Virus record (IMG/VR): IMGVR_UViG_638275429_000001 | Coordinates: 23,740-87,739 of that record | Strand: one strand, 5' to 3' | Length of the DNA: 64,000 bases | DNA from: a virus | Lineage: Duplodnaviria > Heunggongvirae > Uroviricota > Caudoviricetes > Straboviridae | Part shown: one piece after another, positions 1-64,000 of the stretch | Layout: every line of letters starts with the position of its first letter | How positions within the stretch are numbered: position 1 is the first letter of the stretch | Notes under the pieces: generated by a model | What the model was told of the DNA's origin: nothing | What the model saw: the letters and a program-made list of their open reading frames with translations, nothing else | Database searches by the model: none | Program-made: the position numbers and the translations under genes

Positions 1-922
1 TATATTGAACATGGATTTCAATATTTGCTGCTTGCCCATACAATTGGTTGTTTTCACCGATAATTTCATACATTCTGATTTTTGAAGGACCATTCACCAG
101 CGGATAAAGAGTGTTTGCCAGACGACTTACAAAACCGGAATAGTCGGTGGTATATTGGGTAGCCATCGCGCGAAGATTTTTGATATCTCTTGCTTTGATA
201 GCTTCAACGACTTGGTCGATATCGTTTCGAGTGTTAAGAACGAGGCTCAAAATACCCGAGTCGATTTTGCCTTCAGACGCGTAGAAATCCATCTCATTCA
301 CGGTTTTACGGAAGTCTGGGAAGTTCTTTTTCACCAGGGCAGCAATAACCTTACGATCTTCGACTTCGATATTTTCAGCTGCACATATTTCTTCAGCCCG
401 AACAATCATCTGTTTCATCATGTTGATTTTGTCAGATTGATCTGCTTTACCGAACTGGATAACACGGCAACGAGATTGCAGAGCGGGAATAATTCCACCC
501 AGGTCGTTAGCGGTGATAATGAAAGTACAGTTCTTTGAGTGTGCTTCCATGAAAGAACGCAGGTGACGCTGAGAATCGGCAAGACCAGCACGGTCGAATT
601 CATCAACGATAATTACCTTACCACCTTTGCAGAAGGTTTTTGAACTGGCAAACGGCGTCATTACGTCACGAACAAAGTCGATTTTCGCGTCAGCTCCGTT
701 AACAAAGAGGAATTCGGCATCAATTTCGGCTACTAGAGCTCGGGCAACAGTTGTTTTGCCAGTACCAGGAGAAGGGGAGTGCAGGATAATATTCGGAATA
801 CGTCCAGATTTTACGATCGCTTTGAAAATCTTTTTATCGTGCTCCGGCAGGATGCACTCATCAATATTGCCGGGACGATATTTGTTTTCAAACATGAATT
901 CGCCGTGATTAACAGTCAGCAT
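1..922 (-). CDS. 44: gp44 clamp-loader (sliding clamp loader large subunit), 5'-partial in window (C-terminus beyond window start)
   Basis: Reverse translation from ATG at 922-920 gives MLTVNHGEFMFENKYRPGNIDECILPEHDKKIFKAIVKSGRIPNIILHSP..., collinear with T4 gp44 N-terminus (EQKYRPSTIDECILP...GKIPHIILHSPSPGTGKT); GAGGAA SD upstream; synteny 45->44. Confidence 0.85.
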   Translation of the reverse strand, partial: MLTVNHGEFMFENKYRPGNIDECILPEHDKKIFKAIVKSGRIPNIILHSPSPGTGKTTVARALVAEIDAEFLFVNGADAKIDFVRDVMTPFASSKTFCKGGKVIIVDEFDRAGLADSQRHLRSFMEAHSKNCTFIITANDLGGIIPALQSRCRVIQFGKADQSDKINMMKQMIVRAEEICAAENIEVEDRKVIAALVKKNFPDFRKTVNEMDFYASEGKIDSGILSLVLNTRNDIDQVVEAIKARDIKNLRAMATQYTTDYSGFVSRLANTLYPLVNGPSKIRMYEIIGENNQLYGQAANIEIHVQY

Positions 923-940
923 ATTAAAATTCCTCATTCA

Positions 941-968
941 AATTAAAAAGTGGGCTTTTACACCCACT
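941..968 (-). terminator. Rho-independent terminator-like hairpin between gene 45 and gene 44
   Basis: On minus strand GTGGGTGTAAAAGCCCAC followed by TTTTTAATTT. Confidence 0.55.
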
Positions 969-993
969 ACAGTATCACACTAGGAGTATTCGA

Positions 994-1665
994 TTAAAAG
1001 TCGTGCTTTGAACTGGTTTCCAGTACGAAGACGTAGGAGGAATTGATTCCTTGGAACTGAGCAGCTCCTTTGGAAGAGATGTTGATCTTGTAATCAGCGA
1101 TAACAACACTGACGTTGTCCAGGTTGATTACGAAACTGAAGTTGTTTGTACCTTCATAAGCGCACAGTTGAACAGAATAACGAGTCCGAGGATTGTCACC
1201 ATCAGCTTCGGAGAAGGTATCAACCACAATATGGTCATCTCGGTTGGTAATTGCCATGCGATCTGCACCAACTGCACGGGAGATTTTCAGAATCTCAGCA
1301 AGGTCTTCGGCTTTCAGATCGAATTCAACATCCGGAGGTGGCATACGCAGCCGTTGCTTAGGTACGATAATTGCATTACCTTCGGCATCAGGCAGGTTTA
1401 CTTTGGCACGACCATTGTGGATAACGATATCGCCGTTGGACAGAGTGATTTCAGAACCATCACCCAGTTGGCCCAGGATGGACAGGAAATTGGGCAGATC
1501 GTAGATATTCAGTTCAGAATCGATCTCATCGGCGATGGTTGCTTCGGCATAAGCTACGCCGTTAATGGATTTGGTCATGATGAAATCACCAGGTACCAGT
1601 CGCAGGGACGGGTTAATGGCTGCGAAGTTTTTCATGATGCTCAGAGTTTCTTTGGACAGTTTCAT
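994..1665 (-). CDS. 45: gp45 sliding clamp (processivity factor / late transcription co-activator)
   Basis: 223 aa; MKLSKETLSIMKNFAAINPSLRLVPGDFIMTKSINGVAYAEA... closely parallels T4 gp45 N-terminus; position between rpbA-like ORF and gene 44. Confidence 0.9.
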   Translation of the reverse strand: MKLSKETLSIMKNFAAINPSLRLVPGDFIMTKSINGVAYAEATIADEIDSELNIYDLPNFLSILGQLGDGSEITLSNGDIVIHNGRAKVNLPDAEGNAIIVPKQRLRMPPPDVEFDLKAEDLAEILKISRAVGADRMAITNRDDHIVVDTFSEADGDNPRTRYSVQLCAYEGTNNFSFVINLDNVSVVIADYKINISSKGAAQFQGINSSYVFVLETSSKHDF

Positions 1666-1722
1666 ATCAATTTCCTTTATCGTTTAGATGATTATTCTAT
1701 ATCAATTATTTGAATGGCGAAC

Positions 1723-2076
1723 TTAATAGTCCGCCATTACCATTTCAGCTGCAGTAATAATCAGCTCGTCAGTGTCGTACTGGAATTGCTTGGCAAAAAC
1801 CGGTTTATCGTTCATGCCCTTGACATGATATCCGCCGTTAGCCAGAATCATCGCTCGGCGACGTTGGAGAAGATCGACATACATATCGCGAACCAGGTTA
1901 TCGATTTCAGCATAAAGCTCGAAACGAACACTTTGTTCAATCGCTTGCAATTGATTTGCTCTGACATCGGAGATATTCGCGACCCAGGCTTTACGGATTT
2001 TCACGGAGGTTTCATAGATGTTGTCGGACAGCGGACGGATATCGGCAGGTACTACGACAATAGCTTGGTTACGCAT
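1723..2076 (-). CDS. RpbA-position ORF (RNA polymerase binding protein A-like), by synteny only
   Basis: 117 aa ORF immediately upstream of gene 45 in transcription order, as rpbA in T4; no motif check possible. Confidence 0.4.
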   Translation of the reverse strand: MRNQAIVVVPADIRPLSDNIYETSVKIRKAWVANISDVRANQLQAIEQSVRFELYAEIDNLVRDMYVDLLQRRRAMILANGGYHVKGMNDKPVFAKQFQYDTDELIITAAEMVMADY

Positions 2077-2134
2077 AATTTTTCCTCATTCATTATTTGG
2101 AGTGTGTATTTTAACACGTTATTTCAATTGCAAA

Positions 2135-2323
2135 TCATTGATCTGGAAATATTTCGGTCAAATTGTAATACGAATGCCTATTTGACCGAAGTTTTCGAAT
2201 ATCTGCCTCCGAAAAGGCAGATTTCAGATCTTCATCAGTAACGACAACTCGAAGGTGCCCGGTCTCATCGGTTAATTCATAACTTCGAATTTCCGGTGTG
2301 GTTTGTGGCAAATTATAAAACAT
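2135..2323 (-). CDS. gp45.2-position small ORF (62 aa)
   Basis: Same length and position as T4 45.2 between 46 and rpbA; overlaps gp46 stop. Confidence 0.4.
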   Translation of the reverse strand: MFYNLPQTTPEIRSYELTDETGHLRVVVTDEDLKSAFSEADIRKLRSNRHSYYNLTEIFPDQ

Positions 2324-4025
2324 TGAATATTACCTCCTCCATAACGCTTGTTCTTCCGAGCTTCGACATTTTAACATGCCGGTCGAAATTCTGCGGATCA
2401 TGGTCACCATGCGAAATAATTAAAACATTGGCTTTCATTTTATCGATGATGGAGAATACAGCGCCTTGGGCATCTGTATCGGAAGGGCCGTCAAATACTT
2501 CATCCATAAACAAAGCATTAACATCAACGCCTGAAACTTCGGATGCGAGATCGCGCCAGGCGAACATAACAGCCATATCGATTCGAGCTTTTTCGCCTTG
2601 AGAGAAGCTGTTGTATGAGAATGTACTTCGTCCAGCAGATTTTATCACTTCTTTGAATTCAGCGTCCAAAGTAAATCCAAAATCAGCTTCCATGATTTCG
2701 AGATAATGGGCAATTCGATTGTTGAAATATGGAATATAACGGGCCATTATCACAGCCTTTATTCCAGAGTCTTTCAAAAGATCGCTGATCATGCTCCGCT
2801 GGTGTTTCTCGCGCTCAATTTCTGATTTGGTGTTAATCTTTGCAACCAATTCGTCGTTAAGTTTGGTGATTTCGCCGGTGTAATCGGGGCGAGCAGCTTG
2901 CAGGCGCTCGATGGCAGCTTTTGCGGCTTTCGCCTGGTTAACATACAATGAAATAGATTGTTTTTCATTGTTAAGCTGTGTTTGAACATCACGGAATCGA
3001 ACAGTTGCTTCATTATACTCGACCATCTGTTGGTTGAGCTCTTCAATCCGATCATCAGCTTTATCTAGTTGACCTTGGATGACTGACATCTTATCATGTA
3101 ATTTTGTCAGCAGATCAGGATCATCAAATTGTTGCATGCACGTTGGGCAAACACCGCCATCTTCATGCATGTGGGCGATACCGGCAAATTGTTCTTTCTG
3201 GGCAGCTGCTTTCGCTCTGGCCATAGTGAATTTGCCGAGGTCATTGGCCGGCGACTCGGGCATCTCGAAGTTTGTTAATTGCTCTGTCAGAGAGTCAATA
3301 ATCGATTTGATTTGTTTCGCTTTGTCTCTTGCTTCTTCGAATACCGCCTGATGATCAGCTACAGCAGCGTCGTTGGAAGCATTCGAGTTGTTCTGGTGAT
3401 CGTGGTAGGTTTTCAGCTGGGTGTTAATATGATTTATTGTCACATCTACACTGGCGATCTCCTGGTTGAGCTCCTTAATCCTGGCCTTATTGAGCTTGTC
3501 CATCTGAGCCAGAACCGAAACTTCCAGCAAATCTTCAACCAACTTGCGGCGTTCAGGTGCTTTCAATTGCATGAACGGTGTATAGCCGGCAGTTCCGAGT
3601 ACAACGATCTGCTTAAAACTGGTAGCATTCATCCCGATCATTTCTTCGAAGTACGCTTGGAAGTCTTTTATCGAGGCTGCTGCATCTACCTGAGCGCCGT
3701 CACAAGTGATGGCGAATTTATTTGGCTTAATGCCGCGGGTGATGTGGTAGACCTTTTCTTCATACTCCAACCAAAGTTCAACCAACATGTTTTTACCGGT
3801 ATTCTCGTTTATCAGTTGGTTTTTGGTGATATCGCGAAACGGTTTGCCGAATAGAGCAAAGTAAATTGCTTCTAACATGGTTGACTTACCAGCTCCGTTT
3901 TTACCGGTGCAAAGTGTCTTGGCGTATTCGTTTAGAGTAAGATCGATCGGCTCATCGCCGACCGACATAATGTTCTTATAGCGAACCCGAATAAAATCAA
4001 GTTGCTTCTTTTTGATATCGATCAT
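2313..4025 (-). CDS. 46: gp46 recombination endonuclease subunit (SbcC/Rad50-like ATPase)
   Basis: 570 aa; Walker A GKNGAGKSTMLEAIYFALFG at N-terminus, long coiled-coil middle, C-terminal signature/Walker B (LISHGD); translationally coupled to gp47. Confidence 0.9.
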   Translation of the reverse strand: MIDIKKKQLDFIRVRYKNIMSVGDEPIDLTLNEYAKTLCTGKNGAGKSTMLEAIYFALFGKPFRDITKNQLINENTGKNMLVELWLEYEEKVYHITRGIKPNKFAITCDGAQVDAAASIKDFQAYFEEMIGMNATSFKQIVVLGTAGYTPFMQLKAPERRKLVEDLLEVSVLAQMDKLNKARIKELNQEIASVDVTINHINTQLKTYHDHQNNSNASNDAAVADHQAVFEEARDKAKQIKSIIDSLTEQLTNFEMPESPANDLGKFTMARAKAAAQKEQFAGIAHMHEDGGVCPTCMQQFDDPDLLTKLHDKMSVIQGQLDKADDRIEELNQQMVEYNEATVRFRDVQTQLNNEKQSISLYVNQAKAAKAAIERLQAARPDYTGEITKLNDELVAKINTKSEIEREKHQRSMISDLLKDSGIKAVIMARYIPYFNNRIAHYLEIMEADFGFTLDAEFKEVIKSAGRSTFSYNSFSQGEKARIDMAVMFAWRDLASEVSGVDVNALFMDEVFDGPSDTDAQGAVFSIIDKMKANVLIISHGDHDPQNFDRHVKMSKLGRTSVMEEVIFNVL

Positions 4026-5089
4026 AATGTACTTGCCTCCGCATACAGTTCATTAGCCATCATTATAATTGCATCTTTGTGATCGGTATCAATCGCTGAA
4101 TTTTTTACCGTTTCAGCAAACAAGCCCATAATCGTTTTAGGTCCTTCTGAGATAGAAGCAGCCTGGACGTCTATGGTTTCGCCGTCATCAGAGATATCAG
4201 TCGAAGAATCAACTTCAACCTTAACAGCTTTATTAATCGTTCTCAGATCATGAACGACCCGTGAAAGAAGGAATTCAACCTTGGTTAAACCGGCATCTAC
4301 TTCATTTGCGATAAGTCGGACTGAGCATCCACTGCAAGAGCGAATTTCTTCCGGCGTTACACCCGGATAAGTAAGTCGCTTATGCCAAGTCTTGGCGTTT
4401 GGAACAAACTCGAAATCGCGCGTCTCGGTGTCGAGAATCCAGAATCCTCGTGGTTCATCCTCATCACCAGCAGTGATTGTGTATGGTGTCCCAATATAGT
4501 GAATATTGCCACCATCTGATTGTGTGTGGAAGTGGCCAGACACAACCTTCTCATATTTCTTCAAAAAATCAGCGCTGTAACCAGAGCTTGGTATGTTTTT
4601 GTAGAAATAGAAACCACTTAGTTCCCAGTGGCCGAGACACCACGGTGAATCGCTTTTCTTGACGAACTCGAAAATATCAGAAGCGTTTTCTTTGCACATC
4701 CACGGAATAAGGTCGTAGTCCAAACCTTCAAAGTTGACGGTAGTTGGCTCATCGATAACAACGTAGGTGTCGTCTTTGCCGAGAATTTCTGTTACGCTGT
4801 TTGGATGAATCCGATCTTTTTTCTGCATATCATGGTTTCCCACGATAACAAAGCAGGTGATTCCAGCTTCTTTCAACTTTGGAGTAAGCCGTGTCCGAAC
4901 AAAGTTCATAGTGCGTTGTGAAACAGCCTTGCGGACATCAAAGAAGTCGCCTGATTGAAGCCATTGGGTTATGCCATTAGCTTTCGAATAATCGATGGCC
5001 TGCACGAACGCATGTTCGACGATATCTTCATGCCACGGGTCATCATCTTTGACACCATTATGAAGGTCGCCCAGATGCAGAATTTTCAT
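4022..5089 (-). CDS. 47: gp47 recombination endonuclease subunit (SbcD/Mre11-like nuclease)
   Basis: 355 aa; MKILHLGDLHNG... calcineurin-like phosphoesterase motifs (GDLH, GNHD, GHxH). Confidence 0.9.
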   Translation of the reverse strand: MKILHLGDLHNGVKDDDPWHEDIVEHAFVQAIDYSKANGITQWLQSGDFFDVRKAVSQRTMNFVRTRLTPKLKEAGITCFVIVGNHDMQKKDRIHPNSVTEILGKDDTYVVIDEPTTVNFEGLDYDLIPWMCKENASDIFEFVKKSDSPWCLGHWELSGFYFYKNIPSSGYSADFLKKYEKVVSGHFHTQSDGGNIHYIGTPYTITAGDEDEPRGFWILDTETRDFEFVPNAKTWHKRLTYPGVTPEEIRSCSGCSVRLIANEVDAGLTKVEFLLSRVVHDLRTINKAVKVEVDSSTDISDDGETIDVQAASISEGPKTIMGLFAETVKNSAIDTDHKDAIIMMANELYAEASTL

Positions 5090-5139
5090 AATTTCCTCAC
5101 ATTGTTATACAAAAATAGGCTCCGTAGAGCCTATTATAA

Positions 5140-5532
5140 TCACAGGGAACAAACTGGAACAGTCTGCTGATGATATTCTACATCAGATTGAATTGTTGGT
5201 GCAGTCGACAGGGATTTTGCCATATCAACGATCTGCGCTCGGCTTGTTTCAAACATGGTAATCATTGCGTGCTTTGGCAGGAGTTTCTGCTTATACAGAG
5301 TCCGGAGTTTGTCAATAGCATAGACATATTGTTCTTTGTTATTCGCAAACAATGCTCGCTCTGCATGCTTTTTCAGACGCTTAATTTCGCGGCCGTGAGT
5401 TTTGAGATGCTTTGCAGCCTGTTTTTCGGCTTGTTTCTCGATTCGATCTTGCATTTCAAGGAGTTCTTGGTCGAAAGAACTGCTCAATTCTTCTTCACCG
5501 GTGCTAAGATCTACTTCGTAATCAGGCGACAT
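5140..5532 (-). CDS. hypothetical protein (130 aa, charged/coiled)
   Basis: ORF between gene 47 and gene 55 where T4 carries a-gt/47.1; no recognisable motif. Confidence 0.45.
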   Translation of the reverse strand: MSPDYEVDLSTGEEELSSSFDQELLEMQDRIEKQAEKQAAKHLKTHGREIKRLKKHAERALFANNKEQYVYAIDKLRTLYKQKLLPKHAMITMFETSRAQIVDMAKSLSTAPTIQSDVEYHQQTVPVCSL

Positions 5533-5746
5533 ATTCTATCTCCATTGTCATAGTTTCTGCGTCGATATGCCAGTCAAGTTGACCGGATGTTACTTCAAAT
5601 GGTTGCCACGAAATATTCATGGGATTTATTTCTACAGGTATTTTATAATCCCGCATTTGTAGCTTAACAAAATATGACATCAAATCAACTTCTCCGCACA
5701 CGGAGTCAAAAAGAGATTCAAGATCAAGTTTCAGGTTCGTCTTCAT
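5522..5746 (-). CDS. hypothetical small protein (start uncertain)
   Basis: ORF overlapping 3' end of gene 55; internal Met MKTNLKL chosen. Confidence 0.25.
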   Translation of the reverse strand: MKTNLKLDLESLFDSVCGEVDLMSYFVKLQMRDYKIPVEINPMNISWQPFEVTSGQLDWHIDAETMTMEIEYVA

Positions 5747-6242
5747 AAAAATTATCCAGGTTGGGGAGCTCCGGTTTGTCCTTCTTTTTTGACTTAATCG
5801 AAGCTTCGTATACGACAAGTTTATCGTGGATATCTTGAATGAAACCTTCATCAGCTATCCGCGACATATCGGAGTCGTGTTCGTCATAAACGTTAGTGAG
5901 GAAGTAGCGATACTTTGTTGCCATTTCCCGTTTTTCGCTTTTGATATATCCGATAAAAGCGTTAAAACAAGCCTGGGTGATATACGCGTGCGGATTTTTG
6001 TAGTTGTGTTCATCAAAGTTGACTAGACCCTTAATGACTGATTCAACGGCGTCTGCGACCATTCCGTCTTTCCAGTTTTGGGTATAGCCGGTAAATTTCC
6101 AATAACCCGTAAAGCCTTTCGCGATTTTCAAAATGTCGATACCGATCGAATCAGGCATCTTAATGTGATGTCCGGCTTCTCTCATATCTTGTTTCCATTT
6201 ACAAATATTTTGGTAAAGGGCTTTGTTGTCAACATAGTTCAT
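5724..6242 (-). CDS. 55: gp55 late-transcription sigma factor
   Basis: 172 aa; ...[27 protein letters not shown]... nearly identical block to T4 gp55 ([27 protein letters not shown]). Confidence 0.93.
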   Translation of the reverse strand: [172 protein letters not shown]

Positions 6243-6316
6243 AGGGTGTTCCTCCTATGAATGATTATATCATACCTGTAGGCTTGCTGAACTTATTTAA
6301 GTCTGCCTGGCTTCCA

Positions 6317-6424
6317 GGTTTGGCTCTGCCAAACTAGCATTTTTATCCTTTAAGGCCTAATAGATTATATAACCTAAAGGATAAAAAGGATAAATTCGAG
6401 CGAAGCTCGAACTGGCGAAGCCAG
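6317..6424. repeat. 108-bp perfect inverted repeat, copy A (partner at 52354-52461)
   Basis: ggtttggctctgccaaactagcatttttatcctttaaggcctaatagattatataacctaaaggataaaaaggataaattcgagcgaagctcgaactggcgaagccag; reverse complement is identical to 52354-52461; contains three short hairpins and a TTATATAA core. Confidence 0.9.
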
Positions 6425-6532
6425 GTATTTTCGGTTTAACCAGGTTTGAACAAGCTAGCAAGCCAATAGATTAGTAATGTGATTATTCAGGTGATTGCTG
6501 GTAAATCAGCAGTTCAATATACGACAAAGGCC

Positions 6533-7972
6533 TCACTTGGAGGCCTTCTTCCTTGCTTTTTCTCTAATTTTGATTATCCAATCTTGAACCAGCTCTTGAT
6601 CTTCCGGCGAATTGATGTCTAGAATTCGGCCCAGTTTACGCAGAAGATATTTGTAAGAGAACCGTTCTTTTTCGGTCATTTGATAAAGCGCCTGAAATGA
6701 CTCGCGGTTTCGTTTTATTTGCTTATGGTTGGCTATCGAATCACCGACACATATCTCCGCGTCTGGCAAATATCTCAACATGTATTTCGCCAATTTCATA
6801 TCTGGCACATACAAATTTATCGGTTTGAGAGAATGCTCATTGCGAATATCACAACGGGCGCACAGTTGAAACGCCGGTTCTAGATACTTCGAAACAATAT
6901 AAGCGTCCACTAGTGCATTTTCATCCAATCCAACGACACTTGATAACTCCTTTAGAATCGGAACTTGCCAAGGTGCAGGGTTGTACGAAAAAAGAACCAC
7001 AACATTCGTATGATCGGAATAGTTGTTTAACCCGTGTGGGTTATAAGGAACTTCAATTCCTTTCGGCATCCTCGGACGATATGAGTTTCGGGTGTAAATG
7101 AACTCGCCATTTATCAATGTGTCCAACATGTTTTCGATTCTGGTGTAGTTTGATATACCGTCGACTTCTTTATCGGCTTTGTATCTCGACCAATCGTCGT
7201 CAAACATTACATTGATCTTTACCCGCGCCGTTTTCGGATATACATGGAACGCCAGTCGATTTTTCAACGGAGACTCTTCAAATTCCCATCCGTTAAAATG
7301 CTTCATAACCATGCCGGTAAAAGTTTGTTCGAAGTTTGCTGAGCACACAGTTATTGATTTGAACTTTGACCAATCATCGCTGGAGGCATCGTTCACATAG
7401 TAGCATTGGGTAACACCACCTTCAACCGACAATCGCACTGGCACCCCGGTCAAAAGCGCCTTGTATAATGGGAAAAGAGTCGAATAAATGTCATCGGTTC
7501 CGCGATAGCCATCCAAAGCCATTTTGTTTACTGCTTTTCTATATTCCTCACGAAGCTCCAGCAATCCGGATTCATCTATTTTGCACAACTCAAGTATATG
7601 GCTCTCGACTGATGTCGTGAATGTGAATCGTTCAAAGCTCGTTAACTCTGGAACTTCGTCAATATACAGATTAAAATCTTTAAGCGAATCAATATTGCGT
7701 AATCCTAAAAGTGCAGCGTGCGTTATGAAAATGACATCATTTGACTCCGCCGCCTTCAACACCGCATCATGGACAGATTTTTGACCCTGTCGATTATCGG
7801 TGTCAACCAGTTCACCATCTCCGCCTAAGCCAATGAAATATTCAAACGACTGCTTTGAAAGCTGCCGAGATATGCTGGCGATGATAGCTTTTTCGTTGGT
7901 TTCAAAGATGTGGTTAAGAATAGCGGCAGTTTTGCCTGCCGCTGGAATGGCGGAGAGGGTGTATAGTTTCAC
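6533..7972 (-). CDS. P-loop NTPase of unknown function (479 aa)
   Basis: N-terminal Walker A AIPAAGKT, Walker B-like YIDEVPE; 4-nt overlap with upstream SLOG/DprA-like ORF. Confidence 0.55.
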   Translation of the reverse strand: MKLYTLSAIPAAGKTAAILNHIFETNEKAIIASISRQLSKQSFEYFIGLGGDGELVDTDNRQGQKSVHDAVLKAAESNDVIFITHAALLGLRNIDSLKDFNLYIDEVPELTSFERFTFTTSVESHILELCKIDESGLLELREEYRKAVNKMALDGYRGTDDIYSTLFPLYKALLTGVPVRLSVEGGVTQCYYVNDASSDDWSKFKSITVCSANFEQTFTGMVMKHFNGWEFEESPLKNRLAFHVYPKTARVKINVMFDDDWSRYKADKEVDGISNYTRIENMLDTLINGEFIYTRNSYRPRMPKGIEVPYNPHGLNNYSDHTNVVVLFSYNPAPWQVPILKELSSVVGLDENALVDAYIVSKYLEPAFQLCARCDIRNEHSLKPINLYVPDMKLAKYMLRYLPDAEICVGDSIANHKQIKRNRESFQALYQMTEKERFSYKYLLRKLGRILDINSPEDQELVQDWIIKIREKARKKASK

Positions 7973-8541
7973 AGGTCCAAAAATTCCTTTAGACGTTCAA
8001 TATCGAATTGGTTGTAGAGATTATAACACTCAACCCCATGTCGAAGCGCCAGTTGCCAAGCAGTATTTGTTCCACCTGAAACACCATCCGCCGTTGGAAT
8101 CGAATAGCAAACCAAGAAATCCGACGGCGTTTTCAGGTTGTAACCAAGAACTTGGAAGACATTGCGAGTATGCAATTGCTCGGCACCTCGACTGAGCGAC
8201 CCACCTTTCTTATACACCGGGTGAATCGTTTTCATGATTTCGAAAGCTTTCCAGCTATCGCCGCCGGTTATGATGTTATGGCGTTCATGCTTCGGGGCAA
8301 ATCGACCGTTAAAGCGTTTCCATGGAATATAGACATCAAATTCAGCATGGTTGTCGGGTTTGAGCTCGGGCGCTATCGCCAAAAATCCTTGCTCGAACGC
8401 ATCGTCAGCTCCATCAGCCCCACCAGAGCGGCCAGTATAACCGCGAACAGCCGCAACCGCGGCAATGTCTTTCATAAGCCGACAAATATGTTCGGGAGTC
8501 TCTCGACTCCCTATTCCGGTATAAAATGCCATCAGAACCAA
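7969..8541 (-). CDS. SLOG-superfamily (DprA/Smf-like Rossmann) protein
   Basis: 190 aa; FYTGIGSRETP ... RSGGADGADDAFEQGFL matches DprA/SLOG GSR and SGxAxGxDxxAH motifs. Confidence 0.55.
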   Translation of the reverse strand: MVLMAFYTGIGSRETPEHICRLMKDIAAVAAVRGYTGRSGGADGADDAFEQGFLAIAPELKPDNHAEFDVYIPWKRFNGRFAPKHERHNIITGGDSWKAFEIMKTIHPVYKKGGSLSRGAEQLHTRNVFQVLGYNLKTPSDFLVCYSIPTADGVSGGTNTAWQLALRHGVECYNLYNQFDIERLKEFLDL

Positions 8542-8786
8542 CCTATAACAGATGCACCAGTGGGCGTTTTAACTGTGTTGACGATATAACAAACATGGCG
8601 TTTGAGCTCGGCATACAGATCAGGATTGTATCCTTCAGCATGGAAAACGATATCAACACCTTCAAAATTTCTGAGGATGTGCATTTCCGACTCGCCTGGG
8701 CCTACGCGACCCGCGTTCTTTAGGTTTGCAATGTACTGATCGACTGGGCCTTTAGCACTGCTTTTAACAATTATTTTGAATTCCAT
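8532..8786 (-). CDS. hypothetical protein (84 aa)
   Basis: ORF in operon-like array. Confidence 0.4.
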   Translation of the reverse strand: MEFKIIVKSSAKGPVDQYIANLKNAGRVGPGESEMHILRNFEGVDIVFHAEGYNPDLYAELKRHVCYIVNTVKTPTGASVIGWF

Positions 8787-9301
8787 TAGATTTCCGGGGT
8801 CAGAGTGATTTTACGAAGTGCGTTTGAAACAACTTTGTTGTAATCGCGTTTAGGTAACTGCGCCATTTCAGCCTCAATAGATGCGAGTTCTGAAACAACG
8901 TTTGACAGAATTCGTGCCAAGTCATTAACCAACAACTTTTTAGACGATATTCGTATTTCCAGATAGTCTCGTGCTGGTGTATGCTCAACAATTTTGCGAA
9001 GCTCTTTGAATGTGAAAGCCTCAGCCAAATATTGATCGGTTTCGCCGACGTCGGCTGAAATAAATGCAATGTTTTGTGAAACAAAGCCATTGCCGGATTC
9101 AGGCATCATAGCAAACTGAAACTTTTTGTATGGGTAAGTACCACAAAGCATAAATGCGTCAGTTACTACTGAAATAGATGAGCCGAGGTAATCGATTTCT
9201 GAAAAATCAAATTCAACGTCGGCATAAGCATATGAAAAGCATTTATTGCGCATTATATTTCTCTCAAATTTTTGGAAAATGACTCTCCACACCGGAGGCA
9301 T
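8786..9301 (-). CDS. hypothetical protein (171 aa)
   Basis: ORF. Confidence 0.45.
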   Translation of the reverse strand: MPPVWRVIFQKFERNIMRNKCFSYAYADVEFDFSEIDYLGSSISVVTDAFMLCGTYPYKKFQFAMMPESGNGFVSQNIAFISADVGETDQYLAEAFTFKELRKIVEHTPARDYLEIRISSKKLLVNDLARILSNVVSELASIEAEMAQLPKRDYNKVVSNALRKITLTPEI

Positions 9302-9609
9302 TTCAAAACAGCGAAAACGGAATTGCCATTAGTCACATAAGCGTCATGCGTGAATTTATGTATGCACCCGGAGTGCCAGAACGCATCGGCCAGATGCGTA
9401 ATTTGTTCCATTGCCGCTTTAACTTCTTCGTCGACTTCTTGGCACTTGTAAAGCATTACAAGGTTGCCTGGGCGAAATGAATTTGCTGTTGAAAGCTCTT
9501 CAACATTCGATAGTACGCCTTTATCACGTAGTACCTTGATCTGTGGCGCAATGACGATATTGTATTCATGCATAACGTTTAGATTCAAATTAATGTTGAA
9601 AATATTCAT
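9253..9609 (-). CDS. hypothetical protein (118 aa, Cys-containing)
   Basis: ORF. Confidence 0.4.
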   Translation of the reverse strand: MNIFNINLNLNVMHEYNIVIAPQIKVLRDKGVLSNVEELSTANSFRPGNLVMLYKCQEVDEEVKAAMEQITHLADAFWHSGCIHKFTHDAYVTNGNSVFAVLKCLRCGESFSKNLREI

Positions 9610-9972
9610 TTAAACCTCAAATTTAAAAGAAGCACCGCAATCATGGCATTTGCAAATTTCATAAACGTCTTGGCCGACTTTCATGTATTGCATATGGCTA
9701 GGAGTATGATCGCACATGAAAACGTTGGTGGCATCGCAATCTTTGAAAATTTTCCGGACAATCGGGAAAGATGTGCTTCGGTCAAATCGGTCCGACCTTC
9801 CCTTGTAGATTCGTGCGCGGTAAACTGCACCACCTGCAAGATGTACAACACTCCATTCAACCTTGAACCCGAGCGTTTTTAGGGTTGGCACGTCAGCGTG
9901 TTCGTAATAGCTTTTGATCATGCGCCCAGGTACAACACCGGTAAATTCGCATTCATAAATCGTTACGTTCAT
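9610..9972 (-). CDS. hypothetical protein (120 aa) with C-terminal Cys/His cluster
   Basis: CDHTPSH...CKCHDCG possible zinc-binding. Confidence 0.4.
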   Translation of the reverse strand: MNVTIYECEFTGVVPGRMIKSYYEHADVPTLKTLGFKVEWSVVHLAGGAVYRARIYKGRSDRFDRSTSFPIVRKIFKDCDATNVFMCDHTPSHMQYMKVGQDVYEICKCHDCGASFKFEV

Positions 9973-10307
9973 TTTTTGCTCCCGTAAATTTCCTGGCGGA
10001 TTTTGCGAGCTTTACCTTGATACTTTTTGTAAGCATCTTCAGCCATAGTTTTCGGCCCGATATGGGTAGGCGTGTGACCTAGCGCTTGTGTACCAAATTC
10101 TTCTGAAATATACTGAACAATGACAGAACGAATAGCCTGGCGACCGATGCCCGTTACTCCAGCAGCAGTAGCCGCTTCCCAAACCTCGTTTTCAACGGCG
10201 TTAATTTGCTCTTCAGAAATACGATTACCGAGGATATTGTCAGTTGCGAATTTGGCCGCGCAGGTGTGGACGGTAAAATTACGTACGGCAATGAATTGGT
10301 TAGACAT
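9969..10307 (-). CDS. hypothetical protein (112 aa)
   Basis: ORF directly downstream of PeSL copy at 10325-10370. Confidence 0.45.
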   Translation of the reverse strand: MSNQFIAVRNFTVHTCAAKFATDNILGNRISEEQINAVENEVWEAATAAGVTGIGRQAIRSVIVQYISEEFGTQALGHTPTHIGPKTMAEDAYKKYQGKARKIRQEIYGSKK

Positions 10308-10324
10308 AAATTAATCCTTAGTTG

Positions 10325-10370
10325 ATTTGATGGGAATATTTTATCACACTCTGATGTCATTGTAAACTGT
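10325..10370 (-). promoter_or_regulatory. PeSL-type early promoter/stem-loop cassette (degenerate copy)
   Basis: tttgatggg...cattgtaaac motif; minus-strand GTTTAC -35-like box. Confidence 0.45.
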
Positions 10371-10374
10371 TTTG

Positions 10375-11175
10375 TTATTTCTTAGAAGCAGTTCTCCGGC
10401 AGTAATCTACGAAAAGTTCGACACGGCCAGCCGATGTTGTTGAGTTAAAGATTTTCGAAACGTCCCGACCGGTAACAGACCGAACTCCAAACTCTACACC
10501 ATTACCGATATGCACGACTGTGATAATGTAGAAAGCTCCACGTGATTCTGGCCAGGTCATATGCTTTGTGACATTACTTGGCACGTCATTCATTGAAAGC
10601 CGGCCGAATTCTAGCTCCAGAAACTGCTTGGCGCATGAGTTAGGATACATTGACTTTACCAGTTCGCAGAATTTAGTGGCCGCGCCCGGGTCTTCAAAAC
10701 AAACGACTGGTGGAATCGACAAAAGCGCCTTATATCCTGAAGAAGAAGTTTTCCAATAAGACTCATCAGTGTTAATGCCCTGGCTGCTCACCTCGACAAT
10801 ATCAGCTATGCTAGAGAGTTTGCTGTATTTTGCGAGATCGCGGGCATTGGCGTTTGCGTATTCGGACGATACAACTCGAACATCACAATTCAGATCTTCA
10901 TATTGCAGCTGACTGCTAACTTGTGCCATTTTTTCAACCTTCACCTTTTGGGTAGGGACATAAGGATTGTAAATTTTTTCCAGTGTCTTTTCGACATGAA
11001 TTCCTTTTCGGAGATTTCTAGAACTGGCAGCGGTATGCCTAATTCCATCTTTGACGTAATAATAATTCATTCGAGCCGCGTCATAGTGGACTATACCCGG
11101 ATAATTCATATTACCAGGTTTCTCGAAGATTTCACCTTCTTCTGGGTTGAGTCGTACAATCATAATAAACTCCAA
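10375..11175 (-). CDS. hypothetical protein (266 aa)
   Basis: ORF. Confidence 0.45.
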   Translation of the reverse strand: MEFIMIVRLNPEEGEIFEKPGNMNYPGIVHYDAARMNYYYVKDGIRHTAASSRNLRKGIHVEKTLEKIYNPYVPTQKVKVEKMAQVSSQLQYEDLNCDVRVVSSEYANANARDLAKYSKLSSIADIVEVSSQGINTDESYWKTSSSGYKALLSIPPVVCFEDPGAATKFCELVKSMYPNSCAKQFLELEFGRLSMNDVPSNVTKHMTWPESRGAFYIITVVHIGNGVEFGVRSVTGRDVSKIFNSTTSAGRVELFVDYCRRTASKK

Positions 11176-11204
11176 ATGTGGGCCTCCGGAGAGGCCCGTT
11201 TTGA

Positions 11205-11792
11205 TTACTTGAGGGAGTTGATATAGTCTTCAACTTCGCTCGAGGTAACTTCGGTGCGCTTGTCGCCATTGAAGGTTTCAATGCGCATCATCACATCGTT
11301 GACATCGATTTTGGTCAGAGCAGCCAGCTCGACTACATCATCAGCGCAGCTAATGCCCAGGGATTCGGCATTGCGAGTTTCGCGGATGTATTCCAGCTTC
11401 ACAGCCAAATCTTGACGTTGGTTATCCAGTGAGACAACGGCGTGCTTGATTTCATCACGCATTTTGACCAGCTCATCGGCTTTGTTGATCAGCGCCAGAC
11501 CTGTGCGACGGTACAGAATAGCCAGTTTGGCGTGGGTGTCAACCGGAATATTTTTTGTGATCAAACGGCGAATCTCATCGTCCTTGCGGATAGCTTCGAT
11601 TTCTTTTTCACTTGCGATTTTGCGAAGCCGCGCCTCTTCTTTTTCGGATTTCACGAAAACCTTTTCCAACTTGGTGATTTCAGTGATAACCTGGTCGGCA
11701 GCCTGGGTGTATTGGTCTTCGATAGACACGTTCTTGGTAACGAAAACGGAGACTTTGGTGCGAATAAATTGAGCCAGTTTCTTAAAGGACAT
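11205..11792 (-). CDS. coiled-coil protein, possibly PspA/IM30-like (195 aa)
   Basis: Heptad-rich, charged, PspA-like length; weak. Confidence 0.35.
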   Translation of the reverse strand: MSFKKLAQFIRTKVSVFVTKNVSIEDQYTQAADQVITEITKLEKVFVKSEKEEARLRKIASEKEIEAIRKDDEIRRLITKNIPVDTHAKLAILYRRTGLALINKADELVKMRDEIKHAVVSLDNQRQDLAVKLEYIRETRNAESLGISCADDVVELAALTKIDVNDVMMRIETFNGDKRTEVTSSEVEDYINSLK

Positions 11793-11801
11793 ATTTTAAC
11801 C

Positions 11802-12152
11802 TTACTTAGTTGACATTGGGATTGACAGAATACGCATTGTTTTGATTTCTCCGCGTTTCTTCGAATAAGCCAGCATGTTTGAATAACCTACGGTACGCTG
11901 GTTGTTTTTCGCAAAAGCTCGAATATTGCGAATTTGCTCATCTGTTGCAACGATACCAAACAACTTGTAGTGTTGGCACATGTCGGACCAGATGTTTATA
12001 CCTACCATTTTGGCCGTTTGCCAAGTGATCGGCTGCCTTCCTTTTCCTTCAGCATCGACATAACCTGTCCATGCTTTACCATTATTCGGCTTATAACCGA
12101 TGAGACTGAACATTTTGTCCATATCATCGATAACATTTTTAACATCTAACAT
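11802..12152 (-). CDS. hypothetical protein (116 aa)
   Basis: Downstream of PeSL copy 12172-12222. Confidence 0.45.
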   Translation of the reverse strand: MLDVKNVIDDMDKMFSLIGYKPNNGKAWTGYVDAEGKGRQPITWQTAKMVGINIWSDMCQHYKLFGIVATDEQIRNIRAFAKNNQRTVGYSNMLAYSKKRGEIKTMRILSIPMSTK

Positions 12153-12171
12153 TATGAACTCCTTGTCGTTT

Positions 12172-12222
12172 AACTTGTGACTATCCTAACACGTTGAAAT
12201 GGCATTGTAAACTGTTTTTCAA
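12172..12222 (-). promoter_or_regulatory. PeSL-type early promoter cassette (variant)
   Basis: ...ggcattgtaaactg; GTTTAC on minus strand. Confidence 0.45.
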
Positions 12223-12251
12223 ATAAAAACAACAAAAGGGCCCGAAGGCCC
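12221..12251 (-). terminator. Rho-independent terminator
   Basis: minus strand GGGCCTTCGGGCCC + TTTTGTTGTTTTTATTT. Confidence 0.7.
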
Positions 12252-12554
12252 TTAGTTATCCAGATAATCCAGGAGTGCTTGCGCTCCTCCTATGAATGCA
12301 CCATTGACAAAAACTTTCGGAAGACTCAGAGCACCTTTCGGTTGATTGATTCTGTCCCTCAGTTCGTTTATGACAGCACGGTCGTACTCGAAACCTAGCT
12401 CGGTCTCGGCGTCTCTTAGAACAGTTTTGATTGTGTAGTCAATGTCGTCCTCATCGAGACGTTTAGTTATGACGTCACACGCCGGGCATCGGCTCGTCTC
12501 GCTTACTATCCCGTAGATCTCGATCATTGATGCCTCCATTGGTCCATGCTGCAC
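12252..12554 (-). CDS. glutaredoxin-like protein (NrdH/NrdC-like redoxin)
   Basis: 100 aa; CPAC redox motif near N-terminus, ...VFVNGAFIGG... glutaredoxin fold signature. Confidence 0.7.
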   Translation of the reverse strand: MQHGPMEASMIEIYGIVSETSRCPACDVITKRLDEDDIDYTIKTVLRDAETELGFEYDRAVINELRDRINQPKGALSLPKVFVNGAFIGGAQALLDYLDN

Positions 12555-12874
12555 CAGCGCGACATTGTTACTTTCGAAGGTTTTACCTTGGTCAATTCAA
12601 CGCCTGGGGTGAAAGCACGGGCAAGTATCCATTCATAACTCGCTAAACCAACTCGAGTCTTGACGTGACCGTTTTCGACCATTTCCCTGTATTCGACATC
12701 GTACGAATCACCTGGCCCGTGAAGAACGTGTATCAGTTTTAGCATTTGACCAACCGATGTTCCTTCGTATTCGAGACCATTGAAAACCGGCCTTGGCCTA
12801 TTGACAATGCACTTCGCTTCAGTAAACATCATACCGGAGACTCCCATATAAATTTGTGCTTGCAACGTCGGCAC
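12524..12874 (-). CDS. hypothetical protein (116 aa; start uncertain)
   Basis: ORF. Confidence 0.35.
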   Translation of the reverse strand: MPTLQAQIYMGVSGMMFTEAKCIVNRPRPVFNGLEYEGTSVGQMLKLIHVLHGPGDSYDVEYREMVENGHVKTRVGLASYEWILARAFTPGVELTKVKPSKVTMSRWCSMDQWRHQ

Positions 12875-13152
12875 CGCAAATCTACAACTTTATGCTGCCA
12901 TGAGACGAGTTGTATTTGCTCAGTGTCGCATAATGGGCACTTAAAATGTTGATCGGCCACTGCTTTTCGCCTGGCTAATATTTCGTCATATTCGTTTGAC
13001 AAATGGTAATTGCTGATAGCGTCTGAAACTGATTTTTCAGATATCCGCAATTCCCTGAACTTGGCAATATTCGCCGACCGGATCGCCCACTCCATGTCGC
13101 GAATTTGTTTTTGTGCTTCATTATGCAATTCAATGTCCACACTTCTCTCCAA
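12829..13152 (-). CDS. hypothetical protein with C-terminal zinc ribbon (107 aa)
   Basis: CPLC...CRRC motif. Confidence 0.4.
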   Translation of the reverse strand: MERSVDIELHNEAQKQIRDMEWAIRSANIAKFRELRISEKSVSDAISNYHLSNEYDEILARRKAVADQHFKCPLCDTEQIQLVSWQHKVVDLRCRRCKHKFIWESPV

Positions 13153-13333
13153 TTACAAAAATGCCCAGGGTCATTATAACACCTGGGCGACGATAAAGCA
13201 ATTACTCTTCTGCTTCTTTCGGGTTTTCTTTTTCCACTTCTTTGCTTTGACTTTCTTCGTCTGTCCTGACGAATTTATTTTTAACGATATAGCCTTCCAT
13301 GTTTTGCTCCTTACTGCCTGGAAAAACCCATAC

Positions 13334-14236
13334 TTATTTATGGTGTGGGCGCAGCAAGTGTTTGTTTTTATTGAACAAATTTTGATATGCTTCGTCGGTG
13401 CGGCGTTTTCGCAGGTAAACCATCATCACCGGGTGATAGTTTTCCCACGCATATTCTCGAAACCAGCCGGAGGTAATCGATGTACATACTTTTTCCAACG
13501 CCATCATGAATGCTTCTGTCGGATCTACTTTTCCTGGGAAAGGAATAAGGCACCGCTCAAGAGCCAATACGCACGATTCTTCATAAACTCCAAGAATCCG
13601 CGTTTCTTCGTCACAACTGAAGAATTTCGATTTTGACGTCATTACTTCAGCGCCGTCCGCCATGTAAGACTTGTAAGCCGGAATTCCATTAACTGCCACT
13701 GCTTCATGAATTGAATCGTGGTCATAGGTGTAAATGTCATCTTTGAAAAATGCACCTTTATTAACATTCAATTTAGGGTGGCCGTAATTGAGCGATTCAG
13801 CTTCGCGAAGTTCGAAAATACGCTGTTCAACCGGACCCATTACAACACCATTGTCGCGCATCACGTGGATGTCAACCATAGTTTTGATGAAATTGCGGGT
13901 GTTCTTCTTGAACCGGTGAGCCATCTTAATAGCGAGAAGGATTTCAGGAGTCGCGTAAACTGTTCCTTGAGGATTTCCCATCAATTCGTAAATCATCTCA
14001 TCCGAAGAACCCGGTCTAACGATATATGTCTCATGATAGCAGCAACGAGATTTGCCGTCGCCGACAACGAACGCTTTAACATTCGGGTTTTTCACGGTAA
14101 CCGGCCTGCCATCCATACGTGCCTGATACTCGGCCCACTCGTCAGCTGTTGAAATGAAATCATGGTCCATTTGGGTGGTTGGAGCTACTTCCGGATGAAA
14201 GTGGTGTTGCATTGCACGAGAGCCAATAATAATCAT
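13334..14236 (-). CDS. hypothetical protein, possible minimal nucleotidyltransferase fold (about 300 aa; start revised to internal Met after hairpin)
   Basis: IIGSRAMQHHFHPEVAPTTQMDHD resembles hGS...DxD NTase motif weakly; AGGAA SD before revised ATG. Confidence 0.4.
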   Translation of the reverse strand: MIIIGSRAMQHHFHPEVAPTTQMDHDFISTADEWAEYQARMDGRPVTVKNPNVKAFVVGDGKSRCCYHETYIVRPGSSDEMIYELMGNPQGTVYATPEILLAIKMAHRFKKNTRNFIKTMVDIHVMRDNGVVMGPVEQRIFELREAESLNYGHPKLNVNKGAFFKDDIYTYDHDSIHEAVAVNGIPAYKSYMADGAEVMTSKSKFFSCDEETRILGVYEESCVLALERCLIPFPGKVDPTEAFMMALEKVCTSITSGWFREYAWENYHPVMMVYLRKRRTDEAYQNLFNKNKHLLRPHHK

Positions 14237-14237
14237 A

Positions 14238-14258
14238 ACGAATTCCTCATAAAAGGCC
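14238..14258 (-). terminator. GC hairpin (GGCCCCGAAGGGCC) terminator/attenuator
   Basis: hairpin + TTTTAT on minus strand. Confidence 0.4.
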
Positions 14259-14280
14259 CCGAAGGGCCTATTCAAAACAT

Positions 14281-14499
14281 TTAGCAGCTGCTGGACATCC
14301 AAACCGAACCGTCTGATTCGATGTTGAAGGCTTCATCACCTTCACCGTAGCATGAACTCGACAGCCAGTCGTCAAACTCGATAGAGTTGTCACTGTTGAT
14401 TTGAACGCCATAGTTGTTTTCGCTCGCGAGGTCATTGACTTCGATGAGCAGTTTTTGCAATTCTTTTGCTTTTTCTACCAATACGTCAGAACGTGCCAT
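14281..14499 (-). CDS. small acidic protein, paralog 2 (72 aa) with C-terminal W-[LM]-SSS-x-C motif
   Basis: MARSDVLVEKAKELQKLL...DDWLSSSCYGEGDEAFNIESDGSVWMSSSC; AAGGA SD; tandem to paralog 1. Confidence 0.5.
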   Translation of the reverse strand: MARSDVLVEKAKELQKLLIEVNDLASENNYGVQINSDNSIEFDDWLSSSCYGEGDEAFNIESDGSVWMSSSC

Positions 14500-14512
14500 T
14501 TTTATTTTTTCC

Positions 14513-14836
14513 TTAGCAGTTGTCGGAGGAGCTGAGCCAGTAACCGTTTTCATCATCGCCTTTTTCAGAGGCAGTAGATTCTTCCCAGGAGCTATGACCT
14601 TTAGGGTAATAAGTACGGCCATAGCCATAATCACCAGTGCTGAGCGTGATAACAGCGACGTCGGCAATAGTTTCAGCCAACTGCTCCGCCGAATCGCTGA
14701 TACTCATAACTTCTCGAGTAATTTCACGAGCTTTGGCTTTATCGCTTGTGTCGCCTTCTACGAAATCGCATATGGAATCTTCAATGCGGGCAATCTTGGC
14801 TTGCAGTTTTTGCAGTTCTTTCAGAATCAACATCAT
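14513..14836 (-). CDS. small acidic protein, paralog 1 (107 aa) with C-terminal WLSSS-x-C motif
   Basis: MMLILKELQKLQAKI...NGYWLSSSDNC; shares KELQKL and WLSSS motifs with downstream paralog. Confidence 0.5.
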   Translation of the reverse strand: MMLILKELQKLQAKIARIEDSICDFVEGDTSDKAKAREITREVMSISDSAEQLAETIADVAVITLSTGDYGYGRTYYPKGHSSWEESTASEKGDDENGYWLSSSDNC

Positions 14837-14861
14837 TTTTTTCCTATTTCATTGTTGTTTA

Positions 14862-14905
14862 ATGACATGAACATAATAAATCACATTCATGTCATTGTAA
14901 ACAAG
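14862..14905 (-). promoter_or_regulatory. PeSL-type early promoter cassette (variant)
   Basis: ...catgtcattgtaaac; GTTTAC minus strand. Confidence 0.4.
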
Positions 14906-14913
14906 TTTTTTGA

Positions 14914-16740
14914 TTATTTTACATGCTTGACCCGGTGTGCAACTTCGGATTGCTTACCTTTGTTGAACCCTCTTGCCAGAGGTGCGCCTAGATATCCGCA
15001 AACACGCCGAATTACCGACATCTTCGAAGAATCATGGTTTCCACATGCTGGGCAACTAAAGCCTTTTGATGTGCACTTGAATTCGCCATCGTAACCGCAA
15101 TCATAGCATTTATCTACGGGCGTGTTTGTGCCGAAATAAGAAAGATTTTCCATCGCGTAATCCCATATCTGCTCAAGAGCTTCAATGTTTCTACGCATGT
15201 TGGGCAGCTCAACGTAACTGATATGGCCGCCGGAAGCTATCCAATGGAAGTTCTTTTCGAAGTCGATTTTGTCGTACGGGTTAAGTTCGGCTTCAACAGG
15301 CACGTGGAAGCTATTGGTATACCAATCTTTATCCGTAACACCTGGGATAACACCGTATTTCTCACGGTCCAATCGTTGGAGTCGATCGCATAGGGATTCC
15401 GACGGTGTAGAATACAGGCTAAAGCTCCAGCCAGATTCATTTTTAGCGTCAACACACATATTATGCATTAGCGCGGCAACATCTTCAGCAAATTTCCTTG
15501 CCCTTGGTGAAGCCGCTGTTGATTCTCCAGTCATATGAAGTGCAGCTTCATATAGCCCGATGTATCCGATCGATATCGAGGCTCTCGGCTTCAGATGAGG
15601 CAGAAATTCTTCTTCCGGATCAAGGTAAAGGCCGAATGCGCCTTCGGTATAAAGGATTGGAGCTACTTTTGCTTTCGCACCTTTAAGCCATTTGATTCGT
15701 TCCATCGATGCTTCATATGAGATAGCGAATCGAGATTTCAGCAATTCGTAAAATGTGTCAACGTTTCCATTTGATTCTATGGCAATTCTTGGAATGTTGA
15801 TAGAGACCACACCTAAGTTGTTGCGGCCATTCAATTCACCTGATTCTATACCAGCCAGAAAAGACCGGCAACCCATTGGACTAACAGGCACCTGACTACC
15901 AGTGATGGATCGGTTGTTTTTCGCGCTGATAATGTCAGGGTACATGCGCTTGGTTGCACATTCCATAGCAAGCTGTTTAATTTCATAGTTTGGATCTCCT
16001 TTACATAAATTCAGGCCATCTTCCATAAACATGACGAGTTTTGGGAAAACAGGCGTAATTCCGTTTTTGCCTAAACCTTTAATGCGAACATTGAGAATCG
16101 CCTTCTGGATTTCGCGCTCGAACCAGTTAGTTCCCATGCCAAATGTTATCGTCACGAATGGAGTTTGTCCGTTCGTGGTGAACATTGTGTTGACTTCATA
16201 TTCGAAAGCCTGAATGCCGTCGTAAATTTCTTTTTGCGTTAGCTCGTCTGCGTATATGCCTGCATCGTTGTTAGGCAAACCAAATCGACGGGCCATGGCT
16301 AAATGTTTTTCCCATGATTTCACAGCATACTTCGCCAACACTTGGTCAATATTCGCCAAAGTCGTTCCGCCATACTGGTGAGAAGAGACCTGAGCAGTTA
16401 TTTGAGCCATAATGGCACACGCAACACCAAACGATTTTGGTTGCTCGATATGGGCATCGCCCATTTTGAATCCACGAGAAAGCATACCGCCTAAGTTAAC
16501 TAGGCAACAGTTTGTCATTGGTATTGTGAATGCATAATCCATATCGTGGATGTGGATATCGCCGCTCTTGTGCGCTTGTAGGAGGTGGATCGGGAGTATG
16601 CTGGCGGAAAAGTCTTTTGATGCGATTGATGCCATCATATCGCGCATGGTGGGAATCACGTCAGCGTTTTTATTCGCGTTTTCGTTGTGGGATTCAGATT
16701 GGCCCCTTACTAACTCTTTGACCTGGGTTCTTATTGTCAT
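14914..16740 (-). CDS. nrdD: anaerobic ribonucleoside-triphosphate reductase NrdD (class III RNR), intron-free
   Basis: 608 aa; C-terminal glycyl-radical motif RRVCGYLG and zinc ribbon CYDCG...CPACG; precedes gene 49 as in T4. Confidence 0.92.
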   Translation of the reverse strand: MTIRTQVKELVRGQSESHNENANKNADVIPTMRDMMASIASKDFSASILPIHLLQAHKSGDIHIHDMDYAFTIPMTNCCLVNLGGMLSRGFKMGDAHIEQPKSFGVACAIMAQITAQVSSHQYGGTTLANIDQVLAKYAVKSWEKHLAMARRFGLPNNDAGIYADELTQKEIYDGIQAFEYEVNTMFTTNGQTPFVTITFGMGTNWFEREIQKAILNVRIKGLGKNGITPVFPKLVMFMEDGLNLCKGDPNYEIKQLAMECATKRMYPDIISAKNNRSITGSQVPVSPMGCRSFLAGIESGELNGRNNLGVVSINIPRIAIESNGNVDTFYELLKSRFAISYEASMERIKWLKGAKAKVAPILYTEGAFGLYLDPEEEFLPHLKPRASISIGYIGLYEAALHMTGESTAASPRARKFAEDVAALMHNMCVDAKNESGWSFSLYSTPSESLCDRLQRLDREKYGVIPGVTDKDWYTNSFHVPVEAELNPYDKIDFEKNFHWIASGGHISYVELPNMRRNIEALEQIWDYAMENLSYFGTNTPVDKCYDCGYDGEFKCTSKGFSCPACGNHDSSKMSVIRRVCGYLGAPLARGFNKGKQSEVAHRVKHVK

Positions 16741-17210
16741 TGGATCGCCTTCTTAAATTGCTTTCTGAACTTTTTGATAAGTTCTGCCTTAACGTCCTTG
16801 TCATTATAATCAAAACCACGTTCCTGCATATCAAGGCGCATATCGGGTAAACTCTTTTTGGAGAATTGTTTAACCATATCACCGAGATATTGTGAGTGAA
16901 CGGGATTATCCGAGTAATCAGAGTCAACGTATTCGATAAGCTCCCGCATCCATTCGATATAGTCGACATCACGGCCACGAAGGCCACTTCGAATGAATTT
17001 ATGCTTTATCATCCCTTCCAGCATATTGCAACGAGCGCATAAAAGCCCTCGAACTTTGCCGGCATTCCGACCTTCGAGGGCATGATCATGATCAAGATGT
17101 TGTTTGTTGTAAGGCCCGTCAAACTCATTTTTGCAGAGTTTGCAACACCCGCCTTGAGCGTGGAACAGTTTTTGCTTCAGTTCATCTGAAGATTTCGAGT
17201 TTAAGAGCAT
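16737..17210 (-). CDS. 49: gp49 endonuclease VII (Holliday junction resolvase)
   Basis: 157 aa, same length as T4 EndoVII; CKLCKNEF...HLDHDHALEGRNAGKVRGLLCARCN...KHKF closely matches T4 gp49. Confidence 0.92.
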   Translation of the reverse strand: MLLNSKSSDELKQKLFHAQGGCCKLCKNEFDGPYNKQHLDHDHALEGRNAGKVRGLLCARCNMLEGMIKHKFIRSGLRGRDVDYIEWMRELIEYVDSDYSDNPVHSQYLGDMVKQFSKKSLPDMRLDMQERGFDYNDKDVKAELIKKFRKQFKKAIQ

Positions 17211-17239
17211 AAGAATTCCTCCATATGCTCTTATTTAAC

Positions 17240-17647
17240 TCATCGTGTTACTTTGAACTTATTGCCATCTGGCCCGGTATAGATGATCTCATATCCTTTG
17301 AAATTCTTCGGATAATCGCACTCATGACATGGCCAACATAATCCTTCGACCCCATACTCTTCCCAGAGTTCAACACCTTCAGCTTCTTCGCCGAAATATC
17401 GATAATAGTCTGGGATGTGGTTAAAATCTGCTTGACCTCCTTTACCGCGTGGATATTCGGCTTTGCATTTATCCATAAACGTGATCAATCGAACGATTTC
17501 AGCTTTAGTTCGGTCGGCATCGATAGCTGGAATTTCATATTCCAGTGTCGCGTCGCTAAATTTATCCGAGAAATGCATTTTAACCATAAATGTATTTCTG
17601 TCGTCCTTCGGTTCAAACGGTGTAAATTTCAGTGTTAGTCTCTGCAT
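17240..17647 (-). CDS. hypothetical protein (135 aa)
   Basis: ORF. Confidence 0.45.
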   Translation of the reverse strand: MQRLTLKFTPFEPKDDRNTFMVKMHFSDKFSDATLEYEIPAIDADRTKAEIVRLITFMDKCKAEYPRGKGGQADFNHIPDYYRYFGEEAEGVELWEEYGVEGLCWPCHECDYPKNFKGYEIIYTGPDGNKFKVTR

Positions 17648-17882
17648 TAGCCTCTCCTGCCATTATAACGCGCTTAGCATTATAATCGATTGTTGCATTA
17701 TAAATTTTGCCATTTTGCGCAAAATATGTTGACGAACCTATACGAACTTCAGTTATACCAGGAAATGTCCAGAATATCGTGCTCTTGACTTGCTCTGGGT
17801 CAGTCGACAATAAATTGACGTGAATGTTTCTGCCTATTTCCCTGGTAAACTCCTTGGCGTAGTCATTGATATCCATATTCAT
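17613..17882 (-). CDS. hypothetical protein (89 aa)
   Basis: ORF. Confidence 0.4.
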   Translation of the reverse strand: MNMDINDYAKEFTREIGRNIHVNLLSTDPEQVKSTIFWTFPGITEVRIGSSTYFAQNGKIYNATIDYNAKRVIMAGEANAETNTEIYTV

Positions 17883-18133
17883 CTCACGTGTGAAAAACCT
17901 GACCTTCTCGGTATAAACGGCATAATTGAATTGAATTCTTCGTAGGACAAATAAACATACTTTATTTGCGGTATGCTAAAAACTGTTTTTAGCTGGTCAA
18001 ACAATTCCAATTCGACAGGATATTCGTTCTGATCGTTTTGATACTTGGCGGATTCCCAGTCTTCTTTTGTTAGTTTGATTTGCATTTCATCTCCTTTTCC
18101 CACTGATTTTTCGAGTAAACGACATGACCCCAC
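17879..18133 (-). CDS. hypothetical protein (84 aa)
   Basis: ORF. Confidence 0.4.
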   Translation of the reverse strand: MGSCRLLEKSVGKGDEMQIKLTKEDWESAKYQNDQNEYPVELELFDQLKTVFSIPQIKYVYLSYEEFNSIMPFIPRRSGFSHVR

Positions 18134-18345
18134 TCGATTGAAACAACAAATAAACGGAGTCTGTTTAACTTGTGGCCATCATAATACTGAGAGTAGAAAG
18201 ATGGAACAAGTCCAAACTCGCCATCAAAAGTTAGATATTTCACAAGATATGAATCAGCATTTCCAGAGACAATCCACTTGCCGTAATACCATTCTTGCTC
18301 ATACCATTTAACAGCTTTATCGAACAATTCTTTGATTCGATTCAT
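18070..18345 (-). CDS. hypothetical protein (91 aa)
   Basis: ORF. Confidence 0.4.
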   Translation of the reverse strand: MNRIKELFDKAVKWYEQEWYYGKWIVSGNADSYLVKYLTFDGEFGLVPSFYSQYYDGHKLNRLRLFVVSIEWGHVVYSKNQWEKEMKCKSN

Positions 18346-18559
18346 AACCAGCCTTTTATCAAGTCGTATTCTGACAGGTCGAGTTGAATCCTGGGCACGT
18401 ATTCGCAGTTTAATTTCATGATACGCTCAATCATACACCGCTTTTCATGCTTCATTGGTTCGTCAAGATCAGCCCATTGTAGCCGTTTTTGCGCCTTACA
18501 GACGTCTAAAACTATTTTCACATATCCTCCGAAAGCCCTCCGAAGAGGGCTTTATCATT

Positions 18560-20014
18560 TTATTTGATCGATGTGCGACTGCGAACTTGAGCAAGGCTGC
18601 TATTGTATTGAACGCCTTTCAAAGGGTGATGATAGTTGACCAACGCTGATTCAGACATAAGTTCAACAAAACCTTGGCTCAGTTTCACGTTGTAAAGCAT
18701 TTGCGAACCGTCAGCCAATTTGCTGTCGGTGTAGAAGCCACCGTCATCCAGCTTGCGAAGACCCAGTTGACCTTTCTTCGATGCCTTCCATTCAGCGCCT
18801 TTCGGGCACTTGAACACATCATACCAGACACCGTTAATTTTAATTGCAGACATCTTCATTGCCCATTTGCAAGTATCACGGTTAACCATCTGGAGCAACC
18901 CGCCGCCCATACCGAATGCAATGTTCTCAGCAGCCCAACCATTATCAGCCATCATGGTCAGAACTTCATCGATAATTTCCGGGCCATCGATGCCGTCGCC
19001 TTGGATAATGCGGCAATGCTTGTTCAGGACCTTGAAGCCTTTTGAGTTGGTTTCATAACCGAAGATTTCACCAAGAGTCTCGAGGGCATAAGTGATATTG
19101 TCGAACATATCACCAGAGTCCGGTCGAACAATCAGAGTACCACCTTTCGCAATTACTTCATCTTTGTAGCCTTCAATTTCGCGAACGGCACGTTTGAAGT
19201 CGGTAGAATCGTAGACAACAGAGTAAGCGCCAGTGCCGAACAAACGAACAGAGTTCATATAAGCTTCGGTTTCGCGTTCTGCACCCCAGGATGTAACAGT
19301 AGAGTGCTCACGAGCCGGTACAGAAATACCTGCCATCTTAGCGCCATACAGATGCTTCGCGAGATAAAGCGATTCAAAGGTATCGGTACCCATAGAGTTG
19401 TAGAGGTGGGCCATGCCGCCAAGAGCAGCAGATTCACCAGAACTTACGCCGCGTGAACCAAAATCATGCAAACGGGTCATCAGAACAAAGTTGAATTCCG
19501 GAGAATCGACGACCAAATCAGTTGTGTCGATCAAATGCTTGCGGATCATTGCAATGCATTCGCGACTTAGGGTGGCGACCGTCGAGGTGTACCAGACAGC
19601 TCGCAGAATAACCGGCTCGAACCAACCAGCAACCCAGGTGTAAGGTGCTTTACAGCGAACGGTCAGAACGACGTTCTTGACCGGCACAACGGTACCTTCA
19701 GGTACTGCGTCGATTTGGATAGGCAGGCAACCGTGTTTTTGCTGGTATGCGACTACTTCATCCCAACCTTTGCGGTTGAATACATCTTGACCGAAGTGAG
19801 CTTTGCTCATCTCATGCATTTCAGCAACATCTTCGTTGGTGATAATTTCCTGCAGTTTCGTCATCATGTACTCGATGCCGCCGATAACGATGTTATCGAA
19901 TTTTCCGCCACGAGCTTCGACGTAGAAGACCACTTCATCGGTGCCGTCGGGCATTTGGTTCCAATGGGTGATTTTGTAGGAGTCAGTCATTGCGATCAAA
20001 GGAATACGTTTCAT
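18560..20014 (-). CDS. nadV: nicotinamide phosphoribosyltransferase NadV (NAMPT family)
   Basis: 484 aa; hallmark TDSYKITHW motif near N-terminus and NAPRTase-family length. Confidence 0.85.
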   Translation of the reverse strand: MKRIPLIAMTDSYKITHWNQMPDGTDEVVFYVEARGGKFDNIVIGGIEYMMTKLQEIITNEDVAEMHEMSKAHFGQDVFNRKGWDEVVAYQQKHGCLPIQIDAVPEGTVVPVKNVVLTVRCKAPYTWVAGWFEPVILRAVWYTSTVATLSRECIAMIRKHLIDTTDLVVDSPEFNFVLMTRLHDFGSRGVSSGESAALGGMAHLYNSMGTDTFESLYLAKHLYGAKMAGISVPAREHSTVTSWGAERETEAYMNSVRLFGTGAYSVVYDSTDFKRAVREIEGYKDEVIAKGGTLIVRPDSGDMFDNITYALETLGEIFGYETNSKGFKVLNKHCRIIQGDGIDGPEIIDEVLTMMADNGWAAENIAFGMGGGLLQMVNRDTCKWAMKMSAIKINGVWYDVFKCPKGAEWKASKKGQLGLRKLDDGGFYTDSKLADGSQMLYNVKLSQGFVELMSESALVNYHHPLKGVQYNSSLAQVRSRTSIK

Positions 20015-20016
20015 TG

Positions 20017-20667
20017 TTATGCTCCAATTGCATTTTTGATAGATTTGATGTTGTCTTCAATTTCTTTACGACGTGCTTGCAATTCTTTGATTTCTTCGTC
20101 AATTTCGGAAATCCGAACCGAAGCAAAGTGGAAAACACCGCGAACCAATTGAACTGCTTGCATAGTCTCAGGTGCGAAAAAGATATTCTGGCCATCCGGT
20201 TCTTTTGCGGGTTCTGTGTAATCCACAGTAGATACTACTTCGGTTTTTGTTTCGACGTTTTTAACGGGAGCTTTATCGCCGTTAGGCAAATCAACGCTGA
20301 ATGTCACTACGTGATTCGACCCATTGGTGCGGCGAGCAACTTCGACAAAAACACCATATGCTTCAAGCGTTTGAAGACGATTAGTAACACAGTCGCTTTC
20401 AAAGGACGTATTTACCCAGATAGTTCCGCAAACACTGTGAGTACCAACAGCCGCCAAATTGATATGATTTGGGCTGATTTTAGCTATTCCGAATCGGCTG
20501 CCAAAGCTTGACCACTTCATTTCACTCGGGAGCAGATTATTCAACAACCGCATAAAGTGGTGTTTGTCTGCAAACCGAGAATTGAGATCACGAGACTTCC
20601 GATACTTATTTCCGGTTGTGTCGTGGGTGTTTTTCAGAAAACGATTAAGGTCCTTGTGTTTGGTCAT
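20017..20667 (-). CDS. hypothetical protein (about 217 aa; start at MTKHKD overlapping stop of upstream peptide)
   Basis: ATGA-type overlap with small membrane peptide ORF. Confidence 0.45.
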   Translation of the reverse strand: MTKHKDLNRFLKNTHDTTGNKYRKSRDLNSRFADKHHFMRLLNNLLPSEMKWSSFGSRFGIAKISPNHINLAAVGTHSVCGTIWVNTSFESDCVTNRLQTLEAYGVFVEVARRTNGSNHVVTFSVDLPNGDKAPVKNVETKTEVVSTVDYTEPAKEPDGQNIFFAPETMQAVQLVRGVFHFASVRISEIDEEIKELQARRKEIEDNIKSIKNAIGA

Positions 20668-20810
20668 TTTATCAATCTCGCGATTATGGTGGAGCCGATT
20701 ACTGCGGCAGCGCAACCAAGAACAAAATAGGCATCACCTTTGTACATAGCGTAAAACAAACCGAATGAAGCGATATAACCAGCATTGATTACGATATTTT
20801 TGGTGGACAT
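20666..20810 (-). CDS. small hydrophobic peptide (48 aa, predicted TM)
   Basis: MSTKNIVINAGYIASFGLFYAMYKGDAYFVLGCAAAVIGSTIIARLIK; starts 20 nt after PeSL copy with AAGGAG SD. Confidence 0.4.
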
Positions 20811-20830
20811 TTAAATTACTCCTTGGTAGA

Positions 20831-20872
20831 TTTGATGGGACTATAATAATCCATAGTCCCATCATTGTAAAC
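20831..20872 (-). promoter_or_regulatory. PeSL early promoter/stem-loop cassette (canonical copy)
   Basis: tttgatgggactataataatccatagtcccatcattgtaaac; minus strand GTTTAC-N17/18-TAnnnT with -10 in hairpin loop. Confidence 0.6.
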
Positions 20873-20883
20873 TACTTTTTCAC

Positions 20884-21609
20884 TTAAATTCCAAAATCTT
20901 CTGACAGACGTCTTTTCACTTCGGCGCGCAGGTTCAGAATTTTATGCTTTACATCGCAAGCTTCATCACTAAGTGCTTCCAACTTAATAGTCAGCTCGGA
21001 AATTTGTTTGAGTTGATCGGTCAAACCTTCCAAGTTTTCGCCTGTATGAGAACGCTCAACCTGGTCGATGCGCTCGGTGGAAGCGTGCATTTCAACTGCT
21101 TTCGGCTTCGCCGGACGAACTCGAGTTTTCTTTTCAATAGTCTCGATTCGACGAGTCCGGGTCAAAACCGCCAAATTATGATAATGAGCCCAGTTAGTGC
21201 TGAAAATTTCGATGCCAAGCAGTCTGGCGATTTTCACAGCGTCATCGTTTAATGACAACTTGATTTCGCGAACAGTTGCTTTCGCTGCATGATAGTGATA
21301 TTCGGTTTCGACAACCGAACCGCGAGGGTGAAGCAGTGTTTCCTTCATAACCCGATCAACCTTGGTCCAAAACCAAACAGGCAGAAATCTTGAACCAAAT
21401 TGATGCGTAGGCCACTGTGTTTTTTCGCCAGAGACGCCCATGATACGCAGGACAGTACGCGTATGAATGCAATCAAGTCGCGGATCGGTCATACTGTTCA
21501 ACACGTTCCGAATTGCGGCAATATCGTTGAATCGGCGCCGTTCGTGCTTTTTGATGGTTCGTGCTATTGCTTTTCCACTTGACATATCTTTTTCTCCGGA
21601 AACAAACAA
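20884..21609 (-). CDS. hypothetical protein (241 aa)
   Basis: ORF. Confidence 0.45.
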   Translation of the reverse strand: MFVSGEKDMSSGKAIARTIKKHERRRFNDIAAIRNVLNSMTDPRLDCIHTRTVLRIMGVSGEKTQWPTHQFGSRFLPVWFWTKVDRVMKETLLHPRGSVVETEYHYHAAKATVREIKLSLNDDAVKIARLLGIEIFSTNWAHYHNLAVLTRTRRIETIEKKTRVRPAKPKAVEMHASTERIDQVERSHTGENLEGLTDQLKQISELTIKLEALSDEACDVKHKILNLRAEVKRRLSEDFGI

Positions 21610-21869
21610 ATTATTTTGTGGGTTTCTGACACATAGTCGTCAACCATTATTGCGTGTATTTCATTTGATTTGTGTATGTATCGAACTTTTTCGAACACAA
21701 CACATAAATTAGGGTCAATCGGTGGGTCGCCAATAAAAACAAATCCATCACGTATCATCCAGTGGCTTTTGAAGATTTCAACTTCTCCGACAGAATTTCC
21801 GAAAAGTGACTCAAGCTGGATTTTGCTTTCGAGGTAAACTTTGATGATTTCGAGTTCCATCATGAGCAT
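21564..21869 (-). CDS. hypothetical protein (101 aa)
   Basis: ORF. Confidence 0.4.
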   Translation of the reverse strand: MLMMELEIIKVYLESKIQLESLFGNSVGEVEIFKSHWMIRDGFVFIGDPPIDPNLCVVFEKVRYIHKSNEIHAIMVDDYVSETHKIICLFPEKKICQVEKQ

Positions 21870-22183
21870 CCTATAACGAAGAATGAATTGATGATATTCA
21901 TGCCGCTACGATCGCACAAACCGATATAACTGAGCGTCCGGCCCGCTGCAGCGTGATTGAGCGCTGTTGTAACCCACGGCAATTCTTCTTCGAGCATTTT
22001 AACATCGTGATGCCCGTAGTTGTCAAGAAGCCGCTGTTTGACGTTTTCAAAACCCGTGTGCGATTCGAAATGCTCATTCTCGACGATCTCTTCGATCGGA
22101 TGCTCGGAGCATCCGATAACTACATGCGGGTAGCCCTCGCTAGAAATCCACACCCATGATTTGTGGTCATCAATTTCCATCAT
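21860..22183 (-). CDS. hypothetical protein (107 aa)
   Basis: ORF. Confidence 0.4.
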   Translation of the reverse strand: MMEIDDHKSWVWISSEGYPHVVIGCSEHPIEEIVENEHFESHTGFENVKQRLLDNYGHHDVKMLEEELPWVTTALNHAAAGRTLSYIGLCDRSGMNIINSFFVIGCS

Positions 22184-22491
22184 TTCGGCACCTTAATGGT
22201 AATGAAATCCGGGTTCATCGGGGATGTGCGGCTTTCAGCAACGTATCCTGTTTCGCGAAGTTCGCTGATAAAACGCTCAATAACATCACCGTCGTGCAGG
22301 TAGTTGAATTTGATTTTGCCACGAACATAATTCAGAAAACCACTGGTATCAACAGCTGTATCGCCGTTCATTTCAACAAGTCTTGGTTTGACATGTTCGT
22401 TGAAAAAATCGTCGAAATGACATGCGACATCATCGATTAAGCATTGTGAGTGAACTTTTATGATTTTACGCATTTCGCTTGCATGAATCAT
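22180..22491 (-). CDS. hypothetical protein (103 aa)
   Basis: ORF. Confidence 0.4.
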   Translation of the reverse strand: MIHASEMRKIIKVHSQCLIDDVACHFDDFFNEHVKPRLVEMNGDTAVDTSGFLNYVRGKIKFNYLHDGDVIERFISELRETGYVAESRTSPMNPDFITIKVPK

Positions 22492-22733
22492 TTGTTTAAT
22501 CCTCGTGTAATTGCAATAACAACCAAACTGAATACGATCGTTGCACCAAATGTTTTTATTGCCATAGCAGTTTCACCTACAGCACACATTGCAGCGCCAA
22601 CACCGATCATGGTTGTTGCAAAAGTGCCAGTGATAGCATCAATTCTTGTTACTGGTTTATTTGCGATTTCTTTTGCACTTTGTCGCTTTGCGAAATCAAT
22701 CGATTGCAGATTGGTTGCCTTTGTGATTTTCAT
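22488..22733 (-). CDS. small membrane protein (81 aa)
   Basis: hydrophobic C-terminal half; directly downstream of PeSL copy. Confidence 0.45.
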   Translation of the reverse strand: MKITKATNLQSIDFAKRQSAKEIANKPVTRIDAITGTFATTMIGVGAAMCAVGETAMAIKTFGATIVFSLVVIAITRGLNK

Positions 22734-22748
22734 TTAAAGTACTCCGTG

Positions 22749-22790
22749 TGTAGCTTGATTTGATGGGACTATAGTAATCCATAGTCCCAT
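22749..22790 (-). promoter_or_regulatory. PeSL early promoter/stem-loop cassette (canonical copy)
   Basis: tttgatgggactatagtaatccatagtcccatcattgtaaac. Confidence 0.6.
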
Positions 22791-22807
22791 CATTGTAAAC
22801 AGTCTTT

Positions 22808-23785
22808 TTAACGATTTTTTAGATATTCAAGCATCGCATCACTATAGACGTCAAGAACGAACTGGTTCCATGGTTCCACGTTAACCGCTGATGGCATGCC
22901 GTTTCGGCCAGCTTCTTTTGCAGCAGCGTCAACATCGTCAACGATCTGTTCAAGGCGAGCTTGCACTTCTTTGAATGGCAATTCACCAGCTTTAACCAGT
23001 TTGATTTCTTCGGCATTGGCCAATGGATACTTCAAATCGCCAGTCTGGTAGATTTCGAGCAACTGTAGACCGCCTCGCATCGCATGACTCAAAGCTTTCC
23101 AGTCGATACCTTCGTTGGCTTCAGCTTTACGGGCTCGTTCGCCGTACTCGTTCCAGAGCTTGTCGACAGCACCAGCAAACTCAGCAATTTTAACACCGGC
23201 CATATACTTACGACCCATCATTGTGTAGTACGAGTTAGTCTCTGGTTTTTCGCGATCGACCGTCCAGAAGCAAAATTCATTTGATGGCAGAGGTATTTTG
23301 AGTTCACGCAGACGAGGGTTTTCATGAATCTGAAGCGCATCCATGAAGTCCTTAACCTGTCGCAAAGCGGCCAGTCGAGAACCTTTCACACCATATTTCG
23401 CCGCCTGCTTCATGACATAGCTCATATAAGATGTCATGTTTGTTGTATAGAAACTCGAGCGTTGACTTTGGATAAACTGCCAAATCGCGGAGTCAGAAAC
23501 GATTTTGTCGGTTGGTGTGTGAAGCATATCGAGAGCAGCAGTTTCGCCTTTGACGCACTCATGAATGAATTGCTTAAGCGTAAACATTTCGATATCGATA
23601 TCATCCTTGCTGTTTTTGGATTTATCGTTGCCGGTTGTGATGGAATAACTTGATTTAACTTGTGATAGCAAGATATCTTTCGGATCAGGTATGAAAATGC
23701 CTTTCATATCCAGGTCAGATTCGGGTGTGTTCAGACCGTAAAGGTGAGAGCCGTGCAGACCCTCGAAAATAACTTTTTGCATCAT
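22808..23785 (-). CDS. Pol-beta-superfamily nucleotidyltransferase-like protein (325 aa)
   Basis: N-terminal FEGLHGSHLYGLNTPESDLDMKGIF = hGS...x9...[DE]hDh NTase motif, followed by DIDIE third acidic. Confidence 0.55.
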   Translation of the reverse strand: MMQKVIFEGLHGSHLYGLNTPESDLDMKGIFIPDPKDILLSQVKSSYSITTGNDKSKNSKDDIDIEMFTLKQFIHECVKGETAALDMLHTPTDKIVSDSAIWQFIQSQRSSFYTTNMTSYMSYVMKQAAKYGVKGSRLAALRQVKDFMDALQIHENPRLRELKIPLPSNEFCFWTVDREKPETNSYYTMMGRKYMAGVKIAEFAGAVDKLWNEYGERARKAEANEGIDWKALSHAMRGGLQLLEIYQTGDLKYPLANAEEIKLVKAGELPFKEVQARLEQIVDDVDAAAKEAGRNGMPSAVNVEPWNQFVLDVYSDAMLEYLKNR

Positions 23786-23791
23786 TTCACC

Positions 23792-24298
23792 TTAGTTCAG
23801 TGTCATACCATACGCTTTCAATTGATCACGATCGTTTCGATTTACAAAGATTGATTTCCTGCGTTCTTCGTCCCAAGCGATGAGTGACCCATCGTCGGCG
23901 ATAAATTTGACAACGTATTTGACATCCCATTTATGATTGAACGTGTCGCCTACTTCAATCGGGACAGATACTGTTTCTTCGATTTCGTCAGCGATTGTAA
24001 AATTACCACCGGTGATGTTGATTTCGCTGTTTGCGCATATATCTGACCAGCATCGGATACCGTCAGGCGATACCTCCTTAAAATCAAAGCAACATATGCC
24101 GTTCAACAGGCGCAATTCGATGATCATAACAATACGGGTCATTTTCTTGCGAATAACCAACACAGGGTTTTCGGTAGAATTGCTGTTCACCGTGATGCAT
24201 TCCCACCGGCCGTCTTTATACTTGAAGACATCCGCGGGTGCAATTCGCTTTTGTTTTGTTGATTTGACTTTCTTACGAATGCATATGTCCTTCATCAT
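23792..24298 (-). CDS. hypothetical protein (168 aa)
   Basis: ORF coupled to NTase. Confidence 0.45.
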   Translation of the reverse strand: MMKDICIRKKVKSTKQKRIAPADVFKYKDGRWECITVNSNSTENPVLVIRKKMTRIVMIIELRLLNGICCFDFKEVSPDGIRCWSDICANSEINITGGNFTIADEIEETVSVPIEVGDTFNHKWDVKYVVKFIADDGSLIAWDEERRKSIFVNRNDRDQLKAYGMTLN

Positions 24299-24639
24299 AT
24301 TTCTCCAACAGCAATTTCGTACATTTTAAGAACTTTGTCAAAAGGCAATTCGCCGAGATTGTGGTTTTTAACCCATTCGATTAAATCGCCGGACTCGATT
24401 AGCGGTGCATCAGTTATTTCGAGATATTTGCTAACTTCAGAAGCGTTAAATTCATAGTCGTATCCTGAATTGATTCGCTGGCCATTACGATCAATTGCTA
24501 TGAAATGGTTTTTGTTGCCGGTGTTGACAAGGCCAAAAATCCATTTTCCCAAGATGCGGTGTATTACTTTGTTCACACCGGTGCCATTAATGAATTCCTC
24601 GATCAACTCAGAGTCATCTTTAAATTTATAGAATTGCAT
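24295..24639 (-). CDS. hypothetical protein (about 114 aa; start revised to MQFYKF after PeSL hairpin)
   Basis: GAGGATAAAATT-ATG SD; longer ORF start would lie inside the repeat hairpin. Confidence 0.4.
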   Translation of the reverse strand: MQFYKFKDDSELIEEFINGTGVNKVIHRILGKWIFGLVNTGNKNHFIAIDRNGQRINSGYDYEFNASEVSKYLEITDAPLIESGDLIEWVKNHNLGELPFDKVLKMYEIAVGEI

Positions 24640-24656
24640 AATTTTATCCTCATAAT

Positions 24657-24704
24657 CTGGGTGTGACCATTTTATCACACCCATCGTGTTTAGTAAACGA
24701 TTTT
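24657..24704 (-). promoter_or_regulatory. PeSL-type cassette variant (gggtgtga...tcacaccc hairpin + gtttagtaaac)
   Basis: palindrome plus GTTTA(G/C)-box. Confidence 0.4.
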
Positions 24705-24711
24705 CTACAAA

Positions 24712-25806
24712 TTAAATGCCAGTGAAACGAGATATAATTTCAGCGTGATCATCGAACATACGCGCTCTGTTCTTTTTGTAGATGTGCATAGGCATCCAGA
24801 ACGCAGCTTTGGCATCGTCGTCAGCATTAACAGCCGGCAATTCACCGTTTGGGCCAGGACTGAGAACAATGTAATACGCAACAGTTGGCTTGCAGAATTC
24901 CGCGGTGCGCTTCGGGTGATCGAAAACTTCGTGCGCTTTGATAGAACCGATGATATCTTTTTCTTTGACCTCGATCTTGACTTCCTCAAAAAGTTCACGA
25001 ACAGCACATTGTTGGAAGGTCTCGTTCGCGTTCTTATGGCCACCGGGAAGGGCTAAAGCGTCTTTGCCAGGAGCATGCTTCCGCTCAATGAGCAAAATGT
25101 GGTTATTGCAGGTTACCACAGCATCAGCAGTATTGCAATTCAGAGCTTCGCGATATGGGTAATTCTCGAACTTCGCGAGTTCGTTATCCCACATTTTGCG
25201 CTCTTCCATCAAGCGGTCGCGGAGTTCGCGACCTTCAGTGTTCCAATATACGGAAAGGAAAGATCGCACTGTTGGGTTAATCGGGAATGCGCCGTTGATT
25301 ACGCCAGTTCGAAGAAACTCGTCGCGCATTGGGGTGTTTGAAATATCCGCCCCGTGGTTTTGAACACCCATACATTGAATATGATCCCAGCCGAAAGAGC
25401 GAATCCAATAAGAATCAGCATCTTTATCATAAGCCACCATTGCGACTTTTTCGCCAGCCTTTTCGCCAGCCTGTTCGCGAACTTCCGCCTGCCAACGATC
25501 TTCGTTGTACCGGTAATCCGGTACGTTGCCGAAAGTTACGCGTTTTTGCTCATATGGAGTCAAGTTCTCAGACATCCATTCCTTGAACATTCTAACGCGA
25601 ACCAGCGTAGGCAATGGGTTAATTGTGTTTGGGTAGCAATGAGATGAGCCAAAAACAACAGCTACGTTTTCGGCTGTCTGCAATGCTTTGTAGATAAGCA
25701 TTTCATGACCACGATGGAAAAAGCTGGAAAAACGACCAATTACTACAGCACGATCATAATCATAAGTCATATCATTAACCCCGATTTTTGTAACTGTTGA
25801 TTGCAA
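24712..25806 (-). CDS. natV: bifunctional NMN adenylyltransferase / Nudix hydrolase NatV (NadM-like)
   Basis: 364 aa; [11 protein letters not shown] (GxFxxxHxGH cytidylyltransferase motif) and Nudix box [26 protein letters not shown]. Confidence 0.85.
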
Positions 25807-26017
25807 AATTCATTTCGGCTTGTTCAAGACGCCATCTGACGTTTGATGATTGAACAAGGCCGGCAGTCAAGAAAAGATCGATAAACCAACCAATACCAAA
25901 CAGACCACCTGTAAATAGCCAGATGATTCCTGTTGCTATGTTGCCAGTGTAAAAGCGGTGGATTCCGAGAAACCCGAGGAAAAACCACAAAACATATGCA
26001 ATTGCTGTTGATTTCAT
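25775..26017 (-). CDS. TM2-domain membrane protein (80 aa)
   Basis: GIHRFYTG motif with two TM helices. Confidence 0.5.
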
Positions 26018-26394
26018 TTGGCAACTCCCTCAAGCTGTTTGAGGCGATCTTCGACTGCGGCCAAGCGTTTTTGAACGTCTTCGAGCTTTTCGAGTAGTTC
26101 GGCGTGTGTTAATTCATCATTGATGTCGGCAACATCAGGCAGCCGTTTGAGATATTGTTCGATTTCGTTTGGAAAGAAAACCGGGTCATAATCGGAAGCC
26201 AGGCTTAGGCCGCCTTTGGTTTCACGGATTTCAATCGCGCTATCATACCCGTCAAACACGATGTAAAAAGGACGCAAACCAACAATATCAGCAATTTGCG
26301 TATTTGTCTCGACGCTGCCTACAACCGCTGTGAAATCGGCGATAGCTTCGGCATCAGCGAACGCGTAACGTTCTATTCTCATTGTAATCTCCAA
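26014..26394 (-). CDS. hypothetical protein (126 aa)
   Basis: ORF. Confidence 0.45.
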
Positions 26395-26423
26395 AGTAAG
26401 GGCTCCGAAGAGCCCTATCGGAA

Positions 26424-26807
26424 TTAGTGAAAGGTCGGGGCAACTGGTTTAACCAGCATCTGGGTAGCAACAACGTTGAAACCAGCTTCTTCGAGACGGG
26501 AAATAACCTTGATCCAAGGAGCTCGGCTCATAGCGTAGTTGACGTCCAAAACGATAGTGCCGTATTGGTCGAATGCCTCCAGGTCGTCAAACATTTCAGG
26601 TTTTGCTTGTGCGAGCGCAGTTGAAATGATGTAGCGATTCTGCATGGCCGGATTTTCTGAACTGAAAGCCGTCAGACGACGAAGAATTTCGGTATACGGC
26701 ATTTCGTCAGAAACGAACATAACTTCGTGATGTTGTGCAGCCTCGAATGCGGACTTGATAGCTTCTTGAGTTTTGCCAGCGTTTGCAGTACGAAGAATGA
26801 GTTTCAT
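26424..26807 (-). CDS. hypothetical protein with Walker-A-like TANAGKT (127 aa)
   Basis: downstream of PeSL copy 26827-26868. Confidence 0.4.
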   Translation of the reverse strand: MKLILRTANAGKTQEAIKSAFEAAQHHEVMFVSDEMPYTEILRRLTAFSSENPAMQNRYIISTALAQAKPEMFDDLEAFDQYGTIVLDVNYAMSRAPWIKVISRLEEAGFNVVATQMLVKPVAPTFH

Positions 26808-26826
26808 TGTTATTTCCTTTGGTTTA

Positions 26827-26868
26827 TTTGATGAGGCTATTCTAATTCAATATGTCGTTGTTGTAAAC
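26827..26868 (-). promoter_or_regulatory. PeSL-type cassette (variant)
   Basis: tttgatgaggctattcta...gttgttgtaaac. Confidence 0.45.
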
Positions 26869-27008
26869 TTGTTTTTGAAAAATAATTTAAAAGAAACAGA
26901 TTGTCGCTTCGCGACTCGGGCAAGCCCGAAATCTTTCTTTCTCCAATCTATTTCTCTTCTTTTTCTGTCTCTCAACCATTGTAACAGAATTCTATCACAC
27001 CGGCGGTG

Positions 27009-27326
27009 TTAAGCATTTACAACGCGCCAGCTAGTTCCTAGGCGAGTTTTGTAAGGCTCAACATGTTGAACCGATACAACCCTTTCTGTATGGCCGATGA
27101 CGTCTTCGCCTTCCGTGTTAACAAATTGGGCGCGATGACGCTCAGAATAAACCGCAACAAAACAACCCAACTCTTTGTGCTCATACGCAGTAAATTCTTG
27201 TTCGAAAACCGCGCCATAACTCCAATCTGGCTTGCGGGCGACCTTCCACACTGACGGCATTTTGAACTCTGAAGCTTCAACGCCCAGACGTTTTTCGATT
27301 TCTTGGATTTCTTTTTGGATATTCAT
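27009..27326 (-). CDS. hypothetical protein (105 aa)
   Basis: ORF. Confidence 0.4.
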   Translation of the reverse strand: MNIQKEIQEIEKRLGVEASEFKMPSVWKVARKPDWSYGAVFEQEFTAYEHKELGCFVAVYSERHRAQFVNTEGEDVIGHTERVVSVQHVEPYKTRLGTSWRVVNA

Positions 27327-27327
27327 G

Positions 27328-27528
27328 TTATTTCACCATCAAGAATTTAGCATTTTTAAAGACATCGCGATAGTCACTGAGGTCGACGGTTTCGTAAAAA
27401 TCACCGTGCTCATTTGCAACCTTCAGCACACCGTGGCACCATTTAAAAGTATCGGCCCACGGTTTGTGATTGTGAATCCATGTAGCAACAAACTGGCCAG
27501 AAGTAGGCATTTTGAATTTAGTTTTCAT
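27328..27528 (-). CDS. hypothetical protein (66 aa)
   Basis: downstream of PeSL copy 27547-27590. Confidence 0.4.
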   Translation of the reverse strand: MKTKFKMPTSGQFVATWIHNHKPWADTFKWCHGVLKVANEHGDFYETVDLSDYRDVFKNAKFLMVK

Positions 27529-27546
27529 TTTTTAACACTCTGTTGT

Positions 27547-27590
27547 TTGAACATGCGACTATCCTATCACGAGTCGTCGTCATTGTAAAC
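27547..27590 (-). promoter_or_regulatory. PeSL-type cassette (variant)
   Basis: ...gtcgtcgtcattgtaaac. Confidence 0.4.
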
Positions 27591-27642
27591 ATTCTTTTCA
27601 ATAAAAACAAAAATAGCCAGCACAATGCTGGCTATCGTTCGT

Positions 27643-28050
27643 TCAAGATAATGAGAGTTTATACAACGTCAATCGACATAGTTGCTGGATATCATCCGCT
27701 GCGTTCTTGAGCACCCCATTAGGTGATTTGGTTGCAACTTCTTCAGCCAGCTCAGCAAGTCGTTTAACGAAGCCGGTGAAGTCAACGTTTGGTATTTTTA
27801 GCGTGGGAGAGTAGTTGAAACCGGACGCCATGTAAGTTTCGGCAAATGTATCGATTTTGTCAGGCATTTCGTCATAGAAGTACTCAAACGCTACATGCTT
27901 TTCATACGACTTAGTCTCAAAATGAGCTGAGTGCGCCATAACGCTTGAAACTAGACAGGCGCCGATAAATTCGTCAAAGATATTAGTCGGGCTTTTTACT
28001 ACGTCACTGAATTTTATTTCCATTTTGTACCTCGGTGTTGTACGCGACAA
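27643..28050 (-). CDS. hypothetical protein (135 aa)
   Basis: ORF. Confidence 0.45.
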   Translation of the reverse strand: MSRTTPRYKMEIKFSDVVKSPTNIFDEFIGACLVSSVMAHSAHFETKSYEKHVAFEYFYDEMPDKIDTFAETYMASGFNYSPTLKIPNVDFTGFVKRLAELAEEVATKSPNGVLKNAADDIQQLCRLTLYKLSLS

Positions 28051-28288
28051 ATAGTTTTGCTTCTTGATAACCTAACTGAAAGCATGTGTCTGAACACCCC
28101 GCGGAACCCCACTTGGTATCGAGATATTCGAGAAATTGGACAGAGTTATCTTTCGAATGCGTGATATCATTCGTATAAACTATCATTGCTCCTTGCATAA
28201 ATTCGTCGTATGACCCAACCTCAGGGTTGGCGCTAACAAGGTGAACTGTTGCTACAAGCAAAGCTACGGCTGCGATTATTTTTGGCAT
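28004..28288 (-). CDS. secreted protein with signal peptide (94 aa)
   Basis: MPKIIAAVALLVATVHLVSA N-terminal signal. Confidence 0.45.
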   Translation of the reverse strand: MPKIIAAVALLVATVHLVSANPEVGSYDEFMQGAMIVYTNDITHSKDNSVQFLEYLDTKWGSAGCSDTCFQLGYQEAKLFVAYNTEVQNGNKIQ

Positions 28289-28310
28289 ATGCGAAAAGGG
28301 CCACAGGGCC
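28289..28310 (-). terminator. GC hairpin terminator (GGGCCACAGGGCCC + T-run on minus)
   Basis: hairpin followed by TTTTCGCAT. Confidence 0.45.
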
Positions 28311-28441
28311 CCTCCTTATCAGATTGAACATAGGCTTTCGCCGGTTAAAGATGCCTATGTCCAAGGCTTTTTTGCTCCAGAAGTTTTATCCGGACTATCC
28401 TGACAAGGCATCACACCATCCTTGGTGCATTATTCCTATCT

Positions 28442-28756
28442 TTATTTAGATGCTTTCCGAGGACCCTGTTCTTTCCAACACTTCATAAATCGCGTGAAAT
28501 ATGCCGGGATACTATTACACAAAGCCGCGATAAATGCATGATAAGCCTCTGGTGATTCAAAAAGACTAGAGTCGATTTGCTCAGTGTATCGCCCATACGT
28601 GTCGATGTTTTTCTGCATAGCCTTAGCGACTGGATGTCCTTGGCCATACGCGAAACCCATAACAGTCGATGGATTGCTTTGCCAGCTATTTAGGTCCATA
28701 AGAACCTCTTGGGCGGCAAATTCCAATTCCTCTACCATTTCAGATGTGACTTGCAA
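28442..28756 (-). CDS. hypothetical protein (104 aa)
   Basis: ORF. Confidence 0.4.
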   Translation of the reverse strand: MQVTSEMVEELEFAAQEVLMDLNSWQSNPSTVMGFAYGQGHPVAKAMQKNIDTYGRYTEQIDSSLFESPEAYHAFIAALCNSIPAYFTRFMKCWKEQGPRKASK

Positions 28757-28952
28757 ATCCTAGCTCCTTCATTATGTCTTTGACAATTATCGACACTTGT
28801 TGTGTTTCAATGCCGAATTCGTGGTTAAAAACCGCCGGAATTTCGGTTTCGGCTAAATGAATTAGACCGTTTAAACAGAAATCTTCAAATAGTGCGGCCA
28901 CTGCGGGCCGCAAAGTTTCTGGTCTACCTATGATATAACGAGGGTATTCCAT
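28740..28952 (-). CDS. hypothetical protein (70 aa)
   Basis: ORF. Confidence 0.4.
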   Translation of the reverse strand: MEYPRYIIGRPETLRPAVAALFEDFCLNGLIHLAETEIPAVFNHEFGIETQQVSIIVKDIMKELGFASHI

Positions 28953-30160
28953 CAGTTTTCCACCACATGCGGAATAAATCGGGAGTTATTGCCAGTGATT
29001 CGACCATCGTCTTCACGAATACCCAAACCAACAGCATCATCGCCTACCATCCAAACACCGATCATTGGGTAGCAACCATCAAATTCCTGCCACTCAATGT
29101 ACTCTTGAACAATCCGAGGCTCTTCCGCGTAATTGCCATCTGTTGATTCGCTTTCTCCACCATATTCGAAAATATGGACATTACTACCTTCGCGAGAAAG
29201 GAGTGGTTTTGATACCCATTTCGGATTTTCGAATGTAAACAGATTCAGTCGGTCGAAATCATCTTCTTCATATGCAGGGACCAACCATTTGCAATTAGGA
29301 TAACGCTCATAAAGCAGAACCAAGAGTGCTTTATTGGACAGCATCATTTTCCAGGCCGGTTCGATGAACCGTGTACCAGATTTATGAGCATATGCTCCGA
29401 ATTCGTCTTCCATCATCCATTCCCAAGGATAAAGCTTGAAGCAATATTCCATCAGGCGATCTTGTTGATCGTAAAAACGGCCGGCGTCCGACATTTGAAT
29501 TTCGCTGATGTCAAAAACGTTTACCGGAATACCTGCTTCAGCTGCGGTCTCACCGATATAGGCGATAGTCGCGAAATCATCTACTTGTGAGGTGGCAACA
29601 ATGTTAAGGCACCCGTTCAACCCGTTCAACTTCTTCATGTCAGCCCAATGATTCACCAATGACTCATGTATCTCATTGAACTGGTAGTGGTTCGGGAAAT
29701 TATTTTGAGTGAACCAGTTCCACTGTGAAATTGAAGACTCGATGAGAATAGTCGGCGTATCAGCATTGTACTCGAGCATTTTCGGGCCGTCTTTAGTCAT
29801 GATGAAATCGAAGCGACCATAGAAACCCCATTCGTCAGCACTCCAGGAATCGATTATCATCTGTCGGGCATTTTCGGGAATGTTGAACATATCCCAAACC
29901 CGAAGCCGCTGAGCAAATGATGCTTCTTCAAAGAACCAACGAAGTGTGTCGATACACATGCCGTGGAGGGTATTTGCGGCCAACTCCAGCTCTTGTTGTT
30001 CGGCCTTGGTGAATGAATAATAAACCGGCTTCGCCATTGCCTCGGACCAATATGGACCTTCTTCGGTGGTGGTCCACAAGACGCCTTCAGATGTCAATTG
30101 CGGCAACCAATCTTTACGTGCTTCGATAGATAAACGTTTCATTACACTGCCTCCAGGCAC
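28952..30160 (-). CDS. glutathionylspermidine-synthase-like ATP-grasp protein (GspS/YgiC family)
   Basis: 402 aa; LEYNADTPT motif characteristic of GSP_synth family. Confidence 0.5.
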   Translation of the reverse strand: MPGGSVMKRLSIEARKDWLPQLTSEGVLWTTTEEGPYWSEAMAKPVYYSFTKAEQQELELAANTLHGMCIDTLRWFFEEASFAQRLRVWDMFNIPENARQMIIDSWSADEWGFYGRFDFIMTKDGPKMLEYNADTPTILIESSISQWNWFTQNNFPNHYQFNEIHESLVNHWADMKKLNGLNGCLNIVATSQVDDFATIAYIGETAAEAGIPVNVFDISEIQMSDAGRFYDQQDRLMEYCFKLYPWEWMMEDEFGAYAHKSGTRFIEPAWKMMLSNKALLVLLYERYPNCKWLVPAYEEDDFDRLNLFTFENPKWVSKPLLSREGSNVHIFEYGGESESTDGNYAEEPRIVQEYIEWQEFDGCYPMIGVWMVGDDAVGLGIREDDGRITGNNSRFIPHVVEN

Positions 30161-30372
30161 ATTTCAACTTTTTCCCAGTATTCTTGTAAGGTATATGGAC
30201 CTTCGAACATAAGAATTCCGTTATATGGGTTTCCATTATCGTCAATTGAAATATCCATGGAATGAGCACCGTATCGACCGATTTTGGATATTTCAATAAT
30301 GTCACCAACTTTGGCGATATGACATTTATTTATCGGTTTGGTGATTCGATATTTTTGCCCGATATAAATCAT
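30142..30372 (-). CDS. hypothetical protein (76 aa)
   Basis: ORF. Confidence 0.4.
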   Translation of the reverse strand: MIYIGQKYRITKPINKCHIAKVGDIIEISKIGRYGAHSMDISIDDNGNPYNGILMFEGPYTLQEYWEKVEMCLEAV

Positions 30373-30381
30373 GATATTTCC

Positions 30382-30570
30382 TTACGAAAAATAATACGAG
30401 TTGTGCAAACCATGTCCGTTCGCATATCGACGTGCTTCTTCATAGCCGATAACATTTGAAAGCATACGGAAAGTTGTTTTGCGATCGAGGTCATCGGCAC
30501 ACCATTTCAGGTTTTCAAGAAACTTAGCTTTCGCCTCGATACCTTTTTCGCTATCAATTTCAAAAATCAT
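30382..30570 (-). CDS. hypothetical protein (62 aa)
   Basis: directly downstream of PeSL copy; CCAAGGAGTAATTT-ATG. Confidence 0.45.
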   Translation of the reverse strand: MIFEIDSEKGIEAKAKFLENLKWCADDLDRKTTFRMLSNVIGYEEARRYANGHGLHNSYYFS

Positions 30571-30588
30571 AAATTACTCCTTGGCAGA

Positions 30589-30630
30589 TTTGATGGGACC
30601 ATAGTAAACCATAGTCCCATCGTTGTAAAC
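30589..30630 (-). promoter_or_regulatory. PeSL early promoter/stem-loop cassette (canonical copy)
   Basis: tttgatgggaccatagtaaaccatagtcccatcgttgtaaac. Confidence 0.6.
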
Positions 30631-30644
30631 TACTTTTTCAAAAA

Positions 30645-31253
30645 TTAACCGCCAGATGAACCGAAACTGCCGGATTTACCAAAACCACCTTTGGAAGAAA
30701 ATGATGGTTTACTTGACGGAGATGGCTTGGAAAAGCTTCCCGGTGTTTTCGGCGCTGAGAAGGTGTTGGCACCAACTGAACCCTTGGCGGGAGGAACGTA
30801 AGCGCCGCCAGAAGTAACGAACCCGTTTTTGCGATCTTCGGGACGAGCAGGTGCATATACTGGCATCGGGCGACTGTTGTTTGACATCATTTGACCAACG
30901 ATCATGCCAACCATAGCTGGAACAAAAACATCACTGAAACTGCCGTCACTGTTTTGGATCTGTGTGCGATTGCAAATTGCTTCGGTGCCAGATTCACAGG
31001 ATGCTTGATCGTTGAACTTTGGGGCACTGTCAATATGTTCCATTTTAGCCTTGTCGAAGGCTGACTGGCATTGTTCCAGTGAACCGCCGCCCAGTTCTGC
31101 GCATTGTTGAGCCGAAACAGCAGTTACAGTTGGGGTTGCTTCACCGCCGAGACCATTGTAGGTGAAGGTATCATCCGTATTTGCTTGGCCGCAACCGGAA
31201 AGAGCTGCTGATACGAATGCTGCCATTATACCCATTTTAAGTTGTTTTTGCAT
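30645..31253 (-). CDS. lipoprotein with Gly/Ser-rich C-terminal tail (202 aa)
   Basis: lipobox AALSGC after signal peptide; C-terminal SGS/GGF low-complexity region. Confidence 0.55.
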   Translation of the reverse strand: MQKQLKMGIMAAFVSAALSGCGQANTDDTFTYNGLGGEATPTVTAVSAQQCAELGGGSLEQCQSAFDKAKMEHIDSAPKFNDQASCESGTEAICNRTQIQNSDGSFSDVFVPAMVGMIVGQMMSNNSRPMPVYAPARPEDRKNGFVTSGGAYVPPAKGSVGANTFSAPKTPGSFSKPSPSSKPSFSSKGGFGKSGSFGSSGG

Positions 31254-31257
31254 TTAA

Positions 31258-31476
31258 TTAATCCTCGATTTTAAAAGAACCAGCATTCACTGGAGTTTTA
31301 CGACAAACCAGAACTTCTTCACCAGCTGGAGTAAGCGCAGTTGCCATGCCGTTAGGGCAAGCGCGTTCGACTGGATTGTATATCTCATTGCTCGAAAAAG
31401 CAGGAATCGCGATCGCAGCGAGTATAGCAATAATCACAACAACGATCATAAGTTCGATCAGTGTAAAACCTTTCAT
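31258..31476 (-). CDS. type IV pilin / pseudopilin-like protein (72 aa) with class III (prepilin peptidase) signal
   Basis: MKGFTLIELMIVVVIIAILAAIAIPAF = canonical G-F-T-L-I-E N-methylation/cleavage motif plus hydrophobic alpha1 helix. Confidence 0.65.
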   Translation of the reverse strand: MKGFTLIELMIVVVIIAILAAIAIPAFSSNEIYNPVERACPNGMATALTPAGEEVLVCRKTPVNAGSFKIED

Positions 31477-31490
31477 AATATGTTTCCTAT

Positions 31491-31521
31491 CAGATTACTA
31501 AATGGGCTCCCGAAGGAGCCC
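31491..31521 (-). terminator. GC hairpin (GGGCTCCCGAAGGAGCCC) between SPFH and pilin-like genes
   Basis: hairpin + ATTTAGTAAT on minus strand; weak U-tract, may be attenuator. Confidence 0.4.
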
Positions 31522-31529
31522 AGGTTGGA

Positions 31530-32453
31530 TTACTTGGAACGCATGTCCATCAGCATCTGGCCATCGTAACCAGCACCTACGACAGTCTGCGGTACACCAC
31601 CTTGATACTTGTTGGCGCGAATCATTTCAACTTCCAGCTGACGCCATTTGATCATTTCAGGGGTGATAGTTTTCTGCAACAGGGAGTTAGCTTCGGCTTC
31701 TTTACCAGCAGCGTACAGCTTGGCATCAGCATCTCGCTCGTTGGCTACAGCGTTCTGTTCGCGAGCTTCTCGTGCGGCCTCGGCAGTCTTAACTTGTTGC
31801 TGGGCAACCTTTTCAGCCTTGTCCAGGTCAGCTTGCGCTTGGTTTACCGCTTCTTCACGGATTTTGGTTTGCTCAACTTGATCTTGGATCAGCTTAGGCA
31901 GAGTGATTTCCTGCAGGAAAACTTCAACGACTTCGTAACCAAACGGCTTGGAATATTCGTTAACCTCGGATTTGATCAGCTCTTGAAGCATGGATTGTGT
32001 GGTTGCATCACCGAACAGATCTTGAGCTTTCTTGATGTTTTTGCCGGATTCGCGGACAGTACTTTCAAATTTCTTTGCAACGTACTTGTCGATAGCTTGT
32101 CGCTCGGTACCGCCATTGATACGGACAGCCTGCGCCTTGTCACCGTCGAATCGCAACATCAGGGTGATATCTACTGAAGTTTTCAGTTTATCCTGAGAAG
32201 GAACTTGAACGTTGGTGAATTCCATCTTCAGATCGCGAGTTGAATAAGTATCAACAGAAGCCAGAGGGTTGATGACGTTCAAACCAGGTTGCATGATGTT
32301 CGGACTTACTTTACCCAGGAAAGTGGTTGTTGCGACAGAGCCGTCATCAACTACCGCGAAAACGTTTGCTGCGATGATGATTGCACCGGCTACGGCAGCG
32401 CCGATCAGGGTTTGTTTCTTGGTCAGTTTCGGCATTTTGGATTGGTTACGCAT
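31530..32453 (-). CDS. SPFH/Band-7 (HflK/C-, prohibitin-like) membrane protein (307 aa)
   Basis: N-terminal TM segment then SPFH core and long Ala/Glu/Gln-rich coiled-coil. Confidence 0.6.
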   Translation of the reverse strand: MRNQSKMPKLTKKQTLIGAAVAGAIIIAANVFAVVDDGSVATTTFLGKVSPNIMQPGLNVINPLASVDTYSTRDLKMEFTNVQVPSQDKLKTSVDITLMLRFDGDKAQAVRINGGTERQAIDKYVAKKFESTVRESGKNIKKAQDLFGDATTQSMLQELIKSEVNEYSKPFGYEVVEVFLQEITLPKLIQDQVEQTKIREEAVNQAQADLDKAEKVAQQQVKTAEAAREAREQNAVANERDADAKLYAAGKEAEANSLLQKTITPEMIKWRQLEVEMIRANKYQGGVPQTVVGAGYDGQMLMDMRSK

Positions 32454-32468
32454 AGTATTTTCCTTAAA

Positions 32469-32732
32469 TTATGGCTTGGCAGTTACGGTGATTACGGATT
32501 CATTTCGGAATGAGTCAGATTTGGCATCATAACCGAGGCTTCGTAGATAATCTACAATATCTTTTGGCATTATGGCCGGGAATTTGGCAACGTCGAAAGA
32601 TATTTTAAACGATCGTTGGCGTATCATCTCGTCGGCGACAAATTTGCCAACGGGAGCGAGTTTGCGTTTAAGTTCTTCGGTGGCAAATTGCTGGGCCATG
32701 AGTACTTGTGCATAAACATCTGAACTTTTCAT
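32469..32732 (-). CDS. hypothetical protein (87 aa)
   Basis: downstream of PeSL variant 32750-32792. Confidence 0.4.
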   Translation of the reverse strand: MKSSDVYAQVLMAQQFATEELKRKLAPVGKFVADEMIRQRSFKISFDVAKFPAIMPKDIVDYLRSLGYDAKSDSFRNESVITVTAKP

Positions 32733-32749
32733 AATGTTTTTCTCATTTG

Positions 32750-32792
32750 GTTTAACATGAGGCTATTCTATACAAAACAGCCTCATTGTAAA
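32750..32792 (-). promoter_or_regulatory. PeSL-type cassette (variant, gaggctattcta...cagcctcattgtaaac)
   Basis: hairpin + GTTTAC box. Confidence 0.45.
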
Positions 32793-32804
32793 CAACTTTT
32801 TAAT

Positions 32805-33380
32805 TTATTTTTGAATTTTGCCTTCTTTCCAATGGCGACGACAGACCGATATGAAACGGTCATTGCCTCCGATTGAAACACGAGGACCCCAAATCTTTTC
32901 ACCATGTTCATTCATTCGCATGGTCATTGTTGCTTTCTTACCACACCAACAGATAGTCTCATGCTCAACTTTTCGTTCGGCCAATACTAAAAGCTCCGCT
33001 GATGCAGGGAAAAGATGCCCATTTGAGTCAGACAATAAGCCGTAGCACATAACAGGCACATTGATGTAGTCTACAACATCACCTAACTGATGAACCTGAT
33101 CAACCGTGAGGAACTGAGCTTCATCAACGAGAATGCAGTCAATTCCATCTAGCTCGATCAGTTTTTCGCAAAAGGCTTTAAGGTTATCGTCTTGGCTGAT
33201 CATATGCGCTTTTTGCGATATGCCGATACGCGAAGAAACATTATCGCCGTCACGGGTATCAATCGCTGGCTTAAGAATAAGCGGCTTCATGTTCCGCTCC
33301 ATGTAGTTGTACGCTACCTGAAGCAAGTGAGTTGATTTACCTGAATTCATAGCAGCATAATGGAAGTGCAATTTCGCCAT
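32805..33380 (-). CDS. tk: thymidine kinase
   Basis: 191 aa; MAKLHFHYAAMNSGKSTHLLQ (P-loop) and C-terminal zinc-binding cysteines; matches T4 Tk N-terminus. Confidence 0.9.
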   Translation of the reverse strand: MAKLHFHYAAMNSGKSTHLLQVAYNYMERNMKPLILKPAIDTRDGDNVSSRIGISQKAHMISQDDNLKAFCEKLIELDGIDCILVDEAQFLTVDQVHQLGDVVDYINVPVMCYGLLSDSNGHLFPASAELLVLAERKVEHETICWCGKKATMTMRMNEHGEKIWGPRVSIGGNDRFISVCRRHWKEGKIQK

Positions 33381-33853
33381 CAGAATACCCCATTCAGGCG
33401 TTTGTAGATTTCGTAGTTTGTGTGGAAAATGTCTTCAGTGACTTCCGGGCCAAACCAGGTTGGAATTGCTGTGAAATTCAAAGCGTCGTATTCGGATTTG
33501 AATTCGATTTCAGCGTATATTTCGCCGGTTTTCAGAATGTCCAATTCGATGATATGGTGCGAATATCCGGTTGGAATAAACCAGCGTTGCTTGACGATGC
33601 ATTCCGGGTAACCGGCCATCCGATGAATTTCCCATGCTTCATCACGAGAAATAAAGGTCTCAATCTCTTCACGAATAAGACCTAAACCAGTTTTAACGGT
33701 TTTGATAAAGACTTCTTCGCATCCAGCCTCCATAACGCTCCGATAACGAGCACCTTTGTGGTAGAATTGCGCGATATCCTGCTTTCGGTATGTTACATTT
33801 TTCTTAAATGGGAAGACAGGCACAACCCACTTGCGTTCAATTTCAAGCGCCAT
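33380..33853 (-). CDS. CYTH-domain protein (triphosphate tunnel metalloenzyme: class IV adenylate cyclase / triphosphatase-like)
   Basis: starts MALEIERKWVVP - EIERKF/W hallmark of CYTH; stop overlaps tk start. Confidence 0.55.
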   Translation of the reverse strand: MALEIERKWVVPVFPFKKNVTYRKQDIAQFYHKGARYRSVMEAGCEEVFIKTVKTGLGLIREEIETFISRDEAWEIHRMAGYPECIVKQRWFIPTGYSHHIIELDILKTGEIYAEIEFKSEYDALNFTAIPTWFGPEVTEDIFHTNYEIYKRLNGVF

Positions 33854-34175
33854 TATGTTTTCTCCGATAACCGACGGTAACAACTTCGTATTGTTCGACT
33901 TCTTCAGCTTCAACGAATTCACCTTCATTTTCCCAAGGCATTTCGTCTTGACATTCGGTGGCACCGGTGCGATAAGGCGCTCTGAAATTGCGTTTTATCA
34001 TGTCTTTTTCGAATGAGAATACAAAATCGTACTCTACGGTCCATCGGCCCTGATCAATGATGTCATTGACCAATGTCTCATAACTTCCACAGAAATCACT
34101 CGGCACACCTTCGCCGGGCACTATTTCAAATTTTTCACCAATAAGTTCACGCAACAAATGTTTAGGAAATTTCAC
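33843..34175 (-). CDS. hypothetical protein (110 aa)
   Basis: ORF. Confidence 0.4.
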   Translation of the reverse strand: MKFPKHLLRELIGEKFEIVPGEGVPSDFCGSYETLVNDIIDQGRWTVEYDFVFSFEKDMIKRNFRAPYRTGATECQDEMPWENEGEFVEAEEVEQYEVVTVGYRRKHNGA

Positions 34176-34369
34176 GCTATTAATCTCGTTTGGTTGATTA
34201 TAAGTTTACCGCCAACGACTAATTCGAAGTTAACGATTACCTCATCGCCGTCGTCTTTGAATGAATGAACGATTATGTTTTCACATCCATCCCCGAGCAA
34301 TCCAATAAAAGCTTCTTCAAAGACCCGGTTCATCACCGGGCCAGGTTTTTGCCATTTATTTGCTGCCAT
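34172..34369 (-). CDS. hypothetical small protein (start uncertain)
   Basis: ORF trimmed to internal Met to avoid long overlap with macro gene. Confidence 0.3.
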   Translation of the reverse strand: MAANKWQKPGPVMNRVFEEAFIGLLGDGCENIIVHSFKDDGDEVIVNFELVVGGKLIINQTRLIA

Positions 34370-34844
34370 CGAATTCCACCACAGTGATGTCGATGTTAGG
34401 AGTAACCTCGTCAATAATCGCGGAAATCTTACTCCAATCTCCGCGGGCGAGGCCAGCACCGATCATTGGAATACACATTGTCATATTGCTTCCGCCAACA
34501 CTCGTCTCTGCAACCGAATCGTTAAGCATAGTGAAAGTAGACCGGACAGCGTCATATGAAAGCATGTCGGTTGGGTCCCAAAATGTTGCCTGGGTGTACA
34601 TGTTGACGCCGCAGCTGGTACGACCTTCAACGTTTATCAGCGCTGCCTGAATAGTTCCGAGCTTATTGCGGTCGCCGCTAACAGTTTTCAAGTCCATTAC
34701 GTACAATTGAGGAAGTCTTTCACGAACTTCTTTCGCGATGCCGGAACCCATTCGGTTGAAAATGTTGCAACCATGGCCAAAGATGTCATATTTCCCTTCA
34801 AGGAACAGACTGATAGCATTACCCTTAACATATTGAACGATCAT
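34356..34844 (-). CDS. macro domain protein, TARG1/OARD1 (DarG-macro)-type ADP-ribose hydrolase
   Basis: 162 aa; GNAISLFLEG...DIFGHGCNIFNRMGSGIAKEV and MCIPMIGAGLARGDWSKISAIIDEV...IDITVVEF align with human OARD1 motifs (GDLFSCP...CRMGAGIA; MPRIGCGLDRLQWENV..IEEVF..I.I.VY). Confidence 0.65.
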   Translation of the reverse strand: MIVQYVKGNAISLFLEGKYDIFGHGCNIFNRMGSGIAKEVRERLPQLYVMDLKTVSGDRNKLGTIQAALINVEGRTSCGVNMYTQATFWDPTDMLSYDAVRSTFTMLNDSVAETSVGGSNMTMCIPMIGAGLARGDWSKISAIIDEVTPNIDITVVEFDGSK

Positions 34845-35281
34845 AGTGTGAATTCTCCTTTACCTGAAGATGTCGTTATAGACAGAACGTCGCCAATTGG
34901 ATTGAACGTCGGGTTGTCCATACGGCGAATTACAATGGCAGAGCCAGATCGAATGTAATCGACATTCTGAACAATACCGTTCAGACTGATCATTACACGT
35001 TCCGTACCTACCAATATGTTTTTGTCGTCGCGGGCGCCATCGATCAGCCAGTAATCACTGTTGAACACGATGCCTAAGCAATTGTCATATTGCTCGCGGA
35101 CTTCACGGTCGCACGAGGCGGATAGCGCCGATTCGTACGTACCATTCTCGTCAGTGAATTCTTGGATTACACCGGACTTTTGCGGAAAATGAAACATTTC
35201 ATTAACGTTGGCAGTAACTGGAGCAACTGCACTACATCCGTACATCCCGATGGCAATTAGTGTCGCGATTGATTTTTTCAT
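34841..35281 (-). CDS. lipoprotein (146 aa)
   Basis: signal peptide + GMYGC lipobox. Confidence 0.5.
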   Translation of the reverse strand: MKKSIATLIAIGMYGCSAVAPVTANVNEMFHFPQKSGVIQEFTDENGTYESALSASCDREVREQYDNCLGIVFNSDYWLIDGARDDKNILVGTERVMISLNGIVQNVDYIRSGSAIVIRRMDNPTFNPIGDVLSITTSSGKGEFTL

Positions 35282-35304
35282 GATTTTACTCCTTGGCGTG
35301 CAGT

Positions 35305-35532
35305 TTAAACGATGATTTCAAAGAATTTACGTTCGCTCATGAAAATCATGATATAAAAACCTTCAACTTCAATACAGTTTTTATTAGAGTCAACGATCTC
35401 GATAGTACCATCGTTTAGCCGATTTTCCGAAGGCCACCAGTTCATTCCTAAAAATTCAGCAATGACTTTATTTGCCGGCCGGATAGCGATGAATTCACCT
35501 CGACTTATTTTGGATTTGAATCGAACTTTCAT
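35305..35532 (-). CDS. hypothetical protein (75 aa)
   Basis: downstream of PeSL variant 35560-35594. Confidence 0.4.
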   Translation of the reverse strand: MKVRFKSKISRGEFIAIRPANKVIAEFLGMNWWPSENRLNDGTIEIVDSNKNCIEVEGFYIMIFMSERKFFEIIV

Positions 35533-35559
35533 TTTAATTACTCCGTTGTGTTTAACTTG

Positions 35560-35594
35560 AGGCTATAGTAATCCATAGCCTCATAGTTGTAAAC
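35560..35594 (-). promoter_or_regulatory. PeSL-type cassette (variant, gaggctatagtaatccatagcctcatagttgtaaac)
   Basis: same loop (tagtaatcc) as canonical copies with compensatory stem changes. Confidence 0.5.
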
Positions 35595-35596
35595 AT

Positions 35597-36148
35597 TTAT
35601 TTGTAAATGAATTCCATACTTTTAAGACGTTGGTTTTTCGAAAGAACGCGATCAGCATACCCAAGCCCAGCTTTGTAGTTCCAACCAGCGTTGTATGATG
35701 CCAAAGCCAATCGGATGTTGCCTTTTCGAACAGTCAGCCAATAGTGCAATTCGTCCATTGCCCATTCAGCGGAACCGCTTCGCGTTTCGAGGTCCTTTTT
35801 CAGATACCAATGACGAAACGGAATACCTCGTTGGTCCATCTTCTTAACAACAGTTTTGTAAAGATTCTGGAACATACCATAAGCATGGTGTCCTTTCTTT
35901 GAACGACCTGTGTTAAGACCAGCTGAAGATTCTTCCCATGCTATCGCCGCAAACAGAGTACCAAGGTGCCGCTGATTAAGGAAATTCGGGTGATCAACAT
36001 CTCGCTGATTTCCCATAAGGTCGTAACCTTTGCCATAGTAGTAGGCGTATGAAAGATTCGTTTTCTGAGTGTCCGTAAAATCTGGTGCCGACGGACCGGC
36101 AAAAACATGTGAGGTGAAAAGTAGGATTAGTATTGTCAAAAACCTCAT
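35597..36148 (-). CDS. secreted soluble lytic transglycosylase (SLT domain) with signal peptide
   Basis: 183 aa; signal MRFLTILILLFTSHVFA; AIAWEESS (catalytic Glu), GMFQ, ASYNAG SLT motifs. Confidence 0.65.
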   Translation of the reverse strand: MRFLTILILLFTSHVFAGPSAPDFTDTQKTNLSYAYYYGKGYDLMGNQRDVDHPNFLNQRHLGTLFAAIAWEESSAGLNTGRSKKGHHAYGMFQNLYKTVVKKMDQRGIPFRHWYLKKDLETRSGSAEWAMDELHYWLTVRKGNIRLALASYNAGWNYKAGLGYADRVLSKNQRLKSMEFIYK

Positions 36149-36594
36149 AAACCCTCCACTTTGATTACGCGGGTCGTCACATTCGATGATAAACGTCGAC
36201 TATTAACGATAGCCATTCTGCATGTGATCGCGGAACTGTATTCGCCGGATGGTGGTATTTTTGAAGTTGTTAAACCGATCCAGAGGTTGCCATCTGTAAT
36301 CTCCAGACGTATTGGCCTGTATTGCACTTGATCGTCGCGCTTGAGATCCAATGTCGGGGGATATGGCAAAGACATGTGCTCGTCAATCGCATCGAGATGA
36401 TCGTCGATTCGGTTAACTAGCTGTAAAACATAGTCGACGTCGATCTTGCGTATGATCAAATCATCTATGAAGTGGTAGGTGTATTCGAGGTGAAACTTGT
36501 GAGAACCTTGTCTCGTATTACGAGAGGCTTCAATACGACTATTGATTTCTTTAAATTTGTCCTCGAGGACTCTCCTGAGTTTGTAGCGATTCAT
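36145..36594 (-). CDS. hypothetical protein (149 aa)
   Basis: downstream of PeSL variant 36607-36652. Confidence 0.45.
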   Translation of the reverse strand: MNRYKLRRVLEDKFKEINSRIEASRNTRQGSHKFHLEYTYHFIDDLIIRKIDVDYVLQLVNRIDDHLDAIDEHMSLPYPPTLDLKRDDQVQYRPIRLEITDGNLWIGLTTSKIPPSGEYSSAITCRMAIVNSRRLSSNVTTRVIKVEGL

Positions 36595-36606
36595 GATATT
36601 CTCCTA

Positions 36607-36652
36607 TGTTGATTCAGGGTACATTCTATCACGCATTTTTGTGGTTGTAAAC
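36607..36652 (-). promoter_or_regulatory. PeSL-type cassette (degenerate)
   Basis: ...tttttgtggttgtaaac. Confidence 0.35.
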
Positions 36653-36660
36653 ATTGGCGG

Positions 36661-36688
36661 AAAACAAAAATGGGCTCCTAGGAGCCCA
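36661..36688 (-). terminator. Rho-independent terminator
   Basis: minus strand GGGCTCCTAGGAGCCC + ATTTTTGTTTT. Confidence 0.65.
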
Positions 36689-36692
36689 TCAT

Positions 36693-36920
36693 TCAAATTC
36701 CAAGCTTTTCCTTAAGGTTCGCTACGTTACGCGGCACACCGGTAAATCGGTCCAATGTACTTGTATTTACCAACGTTGGCAGAGACCTGATGTGATGTTT
36801 TGCGGTCAGCTCTACGCCTTCGTCGGTGTCGACGTCAACATAGGTGTATTCAACGTTGGCCAGCATCGGTTTAACCATTTTACAGTTTGCGCACCATTCT
36901 GCGCCGAAAAGATAGATCAT
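36693..36920 (-). CDS. thioredoxin/glutaredoxin-like protein (NrdC-like)
   Basis: 75 aa; WCANC redox motif. Confidence 0.6.
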   Translation of the reverse strand: MIYLFGAEWCANCKMVKPMLANVEYTYVDVDTDEGVELTAKHHIRSLPTLVNTSTLDRFTGVPRNVANLKEKLGI

Positions 36921-37139
36921 AGTAATTTCCTAATTAAGTTGAATGCGTCGATAATTACAATCGACAGGAAGAGCGAAATTGATAGGTCGATTATAAATCC
37001 TATTCCTAATAGCGGATTAGAATATGAGAAACAGGCACATAGAACAACCAAGGCCCACATAATTATTCCTATTGTATGGTGTATCAACAGAGGCTCAAAA
37101 GAGCCTCTGGGACATTGACCTGGGCAATAACCAGTTCAA

Positions 37140-38852
37140 TCAACCTTCACACGCAAGGCAATCGGATTTGCCTGAAGAAGCTTTAACACCTCGCTCAGAA
37201 CGGAGATAATACAGCGACTTCAGACGGGGGTCATCCATGAAAGCGCGGTGAACAGAAGCAATAACCGATTCTTTTTCATCTGCTGAGAAGAAAAGGTTGA
37301 TTGATTGCGCCTGGTCGATGTGCCGTTGGCGAGCTGAAGCAAGACGTATGATTGCATGTTGATCAATCTCGTAGGCAGTTTTAAACACAGACTTTTCGTG
37401 ATCTGTCAGAATATCGAGATGCTGGACAGATCCATTATGATAAGTCGCAATATCTTCCATCAGCTCTTGGATTTCTTTGTCGGTCAATCGATCTTTCAGC
37501 ACTTTTGCGAGCACCGGGTTTGAACGAACGAAATCACCGGCATTTGATTGCTGTATGAATGAGTTGCAAACCAAGGGTTCGACACCTTGCGAAACGCCAC
37601 CAGCCAAAAGGGCCGAGCTCATATTCGGAGCGATTGTGATTAATGTCGCGTTGCGCATTCCGGTACCTTTACACCATTCCGGCTCACCATACTCTTCGGC
37701 AAGTTCGCGCGAACCTTCTTCAGCAGCTTTTTTAATCTCTGCGTAAAGCTGGTTATTTAGGATGTGTGCAGCACCTGATTCAAACGCAATATCATTCATC
37801 TGGAGATACGTGTGGAAACCGAGGGTGCCGAGTCCCAATGCCCGAGCTTTTTCGGTGAAACGAATAGCTTTGTGCAATGTATCATATGAAAGTTCTTTTG
37901 CCTTTGCCAGGAATTCTGAACAAACTGAGTCGAGGAAGCGAACAGACCATTTGATATCGTCCGCGGTAATCTCATCCCAAAGAGAAACATTAAGAGAGCT
38001 CAAAATGCAGGTGAATGTGTGCATATCGTCAGACGGGAGTGCAATTTCAGTGCAGAGTTGGCTTGAGCGAATCGGGATGCCTGAGTTCTTGATAGCCTGT
38101 GGGGCTAATTCGTTTGCAATCCAGTTTTTCCACATATAACCTTTGCCAGTACGAGCGCGCATATACATCAGTTCGTTCCAGCGGGCCATGTATTCCGGGT
38201 CACGGGCTTTGAGTTTTTCATAATCTTCTTTCTCGAATACCCAGCCAACGTGAGCAGATGCTGGATTTTTCAGCACATAACCTTGTAGTTCCCAGAAATC
38301 ACCATGCGAGAAGTCAACATAACCGGCCCATTCACCACGTCGTCCAGCAGCTGCAACCTTTGTTTTGGTGTTAACGAAGTTGTCAAATACAGGGACAAGT
38401 CCGTCTGCTTTGTTGTGGCTTGTTGAGATATCCGATCCGCGCGGGCGAATGTCTCCAAGATATGACGCAGTTCCGAAACCGTTTTTAGCGAGCATTGCGA
38501 CTTCTGTTTGTCCTTCGTAGAAGTCCAGAACGCTGTCTCCGACATAACTTCCGGCGCAGGAAACAGGCATCCCACGATCTGTTCCGGTGTTACAGAAAAC
38601 TGGGGTAGCCATCGCCAGCTTACCGGACCAGAGAAGGTCGAAATAGCGCTCTTCAGCTTCTGGTCGGATATCATGCTTTGCAAGTGTTGAAGCGACTCTT
38701 CGGAATGCACCACGTACAGTTTCTCCTTTATATTGATAGTTCTTTTTGAACATCGACCAACCCTGGGTCGTGTAAAACTCTGGAATTTCGCCAATCGACT
38801 GTAGATATTTGCGTTCAGCGGAAACGGATTCAAATTTGGATTGAGCTTTCAT
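37140..38852 (-). CDS. nrdA: class I ribonucleotide reductase alpha subunit, compact form lacking ATP-cone
   Basis: 570 aa; loop-1 ATPVFCNTGT (cf. PTLFNAGT), active-site SQLCTEIALP (cf. SNLCLEIALP), radical-transfer SLYYL dyad, C-terminal CLAC redox pair. Confidence 0.75.
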   Translation of the reverse strand: MKAQSKFESVSAERKYLQSIGEIPEFYTTQGWSMFKKNYQYKGETVRGAFRRVASTLAKHDIRPEAEERYFDLLWSGKLAMATPVFCNTGTDRGMPVSCAGSYVGDSVLDFYEGQTEVAMLAKNGFGTASYLGDIRPRGSDISTSHNKADGLVPVFDNFVNTKTKVAAAGRRGEWAGYVDFSHGDFWELQGYVLKNPASAHVGWVFEKEDYEKLKARDPEYMARWNELMYMRARTGKGYMWKNWIANELAPQAIKNSGIPIRSSQLCTEIALPSDDMHTFTCILSSLNVSLWDEITADDIKWSVRFLDSVCSEFLAKAKELSYDTLHKAIRFTEKARALGLGTLGFHTYLQMNDIAFESGAAHILNNQLYAEIKKAAEEGSRELAEEYGEPEWCKGTGMRNATLITIAPNMSSALLAGGVSQGVEPLVCNSFIQQSNAGDFVRSNPVLAKVLKDRLTDKEIQELMEDIATYHNGSVQHLDILTDHEKSVFKTAYEIDQHAIIRLASARQRHIDQAQSINLFFSADEKESVIASVHRAFMDDPRLKSLYYLRSERGVKASSGKSDCLACEG

Positions 38853-38869
38853 AGTGCACCTTATAAAGA

Positions 38870-38903
38870 AATAATAACCCCGAAGGCCTTCGGGGTTTTT
38901 TTA
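38870..38903. terminator. Bidirectional GC hairpin (CCCCGAAGGCCTTCGGGG) between nrdB and nrdA
   Basis: TTTTTTT on plus side, TTATTATTT on minus side. Confidence 0.55.
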
Positions 38904-38904
38904 A

Positions 38905-39903
38905 TTACCAGCAATCGGAGAAACCAGCGCGGTCCCAATTGATGTTGTATTCAGATCCGCTACCAGTAAAGAAGTCATGGAACTTTTTCGCATTGATTGT
39001 GCGATAAAACCAACTCGCGATCGGATTGCTTTCGATTTCGAAAATCGGGTCATAGCCGAGGTTTTCGAGACAGAGGTTAATTCGAGATTTAACGAATATG
39101 CGAAGCTCGTCTGCAGTGATACCATCGATTGGTTCAGCGAAAACAAGATCAATAATGCCGGACTCATGGTCATAAACCTGGTGGGCCATGGCAATAATAT
39201 CATCTTTGAGTTTTTCGCGAACATCAACTTTGTGATGTTCCATCATCTCACGGCAAAGAGTACGGAACAGCATTGCGCCGCCAATCGAGTGATGATGCTC
39301 ATCTGCTACAGAGAGATCGACTCCGCGACAGATGTTACGCATTAGGTCTTTTCCGCATTCCTGCGCTTGGAAGTGCTTAAGGAATGCAAAGCTCGAATAA
39401 AGTACGGCACCTTCAATGAAGGTAAAGGCTGCAAAAGATTTGGCATCATCGGGGTCGGATACCGATTTACCGACAAACTGAATGCGACGAGATAACTCTT
39501 CGCTTTCCTTCCAAGAAGTGTAGAAAGCTTCATCATCCAGATAAAGGACTTCGTTGACTTTATTGTAGAACGGTGCATGAGAGTTGCCTTCAACTGCTGA
39601 AAACAGAGTGGCCATACGGTTAATTTCCGGACGACCGAATGTGCGAGCGATCCGCCCAGTCCAATAGTCTTCGCCTACTTTACGCTCGTAAATGGTGAAT
39701 AACTTCAAGACCGTGGTGATTCCATTGAGTTCGCCTGGGGTCAATTTGGTGCGCAAATCCTGCGCGTCGTTATCAACGACTGGTTCGTCCCATGGCCAAA
39801 ATGCATGCATCTGTTCGTCGGCAAGTGCAGCAAACTCCGGATAGCGAATAATCCAACCTTCTTGGTCCTGATACATAGGCAAAGACCCGTACAAATTATG
39901 CAT
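38905..39903 (-). CDS. nrdB: class I ribonucleotide reductase beta subunit (diiron-tyrosyl R2)
   Basis: 332 aa; FTFIEGAVLYSSFAF, ...ADEHHH... ferritin-like iron ligands. Confidence 0.8.
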   Translation of the reverse strand: MHNLYGSLPMYQDQEGWIIRYPEFAALADEQMHAFWPWDEPVVDNDAQDLRTKLTPGELNGITTVLKLFTIYERKVGEDYWTGRIARTFGRPEINRMATLFSAVEGNSHAPFYNKVNEVLYLDDEAFYTSWKESEELSRRIQFVGKSVSDPDDAKSFAAFTFIEGAVLYSSFAFLKHFQAQECGKDLMRNICRGVDLSVADEHHHSIGGAMLFRTLCREMMEHHKVDVREKLKDDIIAMAHQVYDHESGIIDLVFAEPIDGITADELRIFVKSRINLCLENLGYDPIFEIESNPIASWFYRTINAKKFHDFFTGSGSEYNINWDRAGFSDCW

Positions 39904-39912
39904 TGTTTACCT

Positions 39913-40374
39913 CTAAATTGTATTTTTGAATATGTTTTTGAACCGATTTACCAGATTACGCATAGTGCTTTCTTTATACCGAACGTAATATGCGGTAAAT
40001 TCGGTTGATTTTGAGAATCCGGTTTTTGAATAGAGCGCGATTCGAATATCGGTCAACGGCGTTTGTGTGTTAAAAATTATCACAGGAGGCCGACCGAGAA
40101 GTTCAAAATGCATTTTATCACGGCAAAATGACATTGCGTCCAACATCCGTGGTTTATTACCGCCTGCTCTTCGTATTGAAGTAATTATATCACGATCAGC
40201 TACGATAAGCGCTCCACCAGGTAGCTGATCGTATGATAATTTATGCAATTTCACCGTGGTCGCGATGGTATCATGGGCATTCACAACCGTGACGCTCTCA
40301 AAGAAATTGTCGTCTTTTATAGTAACTATTTTAGGTTTTATTTGGTTGCAACATTGACAAACTACGTTGTTCAT
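39913..40374 (-). CDS. hypothetical protein (153 aa)
   Basis: ORF. Confidence 0.45.
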   Translation of the reverse strand: MNNVVCQCCNQIKPKIVTIKDDNFFESVTVVNAHDTIATTVKLHKLSYDQLPGGALIVADRDIITSIRRAGGNKPRMLDAMSFCRDKMHFELLGRPPVIIFNTQTPLTDIRIALYSKTGFSKSTEFTAYYVRYKESTMRNLVNRFKNIFKNTI

Positions 40375-40384
40375 TTTATCTCCG

Positions 40385-40412
40385 AATACAAAAATAGCCT
40401 CCGAAGAGGCTA
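40385..40412 (-). terminator. Rho-independent terminator
   Basis: TAGCCTCTTCGGAGGCTA + TTTTTGTATT on minus. Confidence 0.6.
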
Positions 40413-40419
40413 TTTAACT

Positions 40420-40590
40420 TCAGGCATTTAGCTGGATAACGTCTGCATCCAGAGTTACGGTGTCTTTGATAGGGAATTCAGTACCAACTGGCAGCATTGG
40501 GTCGGCGCTTTTCAGTACGTGGAAGTAAGAAGCAACCTTTTTGACTGCCAGTTCGCCGTGACCGAAATTTACCAGGTGAGTTACGTTAGA
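40420..40590 (-). CDS. small hypothetical protein (start uncertain)
   Basis: ORF after repeat variant 40611-40670. Confidence 0.3.
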   Translation of the reverse strand, partial: SNVTHLVNFGHGELAVKKVASYFHVLKSADPMLPVGTEFPIKDTVTLDADVIQLNA

Positions 40591-40678
40591 CATAATGATT
40601 TCCTCATGTTTTTGTTTGGATTGATTTGATGGAGTAATCATATCATTGAATACCAAAACATGAACATGCTATTGAAAA

Positions 40679-41134
40679 TTATGTCATAATCACAAACTCG
40701 ACACCATGGGTACCTGCCCAGTCATAGATTTCTTGGCGCTGGTGGCGGGATGTGAGGGTGTATTCGCTTTCGTCAATCATCAGGAATTTGACTTTAGGAC
40801 AACGGTCAGTAAGCTCGCTAATTGTTGATATCCGGATGTCTCCACGCCATTGATATGATACCATATCTTGAACGTGTCGTTTGTTTGCCGAGTTCATCGT
40901 GATTATCCGAGCGCCACCTTGAGCTGATACTTCGTTTGCCAAATGGAGCAAACCTGTCGTTTTGCCGGTCATGCGACCTAAGTTGAGGTGGATAGTCCGA
41001 TGCTCGCGTAGAAAACTCGACTTTGACTGGCTCATTTCCTGTATACAACCTGAAGGTTTATTAGCGTAAGACCTGTTGATTGCGTCAATAAAGAAGGTTT
41101 TGTAGTTGAAAAATCGTTCTTTTACGATAGACAT
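40679..41134 (-). CDS. small P-loop NTPase (151 aa)
   Basis: Walker A LGRMTGKTTGL, Walker B FLMIDESE. Confidence 0.5.
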   Translation of the reverse strand: MSIVKERFFNYKTFFIDAINRSYANKPSGCIQEMSQSKSSFLREHRTIHLNLGRMTGKTTGLLHLANEVSAQGGARIITMNSANKRHVQDMVSYQWRGDIRISTISELTDRCPKVKFLMIDESEYTLTSRHQRQEIYDWAGTHGVEFVIMT

Positions 41135-41168
41135 GCTTGTCTCCTTAACGGCCTGCTGGCCAGTGGGT

Positions 41169-41194
41169 ATGAAAAAGGCTCCATTGTGGAGCCT
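41169..41194 (-). terminator. Rho-independent terminator
   Basis: AGGCTCCACAATGGAGCCT + TTTTTCAT on minus. Confidence 0.55.
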
Positions 41195-41198
41195 TTAA

Positions 41199-41402
41199 TT
41201 ATTCGGTTTCGATAGCAAGATCGATCCGGGCTGAAAGAATCAACTGATATGCTTTCATTGCATCAAGTTGTTGAACCATCAGTTCTTGTTGCGCAAATTC
41301 CAGCTGAGGGAAGATTGGAGAACCGCCGATAAAGCTGTCCAGAGCTACGATCTTATCGGTAAGATCTCGGAGTTCAACCTGCATACGATCAATATGTGAC
41401 AT
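41199..41402 (-). CDS. hypothetical protein (67 aa)
   Basis: ORF. Confidence 0.4.
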   Translation of the reverse strand: MSHIDRMQVELRDLTDKIVALDSFIGGSPIFPQLEFAQQELMVQQLDAMKAYQLILSARIDLAIETE

Positions 41403-41412
41403 TGTTATTTCC

Positions 41413-41622
41413 TTAATAAAGTGCCCGGAGTAGAGCCTGTTGTTTACGTTTCAATTTCTGTTCTTCAGTGAGCTCTTCCTCAGGGATTTGCTCTTTAACT
41501 ACGCCAACTTTCTTTTTCGGACCAGTGCTATCCCACAGTGGTGAGTTGTACCAGTTTGCGTTATTTCCATTAGCGCCGCCACGACCCTCTCGAGCGTGTG
41601 ATTTCTCGTGCATCATTGCCAT
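41413..41622 (-). CDS. hypothetical basic protein (69 aa)
   Basis: ORF. Confidence 0.4.
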   Translation of the reverse strand: MAMMHEKSHAREGRGGANGNNANWYNSPLWDSTGPKKKVGVVKEQIPEEELTEEQKLKRKQQALLRALY

Positions 41623-41639
41623 GCGTGTTTCTCATTAAT

Positions 41640-41716
41640 TGGTGGTCCCTATTGGATTCGAACCAATGACCAACGACTTAGAACGACGTTGCTCTGTCCA
41701 GCTGAGCTAAGAGACC
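41640..41716 (-). tRNA. tRNA-Arg (anticodon TCT)
   Basis: 7-bp acceptor GGTCTCT/AGGGACC + A + CCA; D-arm GCTCAGCTGGACAGAGC; anticodon loop GTTCTAA; T-arm ATTGG-TTCGAAT-CCAAT. Confidence 0.6.
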
Positions 41717-41733
41717 AATTGAACGAAAGGCTT

Positions 41734-42183
41734 TTAACCAGCCTGAAGACTATCTCGAACTCTGTACAGATTTGAGCAAAATTCTTGCTCTGTTAGAACA
41801 GTTTCGTTTTTCTTGTTTTTGCCCATTGAATGGGTCAATGAAGAATTCCGGGTTGCCAGAATAGCTCGTTTGAAACCAGAATTCTTCGAAACTTCGTCGT
41901 AAGCGCGGCTAATAAGTTCCGAATACGCGTCACTTTGTCGGTGCATCGGTTTGCCACGCCAATAGAGAGTTTGGTCTCGCCACCAGTTTTTCTTTTTGCC
42001 TTTAAACTTCGCAGCTTTACCGACTAAAGAGCAAACATGCTCTTGCATCTCAGGCGATTTGAATTTAAGAGATTGCAAAAATCCTTCAATCGAGGCGCAA
42101 CGAACACCATCAATATAGAATTCATGAGGAGCGAAGTTACTTAATGCGCAGGATGGCCAAGAGGCACCAGAACCGATGTCCAT
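41734..42183 (-). CDS. NADAR-domain protein (YbiA/DUF1768 family; NAD/ADP-ribose-associated N-glycosidase)
   Basis: 149 aa; SNFAPHEFYIDGVRCASIEGFLQSLKF matches NADAR N-terminal signature (SNFyp..F..dG..y.S.EhyfQa.Kf). Confidence 0.6.
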   Translation of the reverse strand: MDIGSGASWPSCALSNFAPHEFYIDGVRCASIEGFLQSLKFKSPEMQEHVCSLVGKAAKFKGKKKNWWRDQTLYWRGKPMHRQSDAYSELISRAYDEVSKNSGFKRAILATRNSSLTHSMGKNKKNETVLTEQEFCSNLYRVRDSLQAG

Positions 42184-42199
42184 AACAAATATCTCACTT

Positions 42200-42568
42200 T
42201 TAAAGGGATTGTGTGAAAGTTCGCGTGATTACGTCCCGTTGTTGCTCAGGAGTTAATGCATTAAAGCGTACGGCATAACCGGAAACACGGATGGTTAGTT
42301 GGGGATATTTTTCTGGATTAACGATTGCATCTTCCAGGGTATTTCGGTCAAGAACATTTACGTTGAGATGCTGACCACCTTCAACAGTTGGCTCCGGCTG
42401 AACGTCAAAGAAACGTCCTGGGCGTCCACGAATAACCGAATCTTCGACGATAGTGTCGATTTCATAAGTTTTCGAAGCGATCACCTTGGCATTATTTGTC
42501 TGATCATCTACCAGGAAAATTGATCCATGATCATTCGAGCCATCAAGCAATTGGAAACCAATTAACAT
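42200..42568 (-). CDS. grcA: autonomous glycyl-radical cofactor GrcA/YfiD homolog (start uncertain: ATG at 42568 or TTG at 42637)
   Basis: C-terminal [61 protein letters not shown] nearly identical to E. coli GrcA; RVSGY glycyl radical motif. Confidence 0.85.
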
Positions 42569-42593
42569 ATTGTCCTCACTTTGTGGTGTAATC

Positions 42594-42672
42594 TGGTGGA
42601 TTTGGACCGGTCTCGAACCGACATCATCAGGATGCAAAGCAACCTACGGTCTTCCCATTAAACGACAAATCC
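42594..42672 (-). tRNA. tRNA-like element, type undetermined (atypical anticodon arm)
   Basis: perfect acceptor GGATTTG/CAAATCC + A + CCA, D-arm with GG, TTCGAGA T-loop; anticodon stem has mismatches; overlaps N-terminal homology region of GrcA ORF. Confidence 0.35.
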
Positions 42673-42684
42673 ATGATATTAATT

Positions 42685-42759
42685 TGGTGGCCCTGGCAGG
42701 AATCGAACCTGCTACGAGCGGTTATGAGCCGCCTGCTTGAACCGTCTAGCTACAGGGCC
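42685..42759 (-). tRNA. tRNA-Met or Ile2 (anticodon CAT)
   Basis: acceptor GGCCCTG/CAGGGCC + A + CCA; anticodon arm GGCGG-CTCATAA-CCGCT; T-arm GCAGG-TTCGATT-CCTGC. Confidence 0.7.
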
Positions 42760-42966
42760 TAGAGACGAAAAAGCCCATAACGGTCGATTGACAAGTCATG
42801 GGCATTGTTTTAATTAGGACGCTTGCTAGGGTCTCGAACCCATCACGAATATACGCACGTGTAGACTGCCAGACAACAAGTACTTAGTAAGCTAATTAAT
42901 GGTACTCACGGTGCACCGCTTTCACATATTTCGCTATTTTCCCACGTCTAAGCAAGCGATTGAAAT

Positions 42967-43043
42967 TGGATGCGACGGATGGATTCGAACCACCGATTTC
43001 CGGGATATGAGCCCGACGAGGACGACCTCTCCTCTACGTCGCA
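42967..43043 (-). tRNA. tRNA-Met or Ile2 (anticodon CAT), second copy
   Basis: acceptor TGCGACG/CGTCGCA + T + CCA; anticodon arm TCGGG-CTCATAT-CCCGG; T-loop TTCGAAT. Confidence 0.6.
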
Positions 43044-43065
43044 TTTGAATCTTGAGAATTTAGAG

Positions 43066-43138
43066 CGGAGCCACCGAGGATCGAACTCGGTGCTATCCCG
43101 TGACAGGGGATTATTTTAACCGTATAAACTATGGCTCC
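43066..43138 (-). tRNA. tRNA-Asp (anticodon GTC), CCA not encoded
   Basis: acceptor GGAGCCA/TGGCTCC + G; anticodon arm ATCCC-CTGTCAC-GGGAT; T-arm CCGAG-TTCGATC-CTCGG. Confidence 0.7.
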
Positions 43139-43211
43139 GCTCTAAACTCTGTTTTGGTATGAGTTAATCATATCATGAATTCAGATGTTTGAAACAAAAT
43201 GCTTTAAATCT

Positions 43212-43299
43212 TGGCGGAGAAGGAGAGATTCGAACTCTCGAAACCTTTCGGTTTACTTCCTTAGCAGGGAAGCGATTTAAACCGCTCATCCACTTCTCC
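43212..43299 (-). tRNA. tRNA-Ser (anticodon GCT), type II with long variable arm
   Basis: acceptor GGAGAAG/CTTCTCC + G + CCA; anticodon arm CTTCC-CTGCTAA-GGAAG; variable arm TAAACCGAAAGGTTTC; T-arm GAGAG-TTCGAAT-CTCTC. Confidence 0.7.
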
Positions 43300-43306
43300 T
43301 AGAATT

Positions 43307-43382
43307 TGGTAGTGGATACTGGGGTCGAACCAGTGCGCTCTCGATTATCGGTCGAGTGCTCTACCTACTGAGCTAATCCACT
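43307..43382 (-). tRNA. tRNA-Ile (anticodon GAT)
   Basis: acceptor AGTGGAT/ATCCACT + A + CCA; D-arm GCTCAGTAGGTAGAGC; anticodon arm CTCGA-CCGATAA-TCGAG; T-arm ACTGG-TTCGACC-CCAGT. Confidence 0.7.
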
Positions 43383-43384
43383 AT

Positions 43385-43460
43385 TGGCATGACATCAAGG
43401 ATTCGAACCCTGGCCGCACGGTTTTGGAGACCGGCATGCTACCGCTAACACCAATGTCAT
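43385..43460 (-). tRNA. tRNA-Trp (anticodon CCA), one mismatch in anticodon stem
   Basis: acceptor ATGACAT/ATGTCAT + G + CCA; anticodon loop CTCCAAA; T-arm CAGGG-TTCGAAT-CCTTG. Confidence 0.5.
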
Positions 43461-43616
43461 ATAAATCGATCTGGACGCACCATTTCCAGACAAAACCTCG
43501 TCGGAGGCCAAGGGCCAACAAGATATGATACAGACCGACGTCCTCGTCATATCCAGATGGTCTTCCCTTTTACTTTACGCTCGGGTCTTTTTCAAGAAAT
43601 CCGAACATTAACGTAA

Positions 43617-43793
43617 TGACAGAATAAAACGAATAACAATCGCTAACGGCCAAAGCAAGCCGACGAGTAAAGATCCAAAAATATTGCCAAAAACCTCTGA
43701 TGGCGTATCCGAATATCGCTTATAATCTCCAAGGAAAGAGCAAATAAACACGATAACGGCAATAACTTGGTATACAAGCAACATGATATTTCC
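43617..43793 (-). CDS. small hydrophobic peptide (about 58 aa, predicted 2 TM) within tRNA region
   Basis: MLLVYQVIAVIVFICSFLGDYKRYSDTPSEVFGNIFGSLLVGLLWPLAIVIRFILSLR by manual translation; below ORF-track cutoff. Confidence 0.3.
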
Positions 43794-43805
43794 CTTAATT
43801 AAATT

Positions 43806-43881
43806 TGGTGCCGATTGTCCGACTCGAACGGACCACCTGATGCTTACAAAACAACTGCTCTACCGGATGAGCTAAATCGGC
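43806..43881 (-). tRNA. tRNA-Thr (anticodon TGT)
   Basis: acceptor GCCGATT/AATCGGC + A + CCA; D-arm GCTCATCCGGTAGAGC; anticodon loop TTTGTAA; T-arm GTCCG-TTCGAGT-CGGAC. Confidence 0.6.
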
Positions 43882-43882
43882 A

Positions 43883-44242
43883 TTATTCTAAGATTGTCAG
43901 ACCGTCTTCGTCGGAGTATGCACGCACGGCATTTTCTGAACCCGTCAAGTGAATGAAACCTATTGGAGTGTGTGCATTAAATTTAGATAAAATATAAATC
44001 AGATCAGCAACCGTTATACCGAATGGGAGCGTAATTTCGCCGCAGTCGTGTTTCTTCCAATCGCGTTTTACTTCAGCGATTGAGTCAGAGTCAATTTCCC
44101 ATTCTTTTTGACAAACGACACATTTTCCAATCCAACCATCTCCGGCTCCACATGGGCCAAAACAGTATTCGTGCAGACCGATAAATTTATCTTGCCCACA
44201 GCATACATCAGGACGAGTAGTTGTAATATTTACAATTTTCAT
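43883..44242 (-). CDS. Cys-rich hypothetical protein (119 aa)
   Basis: multiple CxxC pairs (CCGQD, CFGPCG, CVVCQ). Confidence 0.45.
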   Translation of the reverse strand: MKIVNITTTRPDVCCGQDKFIGLHEYCFGPCGAGDGWIGKCVVCQKEWEIDSDSIAEVKRDWKKHDCGEITLPFGITVADLIYILSKFNAHTPIGFIHLTGSENAVRAYSDEDGLTILE

Positions 44243-44520
44243 AATGTTTTTCTCATGGTTTTGACAATTTTTCAGATTCTCTTAGCCGTTGCTGCAGCAT
44301 GGCACTGAAGTTTTTGAGGCTATCGCCTAAAATTATTTTACGTGGGGATAACTAATAACCTCCACATATTAAGAGAATCTGAAGAATTGGGCTCCGAAGA
44401 GCCTATTCTTCAATTGCGCCTTCGTGAATAACCGCATCACCAGTATTGCCGGGAGAGGATGTTACTGCATTTGACGACTTTATGGACTTGTTTGCAACCA
44501 AGTATCCACTCTATAGAATT

Positions 44521-44597
44521 TGGTCCGCGTGGAAGGATTCGAACCTCCGACTTTCTGGTCCCAAACCAGACGACCTACCTGACTAGCCTACACGCGG
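44521..44597 (-). tRNA. tRNA-Pro (anticodon TGG)
   Basis: acceptor CCGCGTG/CACGCGG + A + CCA; anticodon arm TCTGG-TTTGGGA-CCAGA; T-arm GGAGG-TTCGAAT-CCTTC. Confidence 0.7.
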
Positions 44598-44841
44598 AAA
44601 ATTTATACCCCGTCTATACTTTTTCGTTTCACCGAGCATGTCGGGAGTGACTACAGAAGTTCTGGCCGAGGATTTTACGAGACGTCTCCCGATTTCCTTG
44701 TTAATGCCGATCGTCATAACTTTCGTTAAGCGTCGGAGACAATACGTTTGCCCTACTCGCGTTCTCCAGTCACGGCGCAATAAAGGACAAGTGCAGCAAC
44801 CAGGGGTGCGAAACTGACTAGGAATCTAGAGCCCTGTGCCT

Positions 44842-45081
44842 TTAGCTCATTTCAGAATAAACTTTATTGATCAGGTCCATGTTGGCTTTTGCCATTGCAT
44901 ACTCTGGAGTATCACGTTCACGTTCAACCCATTCACATTTATCGTCGCAACACCATCCGCCGAATCGAGTACCCATAGATTTGTAGCATGCGGTTTTGAA
45001 CGATTTAATTCGCGATTTAGTGAGTGCGCGCAATTCATTTTCATCGAATTTGGTGTGAACAATATCGGTAGATCGCAACAT
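44842..45081 (-). CDS. hypothetical protein (about 79 aa; start trimmed to avoid tRNA overlap)
   Basis: CEWVERE...; longer ORF start would overlap tRNA-Gly. Confidence 0.35.
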   Translation of the reverse strand: MLRSTDIVHTKFDENELRALTKSRIKSFKTACYKSMGTRFGGWCCDDKCEWVERERDTPEYAMAKANMDLINKVYSEMS

Positions 45082-45102
45082 AATATTTTCCTCATTTTGT
45101 GT

Positions 45103-45178
45103 TGGAGCGGGTAGCCGGTATCGAACCGGTCTACTCAAGCTTGGAAGGCTAGCATGTATCCGTAAACACCTTACCCGC
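45103..45178 (-). tRNA. tRNA-Gly (anticodon TCC)
   Basis: acceptor GCGGGTA/TACCCGC + T + CCA; anticodon loop CTTCCAA; T-loop TTCGATA. Confidence 0.6.
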
Positions 45179-45192
45179 AAAATAATCATAGG

Positions 45193-45265
45193 GGTGACGG
45201 ACGAGGATTGAACTCGCGACGACCAGGATCACAACCTGGGGCTCTACCAGCTGAGCTACCGTCAC
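45193..45265 (-). tRNA. tRNA-His (anticodon GTG), CCA not encoded
   Basis: acceptor GTGACGG/CCGTCAC + C; D-arm GCTCAGCTGGTAGAGC; anticodon arm CCAGG-TTGTGAT-CCTGG perfect. Confidence 0.7.
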
Positions 45266-45385
45266 ACCTATGATTACTCAAAACTAAAACTGGTGGAGAT
45301 GACTAGAGTCGATTCTAGTAAGGCTTGTAAGGCGGGTCCATTACGAGGACCTGATGCTCTTTACATCTTACATCTCCAATGAATT

Positions 45386-45461
45386 TGGTACACCGTCTGA
45401 GATTCGAACTCAGAACCAACGGATTAAAGGTCCGCTACTCTGCCAATTGAGTTAACGATGC
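45386..45461 (-). tRNA. tRNA-Lys (anticodon TTT)
   Basis: acceptor GCATCGT/ACGGTGT (2 wobble) + A + CCA; D-arm ACTCAATTGGCAGAGT; anticodon arm GCGGA-CCTTTAA-TCCGT; T-arm CTGAG-TTCGAAT-CTCAG. Confidence 0.65.
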
Positions 45462-46025
45462 TCTTAAAAACTGTCTATCTTTATTTCTTTCGGTATTAAA
45501 GATTCGCAAAACGTCATCGAGCTGAGTTGAAGTGTTATCTACCCACTCGCCGTTTGCACCAAACATAAAATGCAGTTGTTTTTCTGTCTTAAAGCGGTCA
45601 TGGGTAAAGAAGTATGTTTGAATTTTATAATCACGAAATGGCGAATAACTTTGATATGTAGCCAATCGGTCGTATACTGATATGGTGCTGCCAATTTTAA
45701 AATGTCCAGGCCAAGCCGGATTGGTTAACACATATACATAACCTTCGCGAATACTAGAAGCTTTACCTAATCGATTATATTTAACATTTAGTAATGATCT
45801 ACGAACGTAGTTCAATTGCGAGCAAACACTCTTAATATAAGATGAGTTTTTGCGTAAAAATGGCAACTTAGTTGTGCGATATATGTGATTGAAGAAAATT
45901 CTTTTAACGAGATCATCTGTTATTTCAAAGTCGTAACAAGCGCACTCAAGTTCTAGATAAGTTGAATATCGAGCAATCACATCATTCATAATAAATTTCC
46001 ACAATTTAGTGCAACGGAATTCCAA
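45435..46025 (-). CDS. T5orf172/MUG113 (GIY-YIG-like) domain protein, putative homing-endonuclease-like mobile gene in tRNA cluster
   Basis: 196 aa; C-terminal GYVYVLTNPAWPGHFKIGSTISVYDRLATYQ matches T5orf172 signature (GxVYxxxN...KIGxT....R). Confidence 0.5.
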   Translation of the reverse strand: MEFRCTKLWKFIMNDVIARYSTYLELECACYDFEITDDLVKRIFFNHIYRTTKLPFLRKNSSYIKSVCSQLNYVRRSLLNVKYNRLGKASSIREGYVYVLTNPAWPGHFKIGSTISVYDRLATYQSYSPFRDYKIQTYFFTHDRFKTEKQLHFMFGANGEWVDNTSTQLDDVLRIFNTERNKDRQFLRASLTQLAE

Positions 46026-46064
46026 CCAGTATTGGTTATGTTACGGTAATTCCGATGCGAAATT

Positions 46065-46147
46065 TGGTGGAACGCCTTGGACTCGAACCAAGAATGCCAG
46101 AGGCGAGCGGGTTACAGCCGCTTGGGATACCATTACCCGAACGTTCC
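46065..46147 (-). tRNA. tRNA-Tyr (anticodon GTA), type II
   Basis: acceptor GGAACGT/GCGTTCC + A + CCA; anticodon arm AGCGG-CTGTAAC-CCGCT; long variable arm; T-arm CTTGG-TTCGAGT-CCAAG. Confidence 0.7.
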
Positions 46148-46160
46148 AATAAATTGGTTT

Positions 46161-46246
46161 TGGCGGTGATGACTGGACTCGAACCAGTATAGAGGAAATT
46201 CCTCGCGGATTAACAGTCCGCCGCTCAACCTCTGAGCCACATCACC
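46161..46246 (-). tRNA. tRNA-Asn (anticodon GTT) with unusually long (17-nt hairpin) variable arm
   Basis: acceptor GGTGATG/CATCACC + G + CCA; anticodon arm GCGGA-CTGTTAA-TCCGC perfect; extra arm GAGGAATTTCCTCTATA; T-arm ACTGG-TTCGAGT-CCAGT. Confidence 0.5.
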
Positions 46247-46327
46247 CCAAAATCAACTTGTTTTAATCGATGAGATAATCTTAAACTATCTCCAGCAATT
46301 CTGAACATCAAATGCTTCAGAATTAAT

Positions 46328-46412
46328 GGTTGCTGGAAGGATTCGAACCTTCGAGGTCTTTCAACCCGTCCCGTTTCCAGGGACCGCCTTCAGCCACTCG
46401 GCTCACAGCAAC
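46328..46412 (-). tRNA. type II tRNA (Ser/Leu class), anticodon loop TGGAAAC (GAA/GGA ambiguous)
   Basis: acceptor GTTGCTG/CAGCAAC + C; 3-bp D-stem with 11-nt loop; anticodon stem GTCCC/GGGAC; variable hairpin GGGTTGAAAGACC; T-arm GAAGG-TTCGAAT-CCTTC. Confidence 0.5.
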
Positions 46413-46482
46413 ATAATTTGTCATCCACTCGGTTCACCCCAGAATCCCGGAGATGCTGGCGCATGCGAACATGGATGGTGTT

Positions 46483-46576
46483 TGGCGGAAGCTATCCGAT
46501 TTGAACGGATGGACCGTATTCCTACGATCGCTAGTTTTCAAGACTAGTGCAATAAGCCAGACTCTGCCAAGCTTCC
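46483..46576 (-). tRNA. tRNA-Ser (anticodon TGA), type II
   Basis: acceptor GGAAGCT/AGCTTCC + G + CCA; anticodon arm CTAGT-CTTGAAA-ACTAG perfect; long variable arm; T-arm ATCCG-TTCAAAT-CGGAT. Confidence 0.7.
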
Positions 46577-46766
46577 TGAATTCTTTTCAAATCTAAACAC
46601 GTCCTACGTCACTAGGCTGAGAGTTCTGTCCGATTAAGGCTTGCTCCAGGAAAACTACAGCTTCTCACTGTTTATCCCATTCAAGACTGAATGCGTGTTT
46701 TGATTTGATAAGATGATAATAAACTATTTCTAGCAATCCTGAACAAATGCTTCAGGATTTTGAATT

Positions 46767-46850
46767 TGGTAGGAGAGGAGGGACTCGAACCCTCAATCCC
46801 GAAGGCGGGAGGTTTTAAGCCTCCTGTGTATGCCGTTCCACCACACTCCC
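46767..46850 (-). tRNA. tRNA-Leu (anticodon TAA), type II
   Basis: acceptor GGGAGTG/CTCTCCT (1 mismatch) + A + CCA; anticodon arm GGAGG-CTTAAAA-CCTCC; variable arm CGCCTTCGGGATT; T-arm GAGGG-TTCGAGT-CCCTC. Confidence 0.65.
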
Positions 46851-46994
46851 ACAAATAACTCCAGGTGCTCGGGTCTATACTTCCCCGTTTACCGAAGCCC
46901 AGTCCATCCGCCGTAACTTAATCGGTTCAATATTAAGGATGTAACCGCTTCGCTTCCTTACCGCATCGCACCGACCTTTTGTTATTTCGTATAT

Positions 46995-47186
46995 CTATTT
47001 ATAACGATCTGGCAGATGAATTATTGCCCTAGAACCACAAACGGGGCAACCTGGCTGTCTGTTCAATAGACCTTTCACCTTTTGCCATGAACACTCCCTG
47101 AGTGTCCAGGTTTTACCACAACCCCAGCAAACGTTTTCAAGGTCATGCAGCCGTTCAGCGTATCGAGTAATGTCACGATTCGTCAT
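46995..47186 (-). CDS. zinc-ribbon protein (63 aa)
   Basis: CWGCG...CPVCG. Confidence 0.45.
   Translation of the reverse strand: MTNRDITRYAERLHDLENVCWGCGKTWTLRECSWQKVKGLLNRQPGCPVCGSRAIIHLPDRYK
46997..47004 (-). promoter_or_regulatory. T4-type late promoter core TATAAATA (minus strand) upstream of tRNA cluster
   Basis: exact TATAAATA on minus strand; only exact match noticed by eye. Confidence 0.3.
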
Positions 47187-47613
47187 TGTCGTACAGTCTC
47201 ATAACAATATCGCATTTTTCATCTGGTTTTTCACCGCGGCATCGCGCAAAATGAGGATACTCGAAGGTCAAACCGGTTCCTGGAATCTGGCTATCATGAC
47301 CAGCATAGCATTCCATAAGAGTCTGTTCAAGACAACAGCTCATCATCGAGATGAAGAAACCTTTAAGCTCAGGTGGCACTTTGATGGTGACAATACTGTC
47401 GTCAGCGATTTCATAAGGACCTTCGAGACCACCTGATGTTTTGTCGACCAGCTGACGAATACTGTTTGGAGCATCAAAATAGTCATTTCGATCAGATACG
47501 TTAGTTGAAGGTCTTTCAGAATAAACCCAAAGCTCGCCGTCAGCGTCAACAGCGTAATTGGTAAATTCGTCGTCAACTTCATAAGTTTTTCCGGCGTGTT
47601 CAAACTTTTTCAT
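47173..47613 (-). CDS. hypothetical acidic protein (146 aa)
   Basis: ORF. Confidence 0.45.
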   Translation of the reverse strand: MKKFEHAGKTYEVDDEFTNYAVDADGELWVYSERPSTNVSDRNDYFDAPNSIRQLVDKTSGGLEGPYEIADDSIVTIKVPPELKGFFISMMSCCLEQTLMECYAGHDSQIPGTGLTFEYPHFARCRGEKPDEKCDIVMRLYDNDES

Positions 47614-47859
47614 CTAAATCTCCTCCGCTATCAATTCCAACTGTTTTTCGAGTTCGTCTTTGTCAGTGTTCCAGACCAAATTCTCTTGACCATTGTGTAT
47701 GTCTTGGGCGTATGGACACAGATCCCAATACACAGTTGATTTGAATGGGATACTCAATATATCATCATCCCAGGAGTCAAAGCGCTCGTCTAGCCACTCC
47801 CGCAGTGATTCCCATGATTTAAACGTCTTTTCTTTGCCAGTAGGCGAAATAGTTTTCAT
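47614..47859 (-). CDS. hypothetical protein (81 aa)
   Basis: ORF. Confidence 0.4.
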   Translation of the reverse strand: MKTISPTGKEKTFKSWESLREWLDERFDSWDDDILSIPFKSTVYWDLCPYAQDIHNGQENLVWNTDKDELEKQLELIAEEI

Positions 47860-48275
47860 TCGTTACCCTCGCAATCAATGCCAATCGACTCGCTGCGCCC
47901 GTAATAGCGACCATCTGACACAAAACCTGCCGCAATGCAATGCCCGATATCATGACAATAATCGAATGCAATATGAACCATTGCATTAAGAACATCAACA
48001 TGATTGAGCTCTTTTGAGAAAATCGCCTCGATGGTCCTCGCATTGTCGCGGTCAATCAGAATCCGAACAAATTTGAATTCATGGTCAGGATCGATTGATC
48101 GTAGTGCAACAACGCCACGCGGCCGGAACCAATTATTGTAGCTGCCAGGGTAATAAATCTGAGTTGCTTCCAAAACTTCAACGGCTAATGTATGCTCATT
48201 GACTTTGTCACTCAACCCACTGATGTTCATGGAAATTTGAAAGGGATAGCCTTTTTCACACAGATCGTAGATCAT
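47856..48275 (-). CDS. hypothetical protein (139 aa)
   Basis: ORF. Confidence 0.45.
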   Translation of the reverse strand: MIYDLCEKGYPFQISMNISGLSDKVNEHTLAVEVLEATQIYYPGSYNNWFRPRGVVALRSIDPDHEFKFVRILIDRDNARTIEAIFSKELNHVDVLNAMVHIAFDYCHDIGHCIAAGFVSDGRYYGRSESIGIDCEGNE

Positions 48276-48287
48276 ATAACAATTTCC

Positions 48288-48500
48288 TCACAAGGTATAT
48301 TGATGCTTAGCTGCTACTTGACGGGCTGCCTTTTCCATACTGCGGAATTGCGCAGTGTCATTCTTGAAAGTGCAGTCGATAACTTGATCATTTTTGAACA
48401 TTATCCAGCACGAAATGCCGAAGCGGTAATGACCGCGAATCATGTCAACTTTTGTGATACCATTAACTTTAGCAATATGCTGCGGGTGGTAGATTTTCAT
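48288..48500 (-). CDS. hypothetical protein (70 aa)
   Basis: ATG 20 nt downstream of canonical PeSL with AAGGAG SD. Confidence 0.45.
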   Translation of the reverse strand: MKIYHPQHIAKVNGITKVDMIRGHYRFGISCWIMFKNDQVIDCTFKNDTAQFRSMEKAARQVAAKHQYTL

Positions 48501-48520
48501 TTAAATTACTCCTTGGTAGA

Positions 48521-48562
48521 TTTGATGGGACCATAGTAAACCATAGTCCCATCATTGTAAAC
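48521..48562 (-). promoter_or_regulatory. PeSL early promoter/stem-loop cassette (canonical copy)
   Basis: tttgatgggaccatagtaaaccatagtcccatcattgtaaac, identical to copy at 30589 except one base. Confidence 0.6.
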
Positions 48563-48564
48563 AT

Positions 48565-48825
48565 TTATTTTTTAATTTTTTCAGTCACTTTAATGTACGT
48601 GAATTCACATAATTTGCAAACCAGATAAATGGCTAGTGGCAGCCAAGCGCCTGCGATCATGCCATACACCTGCACGGCGCACAAGCTTCGGGCTGGCATT
48701 TTATAGTCTGGACGCTTCTGGCGCCATTCATCGAAGAAGGCAAAGCCATGTATGAGCACGTATACCATAACCGCGATTATAGAATATTGGACGCTCAAAA
48801 TAAACAGTTCAAACAGCAGATTCAT
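48565..48825 (-). CDS. small membrane protein (86 aa)
   Basis: hydrophobic helices. Confidence 0.4.
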   Translation of the reverse strand: MNLLFELFILSVQYSIIAVMVYVLIHGFAFFDEWRQKRPDYKMPARSLCAVQVYGMIAGAWLPLAIYLVCKLCEFTYIKVTEKIKK

Positions 48826-49322
48826 TAAAAGGCCTCAACAAAAGTCAATGGAAGTTTGGGAACGACATATTCTGTCGGGTTATAGTATACCTCGATGGTC
48901 TCAACAACGCGGATAAAGTCACTTCCATAACCAACAGCGTAATTTGAAATATGGTCAATGACATTGTCTCTCAAATCGTCAATATCAAAACCGCTATCAA
49001 ACTCTTCGGTTTCTTTGTCATAAACGTCCGCACTAAGGTCCAAGAACTTCTTGAACTGCGGTTCTAATCCAGGATTATCAATGAGAATTTCAACCAATTC
49101 AACGGCTATGGATTCAGACCAGCTGCTATTCCCGTAGTGATTTCCCTTAGAATGGCGACTCTCGAACAATGGTTTTACAAGTGCGAAAAATGTGGTGTCG
49201 GCTTCTGAACAACCGAAGTGAAAATGTGTTTTGTAGTCGTCGCCATCATTTTCCCAAGTTTCGATCGCAATGACGTAACCAGCCGGTATAATGGTTCCTG
49301 GTGTGAATTTAAAATTTTGCAT
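48825..49322 (-). CDS. hypothetical acidic protein (165 aa)
   Basis: ORF. Confidence 0.45.
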   Translation of the reverse strand: MQNFKFTPGTIIPAGYVIAIETWENDGDDYKTHFHFGCSEADTTFFALVKPLFESRHSKGNHYGNSSWSESIAVELVEILIDNPGLEPQFKKFLDLSADVYDKETEEFDSGFDIDDLRDNVIDHISNYAVGYGSDFIRVVETIEVYYNPTEYVVPKLPLTFVEAF

Positions 49323-49328
49323 ATTTCC

Positions 49329-49595
49329 TCACAGATTAACAATATCGATATGTTCCCAACCGTACAGGCCTTCGAGACTGTCGGCATCTTCATATGTCAT
49401 TTTTTGCACATACGTCAGCACTACGTCTTCGATGTAACCGTTACGCTCATTTTCTTGGACATGCTCTGGAAACGTTATCGATACAACTTCTTCGTTATTG
49501 TTTCCTCCAAACTGACCGGATATATCATATTCACACCAAATTTTGATAGTAGACGATGGTCGAAATTGCATAACAAGTTCTTGTTGGTCTGTCAC
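49329..49595 (-). CDS. hypothetical protein (88 aa)
   Basis: ORF. Confidence 0.4.
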   Translation of the reverse strand: MTDQQELVMQFRPSSTIKIWCEYDISGQFGGNNNEEVVSITFPEHVQENERNGYIEDVVLTYVQKMTYEDADSLEGLYGWEHIDIVNL

Positions 49596-49810
49596 TTTTT
49601 AGCTCCTATGGTATCAATGTACACGCGGTACGGAATAAGGTGGCAACATATAACTGTCGTGAGAACGACAATAACCTTTTGCGCTGGTGTCCACACAAAA
49701 TTCCAACGAAATTGTTTTGTGTAAAATTTTAACACGTTCACCGACAGAATAAAACATGCCGAGAGATACAAACTTATAACGATTATTGTAAAAGTCATAA
49801 AAACCTCCAA
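49592..49810 (-). CDS. small membrane protein (72 aa)
   Basis: two predicted TM segments. Confidence 0.4.
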   Translation of the reverse strand: MEVFMTFTIIVISLYLSACFILSVNVLKFYTKQFRWNFVWTPAQKVIVVLTTVICCHLIPYRVYIDTIGAKK

Positions 49811-49838
49811 TTACAAAAATGCCCTCCGAAGAGGGCAT
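49811..49838 (-). terminator. Rho-independent terminator
   Basis: ATGCCCTCTTCGGAGGGCAT + TTTTGTAATT on minus. Confidence 0.6.
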
Positions 49839-49845
49839 TTGGAAT

Positions 49846-50067
49846 TTACTCAGCTTCAACAAACCCGCCGTCCAGCAGTTTGGGTTCATGAACTACGAAA
49901 GAAACACAATCAAAAGGAACTTCGGCTACCAGGACGCGCTTTTCGCCTTCACCTTTAGTCAGTTGATAGAAACCTTGGGAAGCAGCCACATTAATGGAGG
50001 TTACGTCTACATGACGAGCAGTGGTACTCAGAACTTCGCCGGTGGTCAGAACGATTTGCTTTTGCAT
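49846..50067 (-). CDS. hypothetical protein (73 aa)
   Basis: ORF. Confidence 0.4.
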   Translation of the reverse strand: MQKQIVLTTGEVLSTTARHVDVTSINVAASQGFYQLTKGEGEKRVLVAEVPFDCVSFVVHEPKLLDGGFVEAE

Positions 50068-50095
50068 TTTTATTTCCTTTTGGATTGATTTAAGA

Positions 50096-50350
50096 TTAAC
50101 GCATTGTTTTAGGTCTAGCTACTCGTAGCCAGTTGGTATGAACTATATTATCATGAACCGTTTGACACTGAACACAATATGCTGTAGAAATAGCCATTCG
50201 ACGAGCTTCTGGTATCGGTTCGTCGCATTCTTCGCAAAACTCAGGAGTATCTCCTTTATACTGCGTTGACCGGATGAAATCCAGGGCATTGTCGAGCCCA
50301 GCGTTGATAGTCATATGTAGACCATTTTCAGGTCCAAATCCGACGGCCAT
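50096..50350 (-). CDS. DksA/TraR-family C4 zinc-finger protein
   Basis: CEECDEPIPEARRMAISTAYCVQC = CxxC-x17-CxxC. Confidence 0.55.
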   Translation of the reverse strand: MAVGFGPENGLHMTINAGLDNALDFIRSTQYKGDTPEFCEECDEPIPEARRMAISTAYCVQCQTVHDNIVHTNWLRVARPKTMR

Positions 50351-50415
50351 AAGTTGCTCCTTGTTGATGCTGAGAGCATACTAACATGGTTTTCGGCAAA
50401 AGTAAAACATTTTTT

Positions 50416-50446
50416 GATACAAAAAAATGCCCTCCGTAGAGGGCAT
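50416..50446 (-). terminator. Rho-independent terminator downstream of 57B/acb1-like gene
   Basis: ATGCCCTCTACGGAGGGCAT + TTTTTTTGTATC on minus. Confidence 0.65.
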
Positions 50447-50874
50447 CAGTCAGCATCAAGTGCTTCCATATACTCATGTGAGCTAACGATTGGAAATTCG
50501 TAAGAACCCATAAAAGATGAAGAGCCTACATCTTTAGCGATTGTGATATGAGGAATGTATTCGTCAAAGTCGTAAGATGCTCCTAAAAGCATACCTTGAG
50601 CGAATCGTTTATTCATGTGGCTGGATTCGAAAGCCAGAACCAAAACGTTTTTGGTTGGAGTCTCAAATACGCGTAATTCTGCGCTATTAGCTAACAGTGT
50701 CGGCATATCTGATGGAATAAACGGAATCTCTTCACGGCTATAAATGATGGTTGAGTGAAGTTCATCGCGAGGCACTGGATTAAAAATCGGCAGCGCCTCT
50801 TGAATCTTTTGGATTGCATCCAACGTTTCTTCACTAAACCGGCAGGCTACATATGTACCTACCGGAGTTTCCAT
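50446..50874 (-). CDS. 57B: 2H phosphoesterase at the gene 57B position; Acb1-like (anti-CBASS cyclic-oligonucleotide phosphodiesterase) candidate
   Basis: 142 aa; two H-x-T/S-x motifs (HSTII, HITIA) typical of 2H/LigT superfamily; located 57B-57A-1 exactly as T4 acb1. Confidence 0.6.
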   Translation of the reverse strand: METPVGTYVACRFSEETLDAIQKIQEALPIFNPVPRDELHSTIIYSREEIPFIPSDMPTLLANSAELRVFETPTKNVLVLAFESSHMNKRFAQGMLLGASYDFDEYIPHITIAKDVGSSSFMGSYEFPIVSSHEYMEALDAD

Positions 50875-51110
50875 TACTTGGTCTCTTCTTTAGCTGGTAC
50901 CAGAGCTTCAACAGCAGAAACGATGGTAGACAGTTCGATCGATTCGGCACCTTCTGCAGGCTGAACACCAACGATTTGAACGATCTTGGTCAGAGTTTCG
51001 GAGAACTCTTTAGCCTGAGCTTGGGTATTAGCCAGATGTTCGCCAGCGTCAAACAGACGGATTTTCAGGGAAGCGATCAGTTGTTGAGCTTGTTGCATTT
51101 CTTGGGACAT
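50874..51110 (-). CDS. 57A: gp57A tail-fiber assembly chaperone
   Basis: 78 aa acidic coiled protein adjacent to gene 1; same size/position as T4 57A. Confidence 0.6.
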   Translation of the reverse strand: MSQEMQQAQQLIASLKIRLFDAGEHLANTQAQAKEFSETLTKIVQIVGVQPAEGAESIELSTIVSAVEALVPAKEETK

Positions 51111-51123
51111 GGGAAGTTTTCCT

Positions 51124-51798
51124 TTATTTGATGTAGTTTATGAGGTTATTTACAACTTGACGGAGATCATCGATACTTCCGTCATTATTAATGACATGGT
51201 CGCCGCTTTGAATCGGCAAACCCTGTTCGGTTGAATGCATATCAACTCGAATTTCTTGATTATCGCGGAGAATGTGTACTACATGAGCACCTAAAGACCG
51301 CATCTCTTCCATTTCATGGTCTTGACGACAGTCTGTAACGACGATATTTTTGTGCGTTGGGATGAAATCGGTGAGATATTTCATCCATATACGTTTATTT
51401 ATTGCACATCCGATGTCGGTACCAAAAGTTTGCATAAGACGTCTGATTGACCAGGCTTCTTTATTACCGAGAACAACTTCAGCGATTTTGCCGGTGTGGG
51501 CATAGGTAAAATCAAAACCTTGATCGTCAGAAACAAGCATCCAGGCAGAGCGCATAATCCGGAAAACATCGCTATTCGAAATCGGCAAACCAGCTTCACG
51601 GTCATATCCAAGACCGTTGAAGTCGTCCATATTGAAATCTTGGACAAACATCGGCAATTTGCTATCTTCATGAATCGACAGATACAAGAATCGTTTAATG
51701 GGTTCTGCCAAAGCGTATTTGGTAAAACCATTTGAGACAAGAATATCGCCGACGGTATCTTTACCGCAGCGCTTTTTCGCGGATAATGCAATAATCAT
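51124..51798 (-). CDS. 1: gp1 deoxynucleoside monophosphate kinase
   Basis: 224 aa; ALSAKKRCGKDTVGD P-loop and ...VTDCRQDHEMEEMRSLGAHVVHI... matching T4 gp1 (SGVKRSGKDT; PDTRQDHEMDAARAMGATVIHV). Confidence 0.9.
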   Translation of the reverse strand: MIIALSAKKRCGKDTVGDILVSNGFTKYALAEPIKRFLYLSIHEDSKLPMFVQDFNMDDFNGLGYDREAGLPISNSDVFRIMRSAWMLVSDDQGFDFTYAHTGKIAEVVLGNKEAWSIRRLMQTFGTDIGCAINKRIWMKYLTDFIPTHKNIVVTDCRQDHEMEEMRSLGAHVVHILRDNQEIRVDMHSTEQGLPIQSGDHVINNDGSIDDLRQVVNNLINYIK

Positions 51799-51799
51799 T

Positions 51800-52327
51800 T
51801 TAGCCTCTTATTGGACGAACGAGCTGACCTTTACGCTCAATTTCAAAATACTTGAAAAAGAATGTAACGGTGAAATAAGCTGAAACATCGCCTTCTTCAG
51901 TGTATGAATATTCGATTTCGCCTATTTCAGATGGCCAAGCACCTTGGTAATTGAATGAAGCTACTATATCATGTTTTGAGTTACTTAGAACATGAAGCGT
52001 CACCCCAGGCGGTTGGCTTGTAGTTCCCCACATAGTCGGAGTTTGACGTGCATAATCGTTGATAGAAAGCATCCATCGATATATTTCGAAATAGGCGTCA
52101 TAGTCCTCATCAAGAAGAATACGAACTATGAGTGGATCGAATTCAGTCGTTGTACTCGGAATGTTCTGGCGTGCTGTTCCTTGTTCGCCCAATGGTAACT
52201 CTGTTGGAGGAATACGAAACCCCGGAATTGATGCCTGTTGCACGTTCATCAATGCGACTTTTATGCCTGCTGATGCTGGTATGTCTAACAGGAAGTTAGT
52301 TATGTTTGATTGATTGTTTAAAGCCAT
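51800..52327 (-). CDS. 3: gp3 tail completion / sheath stabiliser
   Basis: 175 aa, position between genes 1 and 2 as in T4. Confidence 0.6.
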   Translation of the reverse strand: MALNNQSNITNFLLDIPASAGIKVALMNVQQASIPGFRIPPTELPLGEQGTARQNIPSTTTEFDPLIVRILLDEDYDAYFEIYRWMLSINDYARQTPTMWGTTSQPPGVTLHVLSNSKHDIVASFNYQGAWPSEIGEIEYSYTEEGDVSAYFTVTFFFKYFEIERKGQLVRPIRG

Positions 52328-52353
52328 AAAACCACCTTTAATTAAAAACTTAA

Positions 52354-52461
52354 CTGGCTTCGCCAGTTCGAGCTTCGCTCGAATTTATCCTTTTTATCCT
52401 TTAGGTTATATAATCTATTAGGCCTTAAAGGATAAAAATGCTAGTTTGGCAGAGCCAAACC
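52354..52461. repeat. 108-bp perfect inverted repeat, copy B (partner at 6317-6424)
   Basis: exact reverse complement of 6317-6424; sits between gene 2 stop and gene 3 start. Confidence 0.9.
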
Positions 52462-52512
52462 CTGGAGGTATTGTTATACGAAAAAGGCCTAGACATTGTC
52501 CAGGCCAATACG

Positions 52513-53319
52513 TTAAGCTTTCGCCCAAACCTTGCGAGCAGAATATCTCTTGCCCTTGGATACGAATTGCTGCAGAGGCATGTAAATCACGTTTACCCAG
52601 TCAGACGGTTTTATTTCCATCATTGAGCCTTTTATATGGCCTGGCAAATACGCTTTTATCATGACATCCGAGCCACTCATTCCTCGTACATTCGACCAGT
52701 TTATCTTCAGAGTAGTTTTGTTTGAAAGTCTTTCGGTGCTTGCGTAATTTTTAAGCAATTCCTCTAGAAAACTCTGACGCGCTTTAGGCGGAATGTAGTG
52801 CAAGTTGAGACCATAGAGCAATGGGCCTGAGCCTGATGATCCAATGCCAAGAAAAACGATAAGTGGGAATTTGTCCCAATACTCGAGGGTATCCTTATGC
52901 TTAGCGTCATATGCGAACGTATAAATTCTTCCTGGTTTTGGTTTTGCAACCATATGACCACGGATGGACTTGCGGATCGTATCGTCGAACCATTTTTGCG
53001 ATTTGTTGTTATTTGCGGCACCTGAATCGGCGGCGCGAGCTCGCATTTGGCTTCTGAAATCGTTTATCATTGCCAATGCTTTTTCGCGGGAGTTGAGTTT
53101 GGCTTTATTCTTTAAACTCTCGACCTCGATAGCAAGATCGATTTGTTTCGCGAATTTAAGCATAGTTCGCCGGAACGTGTCGAAATTCAAACCATTTGCT
53201 TTCGCAAAATCCCGCCCAGATACTCCCTTCGCTTTCGCATTTCTCCATTTAACCCCTAAATCAACCCACTGGTTTCGAGTCTTTTTAACTGGTGCTTCAT
53301 CAATATAGTCGAATATCAT
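52513..53319 (-). CDS. 2: gp2 DNA end-protector protein
   Basis: 268 aa from ATG at 53319 (TAATG overlap with gp4 stop); size/position as T4 gp2. Confidence 0.6.
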   Translation of the reverse strand: MIFDYIDEAPVKKTRNQWVDLGVKWRNAKAKGVSGRDFAKANGLNFDTFRRTMLKFAKQIDLAIEVESLKNKAKLNSREKALAMINDFRSQMRARAADSGAANNNKSQKWFDDTIRKSIRGHMVAKPKPGRIYTFAYDAKHKDTLEYWDKFPLIVFLGIGSSGSGPLLYGLNLHYIPPKARQSFLEELLKNYASTERLSNKTTLKINWSNVRGMSGSDVMIKAYLPGHIKGSMMEIKPSDWVNVIYMPLQQFVSKGKRYSARKVWAKA

Positions 53320-53771
53320 TATCCTCTCCAGCCAAAGTGAGATTTGAGTGTCACCTCGGTTATTATTTTGAAATTCCACCCTTTGCTTTCGCATAGCGCC
53401 TGGGCAGCTTTCCACTTATCTGTGTTTACTTGCCAAGTGTACATTTCCGATATGAAATTCTTTTTTGCTTTAGCTGTGTTGGTCGAAGGCATAACAGGCG
53501 GCCGACATTCTTTTTCGGGTTTAACCTCGAATAAAAACACGTCGCCGGTCACCATTTTGACATAGAAATCCATGAAATATCGACGGCGTTTTCCATCAGC
53601 ATTTGAGAAATACGGAATTATCACTTCTTCCGACGACCAACTAATCACTGATGCTGACTGATCGCACCATTTCATCAGCCAAGCCTCCCAGCTCGACCGA
53701 TATGTGATTTTGTTTGGGTCACCGTTGTACTTGCTTAAATTTTTTGGCCTGAATTTTCCAGAATATGCCAT
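53319..53771 (-). CDS. 4: gp4 head completion protein
   Basis: 150 aa; MAYSGKFRPKNLSKYNGDPNKITYRSSWEAWLMKWCD... recalled as similar to T4 gp4 N-terminus; same length. Confidence 0.7.
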   Translation of the reverse strand: MAYSGKFRPKNLSKYNGDPNKITYRSSWEAWLMKWCDQSASVISWSSEEVIIPYFSNADGKRRRYFMDFYVKMVTGDVFLFEVKPEKECRPPVMPSTNTAKAKKNFISEMYTWQVNTDKWKAAQALCESKGWNFKIITEVTLKSHFGWRG

Positions 53772-54265
53772 TATCTACCTCTATTTACGTAGTCTCTTAA
53801 ATTGTTTGCCCATATCGTCCACGTTCCAACAACTTTTTGAGAATAGGTCTTCTGCATCGTATGTCGAACTGGAGGGTTTACCGGAAGTCCTGGTTCAACT
53901 GGAACAACGACATCATATATCATCACAACAGAATATGTGAATGTCTTCTCCAATGACTGGGGAGCTTCAAATGAATAAAGATCAGCTATTAACGGGCTTG
54001 GGAGTTCTTCCCATTTTGATGCTGTCAATCGTTCACCTGTCTTAAGACGGTATTTTAGACCGCCATTGAGGGAGAATACGCCTGTGTATTCTCCCGAGAA
54101 CGATGAACCTGCAGCAATAATACCCTCATTAGGCGTCACCTGTGTCACGGTTATTGAAACCAGGGACGCTCCTGCCTCAGTTAAGTTGGCTGTGAAAGTT
54201 TGGCTAACAGGAGTATTCTCCCGGGTTACCGGGAGAATTGTTGAAGCCGGGAGTATGTCTGACAT
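53771..54265 (-). CDS. hypothetical structural-module protein (164 aa), translationally coupled downstream of gp5
   Basis: ORF between gp5 and gp4; no motif. Confidence 0.45.
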   Translation of the reverse strand: MSDILPASTILPVTRENTPVSQTFTANLTEAGASLVSITVTQVTPNEGIIAAGSSFSGEYTGVFSLNGGLKYRLKTGERLTASKWEELPSPLIADLYSFEAPQSLEKTFTYSVVMIYDVVVPVEPGLPVNPPVRHTMQKTYSQKVVGTWTIWANNLRDYVNRGR

Positions 54266-54268
54266 GAA

Positions 54269-56071
54269 TTACCCCAAGTTGATTCTAGAACCGTTGATTG
54301 AGAATGTACCTTGCGCAATATCATTCACAGTTGAAGCGCTTCTATCCCAGTTTCCGCCAACCTGATCATTGCGTGTGCCACCTACTTCAGTGCTGAAGTT
54401 ACCTCCAACTTTGAGCACATAGTTGCCATCAATTGTATTGAAGCAATCACCGACAACTTTGATATTAGCGTTCTGGTTGACTGTAGCGGCCATATTGCCA
54501 TCAATCTGCGAATCAACGTTACCCTTGACATATTGATTGACTGAACCGGTAACATGCTGATTAACATTCCCTTCAACTCGTTCAATAGAGTCTCCACGAA
54601 TAAATTGATTAGCGTTACCTGAGATAGTGGTTTCGGCATCGCCTTGGACAAAAACAACAGCATTGCCGTCAACGATGAACTTTAAATTGCCACCTACATG
54701 CACGTTTTGGTTATTTTTGACAATGTAGAAGTCATCACCGATTATTTTCTGGACTTTGGTTCCATCAGGATGAATTTCTTCAAACGTTCCAGCCTTGTGG
54801 CGGGTGTGGATACGTTCGTGACCTGGGGTGTCGTCGAATTCCTGTATATGCCCAGATTCGCTCTCGAAAACCTTATTGTATGGATATACCGCGGAATAGG
54901 CGGATGCTGGCTCTTTAAATGAAACAGTTTGCGCCGTGGCAGTTTTTGCCTTCCGAGTGATTGACCGGGTTGCTATCAGGGGCATCGCTACGGCCCTGGT
55001 GATAGACCGTACAACAGAACCTTGGGATCCGCCATAAGCAACTAAATTGCCATTCCGTATGACATCGGTTACACGTCGAGCTCGATTCGGCGTTTGTCTT
55101 GCCCAAAGAGAATCGAGAGCTTCATCTGCGGCCTTGTCATACTGCCCTAACGCCAAATATGCTAGCATCTTTTGGAAGTTTGCAACACCACCGATGCCCA
55201 TTTGGAAAGTCATGTTAATGATTGCCATTTTGCGCGTATCGTCAAGCATCGAATATACTGGACCGACTGTAGCACTTCGAGAAATGTCTGAATAAACACC
55301 ATTCAAATCACGTGCAAAAAGAGTTGAACAATCTTCCTCAGTTATTCGGCCTTGAACCTGTCGACCTACCTGTTGGCTTAACAAGCTGTTGATTCGCGAC
55401 ATGTTTTTGGTTTTTTCGTGAATGATTAGATGGCCGATACCAACAGTCGGATAACCTTCGCTATCCCAATAAACAACAACTCGAATACCCTCGTCATATC
55501 GAAGCATGTCCTCGATGGTAACGTCCGGATTTGGGTTCGGTTTAATTTCATCGTTTGGCGTTCTGTTCGGCTCGGCTGCCCAATCTCGGTTCAAATCCTG
55601 GTCTTCGACAGTCGCTGGAACTATTTCCTCAGTTTGAGCTATTTGGCCAGGCGCAATTTTGATTTCTTTTCCGCCACGGGCCAATATGTTAACGTCAGAA
55701 CCAACGTAGCGCGGGAATTGGCGATTCGGGTCTGTAAAGCCTTTGTTGAAGTTGGGCATTTCTGGATAAATTCCAGGATATGTTCCCATTATTAAGCCAG
55801 ATTGATAAAAGTCATCAAGATAAAAGCCGTAAACATGGGTACCTTCAACTATCCCAGTAGGCGATTGTCCGACACCGGAAATAGAAGCAGAGGTTGTTGA
55901 GGTACCAATAGTCATCCATAAAAGATCATCGGTAGCCATACCATAGTTTTCAGCTTTTACTTTTTGCTCAGGGTGTATACCATGCACACGGACTCTGACT
56001 CTGCCCAGCATGAATGGGTCAAAACGATCTTCGACTACACCTGTAAAGAAACGATCAACACCATTAAGCAT
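54269..56071 (-). CDS. 5: gp5 baseplate hub + cell-puncturing lysozyme
   Basis: 600 aa; N-term FFTGVVEDRFDPFMLGRVRVRVHGIH (OB domain), T4-lysozyme-like middle domain (VGIGHLI...NMTFQMGIGGV...RQTPNRARRV), C-terminal VxGxxxxx beta-helix repeats. Confidence 0.92.
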   Translation of the reverse strand: MLNGVDRFFTGVVEDRFDPFMLGRVRVRVHGIHPEQKVKAENYGMATDDLLWMTIGTSTTSASISGVGQSPTGIVEGTHVYGFYLDDFYQSGLIMGTYPGIYPEMPNFNKGFTDPNRQFPRYVGSDVNILARGGKEIKIAPGQIAQTEEIVPATVEDQDLNRDWAAEPNRTPNDEIKPNPNPDVTIEDMLRYDEGIRVVVYWDSEGYPTVGIGHLIIHEKTKNMSRINSLLSQQVGRQVQGRITEEDCSTLFARDLNGVYSDISRSATVGPVYSMLDDTRKMAIINMTFQMGIGGVANFQKMLAYLALGQYDKAADEALDSLWARQTPNRARRVTDVIRNGNLVAYGGSQGSVVRSITRAVAMPLIATRSITRKAKTATAQTVSFKEPASAYSAVYPYNKVFESESGHIQEFDDTPGHERIHTRHKAGTFEEIHPDGTKVQKIIGDDFYIVKNNQNVHVGGNLKFIVDGNAVVFVQGDAETTISGNANQFIRGDSIERVEGNVNQHVTGSVNQYVKGNVDSQIDGNMAATVNQNANIKVVGDCFNTIDGNYVLKVGGNFSTEVGGTRNDQVGGNWDRSASTVNDIAQGTFSINGSRINLG

Positions 56072-56076
56072 GCCGT

Positions 56077-56616
56077 TTACACCTTTTCCATTTCGCGGAT
56101 CATATCGCTCAAAAAGGCGTTTATATCCGCAGGGTTGATTATCATGATACGCCGTCTGCTTTCGTTTAAGCTTACTTGTGCTTCGAGTGTATCTACAGCT
56201 CGAAGAGGTCCAACATATTGGACGTGCATGCGAGCTTTATCGCCTTTGTCGTACCAGTTTTGCGGGAAATCTGGATCTTCAACAAGATTCCAGTACTTTT
56301 CACCATTTGCGTCAATATGGTATGCTATTTGGTTTACTGGATATTGCTGTTCCGCGTATTGATATGCCGCATCCTGACTTGTTAACCAGTCGTAAAATGG
56401 GTCATAGGTGTTATTGAGCATAAGAAGAACCCAATAAAGTTGTTGGTTACCATACAACTCATGAGCTACCGCTTCCGGCCTTGGCGACCCGCTCAGCCAA
56501 TAAACTTCCGGTTTGTATTTGACTACAACACGGTTGAAATATGCCCGATAGTTTTTGAATATATCGGTTGTTTCTTTTCCTTGGTAGGAAATTGGATCAA
56601 AAAATGAAAATATCAT
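56077..56616 (-). CDS. 53: gp53 baseplate wedge protein
   Basis: 179 aa; MIFSFFDPISY...SGSPRPEAVAHELYGNQQLYWVLLMLNNTYDPFYDWLTSQDAAYQ...WYDKGDKAR... collinear with T4 gp53. Confidence 0.9.
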   Translation of the reverse strand: MIFSFFDPISYQGKETTDIFKNYRAYFNRVVVKYKPEVYWLSGSPRPEAVAHELYGNQQLYWVLLMLNNTYDPFYDWLTSQDAAYQYAEQQYPVNQIAYHIDANGEKYWNLVEDPDFPQNWYDKGDKARMHVQYVGPLRAVDTLEAQVSLNESRRRIMIINPADINAFLSDMIREMEKV

Positions 56617-56685
56617 AGCGCACTCCTTTTAGATTATTTAAACGTCGCCGGATGATCACTTAAATATAATAACAAGGAGGGCCAT

Positions 56686-56979
56686 ATGCCTGGACTAACC
56701 TATGATATGGCCTGGACGACCGGCCATGATACATACCCGCCTACGAGAATTCGAGCTACCCAAGGCAAAGTTTTTGTCGACGGTATACGCGTAGTAGTTG
56801 CTGGAGACACCATTGTTCCGCACACTAATACCGTTGAGCCCTATGACACCCACAGCGGCTATGTTATACCCACAACAAGCAAAATATATGTTGGCGGTAA
56901 ACCTGCAGCATCAATCGGAGACCCTACATCCGATGGAGACACAATTGCCCAATCATCAAGTAAGGTATTCATTAAATGA
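56686..56979 (+). CDS. 5.4: gp5.4 PAAR-repeat spike-tip protein
   Basis: 97 aa (same as T4 gp5.4); PAAR-like fold sequence, upstream of gp6. Confidence 0.75.
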   Translation: MPGLTYDMAWTTGHDTYPPTRIRATQGKVFVDGIRVVVAGDTIVPHTNTVEPYDTHSGYVIPTTSKIYVGGKPAASIGDPTSDGDTIAQSSSKVFIK

Positions 56980-58859
56980 AATTGAAAACTAATATACCGG
57001 ACATTTTCAACGGGGCTACATTTGATGAGATTAAACGCGACCTCATCAACTGGCTTCGAAACCAAGACGAATTCAAGGATTATGATTTCCAAGGCTCTCG
57101 TCTTAACGTATTGACCGATTTGCTTGCTTATACCACACTGTATATTCAGCAATTTTCAAACGCGGCATTATTTGAAAGCTTCATACGAACTGCTGTTCTT
57201 CGTAGTTCAGTTGTTCAGCATGCCCAAGACATGGGTTATATGCCGGATTCCAAGACTGGTTCGTCAACCACTCTGTTGCTCAAAGCAACTAACCCATTGA
57301 ACCCTACGAGCATTCGTATCCCGCGTGGAACAAAATTCGTTGGCACTGTTGAACGGACAGATAACTTCCCGTTTGTGACACTTGACGACGTTGTTATAAT
57401 CCGCGGCCAAAACAACACATATGAGTCATTGGTTAACGTTTATCAAGGGCGTATTGTTCGAACAGAGACAACATTTGACGGAACATCGCAGATTCTTTTG
57501 CGCGACCCGAATATCGATCGGTCTCAGGTACGTGTGTGGGTTGACGGTTCTCCGTGGGCGGACTGGACAAATAATTCAATAGTTGACATCACTGGTTCAT
57601 CGAATATTTTCTATATGCGTGAAACAATCGATGGAACTACCGAAATATTCTTTGGTGAAGGTGAAACATCAGTGCAAATTGCCGGCGGTGCTCTTGAGGC
57701 AAATTATATCGGAGGCCTTAAGCCGAATATCGGTGCCCGCGTTGTCGTCGAGTATTTGAGCACCCAGGGTGAAGCTGCAAACGGTTCCAAAGATTTCGCA
57801 TATACTGATACTCTTCAGAATATCATCATCACTGATCTGGTTGAGAACCCGACAGATGACCGTGATTACGTCGGCACACAGGGCGGCGGTAATGTTGAAG
57901 ACATTGAGCGCATCCGTGAATTGGCACCTGTTATGAGGGAAACACAACGGCGTTGTGTAACTGCTTCCGATTATGAGACATTCGTCTCGTCGAAGTTTGG
58001 TTCCGTTGTACAGGCCGTTCAGTGCTTCACAGACAAAGAAAAGCGTGGCTATGCTTTCATCGCAATTAAACCAAAACAGGGTCTTCGTTTGACAACTGTG
58101 CAAAAAGAAGACATCGAAAATTATCTGGCACAATACAACATGGCGACGATAACACCTGCTGTTATTGATCCAAACTACATGTACGTTAAATCGAAAATCA
58201 AAGTAACGTACAACCTCTCAGAACTGTATAACTCTGAAGAGTGGCTCCGCGGTCAAATAATTGGGTCGATCGATCGTTACTACATTGATGAAGTCGAAGT
58301 ATTCAACAAAAACTTCTCATCGTCTAAAATGTTGACTCGTGTGGATGCGACAGACGATTCAATAATTGGTTCTTCTGCCGACATCTCGCTTGTGCGAGAA
58401 GTTGATAACTTCTTCAAAACACCTATGGCTGGTATATCATTCCAGAACGGCATGAAGAAAGGTTCAATCAATAGCTCGCCGATAAACTTCACAAAAGATT
58501 CATCATCTTACGAAGTTTCGTATGTTTCGACAACGCAAAGCGGCAAAGTTCTTATCGGTCCATTTAAAACAGGAGATATTGCGCTTGCTGAATATTCCGG
58601 AACTGATTTCAACAAGGTTACCATCGAAGGACGAGACAAATACTACGACGTGGGCAGTGTTGATTATGTTCTAAACACTATAAGCTTTGATCTTGGTGTT
58701 TTACCGGTGCCATCGACCGCATTTACAGGAGCATATATAGAAATAGAAGCTCTCCCAACGGAAGATACTATTTTTGCGCGAGATGGTTCGCTTATTGTGT
58801 TTGAAAATGACCTCAGACCACAATACACTGAAATCATTCTCGAAGCTATTGCTCAATAA
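56976..58859 (+). CDS. 6: gp6 baseplate wedge protein
   Basis: 627 aa; IPDIFNGATFDEIKRDLINWLRNQDEFKDYDFQGSRLNVLTDLLAYTTLYIQQF matches T4 gp6 N-terminus. Confidence 0.92.
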   Translation: MKLKTNIPDIFNGATFDEIKRDLINWLRNQDEFKDYDFQGSRLNVLTDLLAYTTLYIQQFSNAALFESFIRTAVLRSSVVQHAQDMGYMPDSKTGSSTTLLLKATNPLNPTSIRIPRGTKFVGTVERTDNFPFVTLDDVVIIRGQNNTYESLVNVYQGRIVRTETTFDGTSQILLRDPNIDRSQVRVWVDGSPWADWTNNSIVDITGSSNIFYMRETIDGTTEIFFGEGETSVQIAGGALEANYIGGLKPNIGARVVVEYLSTQGEAANGSKDFAYTDTLQNIIITDLVENPTDDRDYVGTQGGGNVEDIERIRELAPVMRETQRRCVTASDYETFVSSKFGSVVQAVQCFTDKEKRGYAFIAIKPKQGLRLTTVQKEDIENYLAQYNMATITPAVIDPNYMYVKSKIKVTYNLSELYNSEEWLRGQIIGSIDRYYIDEVEVFNKNFSSSKMLTRVDATDDSIIGSSADISLVREVDNFFKTPMAGISFQNGMKKGSINSSPINFTKDSSSYEVSYVSTTQSGKVLIGPFKTGDIALAEYSGTDFNKVTIEGRDKYYDVGSVDYVLNTISFDLGVLPVPSTAFTGAYIEIEALPTEDTIFARDGSLIVFENDLRPQYTEIILEAIAQ

Positions 58860-58863
58860 CTAA

Positions 58864-58883
58864 GGGCCTTCGGGCCCTTTTGG
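58864..58883 (+). terminator. GC hairpin GGGCCTTCGGGCCC + TTTTGG between gp6 and gp7 (plus strand)
   Basis: hairpin followed by T-run. Confidence 0.5.
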
Positions 58884-58890
58884 AGATTTT

Positions 58891-61800
58891 ATGGTTATTA
58901 AAGCACCATCTGTTACAAGTTTGAAGATCAAAATATTATCTGCTAACCAAGTGTATATCACCTGGGATGACGTGGGTTCAAATTTTTATTACATTGTAGA
59001 GCTGGCAAGAACACGCGATTCCAGTGTTATCAACTGGACAACACTCGGCATAACTCCGAACGAAGAGTGGTTCGAAGATAAAGTAATTCAATCAGACACT
59101 CACTACAAAATGCGCGTTCGCGTATCAGGCAAAGGTTTTGAAATGTCTGACTGGGTTGAAACCGAAGAGTTTCAGACCTTTAACACAAACGCATACTACG
59201 TTTCTTCAATGCGCGAATTTACACCAGCCGCAACATTCATTAATGAAAAATTCACAAAAAACAACAAATCATACGTAGACTTCAACGATGACGTTATAAT
59301 GGCATCTCTGATGGGTGAAGACTTTGTTTTCAGCCCACAATTCAGCAATGCGACAAATATAGCGGACAAAATCGTCACCGACGAAAACTATCACGAAATA
59401 CAGGGTTACATTGAAGGTGTTTGTGCAGACATCGATAGAACAATGCTTGCTGAAATAGACGATGTACTTTATCTGTTTGAGCGTTTCCAACCTATGGCGA
59501 AAGTATCAAACGATAAAGGCCAGAACTGGAAATATTACAAAGCGTTTAACGGCCGTATAGGCAATCCAATTACCAGAACAGTAACTTATCAAACCAGCAC
59601 AACAACTTATGTTCTTGGGTATGAGAACATTTATTACGGCCGGCGCGCGAACGATGTCCGGTGGTCAGCTGATGACGTTCGTTTCAGTTCAGACACCGTA
59701 ACGTTTGCAAAAACAGGTGATGAACTCAATCTCGGATTTGACGTTGAACTTTTCAACTCATATGCTCGTCTGCCTGGCGATATGTACCGTAAAGCTGAAG
59801 CCATCGCGGCTGACGACGACTGGATATATGTTGCTGCTCGTAACAATATGCGTCGTATCCGAACTTCAAACGCGCCGATTGAAACCGACCCAGGTAGTCC
59901 AAACTTTGGTGAAAAACTGTTTGACCCAGTCGCTTATATGGTAACAAATGACCCGAGCGCTATTGTCAAGAAAATGGACACTTTCAATGGCAAATTGTAC
60001 GCTCTTGTGACCGGCAAAGTCAAATCACAATGGCTTGACCCAACAGTCCCAGCAAATATAGTATCAACTGATGCCATCGGTGTTTATATGTTTGACGGAG
60101 CTACATGGACTCGCGTTTTTGGCAATACTGCCGATGAACGTCGTTGGTTTTCACATGAATATACCAATATGTCAACCAATGGCGATGAGCTGTTCATATC
60201 CCAGGTCAATTTTAAGTTTCCGGGAACACTCCCAGATCTGGAGCTTCCAGAGAAAAATAGCCAAGTTATCGAAGCTGTCAAATATCAATTGCTTCCCGGT
60301 TACAACTCGGATATAACCATCCATATGGGTACTTTCCGCATAAACCAGGATGATGACGTTTGGAAATTAGGACCTCAGCAGTACTATAATGAAGCTGCTT
60401 ACACCTGGATGGCTCGTTCTGGTACTCGCTGTTGGATAACGAATGACAACCGTGCGCTTGTTGTTTATCCAAAAATCGTTTACTCGAAGTCTATCGATGA
60501 CGCCGGATTTGCCGATGACTCTAGGGTGAACAAGGAAACACACAACAAAGGAACTATAACGCTCTACGCAAACAACGTCAGGTTCAACGGGTTTAAACGA
60601 TACGCTAATGGTATTTTGTTCCACAAAAATACAGGTGAGATTATCGGATACTATGAGTTTCCTTATCGCGTTCGCGATGAAGCATATGTTTTCTGGAAAC
60701 CAAACTTTGTCATGCTCGTTGCTGAATTGCGAAACCAGGAGCGCGAAACTCCATGGACGCCTGCGCCAAATTATGGGCTCAAAGACCCAGATCTACGCCC
60801 GCTCGTAACCAAGATGATGCCTGAAAGTTATCTGGACGAAGATAGTAATTTTGGTGCTTTTGCTAAATATTATCTCCAGTACCTTTCTGATGGCAATGGC
60901 ACTTACTACAATAAGCTGCTCAACCTCATCAAAAACAAATACCCTCGCGAGCAATATGCGTACGAGTATCTTTGGTCAGAAGTTCTGAAGCGCAACATCT
61001 ATCTGGATGAAGCCAAACGCGATTCAGTTGCTCGATTCTTCGAAGCTAGATCGTTTGATTTCTATTCGACGAAAGGTGTTGAGCAATCGTATAAATTCTT
61101 GTTTAAGCTTCTGTACAATGAAGATGTTGAAATTGACATTGAATCGAAGCATGGTATCGAATATGACATCGTCGTCTATTCAACCAACATAAGTCAGGAC
61201 ATTGTGGGCCGGACGATTTATACTCCAACAGGTCGTGCAAACGTAACGTATATCGAACGCGAATATAATGAAGGAAAATTGCGCTGGCGGATCACCATAC
61301 ATAATATGATAGGTAAATTCTTTGAGGGACAGGAAATAAAATCTGAAACCACTGGATTTAAGGGCGACGTTATCGTTGGTGTTCGTGGTAAAGAACTTCT
61401 AAGTGACTCGATCGACTATATCAATCGCGGGCGCTCATATTATACGATGACAATCAAATCCGTTCTACCTGCATCCAGATATTCGCAGGACGTTTTGAGA
61501 TTTGTTCATCCAGTAGGTTTTGGCTTTGTCGGCATAACATTGCTTACGATGTTCATAAACTCCGGTCTATCGATGAAACACGTCGAAACCATCATTGATA
61601 ACCTCAAAACGTATCGATGGGATGCCGGATATCCACTTGAGCAATATGACCGAGTGGCCAAATTGGACGTTGACGGTAATATCGAAACAGATCCGGTTAC
61701 CGGTGAAGCAGTTTATTTGGTTGGTCCTAACGCAGGTCAGCCATTTGATGTTCCACCAGAATATGACACTGAAGAATCAAGCTGGCATGGTAAACTACCA

Positions 61801-61950
61801 TCAGAGCGTCGGTTCAAAATGAGTCCGCTGTTCGACCAATCGGCTGTGACTTTCTCAAACTTCCGTCGACTTGTTGAACAACGCTTGAAGGATGACGCTG
61901 GAAACCCACGTGACCCTAAAGTCCCAACACAGGTAAAAATTGATGAGTAA
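58891..61950 (+). CDS. 7: gp7 baseplate wedge protein
   Basis: 1019 aa (T4 gp7 1032 aa), position between 6 and 8. Confidence 0.8.
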   Translation: MVIKAPSVTSLKIKILSANQVYITWDDVGSNFYYIVELARTRDSSVINWTTLGITPNEEWFEDKVIQSDTHYKMRVRVSGKGFEMSDWVETEEFQTFNTNAYYVSSMREFTPAATFINEKFTKNNKSYVDFNDDVIMASLMGEDFVFSPQFSNATNIADKIVTDENYHEIQGYIEGVCADIDRTMLAEIDDVLYLFERFQPMAKVSNDKGQNWKYYKAFNGRIGNPITRTVTYQTSTTTYVLGYENIYYGRRANDVRWSADDVRFSSDTVTFAKTGDELNLGFDVELFNSYARLPGDMYRKAEAIAADDDWIYVAARNNMRRIRTSNAPIETDPGSPNFGEKLFDPVAYMVTNDPSAIVKKMDTFNGKLYALVTGKVKSQWLDPTVPANIVSTDAIGVYMFDGATWTRVFGNTADERRWFSHEYTNMSTNGDELFISQVNFKFPGTLPDLELPEKNSQVIEAVKYQLLPGYNSDITIHMGTFRINQDDDVWKLGPQQYYNEAAYTWMARSGTRCWITNDNRALVVYPKIVYSKSIDDAGFADDSRVNKETHNKGTITLYANNVRFNGFKRYANGILFHKNTGEIIGYYEFPYRVRDEAYVFWKPNFVMLVAELRNQERETPWTPAPNYGLKDPDLRPLVTKMMPESYLDEDSNFGAFAKYYLQYLSDGNGTYYNKLLNLIKNKYPREQYAYEYLWSEVLKRNIYLDEAKRDSVARFFEARSFDFYSTKGVEQSYKFLFKLLYNEDVEIDIESKHGIEYDIVVYSTNISQDIVGRTIYTPTGRANVTYIEREYNEGKLRWRITIHNMIGKFFEGQEIKSETTGFKGDVIVGVRGKELLSDSIDYINRGRSYYTMTIKSVLPASRYSQDVLRFVHPVGFGFVGITLLTMFINSGLSMKHVETIIDNLKTYRWDAGYPLEQYDRVAKLDVDGNIETDPVTGEAVYLVGPNAGQPFDVPPEYDTEESSWHGKLPSERRFKMSPLFDQSAVTFSNFRRLVEQRLKDDAGNPRDPKVPTQVKIDE

Positions 61951-62929
61951 CTTCTACCGAGCAATTGTAACCAGCAAGTTTCGAACAAAAAACTTGCTAA
62001 ACTTCTATGACATGGTGGGCGACGAGCCCACCAAAAACACCATTTATGCCTCATTTGGTCGCGACACCCCATGGTCATCTAACGAAACCGACCCAGGATT
62101 CGCTCCTCCATATCCAAACGACTCTATTGATGGAATTGTCGATATGTGGACGAACATGCTAGGTATGGTCAAAATTGATAAATCCCTGCTTGACGCTATT
62201 ATACCGCGCAAAGACTGGGGTGATATTCGATATGACAACCCAAAAACATTTTTCATCGACGATATTGTTGTTGTTAACTCCGCAGTGTATAACCGCACAG
62301 ACAGTTCAACTGGGTGGATGATTTATCGTTGTGTTGATGTACCTAATATCGGGTCGTGCTCGATTGACGGTATTGACGACAAGATTGAATGTATCACTAT
62401 TGGCGGCAAGTGGACTGCGACCCATGAATCTGTTGAGCCGCCGCGCGGAACAGCAATGGCTATCGACATGGGTGATGGATACATATGGGAATATTTGTAC
62501 ACGATTCCACCTGATGTTTCGATTAACCGATGCACAAACGAGCATATTGTTGTCCCGTTCCCGGATGAATTGGTCGCTGATCCAGCGCGATGGGGTTATG
62601 AAAACACCATTCTTTGGTACCCGGACGACATAGATCTGGTGTATCGCGTCAAAGTTGATACTCTTCGATTTAGAGCGTATATGGATTCGATATACTTCCC
62701 GGAAGCCTCGCTTCCTGGTAATACCGGATTCCGCCAAATGAGTGTTATTTTAAACCCATTAGTAAAGAAAAACCAACCTGCAGACACTGACGTCAAAGCT
62801 ACTGAGGTCGCATATAAACCCGAACAATTAGAAAAAGATTCTGGCGAAATGGTTTATATGGAAAACAGGCAACCAATAACCCGCGCTTTGGATCAAACCG
62901 AAGAAATCAACATCATATTCTCATTTTAA
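61940..62929 (+). CDS. 8: gp8 baseplate wedge protein
   Basis: 329 aa; YRAIVTSKFRTKNLLNFY...PWSSNETDPGFAPPYP...GDGYIWEYLYTIPPDVSINRCTNEHIVVP...LPGNTGFRQ...MVYMENRQPI...DQTEEINIIFSF collinear with T4 gp8. Confidence 0.92.
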   Translation: MMSNFYRAIVTSKFRTKNLLNFYDMVGDEPTKNTIYASFGRDTPWSSNETDPGFAPPYPNDSIDGIVDMWTNMLGMVKIDKSLLDAIIPRKDWGDIRYDNPKTFFIDDIVVVNSAVYNRTDSSTGWMIYRCVDVPNIGSCSIDGIDDKIECITIGGKWTATHESVEPPRGTAMAIDMGDGYIWEYLYTIPPDVSINRCTNEHIVVPFPDELVADPARWGYENTILWYPDDIDLVYRVKVDTLRFRAYMDSIYFPEASLPGNTGFRQMSVILNPLVKKNQPADTDVKATEVAYKPEQLEKDSGEMVYMENRQPITRALDQTEEINIIFSF

Positions 62930-62938
62930 GGATCAAAC

Positions 62939-63796
62939 ATGCTACAGGATACCAAAAAACGCGTTGACGTCGGTGTCATAGGTAACCCTTCGACCGGCGA
63001 TATCTTATACGACGGCGGCGTTAAACTAAATACAGTTATCGATGCTCTTTATAACACATTTGGGGACTATCGCCTCTATTCATCGGCATCTGAAGGTGCC
63101 GATTCTCAAATACTGCATGCCACCGGTTTTTATCAAAAACTGTCTCGCCAGTATTATGCCGGTAACCCGGTAGATATTGGTTCGATGCATGATGCCGATA
63201 CAACTTCCGGTGCACTGACCATGACTCTGCCCAACGCCAAATTAGGAGAAGGTTGCATATTCATAAATAGTAATGGGTCCATCTCACCAGCAAATCCGCT
63301 GATTATACGGCCTCAGAGTGGTGAAACAATACTTGGAACTTCCGGCAACTTGACAATCACTTCCCCATATTCTCGAATTGTTGTATGGTGCACGAAGGCT
63401 GACGGAAACCAAAAGTATTGGGAATATGGAATTACTCCCTTGTTTGGTGATTCAATGATGCCAGTTGAAAAAACTATTCTGGCTACCGCAACACCGACAA
63501 ACATAAGAATCGCAGGTAAAAACGAATATGTTGCAATAAAATTATTGATTGCAGCTAAAAACAATGCCGGCACGGCTTTTAAAACAGCTGAAACGTTCAT
63601 CGCAATAGACACAATAACAAACGAAGTAATAAACACAGAATATGCTGTATTGAAAAATACGGACTCAGAACTTTACGATATTCGTTTTTTTATTGGCGCC
63701 GGCGATAACGTTTATGCTGAGGTCAAGTCCTTAAACGGGCAACTTCGTTTTTCCATTAAAGCTATTGATACCGTAAAGATTGGGGCAACATCATAA
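62939..63796 (+). CDS. 9: gp9 baseplate wedge / tail-fiber socket protein
   Basis: 285 aa; KKRVDVGVIGNPSTGDILYDGGVKLNTVIDALYNTFGD matches T4 gp9 N-terminus. Confidence 0.88.
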   Translation: MLQDTKKRVDVGVIGNPSTGDILYDGGVKLNTVIDALYNTFGDYRLYSSASEGADSQILHATGFYQKLSRQYYAGNPVDIGSMHDADTTSGALTMTLPNAKLGEGCIFINSNGSISPANPLIIRPQSGETILGTSGNLTITSPYSRIVVWCTKADGNQKYWEYGITPLFGDSMMPVEKTILATATPTNIRIAGKNEYVAIKLLIAAKNNAGTAFKTAETFIAIDTITNEVINTEYAVLKNTDSELYDIRFFIGAGDNVYAEVKSLNGQLRFSIKAIDTVKIGATS

Positions 63797-64000
63797 TGGA
63801 ACTAATCAAAATTGGACAAGTTGTTGATGACGGCCAAGGCGATTATTTGCGCCGCGGCGGTCAAAAGGTTAATGACAACTTTACAGAGTTATTCACGCAG
63901 TTAGGTGACGGTGATCGCCCATTTGCAGCAGGAGCATGGAAAAATCACACGGTCGGTGTATTGACTCCAAAGTTTGGCGAATCATGGGCGATCAATACAT
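63796..64000 (+). CDS. 10: gp10 baseplate wedge protein, 5'-partial (continues beyond window)
   Basis: MELIKIGQVVDDGQGDYLRRGGQKVNDNFTELFTQLGDGDRP matches T4 gp10 N-terminus. Confidence 0.85.
   Translation, partial: MELIKIGQVVDDGQGDYLRRGGQKVNDNFTELFTQLGDGDRPFAAGAWKNHTVGVLTPKFGESWAINT

Follow-up and report, generated by a model that had tools for sequence, protein, structure and literature searches.

Age, synteny and possible function of an intergenic repeat family in Aeromonas T4-like phages

Two intergenic stretches of DNA lie 46 kb apart in inverted orientation in a 64,000-nucleotide segment of a phage genome (here, the window), and they are identical throughout. What keeps such a pair identical, and does it serve the phage? 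The window corresponds to bases 23740-87739 of Aeromonas phage 44RR2.8t (NC_005135), with 0 mismatches. An earlier note on this DNA had reported a perfect inverted pair, and comparison of window positions 6317-6424 (+) with 52354-52461 (- strand) bore this out (108/108 identical). A repeat search of the window extended the pair to 111 nt at 99% identity. The runner-up inverted repeats were imperfect and only 31-43 nt long, so the pair lies far beyond chance.

The repeat pair and its family

The two copies almost certainly belong to a family that is annotated in phage 31 (NC_007022) as 'repeatA' or '31repeatA'. The 44RR genome holds six copies (s1 to s6; copy A is s2 and copy B is s3), all annotated in GenBank as 'repeat_region; 6 copies of repeated sequence detected in intergenic regions', and copies A and B coincide with the NC_005135 repeat_region features at 30052-30163 and 76089-76200. 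The existence of the repeat has therefore been on record as long as the 44RR and phage 31 genomes have been in GenBank; these records simply note six repeats, and our literature search found no publication, function or comparative analysis of repeatA. A third 108/108 copy lies outside the window (genome 150158-150265). The 108 nt are common to s2, s3 and s6, whereas s1, s4 and s5 share the core only. Five of the six copies are mutually direct, and s3, between genes 3 and 2, is the sole inverted copy in 4/4 genomes compared. Thus, the pair does not specifically bracket the accessory region, as had been proposed, but represents two of six copies that stand at module boundaries round the whole genome. 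The element is present in 44 public records. In the AS-gz record, N occurs within one repeat copy; repeats of 108 bp can collapse or mis-join assemblies.

The gene assignments around both copies proved correct, and the three hairpins described for each copy (GTTTGGCtctGCCAAAC, CGAGCgaaGCTCG and CTGGCgaaGCCAG) and the TTATATAA centre were present (Table 1). Two features had been missed: a further hairpin to the left of copy A (hp0), and the palindromic nature of the AT-rich centre, which itself forms a hairpin with a 15-bp stem (TTTTTATCCTTTaAGG...CCTAAAGGATAAAAA). GC content in this core is 23%, versus 44% for the genome. Both copies match the core formula found at the six conserved intergenic sites, TTATCCTTTA-N22/23-TAAAGGATAA with the loop motif C(C/T)TAATA(G/A)AT. 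In 44RR the 10-nt arm TTATCCTTTA is found 11 times, each time within an element, against 0.4 occurrences expected per strand. On each side, the core is flanked by one or two short GC hairpins with loops of 2-3 nt, often GCGAAGC. Fold z-scores ranged from -5.5 to -7.2 and were about equal for both strands.

Table 1. Window coordinates of the two repeat copies, their parts and the adjoining genes and terminators
Feature	Position	Strand	Remarks
Copy A (s2), full element	6306..6424	+	between ORF048c and gene 55; 'forward' strand of the element = window +
hp0, left outer hairpin CCTGGcttCCAGG	6306..6318	+	outside the 108-bp identity; CTGG..CCAG hairpin at most copies
hp1, GTTTGGC-tct-GCCAAAC	6318..6334	+	followed by AGCATTTTTA; resembles a weak terminator aimed into the core
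AT-rich core	6340..6387	+	arms TTTTTATCCTTTaAGG / CCTAAAGGATAAAAA, loop CCTAATAGATTATATAA
hp2, CGAGC-gaa-GCTCG	6397..6409	+	includes GCGAAGC
hp3, CTGGC-gaa-GCCAG	6412..6424	+	
Copy B (s3)	52354..52461	-	between gene 2 and gene 3; same 108 nt
hp3 of copy B	52354..52366	-	
hp2 of copy B	52369..52381	-	
Core of copy B	52391..52438	-	
hp1 of copy B	52444..52460	-	
Gene 55, late sigma factor	5724..6242	-	downstream of copy A
ORF048c intrinsic terminator, GC stem + T-run	6527..6547	-	TransTerm 30268-30284; transcriptionally upstream of copy A
ORF048c, 479-aa Walker A/B protein	6533..7972	-	upstream of copy A
Gene 3, tail completion	51800..52327	-	downstream of copy B; start codon 26 nt past the repeat
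Gene 2 intrinsic terminator, 9-bp stem GGCCTGGAC/GTCTAGGCC + TTTTT	52486..52506	-	TransTerm; transcriptionally upstream of copy B
Gene 2, DNA end protector	52513..53319	-	upstream of copy B

Conservation, concerted evolution and rearrangement

44RR, UP87 and phage 25 carry copies at the same six intergenic sites and in the same orientations; Asfd_1 has five of these, lacking s1. These four genomes represent two genera of Aeromonas T4-like phages, Biquartavirus and Tulanevirus, and the coding DNA that flanks the copies is only 73-78% identical among them, which contradicts the recent copy event suggested earlier. The companion suggestion, that gene conversion maintains identity, is supported: cores are near-uniform inside each of the four genomes (mean within-genome identity, 0.99-1.00) and differ between lineages. 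Across positions 6343-6384 (42 nt), 5/6 copies of 44RR (s1 is one base off) and 6/6 copies of UP87 have the same sequence. For 44RR versus UP87, identity is 99.6% in the core, 70% in the 50-nt flanks and ~78% in adjacent coding DNA; for 44RR versus phage 25, it is 85%, 63% and ~75%, respectively. In alignments hand-built around the hairpins, 98% of hp1 cells are paired, with compensatory changes at 3/7 pairs, and 100% of hp2 cells are paired, with such changes at 5/7 pairs. Pairing was kept through double changes from one Watson-Crick pair to another, with one G-T pair only. We conclude that the copies are old and that their identity is held by gene conversion plus selection, without recent duplication or transposition. 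We found no description in the literature of the strict synteny across two genera, of concerted core evolution slower than that of neighbouring genes, or of hairpin upkeep by compensatory change and whole-loop flips.

Such flips bear on the possibility that repeatA is an old palindromic repeat without function, which persists because active T4-type recombination converts its copies and whose hairpins survive because quasi-palindromes self-correct by template switching. Whole-loop inversions are a classic signature of that process, and they distinguish near-identical genomes (in Riv-10, TCT to AGA and GAA to TTC); in 44RR s4 both hairpin loops read TTC, and in Asfd_1 s5 the core loop is flipped. 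Concerted evolution of the copies also fits, and conversion tracts of varied length would explain why some copies share 108 nt and others the core alone. However, conversion among copies does not lower the rate at which lineages diverge, and the core has nonetheless changed less than flanks and coding DNA relative to both UP87 and phage 25. Moreover, five of the six sites are kept in all four genomes across both genera, s1 being absent from Asfd_1, and the extra tandem copies of Asfd_1 arose at the same three sites. Given the synteny, the slow, concerted evolution of the core and the compensatory changes in the hairpins, a neutral leftover is unlikely, to a degree that we would call improbable, and a cis-acting signal is indicated. 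RepeatA thus points to an uncharacterised signal of this kind in phages used against Aeromonas in aquaculture.

Inversion was a role proposed in the earlier note, according to which the pair should promote flip-flop of the 46-kb segment and so generate genome isomers. Singer and colleagues reportedly found in 1982 that roughly 50 bp of homology is needed for efficient T4 recombination; the 108 bp of perfect homology exceeds this length and makes rare inversion mechanistically plausible, and small loop flips between inverted arms do happen in the family. Nevertheless, 44/44 repeat-bearing public records are colinear across the parental junction (gene 55, repeat, ORF048c), with no fixed inversion among them, and phage 25 and Asfd_1 keep the arrangement despite much shorter s2-s3 identity. 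Crossing-over among the five direct copies would delete or duplicate essential DNA, and exchange must therefore be mostly non-crossover conversion. The pair resembles the invertible segments of Mu and P1 (G/C, Gin/Cin) in that inverted repeats flank a segment of phage DNA. Those systems use recombination sites of ~26-34 bp and an adjacent serine invertase to flip ~3-4 kb of tail-fibre genes. In 44RR, by contrast, the segment comprises 46 kb of early genes, no invertase or recombinase appears in the whole-genome annotation (the annotation being the sole basis for this statement), and no inverted isomer occurs in 44 genomes. We therefore regard inversion as a very unlikely purpose of the pair; rare inverted isomers may occur within a population.

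A recent MITE-like insertion at two places, or an assembly artefact, is more improbable still. The end hairpins, hp0 and hp3, are alike (CTGG..CCAG) and so mimic terminal inverted repeats, but they covary as local hairpins and not with each other (e.g., 44RR s5), and the element recurs in 44 independent records. Searches of Aeromonas, of 185,579 species genomes and of IMG/VR found no copy of the repeat, and 44RR has no transposase or homing endonuclease (PMC2993671). A MITE-like mobile element was rejected on the identical sites in four genomes and the absence of copies from the bacterial genomes and IMG/VR searched. Because the copies are old and position-fixed across two genera, repeatA represents neither a recent duplication nor a mobile element.

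Transcription at the sites

The main rival to a DNA-level role is an RNA punctuation module, in which a hairpin stack that is read through would end, process or stabilise transcripts. The upstream RNA would be protected at its 3' end and the downstream RNA at its 5' end by the outer hairpins, with cleavage in the AU-rich core, and the symmetric design would work in either orientation; both orientations do occur in every genome. In a sub-variant, copies in opposite orientation would give complementary loops that kiss in trans between late and early/middle transcripts, a mechanism that alone would require all cores of a genome to be identical.

Transcription through some copies is consistent with this proposal. 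Genes 3, 36 and uvsY either lack a convincing promoter past the element or have a promoter upstream of it, which places the element in the leader. At s3, where no promoter is recognisable, the element must be transcribed in an mRNA leader or intercistronic region; at s5, with a TATAAATA promoter upstream, the same is probably the case. The hairpins are conserved by compensatory change, and hp1, hp2 and hp3 are flagged as terminator-like by TransTerm and a simple, permissive scan, hp2 having been predicted as a - strand terminator with TransTerm (Nolan 2006). The element runs 'forward' at the late-gene sites s3, s4 and s6 and 'reverse' at s1, s2 and s5, but p is ~0.06 at best for this orientation rule, to which s5 of Asfd_1 is an exception.

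Other observations argue against RNA punctuation. A terminator or stabiliser needs no conserved 42-nt sequence, yet the core exceeds coding DNA in conservation. The element occupies only six of >100 intergenic gaps, and at each the upstream gene already has a strong terminator of its own ahead of the repeat. The earlier note placed a terminator after gene 2 within the repeat; the real gene 2 terminator stands apart, upstream of the repeat. The start codon of gene 3 follows the proposed terminator tail of hp3, TTAAGTTTTTAATT, by only 26 nt, without an intervening promoter, and the other two perfect copies carry GTATTTTCGG and GTAAATCATT instead. More generally, hairpin tails are not conserved between copies. 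Terminators of 44RR itself have GC stems, a cUUCGg loop and an immediate T-run; the element hairpins have 3-nt loops and no adjacent T-run, the T-runs beginning 4-6 nt past the stems. G-U pairs are almost absent, leaving no strand-specific RNA signature. In an Rfam 15 covariance search of the window, only tRNAs reached the gathering score, and hits to the repeat were at chance level (E ~1-8). RNA punctuation is accordingly possible, though we think it rather unlikely.

Promoters were also sought at the element. The promoter scan detected no promoter-like site inside copy A or B, and no sigma-70 or MotA-type promoter was found inside or directly upstream of the element. In the portion of the published list covered, no early promoter of the 36 predicted for 44RR lies within a repeat. 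The core arm is like a Mot box in which C replaces G, and it never occurs outside the element.

A candidate DNA-level site and known systems

We tentatively propose that the repeatA core is a DNA-level cis-acting site, a mechanism that we infer from comparative evidence. The core would be recognised sequence-specifically and may readily melt or extrude, while the flanking hairpins and upstream terminators would shield it from read-through transcription. Several findings favor this reading: (i) constraint on the core exceeds that on coding DNA; (ii) the arms are confined to elements; (iii) folding is equal on both strands; (iv) the hairpins covary from Watson-Crick to Watson-Crick pairs; and (v) terminators precede the copies, the next gene at s1 and s4 has its predicted promoter past the element, and the terminator-like hp1 and hp2 are both directed at the core. 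Counting against it are the lack of a promoter at the element, the poor match to T4 origin positions and the absence of a GC-skew signal at the repeat sites. In addition, transcription of s3, and probably of s5, makes an RNA-level role equally possible there, and gene conversion alone could explain identity within a genome.

The most concrete candidate role for such a site would be origin-like initiation or loading for replication or recombination. That the core is specifically origin-like seems doubtful to us. Equally doubtful is the full proposal, in which the six cores would be hairpin-shielded, sequence-defined initiation sites (origins or replication-recombination loading sites) served by a lineage-specific recognition factor; this trans-acting factor is hypothetical. 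If true, this would be a T4-type phage whose multiple origins are uniform, versus the five unrelated origins of T4. Origin use would be predictable from sequence, providing a sequence handle on T4-type replication initiation. The trans-acting network of complementary loops is an alternative on an equal footing with this proposal.

T4 has at least five dispersed origins, which are multiple and intergenic; minimal oriF and oriG measure ~100 bp and include an AT-rich unwinding element of ~50 bp, oriF lies at uvsY, and both require a MotA-dependent middle promoter from which transcription enters the unwinding element (PMC3016281). RepeatA is similar in comprising several dispersed intergenic sites of ~100 bp with a putative AT-rich unwinding element. 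Copy s5, in the uvsY/25 gap, occupies the exact position of oriF and is the only copy to match a T4 origin exactly; s3 and s6 lie several kb from where oriE and oriG would fall, and T4 has no counterpart of s1, s2 or s4. Unlike the repeatA copies, which are identical and carry no MotA promoter, T4 origins share no sequence with one another. A T4-type R-loop origin was rejected with respect to MotA, as none of the nine predicted middle promoters of 44RR lies at a repeat.

RepeatA also resembles the PeSL (promoter-early stem-loop) cassettes of RB49/phi1-type phages: both are dispersed intergenic stem-loop repeats of T4-type genomes at which ectopic homologous recombination acts. A PeSL includes a sigma-70 early promoter; the cassettes are abundant, flank variable ORFs and occur in hyperplastic regions (Arbiol et al. 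2010, PMC2839356). RepeatA, in contrast, has no promoter consensus and occupies six fixed sites at module boundaries, late-gene clusters included. Identity with PeSLs was rejected because neither copy contains the sigma-70 early promoter (-35 GTTTAC, -10 TATAAT). A separate family of PeSL-like cassettes (D1-D4) occurs within the same window. Bacterial REP/BIME, ERIC and Neisseria Correia elements are likewise structured intergenic repeats of ~100-150 bp that follow genes, and some bacterial palindromic repeats hold a central protein-binding site between palindromes and affect termination or mRNA stability. The bacterial repeats occur in many copies, vary in location and are often mobile, whereas repeatA is low-copy, strictly syntenic, phage-borne and absent from the bacterial genomes searched, with an invariant core.

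The inverted pair and the repeat family to which it belongs

The window matched Aeromonas phage 44RR2.8t (44RR; NC_005135, positions 23740 to 87739) with 0 mismatches. The perfect inverted pair described in an earlier note was confirmed, with window positions 6317 to 6424 (copy A) the same as the reverse complement of 52354 to 52461 (copy B) at 108 of 108 positions; a repeat search of the window lengthened the pair to 111 nt at 99% identity. Because the remaining inverted repeats of the window are imperfect and only 31 to 43 nt long, the pair is not a product of chance. The window does contain the TTATATAA centre and all three small hairpins named in that note. The AT-rich centre, here called the core, is also a long hairpin (palindrome) in its own right, a point missing from that note (arms TTTTTATCCTTTaAGG and CCTAAAGGATAAAAA, loop of 17 nt). 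Copies A and B are both annotated in GenBank as repeat_region, with the remark [quoted passage not shown] and the record of phage 31 gives these repeats the name "31repeatA." The pair consists of members of this annotated repeatA family, and the repeat itself is already on record as an annotation; no paper discussing repeatA was found in the literature.

The six copies (s1 to s6; see the table) sit where the replication, accessory, baseplate, head/neck, hub/early, and tail-fibre blocks meet. The pair thus represents only part of a family found at block boundaries and does not specially bracket the accessory region. Flip-flop inversion of the 46-kb segment, also proposed earlier, is not supported: gene 55, the repeat, and ORF048c (the gene upstream of copy A) are colinear in 44 of 44 element-bearing records. 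All copies except s3 are direct repeats of one another, and because crossing over between these would be lethal, exchange between repeats must be overwhelmingly non-crossover; rare inversion isomers may occur.

ORF048c encodes a 479-amino-acid protein of PHROG 2467 with Walker A (AAGKT) and DE-type Walker B motifs and adjoins a gene for a DprA-like protein. It was considered as a candidate partner of the repeat and rejected: it has no Pfam domain, its PHROG is uncharacterised, and its adjacency to gene 55 recurs in Erwinia phage Cronus and a Providencia phage, both without the repeat. The much shorter Cronus gap holds a hairpin upstream of gene 55 (CTGGAGC-tac-GCTCCAG; 7-bp stem, 3-nt loop) that borders AT-rich sequence containing TATATAAT on the strand of gene 55. 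This layout recalls half of the repeat and may hint at an origin of the repeat from a promoter-leader region. Between copies A and B, a cluster of 16 tRNA genes reaches the Rfam gathering score, and GenBank annotates 17.

Coordinates of repeatA copies, the terminators preceding them, and other features
Feature	Coordinates	Strand	Preceding terminator (44RR)	Remark
s1	44RR 2821-2915		2936-2954	Near rIIA, ORF004c/ORF003c gap; 87% identical to the 108-mer
s2 (copy A)	44RR 30056-30163		30268-30284	ORF048c/gene 55 gap
s3 (copy B)	44RR 76093-76200		76225-76245	Genes 2/3 gap; sole inverted copy
s4	44RR 93213-93286		93178-93193	wac/gene 13 gap; core only
s5	44RR 115779-115845		115969-115984	Gene 25/uvsY-position ORF177c gap; core only
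s6	44RR 150158-150265		150107-150120	Genes 35/36 gap; third 108/108 copy, beyond the window
Asfd_1 doublet, s6	L010 19451-19755
Asfd_1 doublet, s2	L011 17087-17471
Asfd_1 doublet, s3	L012 13617-13934
ORF048c	window 6533-7972	-
DprA-like protein gene	window 7969-8541	-
tRNA genes	window 41643-46850	-
Terminator examples	window 5101-5136, 12223-12259, 36656-36691, 40380-40415, 49805-49840, 58856-58892
PeSL-like cassettes	window 10307-10377, 12176-12218, 14866-14908, 20812-20882, 22740-22810, 24662-24704, 26808-26878, 27554-27596, 30570-30640, 35534-35604, 48502-48572	-

Distribution and evolution of repeatA

The search of other phages proposed in the earlier note located the element in 44 of 50,697 phage records, at 2 to 9 places each and at 6 to 9 in most. 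All 44 are Aeromonas T4-like phages, two of them deposited as Stenotrophomonas phage IME13. Place counts were lowest in AS-gz and the partial Aes516 record. The low count for AS-gz reflects an assembly gap and not loss, and AS-gz was rejected as an "empty site": an N lies inside the s2 element (NC_042019, near 110094), the right half of the repeat is missing, and assembly collapse at the repeat probably accounts for its only 3 places. That the repeat is an assembly artefact is very improbable. The exact 34-nt core had 0 matches in IMG/VR. The invariant-arm pattern gave 73 matches in 596 Gb of bacterial genomes and 13 in IMG/VR, all of them unrelated hairpins without the loop motif and 0 in Aeromonas. 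Rfam returned no match at the repeat under gathering or permissive thresholds. An unrelated 40-nt palindrome, TTATCCTTTACCCGCGACTTAAGTCGCGGGTAAAGGATAA, was seen on at least 8 contigs of the uncultured Bacteroidetes MAG MFD02923.bin.2.109; it is a REP-like repeat whose 10-nt arms are shared by coincidence.

We compared the whole genomes of 44RR, UP87 (same genus), phage 25 (genus Tulanevirus), and Asfd_1, whose coding DNA around gene 55 is identical to that of 44RR at ~78% (UP87), ~75% (phage 25), and ~73% (Asfd_1). UP87 and phage 25 carry exactly six copies each, in the same six gaps as 44RR and with s3 inverted in both. In Asfd_1, s1 is absent, s2, s3, and s6 are each occupied by tandem doublets, and the s5 core is flipped. 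Its core doublets fall at exactly the three sites occupied in 44RR by the perfect copies of full length. One short CDS, Asfd1_108, is annotated between the s2 cores; it starts directly after one core and ends within the next, and is probably spurious.

The core (42 to 43 nt) is the same in all copies of a genome, with single-base exceptions at 44RR s1, Asfd_1 s3a, and Asfd_1 s5, and its sequence varies by lineage (TTATCCTTTAAGGCCTAATAGATTATATAACCTAAAGGATAA in 44RR and UP87, TTATCCTTTATGGCTTAATAGATATTATAACTAAAAGGATAA in phage 25, TTATCCTTTAGTCCTTAATAAATTATTATATATTAAAGGATAA in Asfd_1). Between 44RR and UP87, identity was 99.6% in the core, 70% in the 50-nt flanks, and ~78% in adjacent coding DNA; the corresponding values between 44RR and phage 25 were 85%, 63%, and ~75%. 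Within genomes, then, the cores evolve in concert, and between genomes they change more slowly than the surrounding sequence. Gene conversion, as suggested earlier, accounts for the sameness within each genome; the alternative of a recent copy event is not supported, the sites being old and syntenic. Conversion leaves the slow divergence between genomes unexplained, which points to sequence-specific selection on the core. The same slow divergence disfavours a functionless palindrome maintained by conversion, a reading we regard as improbable. The 10-nt arm occurs 11 times in 44RR, always within elements.

Short GC hairpins flank the core, one or two per side (hp0 and hp1 to its left, hp2 and hp3 to its right); they vary by site and genome yet stay hairpins. 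Stem variants include TTTGGC/GCCAAA, TTCGAC/GTCGAA, and TTTGAC/GTCAAA for hp1; CGAGC/GCTCG, CAAGC/GCTTG, TTTGAGC/GCTCAAA, and CGGC/GCCG for hp2; and CTGGC/GCCAG, GAGGC/GCCTC, and CGGAGC/GCTCCG for hp3. In small alignments built by hand around the hairpins, 98% of hp1 cells were paired, with both-side changes in 3 of 7 pairs, and 100% of hp2 cells were paired, with both-side changes in 5 of 7; pairing of both exceeded that of shuffles and slid controls. Nearly all changes replaced one Watson-Crick pair with another (one was G-T), and hairpin structure is therefore kept on both strands. Folding of the whole 131-nt stretch was far stronger than that of shuffled sequence, to an equal degree on either strand (z = -7.2 as DNA, -5.5 and -6.4 as RNA). 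A long-range closing stem between hp0 and hp3, suggested by the folding prediction, was rejected: at other copies the two are non-complementary and each forms a local hairpin.

Whole loops are inverted between 44RR and Riv-10 (~98.8% identical around gene 55), with hp1 TCT becoming AGA (also GGA) and hp2 GAA becoming TTC; in copy A these hairpins span window positions 6318 to 6334 (hp1) and 6397 to 6409 (hp2). The s2, s3, and s6 copies, a perfect trio in 44RR, differ from one another in Riv-10. At 44RR s4 the two small loops both read TTC, and at Asfd_1 s5 the entire core loop is flipped. Multi-base loop flips are a mark of template switching or recombination between quasi-palindrome arms; Ripley's model of such template switching was reportedly first described in T4. 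We read the repeatA flips as the signature of quasi-palindrome template switching. Synteny across genera, a core that evolves slowly and in concert, and hairpins that show both compensation and loop flips appear not to be described elsewhere, and these properties make repeatA a reasonable experimental target.

Transcriptional context of the copies

Each of the six copies has an independent strong terminator upstream in the direction of transcription (TransTerm list for 44RR; Nolan et al. 2006, PMC1524935, Additional file 6). Genuine 44RR terminators have a GC-rich stem, mostly a cUUCGg loop, and an immediate T-run, whereas the element hairpins have 2- to 3-nt loops, often GCGAAGC, and T-runs that start 4 to 6 nt off. 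The intrinsic terminators are strikingly uniform genome-wide (5- to 7-bp GC stems) and surface as repeat families D5, D9, and I2. hp1 (forward) and hp2 (reverse) scored as terminator-like (permissive scan, TransTerm), both aiming into the core. The terminator that copy B was proposed to supply after gene 2 proved to be a separate hairpin (window 52486 to 52506); the T-rich tail after hp3 is peculiar to copy B and abuts the gene 3 ribosome-binding site.

A sigma-70 promoter scan found 0 sites within copy A or copy B, and none of the predicted 44RR middle promoters lies in the element. Neither TATAAATA nor ATAAATA, the late promoter sequences, occurs in it; the nearest strings, GGATAAATT and GGATAAAAA, lie in AT-rich DNA and match at 6 of 7-8 positions. 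The exact TATAAATA octamer occurs only 8 times in the 173.6-kb genome, the 17 predicted late promoters have in common the shorter core ATAAATA after (c/t)(t/a), and neither gene 3 nor gene 36 has a recognisable late promoter to itself. Two further candidates were rejected. The arm TTATCCTTTA corresponds to the Mot box wwwTGCTTyA with G changed to C and is never an isolated half-site upstream of any gene, and a small ORF starting at AAAGGATAAAAATG is unconserved in UP87 and phage 25.

For s1 and s4, the element comes before the predicted promoter of the next gene. A TATAAATA promoter is situated upstream of the element at s5, and at s3 the gene 3 start codon is only 26 nt from the element, so that some copies must be transcribed; others lie within the gap between terminator and promoter. 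The sense strand is "forward" at the late-gene sites s3, s4, and s6 and reverse at s1, s2, and s5, a pattern that is suggestive but not significant; s5 is flipped in Asfd_1. The window also contains a PeSL-like family of early-promoter cassettes (D1 to D4), larger than repeatA, in which GTTTACA is followed by the palindrome GATGGGACTAT/ATAGTCCCATC, a TATAAT-like box, and AAGGAG; its best copies coincide with the top-scoring early promoters predicted by Nolan 2006 (Pe:44625, Pe:46553).

Proposed role and relation to known systems

Overall, repeatA combines a sequence-conserved core with structure-conserved guards on either side, at few fixed sites and with a terminator before each. We tentatively favour a cis-acting site at the DNA level, though we hold this at somewhat short of an even chance; the core would act in cis as DNA, with the hairpins on both sides as guards. 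Four features argue for this reading: the sequence of the core is under constraint; the hairpins show strand symmetry and also differ from the RNA terminators of the phage; the copies are few and evenly dispersed; and dispersed AT-rich origins have a precedent in T4. The T4 origins are several, dispersed, ~100 bp long, and AT-rich, and one lies in the uvsY/25 gap, as does s5 (PMC3016281). That repeatA is itself origin-like is unlikely: it lacks a promoter from which an R-loop primer could be made, GC skew near the six sites showed no shift beyond the effect of transcription direction, and the exact positional match to a T4 origin holds at one site only. The main rival to a DNA-level site is a punctuation or processing module acting as RNA, possibly through trans-pairing of oppositely oriented copies. 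Such a module is possible, if less probable, and suits the copies located in leaders, but it leaves the 42-nt sequence conservation unexplained unless a specific factor is invoked.

Among known systems, PeSL cassettes bear a promoter, whereas repeatA has none, and the PeSL-like D1 to D4 form a separate family in the window. The lack of a promoter likewise sets repeatA apart from T4-type R-loop origins. It differs from MITEs in that its sites are fixed, and we give very little credence to a mobile element. Gin/Cin-type invertible segments differ from repeatA, which has no annotated invertase and no isomers among the 44 records, and a dedicated inversion switch is correspondingly hard to credit. 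The element matches none of the known RNA families. In architecture, a central site flanked by palindromes, it resembles bacterial BIME and Correia-type elements, from which it differs in being low-copy, syntenic, and phage-specific.

Follow-up and report, generated by a model that had tools for sequence, protein, structure and literature searches.

Predicted early promoters in Aeromonas phage 44RR2.8t, often with an embedded stem-loop of PeSL type

The repeated element described here is real and corresponds to the early-promoter set of Aeromonas phage 44RR2.8t that has already been published; many of these promoters incorporate a stem-loop of the PeSL type, a kind already known. Both statements are well supported, and the feature is largely an ordinary one. 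The window, by which we mean the whole 64,000-nucleotide stretch analysed, is 100% identical to 44RR2.8t, a member of Biquartavirus, and the phage is not KVP40-like as had been proposed. A 2006 paper gives the early promoters of 44RR2.8t with coordinates (PMC1524935, Additional file 3), and all 13 of the confirmed sites coincide with these published predictions after a shift of 23,739. Judged from the sequence, it is probable that the sites are sigma-70-dependent early promoters in compact PeSL-type cassettes, with the hairpin insulating the units.

Thirteen of the 14 sites originally listed are predicted minus-strand, sigma-70-type early promoters, each with an A-rich UP region, TTTACA, 17 bp, TAnnAT and then a Shine-Dalgarno (SD) sequence and ATG; the fourteenth, at 40611, lacks the GTTTAC box. 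The T4-type early-promoter architecture recognised at the outset is found at 13/13 of these sites, although the 18-bp spacer first assigned becomes the canonical 17 bp when the -35 box is read as TTTACA. The 5' G of the GTTTACA-type promoters lies on the minus strand at 10367, 12212, 14902, 20872, 22800, 24698, 26868, 27590, 30630, 32793, 35594, 36652 and 48562. All 13 are intergenic, with a minus-strand SD and ATG directly downstream, and the 36 published early promoters are likewise all intergenic. The coordinates first given agree within a few bases, except that 22749 should be approximately 22759. The recurrence of the element was borne out by GGGACYATAGTAAWCCATAGTCCC, which, when up to 3 mismatches are allowed, matches the window at 4 places (20837, 22765, 30595 and 48527) against a chance expectation of 0; the four GGGAC copies carry the annotation “repeatB” in the GenBank record of phage 31. 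Scanning the complete genome with a PWM gave 37 minus-strand and 0 plus-strand matches, of which the plus-strand zero alone is informative, since the PWM was trained on the same 36 published sites and the hit count is therefore circular. The elements match the published definition of a PeSL as a sigma-70-like promoter with an AT-rich upstream region, a stem-loop possibly overlapping the -10 box, and an SD and ATG (PMC2839356), as had been suggested. Two further expectations were too broad: the SD context CCAAGGAGTAATTT, thought to be common to every copy, is confined to the GGGAC copies at 20872, 30630 and 48562, and the downstream ORFs, taken to be novel, include two T4 homologues (55.2 and regB). 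The sites are as follows.

10307..10381 (-): early promoter Pe:34120, upstream of gene 55.2 (T4 homologue); neither an embedded hairpin (core MFE -3.9) nor a called terminator.
12152..12251 (-): terminator-type cassette Pe:35965, upstream of 44RRORF057c, without embedded hairpin; GC hairpin and T-run at 12238-12251, promoter at 12176-12226, then SD and ATG; promoter core fold -0.9, z = +1.4; the terminator is the TransTerm call at record positions 35977-35990 and was recovered again by a separate terminator scan.
14833..14916 (-): cassette Pe:38655, upstream of 44RRORF064c; stem ATGACATGAA/TTCATGTCAT at 14863-14894, fold -16.9, z = -4.5; in phiAS4 the orthologous site carries a stem of unrelated sequence, GTGCAGATGT/ACATCTGCAC.
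20810..20886 (-): GGGAC-type cassette Pe:44625, upstream of 44RRORF074c; ORF075c stop codon, UP region, TTTACA, 17 bp, TATTAT, predicted +1 A, 26-nt leader, SD AAGGAG and ATG of 44RRORF074c; hairpin at 20833-20864, RNA fold -19.3 kcal/mol, z = -6.2; phage 31 orthologue annotated 31repeatB_1.
22733..22814 (-): GGGAC-type cassette Pe:46553, upstream of 44RRORF079c; hairpin at 22761-22792, core MFE -21.8; 31repeatB_2 in phage 31; a stem A-U is G.U in the phiAS4 orthologue.
24639..24712 (-): different-stem cassette Pe:48451, upstream of 44RRORF082c; stem GGGTGTGA/TCACACCC at 24659-24682, fold -16.6, z = -4.8, with the -10 TAAAAT in the loop and the 3' arm extending to about +4; phiAS4 lacks both this promoter and ORF082c.
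26807..26915 (-): early promoter Pe:50621, upstream of 44RRORF086c; the GAGGC stem survives only in its 3' half (ATAGCCTC), core MFE 0.0; a weak 5-bp terminator-like hairpin lies beside it at 26903-26915.
27528..27636 (-): terminator-type cassette Pe:51343, upstream of 44RRORF088c; terminator at 27612-27636 (record 51355-51371), promoter at 27554-27604; internal pairing weak, core MFE -7.1.
30570..30644 (-): GGGAC-type cassette Pe:54383, upstream of 44RRORF095c; hairpin at 30592-30621, containing two G.U pairs on the sense strand; sense fold -21.1 (z = -6.8) against -13.0 antisense; the slot behind it differs among 44RR, phiAS4 and UP87.
32732..32807 (-): GAGGC-type cassette Pe:56546, upstream of 44RRORF099c; promoter spacer 1 bp shorter, published with the note ‘1 bp del’; hairpin at 32757-32786, core MFE -17.0, degraded in phiAS4 (-4.7) and retained in UP87 with a G.U pair.
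35532..35608 (-): GAGGC-type cassette Pe:59347, upstream of 44RRORF106c; hairpin GAGGCTAT/ATAGCCTC at 35555-35587, fold -17.6, z = -6.7; GAGGTTAT/ATAACCTC in phiAS4, a compensatory change, and GGGGTTAT/ATAGCCTC with G.U pairs in UP87; both have two other ORFs in place of ORF106c.
36594..36690 (-): terminator-type cassette Pe:60405, upstream of regB, without embedded hairpin; terminator at 36669-36690 (record 60411-60426), promoter at 36616-36666.
40594..40678 (-): the ‘40611 variant’, intergenic, upstream of 44RRORF113c; TATGAT and ATCAAATC.
48500..48576 (-): GGGAC-type cassette Pe:72315, upstream of 44RRORF125c; hairpin at 48523-48554, core MFE -21.5; 31repeatB_4 in phage 31.
50350..50444 (-): terminator-type cassette Pe:74160, upstream of the DksA/TraR-like 44RRORF130c, terminator at record 74168-74183; it falls just outside the range of the original prediction, and phiAS4 and UP87 lack the entire cassette and its ORF.

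Site 40611 has no TTTACA box and no palindrome, scores below the PWM threshold and is absent from the published promoter list; from its sequence it would be a degraded or weak promoter at best.

A strong hairpin, from about -24 to -1, is present in 8 of the 13 window promoters and lacking in five; across the genome it is found in 14 of 36 early promoters (approximately 40%). The spacer of the promoter supplies the 5' arm (-24 to -17, extendable to -27), and the 3' arm comprises the last bases of the -10 box together with the discriminator (-8 to -1, extendable to +3); the two arms pair into an 11-14-bp hairpin, upstream of the start that is predicted for the same cassette. The -10 box had been placed in the loop of the palindrome, which is not simply the case, as the last 2-4 nt of the hexamer are in the 3' arm. 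Among the 36 promoters core MFE has a bimodal distribution; it is -14 to -22 kcal/mol in the hairpin class and 0 to -7 at the five window sites without a strong hairpin. The fold z-scores of the hairpins are -4.5 to -6.8 compared to +1.4 for a hairpin-less promoter. The expectation that the variant sites would all keep a palindrome holds at 14902, 24698, 32793 and 35594; pairing is only weak at 27590, and there is no palindrome at 10367, 12212, 26868 or 36652.

It is clear that the stems vary by compensatory substitution, as had been proposed. When 18 sequences representing 3 phage lineages are compared, 92.6% of stem cells are paired, compared to 34-48% with the partner slid, both sides change in 8 of 12 stem pairs, and the observed values were reached by 0/500 shuffles; the promoter copies are not independent, falling into families of duplicated cassettes, which leads the cell-count and sign statistics to overstate significance. 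In phiAS4 and UP87 the orthologous sites bear compensatory stem swaps, such as GGGACTAT/ATAGTCCC to GGGAACAT/ATGTTCCC. Furthermore, native pairs of spacer and discriminator fold at a mean of -8.7 kcal/mol, whereas permuted chimeras average -4.8, and 0/2000 permutations were as low. Wobble pairs on the transcribed-sense strand number 8 G.U against 0 A.C in the core stem, and 12 against 4 when all 12 pairs are counted; close to the loop, some of this G.U excess may arise simply because the sense strand is G/T-rich in the extended -10 region. Every single-sided change within the core stem is G.U when read on the sense strand and would be A.C on the other, and the sense fold is the more stable in 15/15 hairpins.

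The hairpins are distributed in a manner complementary to terminators. A canonical terminator lies just upstream of 12 early promoters, none of which has an embedded hairpin; TransTerm terminators are immediately upstream of 0/14 hairpin promoters and 12/22 others (Fisher p = 7e-4, a significance overstated by the duplicated families). Around 10 of the 36 promoters have neither, and the stem-loop is therefore not obligatory. This exclusivity, together with the G.U-only single-sided changes and the occurrence of at least six unrelated stems, favours a sense-strand structure for the embedded hairpin, most simply RNA.

In each cassette the upstream gene's stop codon is followed by the A-rich UP region, the -35 TTTACA, 17 bp, the -10 TAnnAT and a GC-rich discriminator; then come the predicted +1 A, a leader conserved as TCAAATC or AGTTAAAC, the SD, often GGAG, and ATG. 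We infer that host RNA polymerase fires these promoters immediately after infection, from the predicted start into the first gene of each small early unit. Since the hairpin is upstream of that start, it would be present only in read-through RNA from the co-oriented upstream gene, where it would constitute the stem-loop half of the PeSL and act as an attenuator/terminator or 3'-end barrier; it would thereby insulate neighbouring early units, a function previously proposed for PeSLs and the same role as that of the GC-hairpin and T-run terminators that lie just upstream of most other early promoters. No U-run follows the embedded hairpins, the next sequence being AUCAAAUC or AAGUUAAAC, and none was called terminator-like on the minus strand. 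The missing U-run makes efficient intrinsic termination doubtful, and the actual effect may be attenuation, pausing or 3'-end protection.

It is possible, if rather unlikely, that the RNA hairpin is neither terminator nor attenuator but a 3'-end stabiliser or processing barrier: RegB or RNase E would cut the leader or SD (GGAG), and the hairpin would shield the upstream mRNA from 3' exonucleases. In T4 the cleavage of GGAG in early mRNAs by RegB is established (PMC3014915), and 44RR2.8t encodes RegB. A stem without a subsequent U-tract would suit this role, and the sense-strand G.U bias and covariation fit it equally well; GGAG is present in the SD of 7/13 window cassettes, 15-30 nt downstream of the hairpin, but 6/13 are without it. 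The exclusivity with true terminators suggests functional equivalence to termination, but 3' ends are stabilised by terminator hairpins as well, and the sequence separates this alternative from attenuation in no respect.

We consider it improbable that the inverted repeat acts as DNA, whether as a cruciform or non-template-strand hairpin modulating the promoter, for example in early-promoter shut-off, or as the target of a structure-specific recombination enzyme, for example endonuclease VII. The repeat spans the -10 box and discriminator, so that extrusion would inactivate the promoter; the mechanism of T4 early-promoter shut-off is not completely understood (PMC3014915), and Arbiol et al. 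speculated on a recombination protein binding the stem-loops. Concerted evolution shows that copies do recombine, but homologous recombination among 60-70-bp repeats needs no hairpin. A cruciform requires pairing of both strands, whereas in three 44RR copies changes in the middle of the stem give G.U on one strand but A.C on its complement, with folds of -9 to -13.7 antisense versus -18 to -21.5 kcal/mol sense. A non-template-strand hairpin would be compatible with the strand bias, since G.T is tolerated in single-stranded DNA; the complementary distribution with RNA terminators is, however, unpredicted by a DNA-level role.

The original prediction suggested that the DNA palindrome, rather than the RNA, was functional, for example as an operator recognised by a dimeric regulator from phage or host; such an operator now appears very unlikely. 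The palindrome does lie over the -10 box, a classic repressor position, and several stem families have the inner CTAT...ATAG in common, but the -10 and discriminator consensus explains these bases, which also occur in promoters without the 5' arm. The unrelated stem sequences, with a complete stem swap at orthologous sites, argue against one sequence-specific protein; changes that are wobble-compatible on one strand only would be irrelevant to recognition of double-stranded DNA, 22/36 early promoters have no palindrome, and exclusivity with terminators also tells against an operator. Least likely, and already disfavoured, is a functionless hairpin carried as the passenger of one duplicated ancestral cassette: there are 4-7 near-identical GGGAC copies per genome, but independent stem sequences have equal geometry, double changes at orthologous sites are compensatory, and spacers, otherwise unconstrained in sequence in sigma-70 promoters, fit their own discriminators in the permutation test.

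Returning to insulating PeSL-type cassettes, the near-identical 60-70-bp copies recombine with each other by gene conversion, and the cassettes mark positions of ORF swap, insertion or loss between lineages. Within one genome the paralogous cassettes share 86-97% identity, compared to 71-76% for orthologues, and ORF slots just behind conserved cassettes differ between lineages; this likeness and variability are consistent with PeSL-type recombination. The cassette shuffling originally envisaged is, however, weakly supported: no promoter-bounded indels were found against phage 31 or avDM5, and 4/12 gene-content differences from phiAS4 lie directly behind a promoter (p = 0.14, not significant).

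PeSLs in a KVP40-like phage had been thought to be new, but they were previously described in KVP40 and nt-1 (PMC4122927). In RB49 and phi1 the stem-loop of the PeSL often overlaps the -10 box, as it does in the 44RR hairpin cassettes; one such stem-loop lowered lacZ in the manner of rrnB T1, and one PeSL promoter gave approximately 13,000 Miller units (PMC2839356).

A 12-kb segment taken from the window matches Aeromonas phage 44RR2.8t (AY375531 / NC_005135; Straboviridae, Biquartavirus) at 100% identity. This phage is a T4-like virus of Aeromonas salmonicida, and positions in the 44RR record are obtained by adding 23,739 to the window position. This identity rules out the origin from a KVP40-like vibriophage that the original prediction had supposed. 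The elements fall in the early nrd-tk-vs-regB-tRNA region, where every gene is on the minus strand. Their core consensus, GGGACYATAGTAAWCCATAGTCCC, occurs four times in the window at three mismatches or fewer, against a chance expectation of 0. When all GTTTAC in the window were listed, 13 minus-strand sites of one layout emerged: an A-rich stretch, GTTTACA, the spacer, TAnnAT, about 7 nt, the leader, an SD and ATG. All 13 are among the 36 early promoters predicted in 44RR, with coordinates, by Nolan et al. 2006 (PMC1524935, Additional file 3), and the coordinates match; a 14th published promoter, Pe:74160, lies just beyond the range first described.

Predicted early-promoter sites in the window (position of the 5' G of GTTTAC), with the names of Nolan et al. 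2006
10367, minus strand, early promoter Pe:34120
12212, minus strand, early promoter Pe:35965
14902, minus strand, early promoter Pe:38655, embedded hairpin
20872, minus strand, early promoter Pe:44625, embedded hairpin
22800, minus strand, early promoter Pe:46553, embedded hairpin
24698, minus strand, early promoter Pe:48451, embedded hairpin
26868, minus strand, early promoter Pe:50621
27590, minus strand, early promoter Pe:51343
30630, minus strand, early promoter Pe:54383, embedded hairpin
32793, minus strand, early promoter Pe:56546, embedded hairpin
35594, minus strand, early promoter Pe:59347, embedded hairpin
36652, minus strand, early promoter Pe:60405
48562, minus strand, early promoter Pe:72315, embedded hairpin

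The positions predicted originally agree with these sites, except that one (22749) is about 10 nt off; a further one, 40611, has neither a GTTTAC box nor a palindrome and was removed from the family.

As in promoter-early stem-loop (PeSL) elements, sigma-70-like -35 and -10 boxes at about 17 bp spacing are found at all 13 sites; TTTACA and TAnnAT are separated by the canonical 17 bp, or by 16 bp at 32793. An A-run lies directly 5' of the -35 box in all 36 early promoters (e.g. GAAAAAGTA or AAAAACA), and their PWM consensus is TTTTTCAAAAAACAGTTTACAA. The features of the T4-type early promoter model (PMC1524935) are all present: GTTTAC at -36 to -31, TAnnnT at -12 to -7, an A-rich UP-like region around -42, and a position in front of early genes on the early-gene strand. 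Each cassette ends 3' in an SD and start codon, is intergenic and mostly precedes an ORF annotated without function, again as in PeSLs; 11 of the 13 genes downstream of the window promoters are hypothetical ORFs, the other two being 55.2 and regB. A PWM scan of the assembled genome returned 37 minus-strand and 0 plus-strand matches; the 36 published sites had themselves served to train the matrix, which makes the number of hits circular and leaves the plus-strand zero as the only informative part. With this zero, and with every published site intergenic, the elements are neither randomly oriented nor located within genes, in agreement with the original prediction. A generic sigma-70 scan gave 43 and 38 matches where 38 were expected and is uninformative alone; the meaningful class is only the specific TTTACA-17-TAnnAT with an UP region.

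The original observation was largely correct, and its PeSL and T4-early-promoter readings were right: the sites are the early promoters published for 44RR2.8t as predictions, organised as PeSL-type cassettes. The accompanying claim of novelty falls, and no new question is opened, because the promoters, the repeat and the PeSL concept are all already in the literature or GenBank. In the phage 31 record AY962392 the four copies of the GGGAC type bear the annotation '31repeatB_1..4, similar to 44RRrepeatB'. PeSLs were defined in RB49/phi1 by Arbiol et al. 2010, the stem-loop being allowed to lie between the boxes or to overlap the -10 (PMC2839356), and were extended to PST/T4 and nt-1/KVP40 by Comeau et al. 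2014 (PMC4122927). Arbiol et al. also mention PeSL-like sequences of 44RR2.8t and phage 25, in the g43A/g43B spacer only and as 'data not shown' (PMC2839356), and a literature search for a PeSL catalogue of 44RR, 31 or 25 returned just this remark. Term searches found no stem-loop, hairpin or palindrome in the main text of Nolan et al. 2006 (PMC1524935), and no mention of PeSLs, promoters or repeats in Petrov et al. 2010. As far as this search shows, four points appear to be unpublished, namely the complementary distribution of embedded hairpins and terminators, the formal covariation, the wobble-strand asymmetry and the concerted evolution; they add incrementally to what was known of this type of element.

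The predicted start (+1) was set at the A, following CCC, CTC or CAC, with which the published 51-nt model ends. In eight of the 13 window promoters a hairpin is embedded in the promoter itself, with its 5' arm at -24 to -17, within the spacer, and its 3' arm at -8 to -1, comprising the last two bases of the -10 hexamer and the GC-rich discriminator; pairing frequently reaches -27 and +3. These eight hairpins fold at -14 to -22 kcal/mol (z-scores -4.5 to -6.8), and the remaining five promoters show no or weak pairing (z = +1.4 at 12212). Genome-wide the fold distribution is bimodal, with 14 of the 36 early promoters at or below -13 kcal/mol (range -13 to -22). The stem-loop within or beside the promoter that typifies PeSLs is embedded in these 14, lies directly upstream as a canonical hairpin in 12, and takes neither form in about 10. 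The stems belong to at least six unrelated families (GGGACTAT, GAGGCTAT, AGTGCTAT, ATGGATAT, GGGTGTGA and GACATGAA), and a search of the window against Rfam gave 16 tRNA matches only, none at the hairpins.

Two further features of the promoters were observed. The first 8-9 transcribed nt, at +1 to +9, are conserved in two forms in every cassette genome-wide (e.g. 20828-20836 and 35550-35558): A-TCAAATC accompanies CCC discriminators and GGGAC stems, and A-AGTTAAAC accompanies CTC discriminators and GAGGC stems. The same two forms occur in promoters lacking the hairpin; they lie 3' of the stretch that the published 51-nt model covers. The promoter Pe:109554 (44RR record 109505-109554; window-equivalent 85766-85815, outside the window) differs in geometry, having a 14-bp long-range stem, CGCAGGTTTGGTTA / TAACCAAACCTGCG, which joins the spacer and -10 region to the leader right up to the SD and would put the 3' arm within the promoter's own transcript.

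When spacer halves and -10/discriminator halves were swapped between promoters, the chimeras had a mean stability of -4.8 kcal/mol compared to -8.7 kcal/mol for the native combinations, a level that none of 2000 permutations reached. Syntenic regions were also compared in phiAS4 (Tulanevirus, about 76% nucleotide identity in alignable genes) and UP87, where orthologous sites retain the hairpin with an altered sequence. At the ORF074c site the stem GGGACTAT/ATAGTCCC becomes GGGAACAT/ATGTTCCC in the orthologue, at the ORF106c site GAGGCTAT/ATAGCCTC becomes GAGGTTAT/ATAACCTC, and at the ORF064c site the entire stem is replaced; at one site, that of ORF099c, the hairpin is lost in phiAS4. When 18 elements in the same register were aligned without gaps, pairing was found in 92.6% of cells, compared to 34-48% with the partner slid, both sides have changed at eight of the 12 pairs, and none of 500 shuffles attains any observed measure; because the sequences are related, these covariation figures are indicative and are not probabilities.

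Single-sided changes at the eight core pairs leave eight G.U cells on the minus (sense) strand and no A.C; over all 12 pairs there are 12 G.U versus four A.C. Furthermore, in each of the 15 hairpins compared the sense strand folds more stably than the antisense strand (-21.1 versus -13.0 kcal/mol for the copy at 30630). This asymmetry fits a single-stranded structure of the sense strand, and fits neither a double-stranded palindrome read by a dimer nor a symmetric cruciform. The original prediction had placed the function in the DNA and not the RNA, for instance as an operator for a dimeric DNA-binding regulator; such an operator needs one conserved half-site, and this proposal is not supported, given at least six unrelated stems, exchange of stems at orthologous sites and wobble pairs confined to the sense strand in the core. 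Since the predicted start is just 3' of the stem, the hairpin would form only in read-through transcripts from the upstream co-oriented gene.

A canonical GC hairpin with a T-run lies directly upstream of 12 early promoters (TransTerm list, Nolan et al.). Such a terminator accompanies none of the 14 promoters with an embedded hairpin and 12 of the 22 others (Fisher p = 7e-4, on cassettes that fall into families). Where the hairpin is embedded the junction is compact, its intergenic spacer being 64-80 nt long and the stop codon of the upstream gene falling within the UP region; junctions with a terminator measure 95-114 nt. Given this exclusivity and compactness, embedded hairpins and upstream terminators seem to serve one and the same requirement, by different means, where the upstream unit ends. 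Intrinsic (Rho-independent) terminators consist of a GC-rich hairpin with a U-run immediately after it. The embedded hairpins are not classical terminators of this kind: no U-run follows them, the next sequence being AUCAAAUC or AAGUUAAAC, and terminator calling on the minus strand picked up none of them but did pick up the terminators upstream of the other promoter class. Because this run is lacking, true termination and its alternatives (attenuation, pausing or 3'-end protection) are equally likely. A role at the end of the upstream unit was proposed and partly tested for PeSL stem-loops by Arbiol et al. (PMC2839356); it is only for RB49/phi1 elements that experiments have shown a strong promoter and a stem-loop acting as terminator/attenuator (PMC2839356).

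The RegB motif GGAG is found in the SD of seven of the 13 cassettes (e.g. 20815-20818, 30575-30578 and 36600-36603), just downstream of the hairpin, which makes protection of the upstream mRNA by the hairpin after RegB cleavage a plausible variant. The cassette of regB itself is among the GGAG carriers, as in the regB autoregulation described for T4 (PMC3014915). Tentatively, and with more doubt than confidence, the embedded hairpin may be an RNA element without a U-tract that stands in for canonical terminators where intergenic junctions are compact; one stretch of 24-32 nt would then act as promoter core in DNA and as insulator in read-through RNA, and the repeats would be kept uniform by ongoing gene conversion that also moves promoter-plus-ORF cassettes. 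If true, this would imply a non-canonical ending or trimming of upstream early transcripts. A more remote variant is that a non-template-strand or cruciform form of the DNA takes part in early-promoter shut-off.

A GC-rich discriminator is typical of promoters under stringent control, and the 44RR early promoters have one (AGTCCC or AGCCTC). Among the phage's own proteins are a DksA/TraR-type zinc-finger protein (ORF130c, cassette at window 50350-50444, missing from phiAS4 and UP87) and an HD (p)ppGpp-hydrolase-like protein (ORF168c, 44RR record 109848-110315); a link between these proteins and the discriminators is speculative.

The 79-nt GGAC-type (GGGAC) cassette is present at 4-7 copies per genome in 41 Aeromonas T4-like phage records. 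Copies within a genome are 86-97% identical, compared to 71-76% for orthologous copies of 44RR and phiAS4, and the lineage-specific leader TCTACC is common to four 44RR copies, those of phiAS4 having TCAAYA. Together, the homogeneity and the lineage-specific leader are a signature that points to gene conversion among the copies. Between 44RR and phage 31 the region is collinear, the tRNA cluster aside. This cluster (window 45287-46150) is the sole non-collinear segment and differs in its tRNAs and ORFs, with 44RRORF121c versus PHG31p119nc, and the phage 31 annotation of the stretch lists neither tRNA-Trp nor tRNA-Gly.

Of 78 genes, 12 have no homologue in phiAS4, and four of the 12 directly follow a promoter. 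Two of these, ORF082c and ORF130c, are missing along with that promoter; for the other two, ORF095c and ORF106c, the cassette is conserved and the gene behind it is replaced or absent, and UP87 differs once more at both slots. Homology at the ORF106c site stops within the leader, after the conserved AGTTAAAC and before the SD. These variable slots and promoter-plus-ORF indels would fit the cassette shuffling originally proposed; against it, a search for cassette-bounded indels relative to phage 31 and avDM5 found none, and gene-content differences from phiAS4 are not significantly more frequent behind promoters (4/14 versus 8/64, p = 0.14). The 2.7-kb deletion in avDM5 (window 28635-31368) ends inside ORF091c and ORF097c and removes a cassette instead of using one. 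The shuffling model is compatible with the data and is not demonstrated by them. The avDM5 deletion includes the glutathionylspermidine-synthase-like ORF093c and its ends share an 8-bp overlap; elsewhere in avDM5 the gene 49 (EndoVII) region (window 16754-17245) is replaced by a 1074-nt ORF.

Other repeats are also present. A different repeat of about 112 nt, at window 6313-6424 (minus) and 52350-52461 (plus), accounts for two of the six genome copies described in the 44RR GenBank entry as '6 copies of repeated sequence in intergenic regions', and is repeatA of the phage 31 record; each strand of it folds into three or four hairpins (about -40 kcal/mol), and Rfam gave no match for it. A second cassette family, of the terminator type, lies outside the window (44RR record 4153-4239, 9976-10060 and 166705-166791); its three terminator-plus-promoter cassettes are near-identical (ggcctcttcggaggcctttgttgtttttattgaaatctttttcacaaaacaGTTTACA).

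If these readings hold, the 44RR/31/25 Aeromonas T4-like group would be a fourth lineage with PeSL-type cassettes, and would offer the clearest sequence-only evidence yet both that the PeSL stem is selected as a sense-strand structure (from covariation, wobble asymmetry and terminator complementarity) and for gene conversion among PeSL copies. The idea that genes in the plastic regions of T4-like genomes are shuffled with conserved regulatory cassettes as the driver would gain modest support.

Nolan et al. 2006 and the phage 31 repeatB annotation (AY962392) concern the very same sites and offer coordinates and logos only. The PeSLs of RB49/phi1 (PMC2839356) have the same order of AT-rich stretch, sigma-70-like boxes at 17 bp, stem-loop, SD and ATG, with the stem-loop likewise between the boxes or overlapping the -10; they too are multi-copy, co-oriented with early genes and mostly before small ORFs of unassigned function, and they are associated with ORF replacement or indels, an association that the 44RR cassettes may share. 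They differ in the -35 box (TTGACA, versus TTTACA in 44RR) and in their polyG/polyC stems, where 44RR has the GGGACTAT or GAGGCTAT types, and they are backed by promoter, terminator and mini-circle experiments, whereas the 44RR cassettes are predicted from sequence. Mini-circles, i.e. recombination between PeSL copies, occur in RB49/phi1 (PMC2839356); unlike there, indels between the closest 44RR relatives are not cassette-bounded. The PST/T4 and nt-1/KVP40 PeSLs (PMC4122927) follow the same concept and include 'half' or degraded elements too; the PST/T4 promoter consensus, TTTACW-N17-TAYWAT, is essentially equal to that of 44RR, and the PST stem-loops, just upstream of the promoter, resemble the terminator-type cassettes. 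The embedded geometry (-24 to -1) of 44RR is the RB49-like subclass, in a different genus, Biquartavirus. Gain or loss en bloc of promoter-plus-ORF units, as for ORF082c and ORF130c, is also seen with integron cassettes and phage morons. The latter bring unrelated promoters and terminators and enter through illegitimate recombination, and the former rely on attC sites and an integrase; in 44RR, by comparison, no recombinase is implicated and the conserved promoter repeat is itself the presumed patch of homology.
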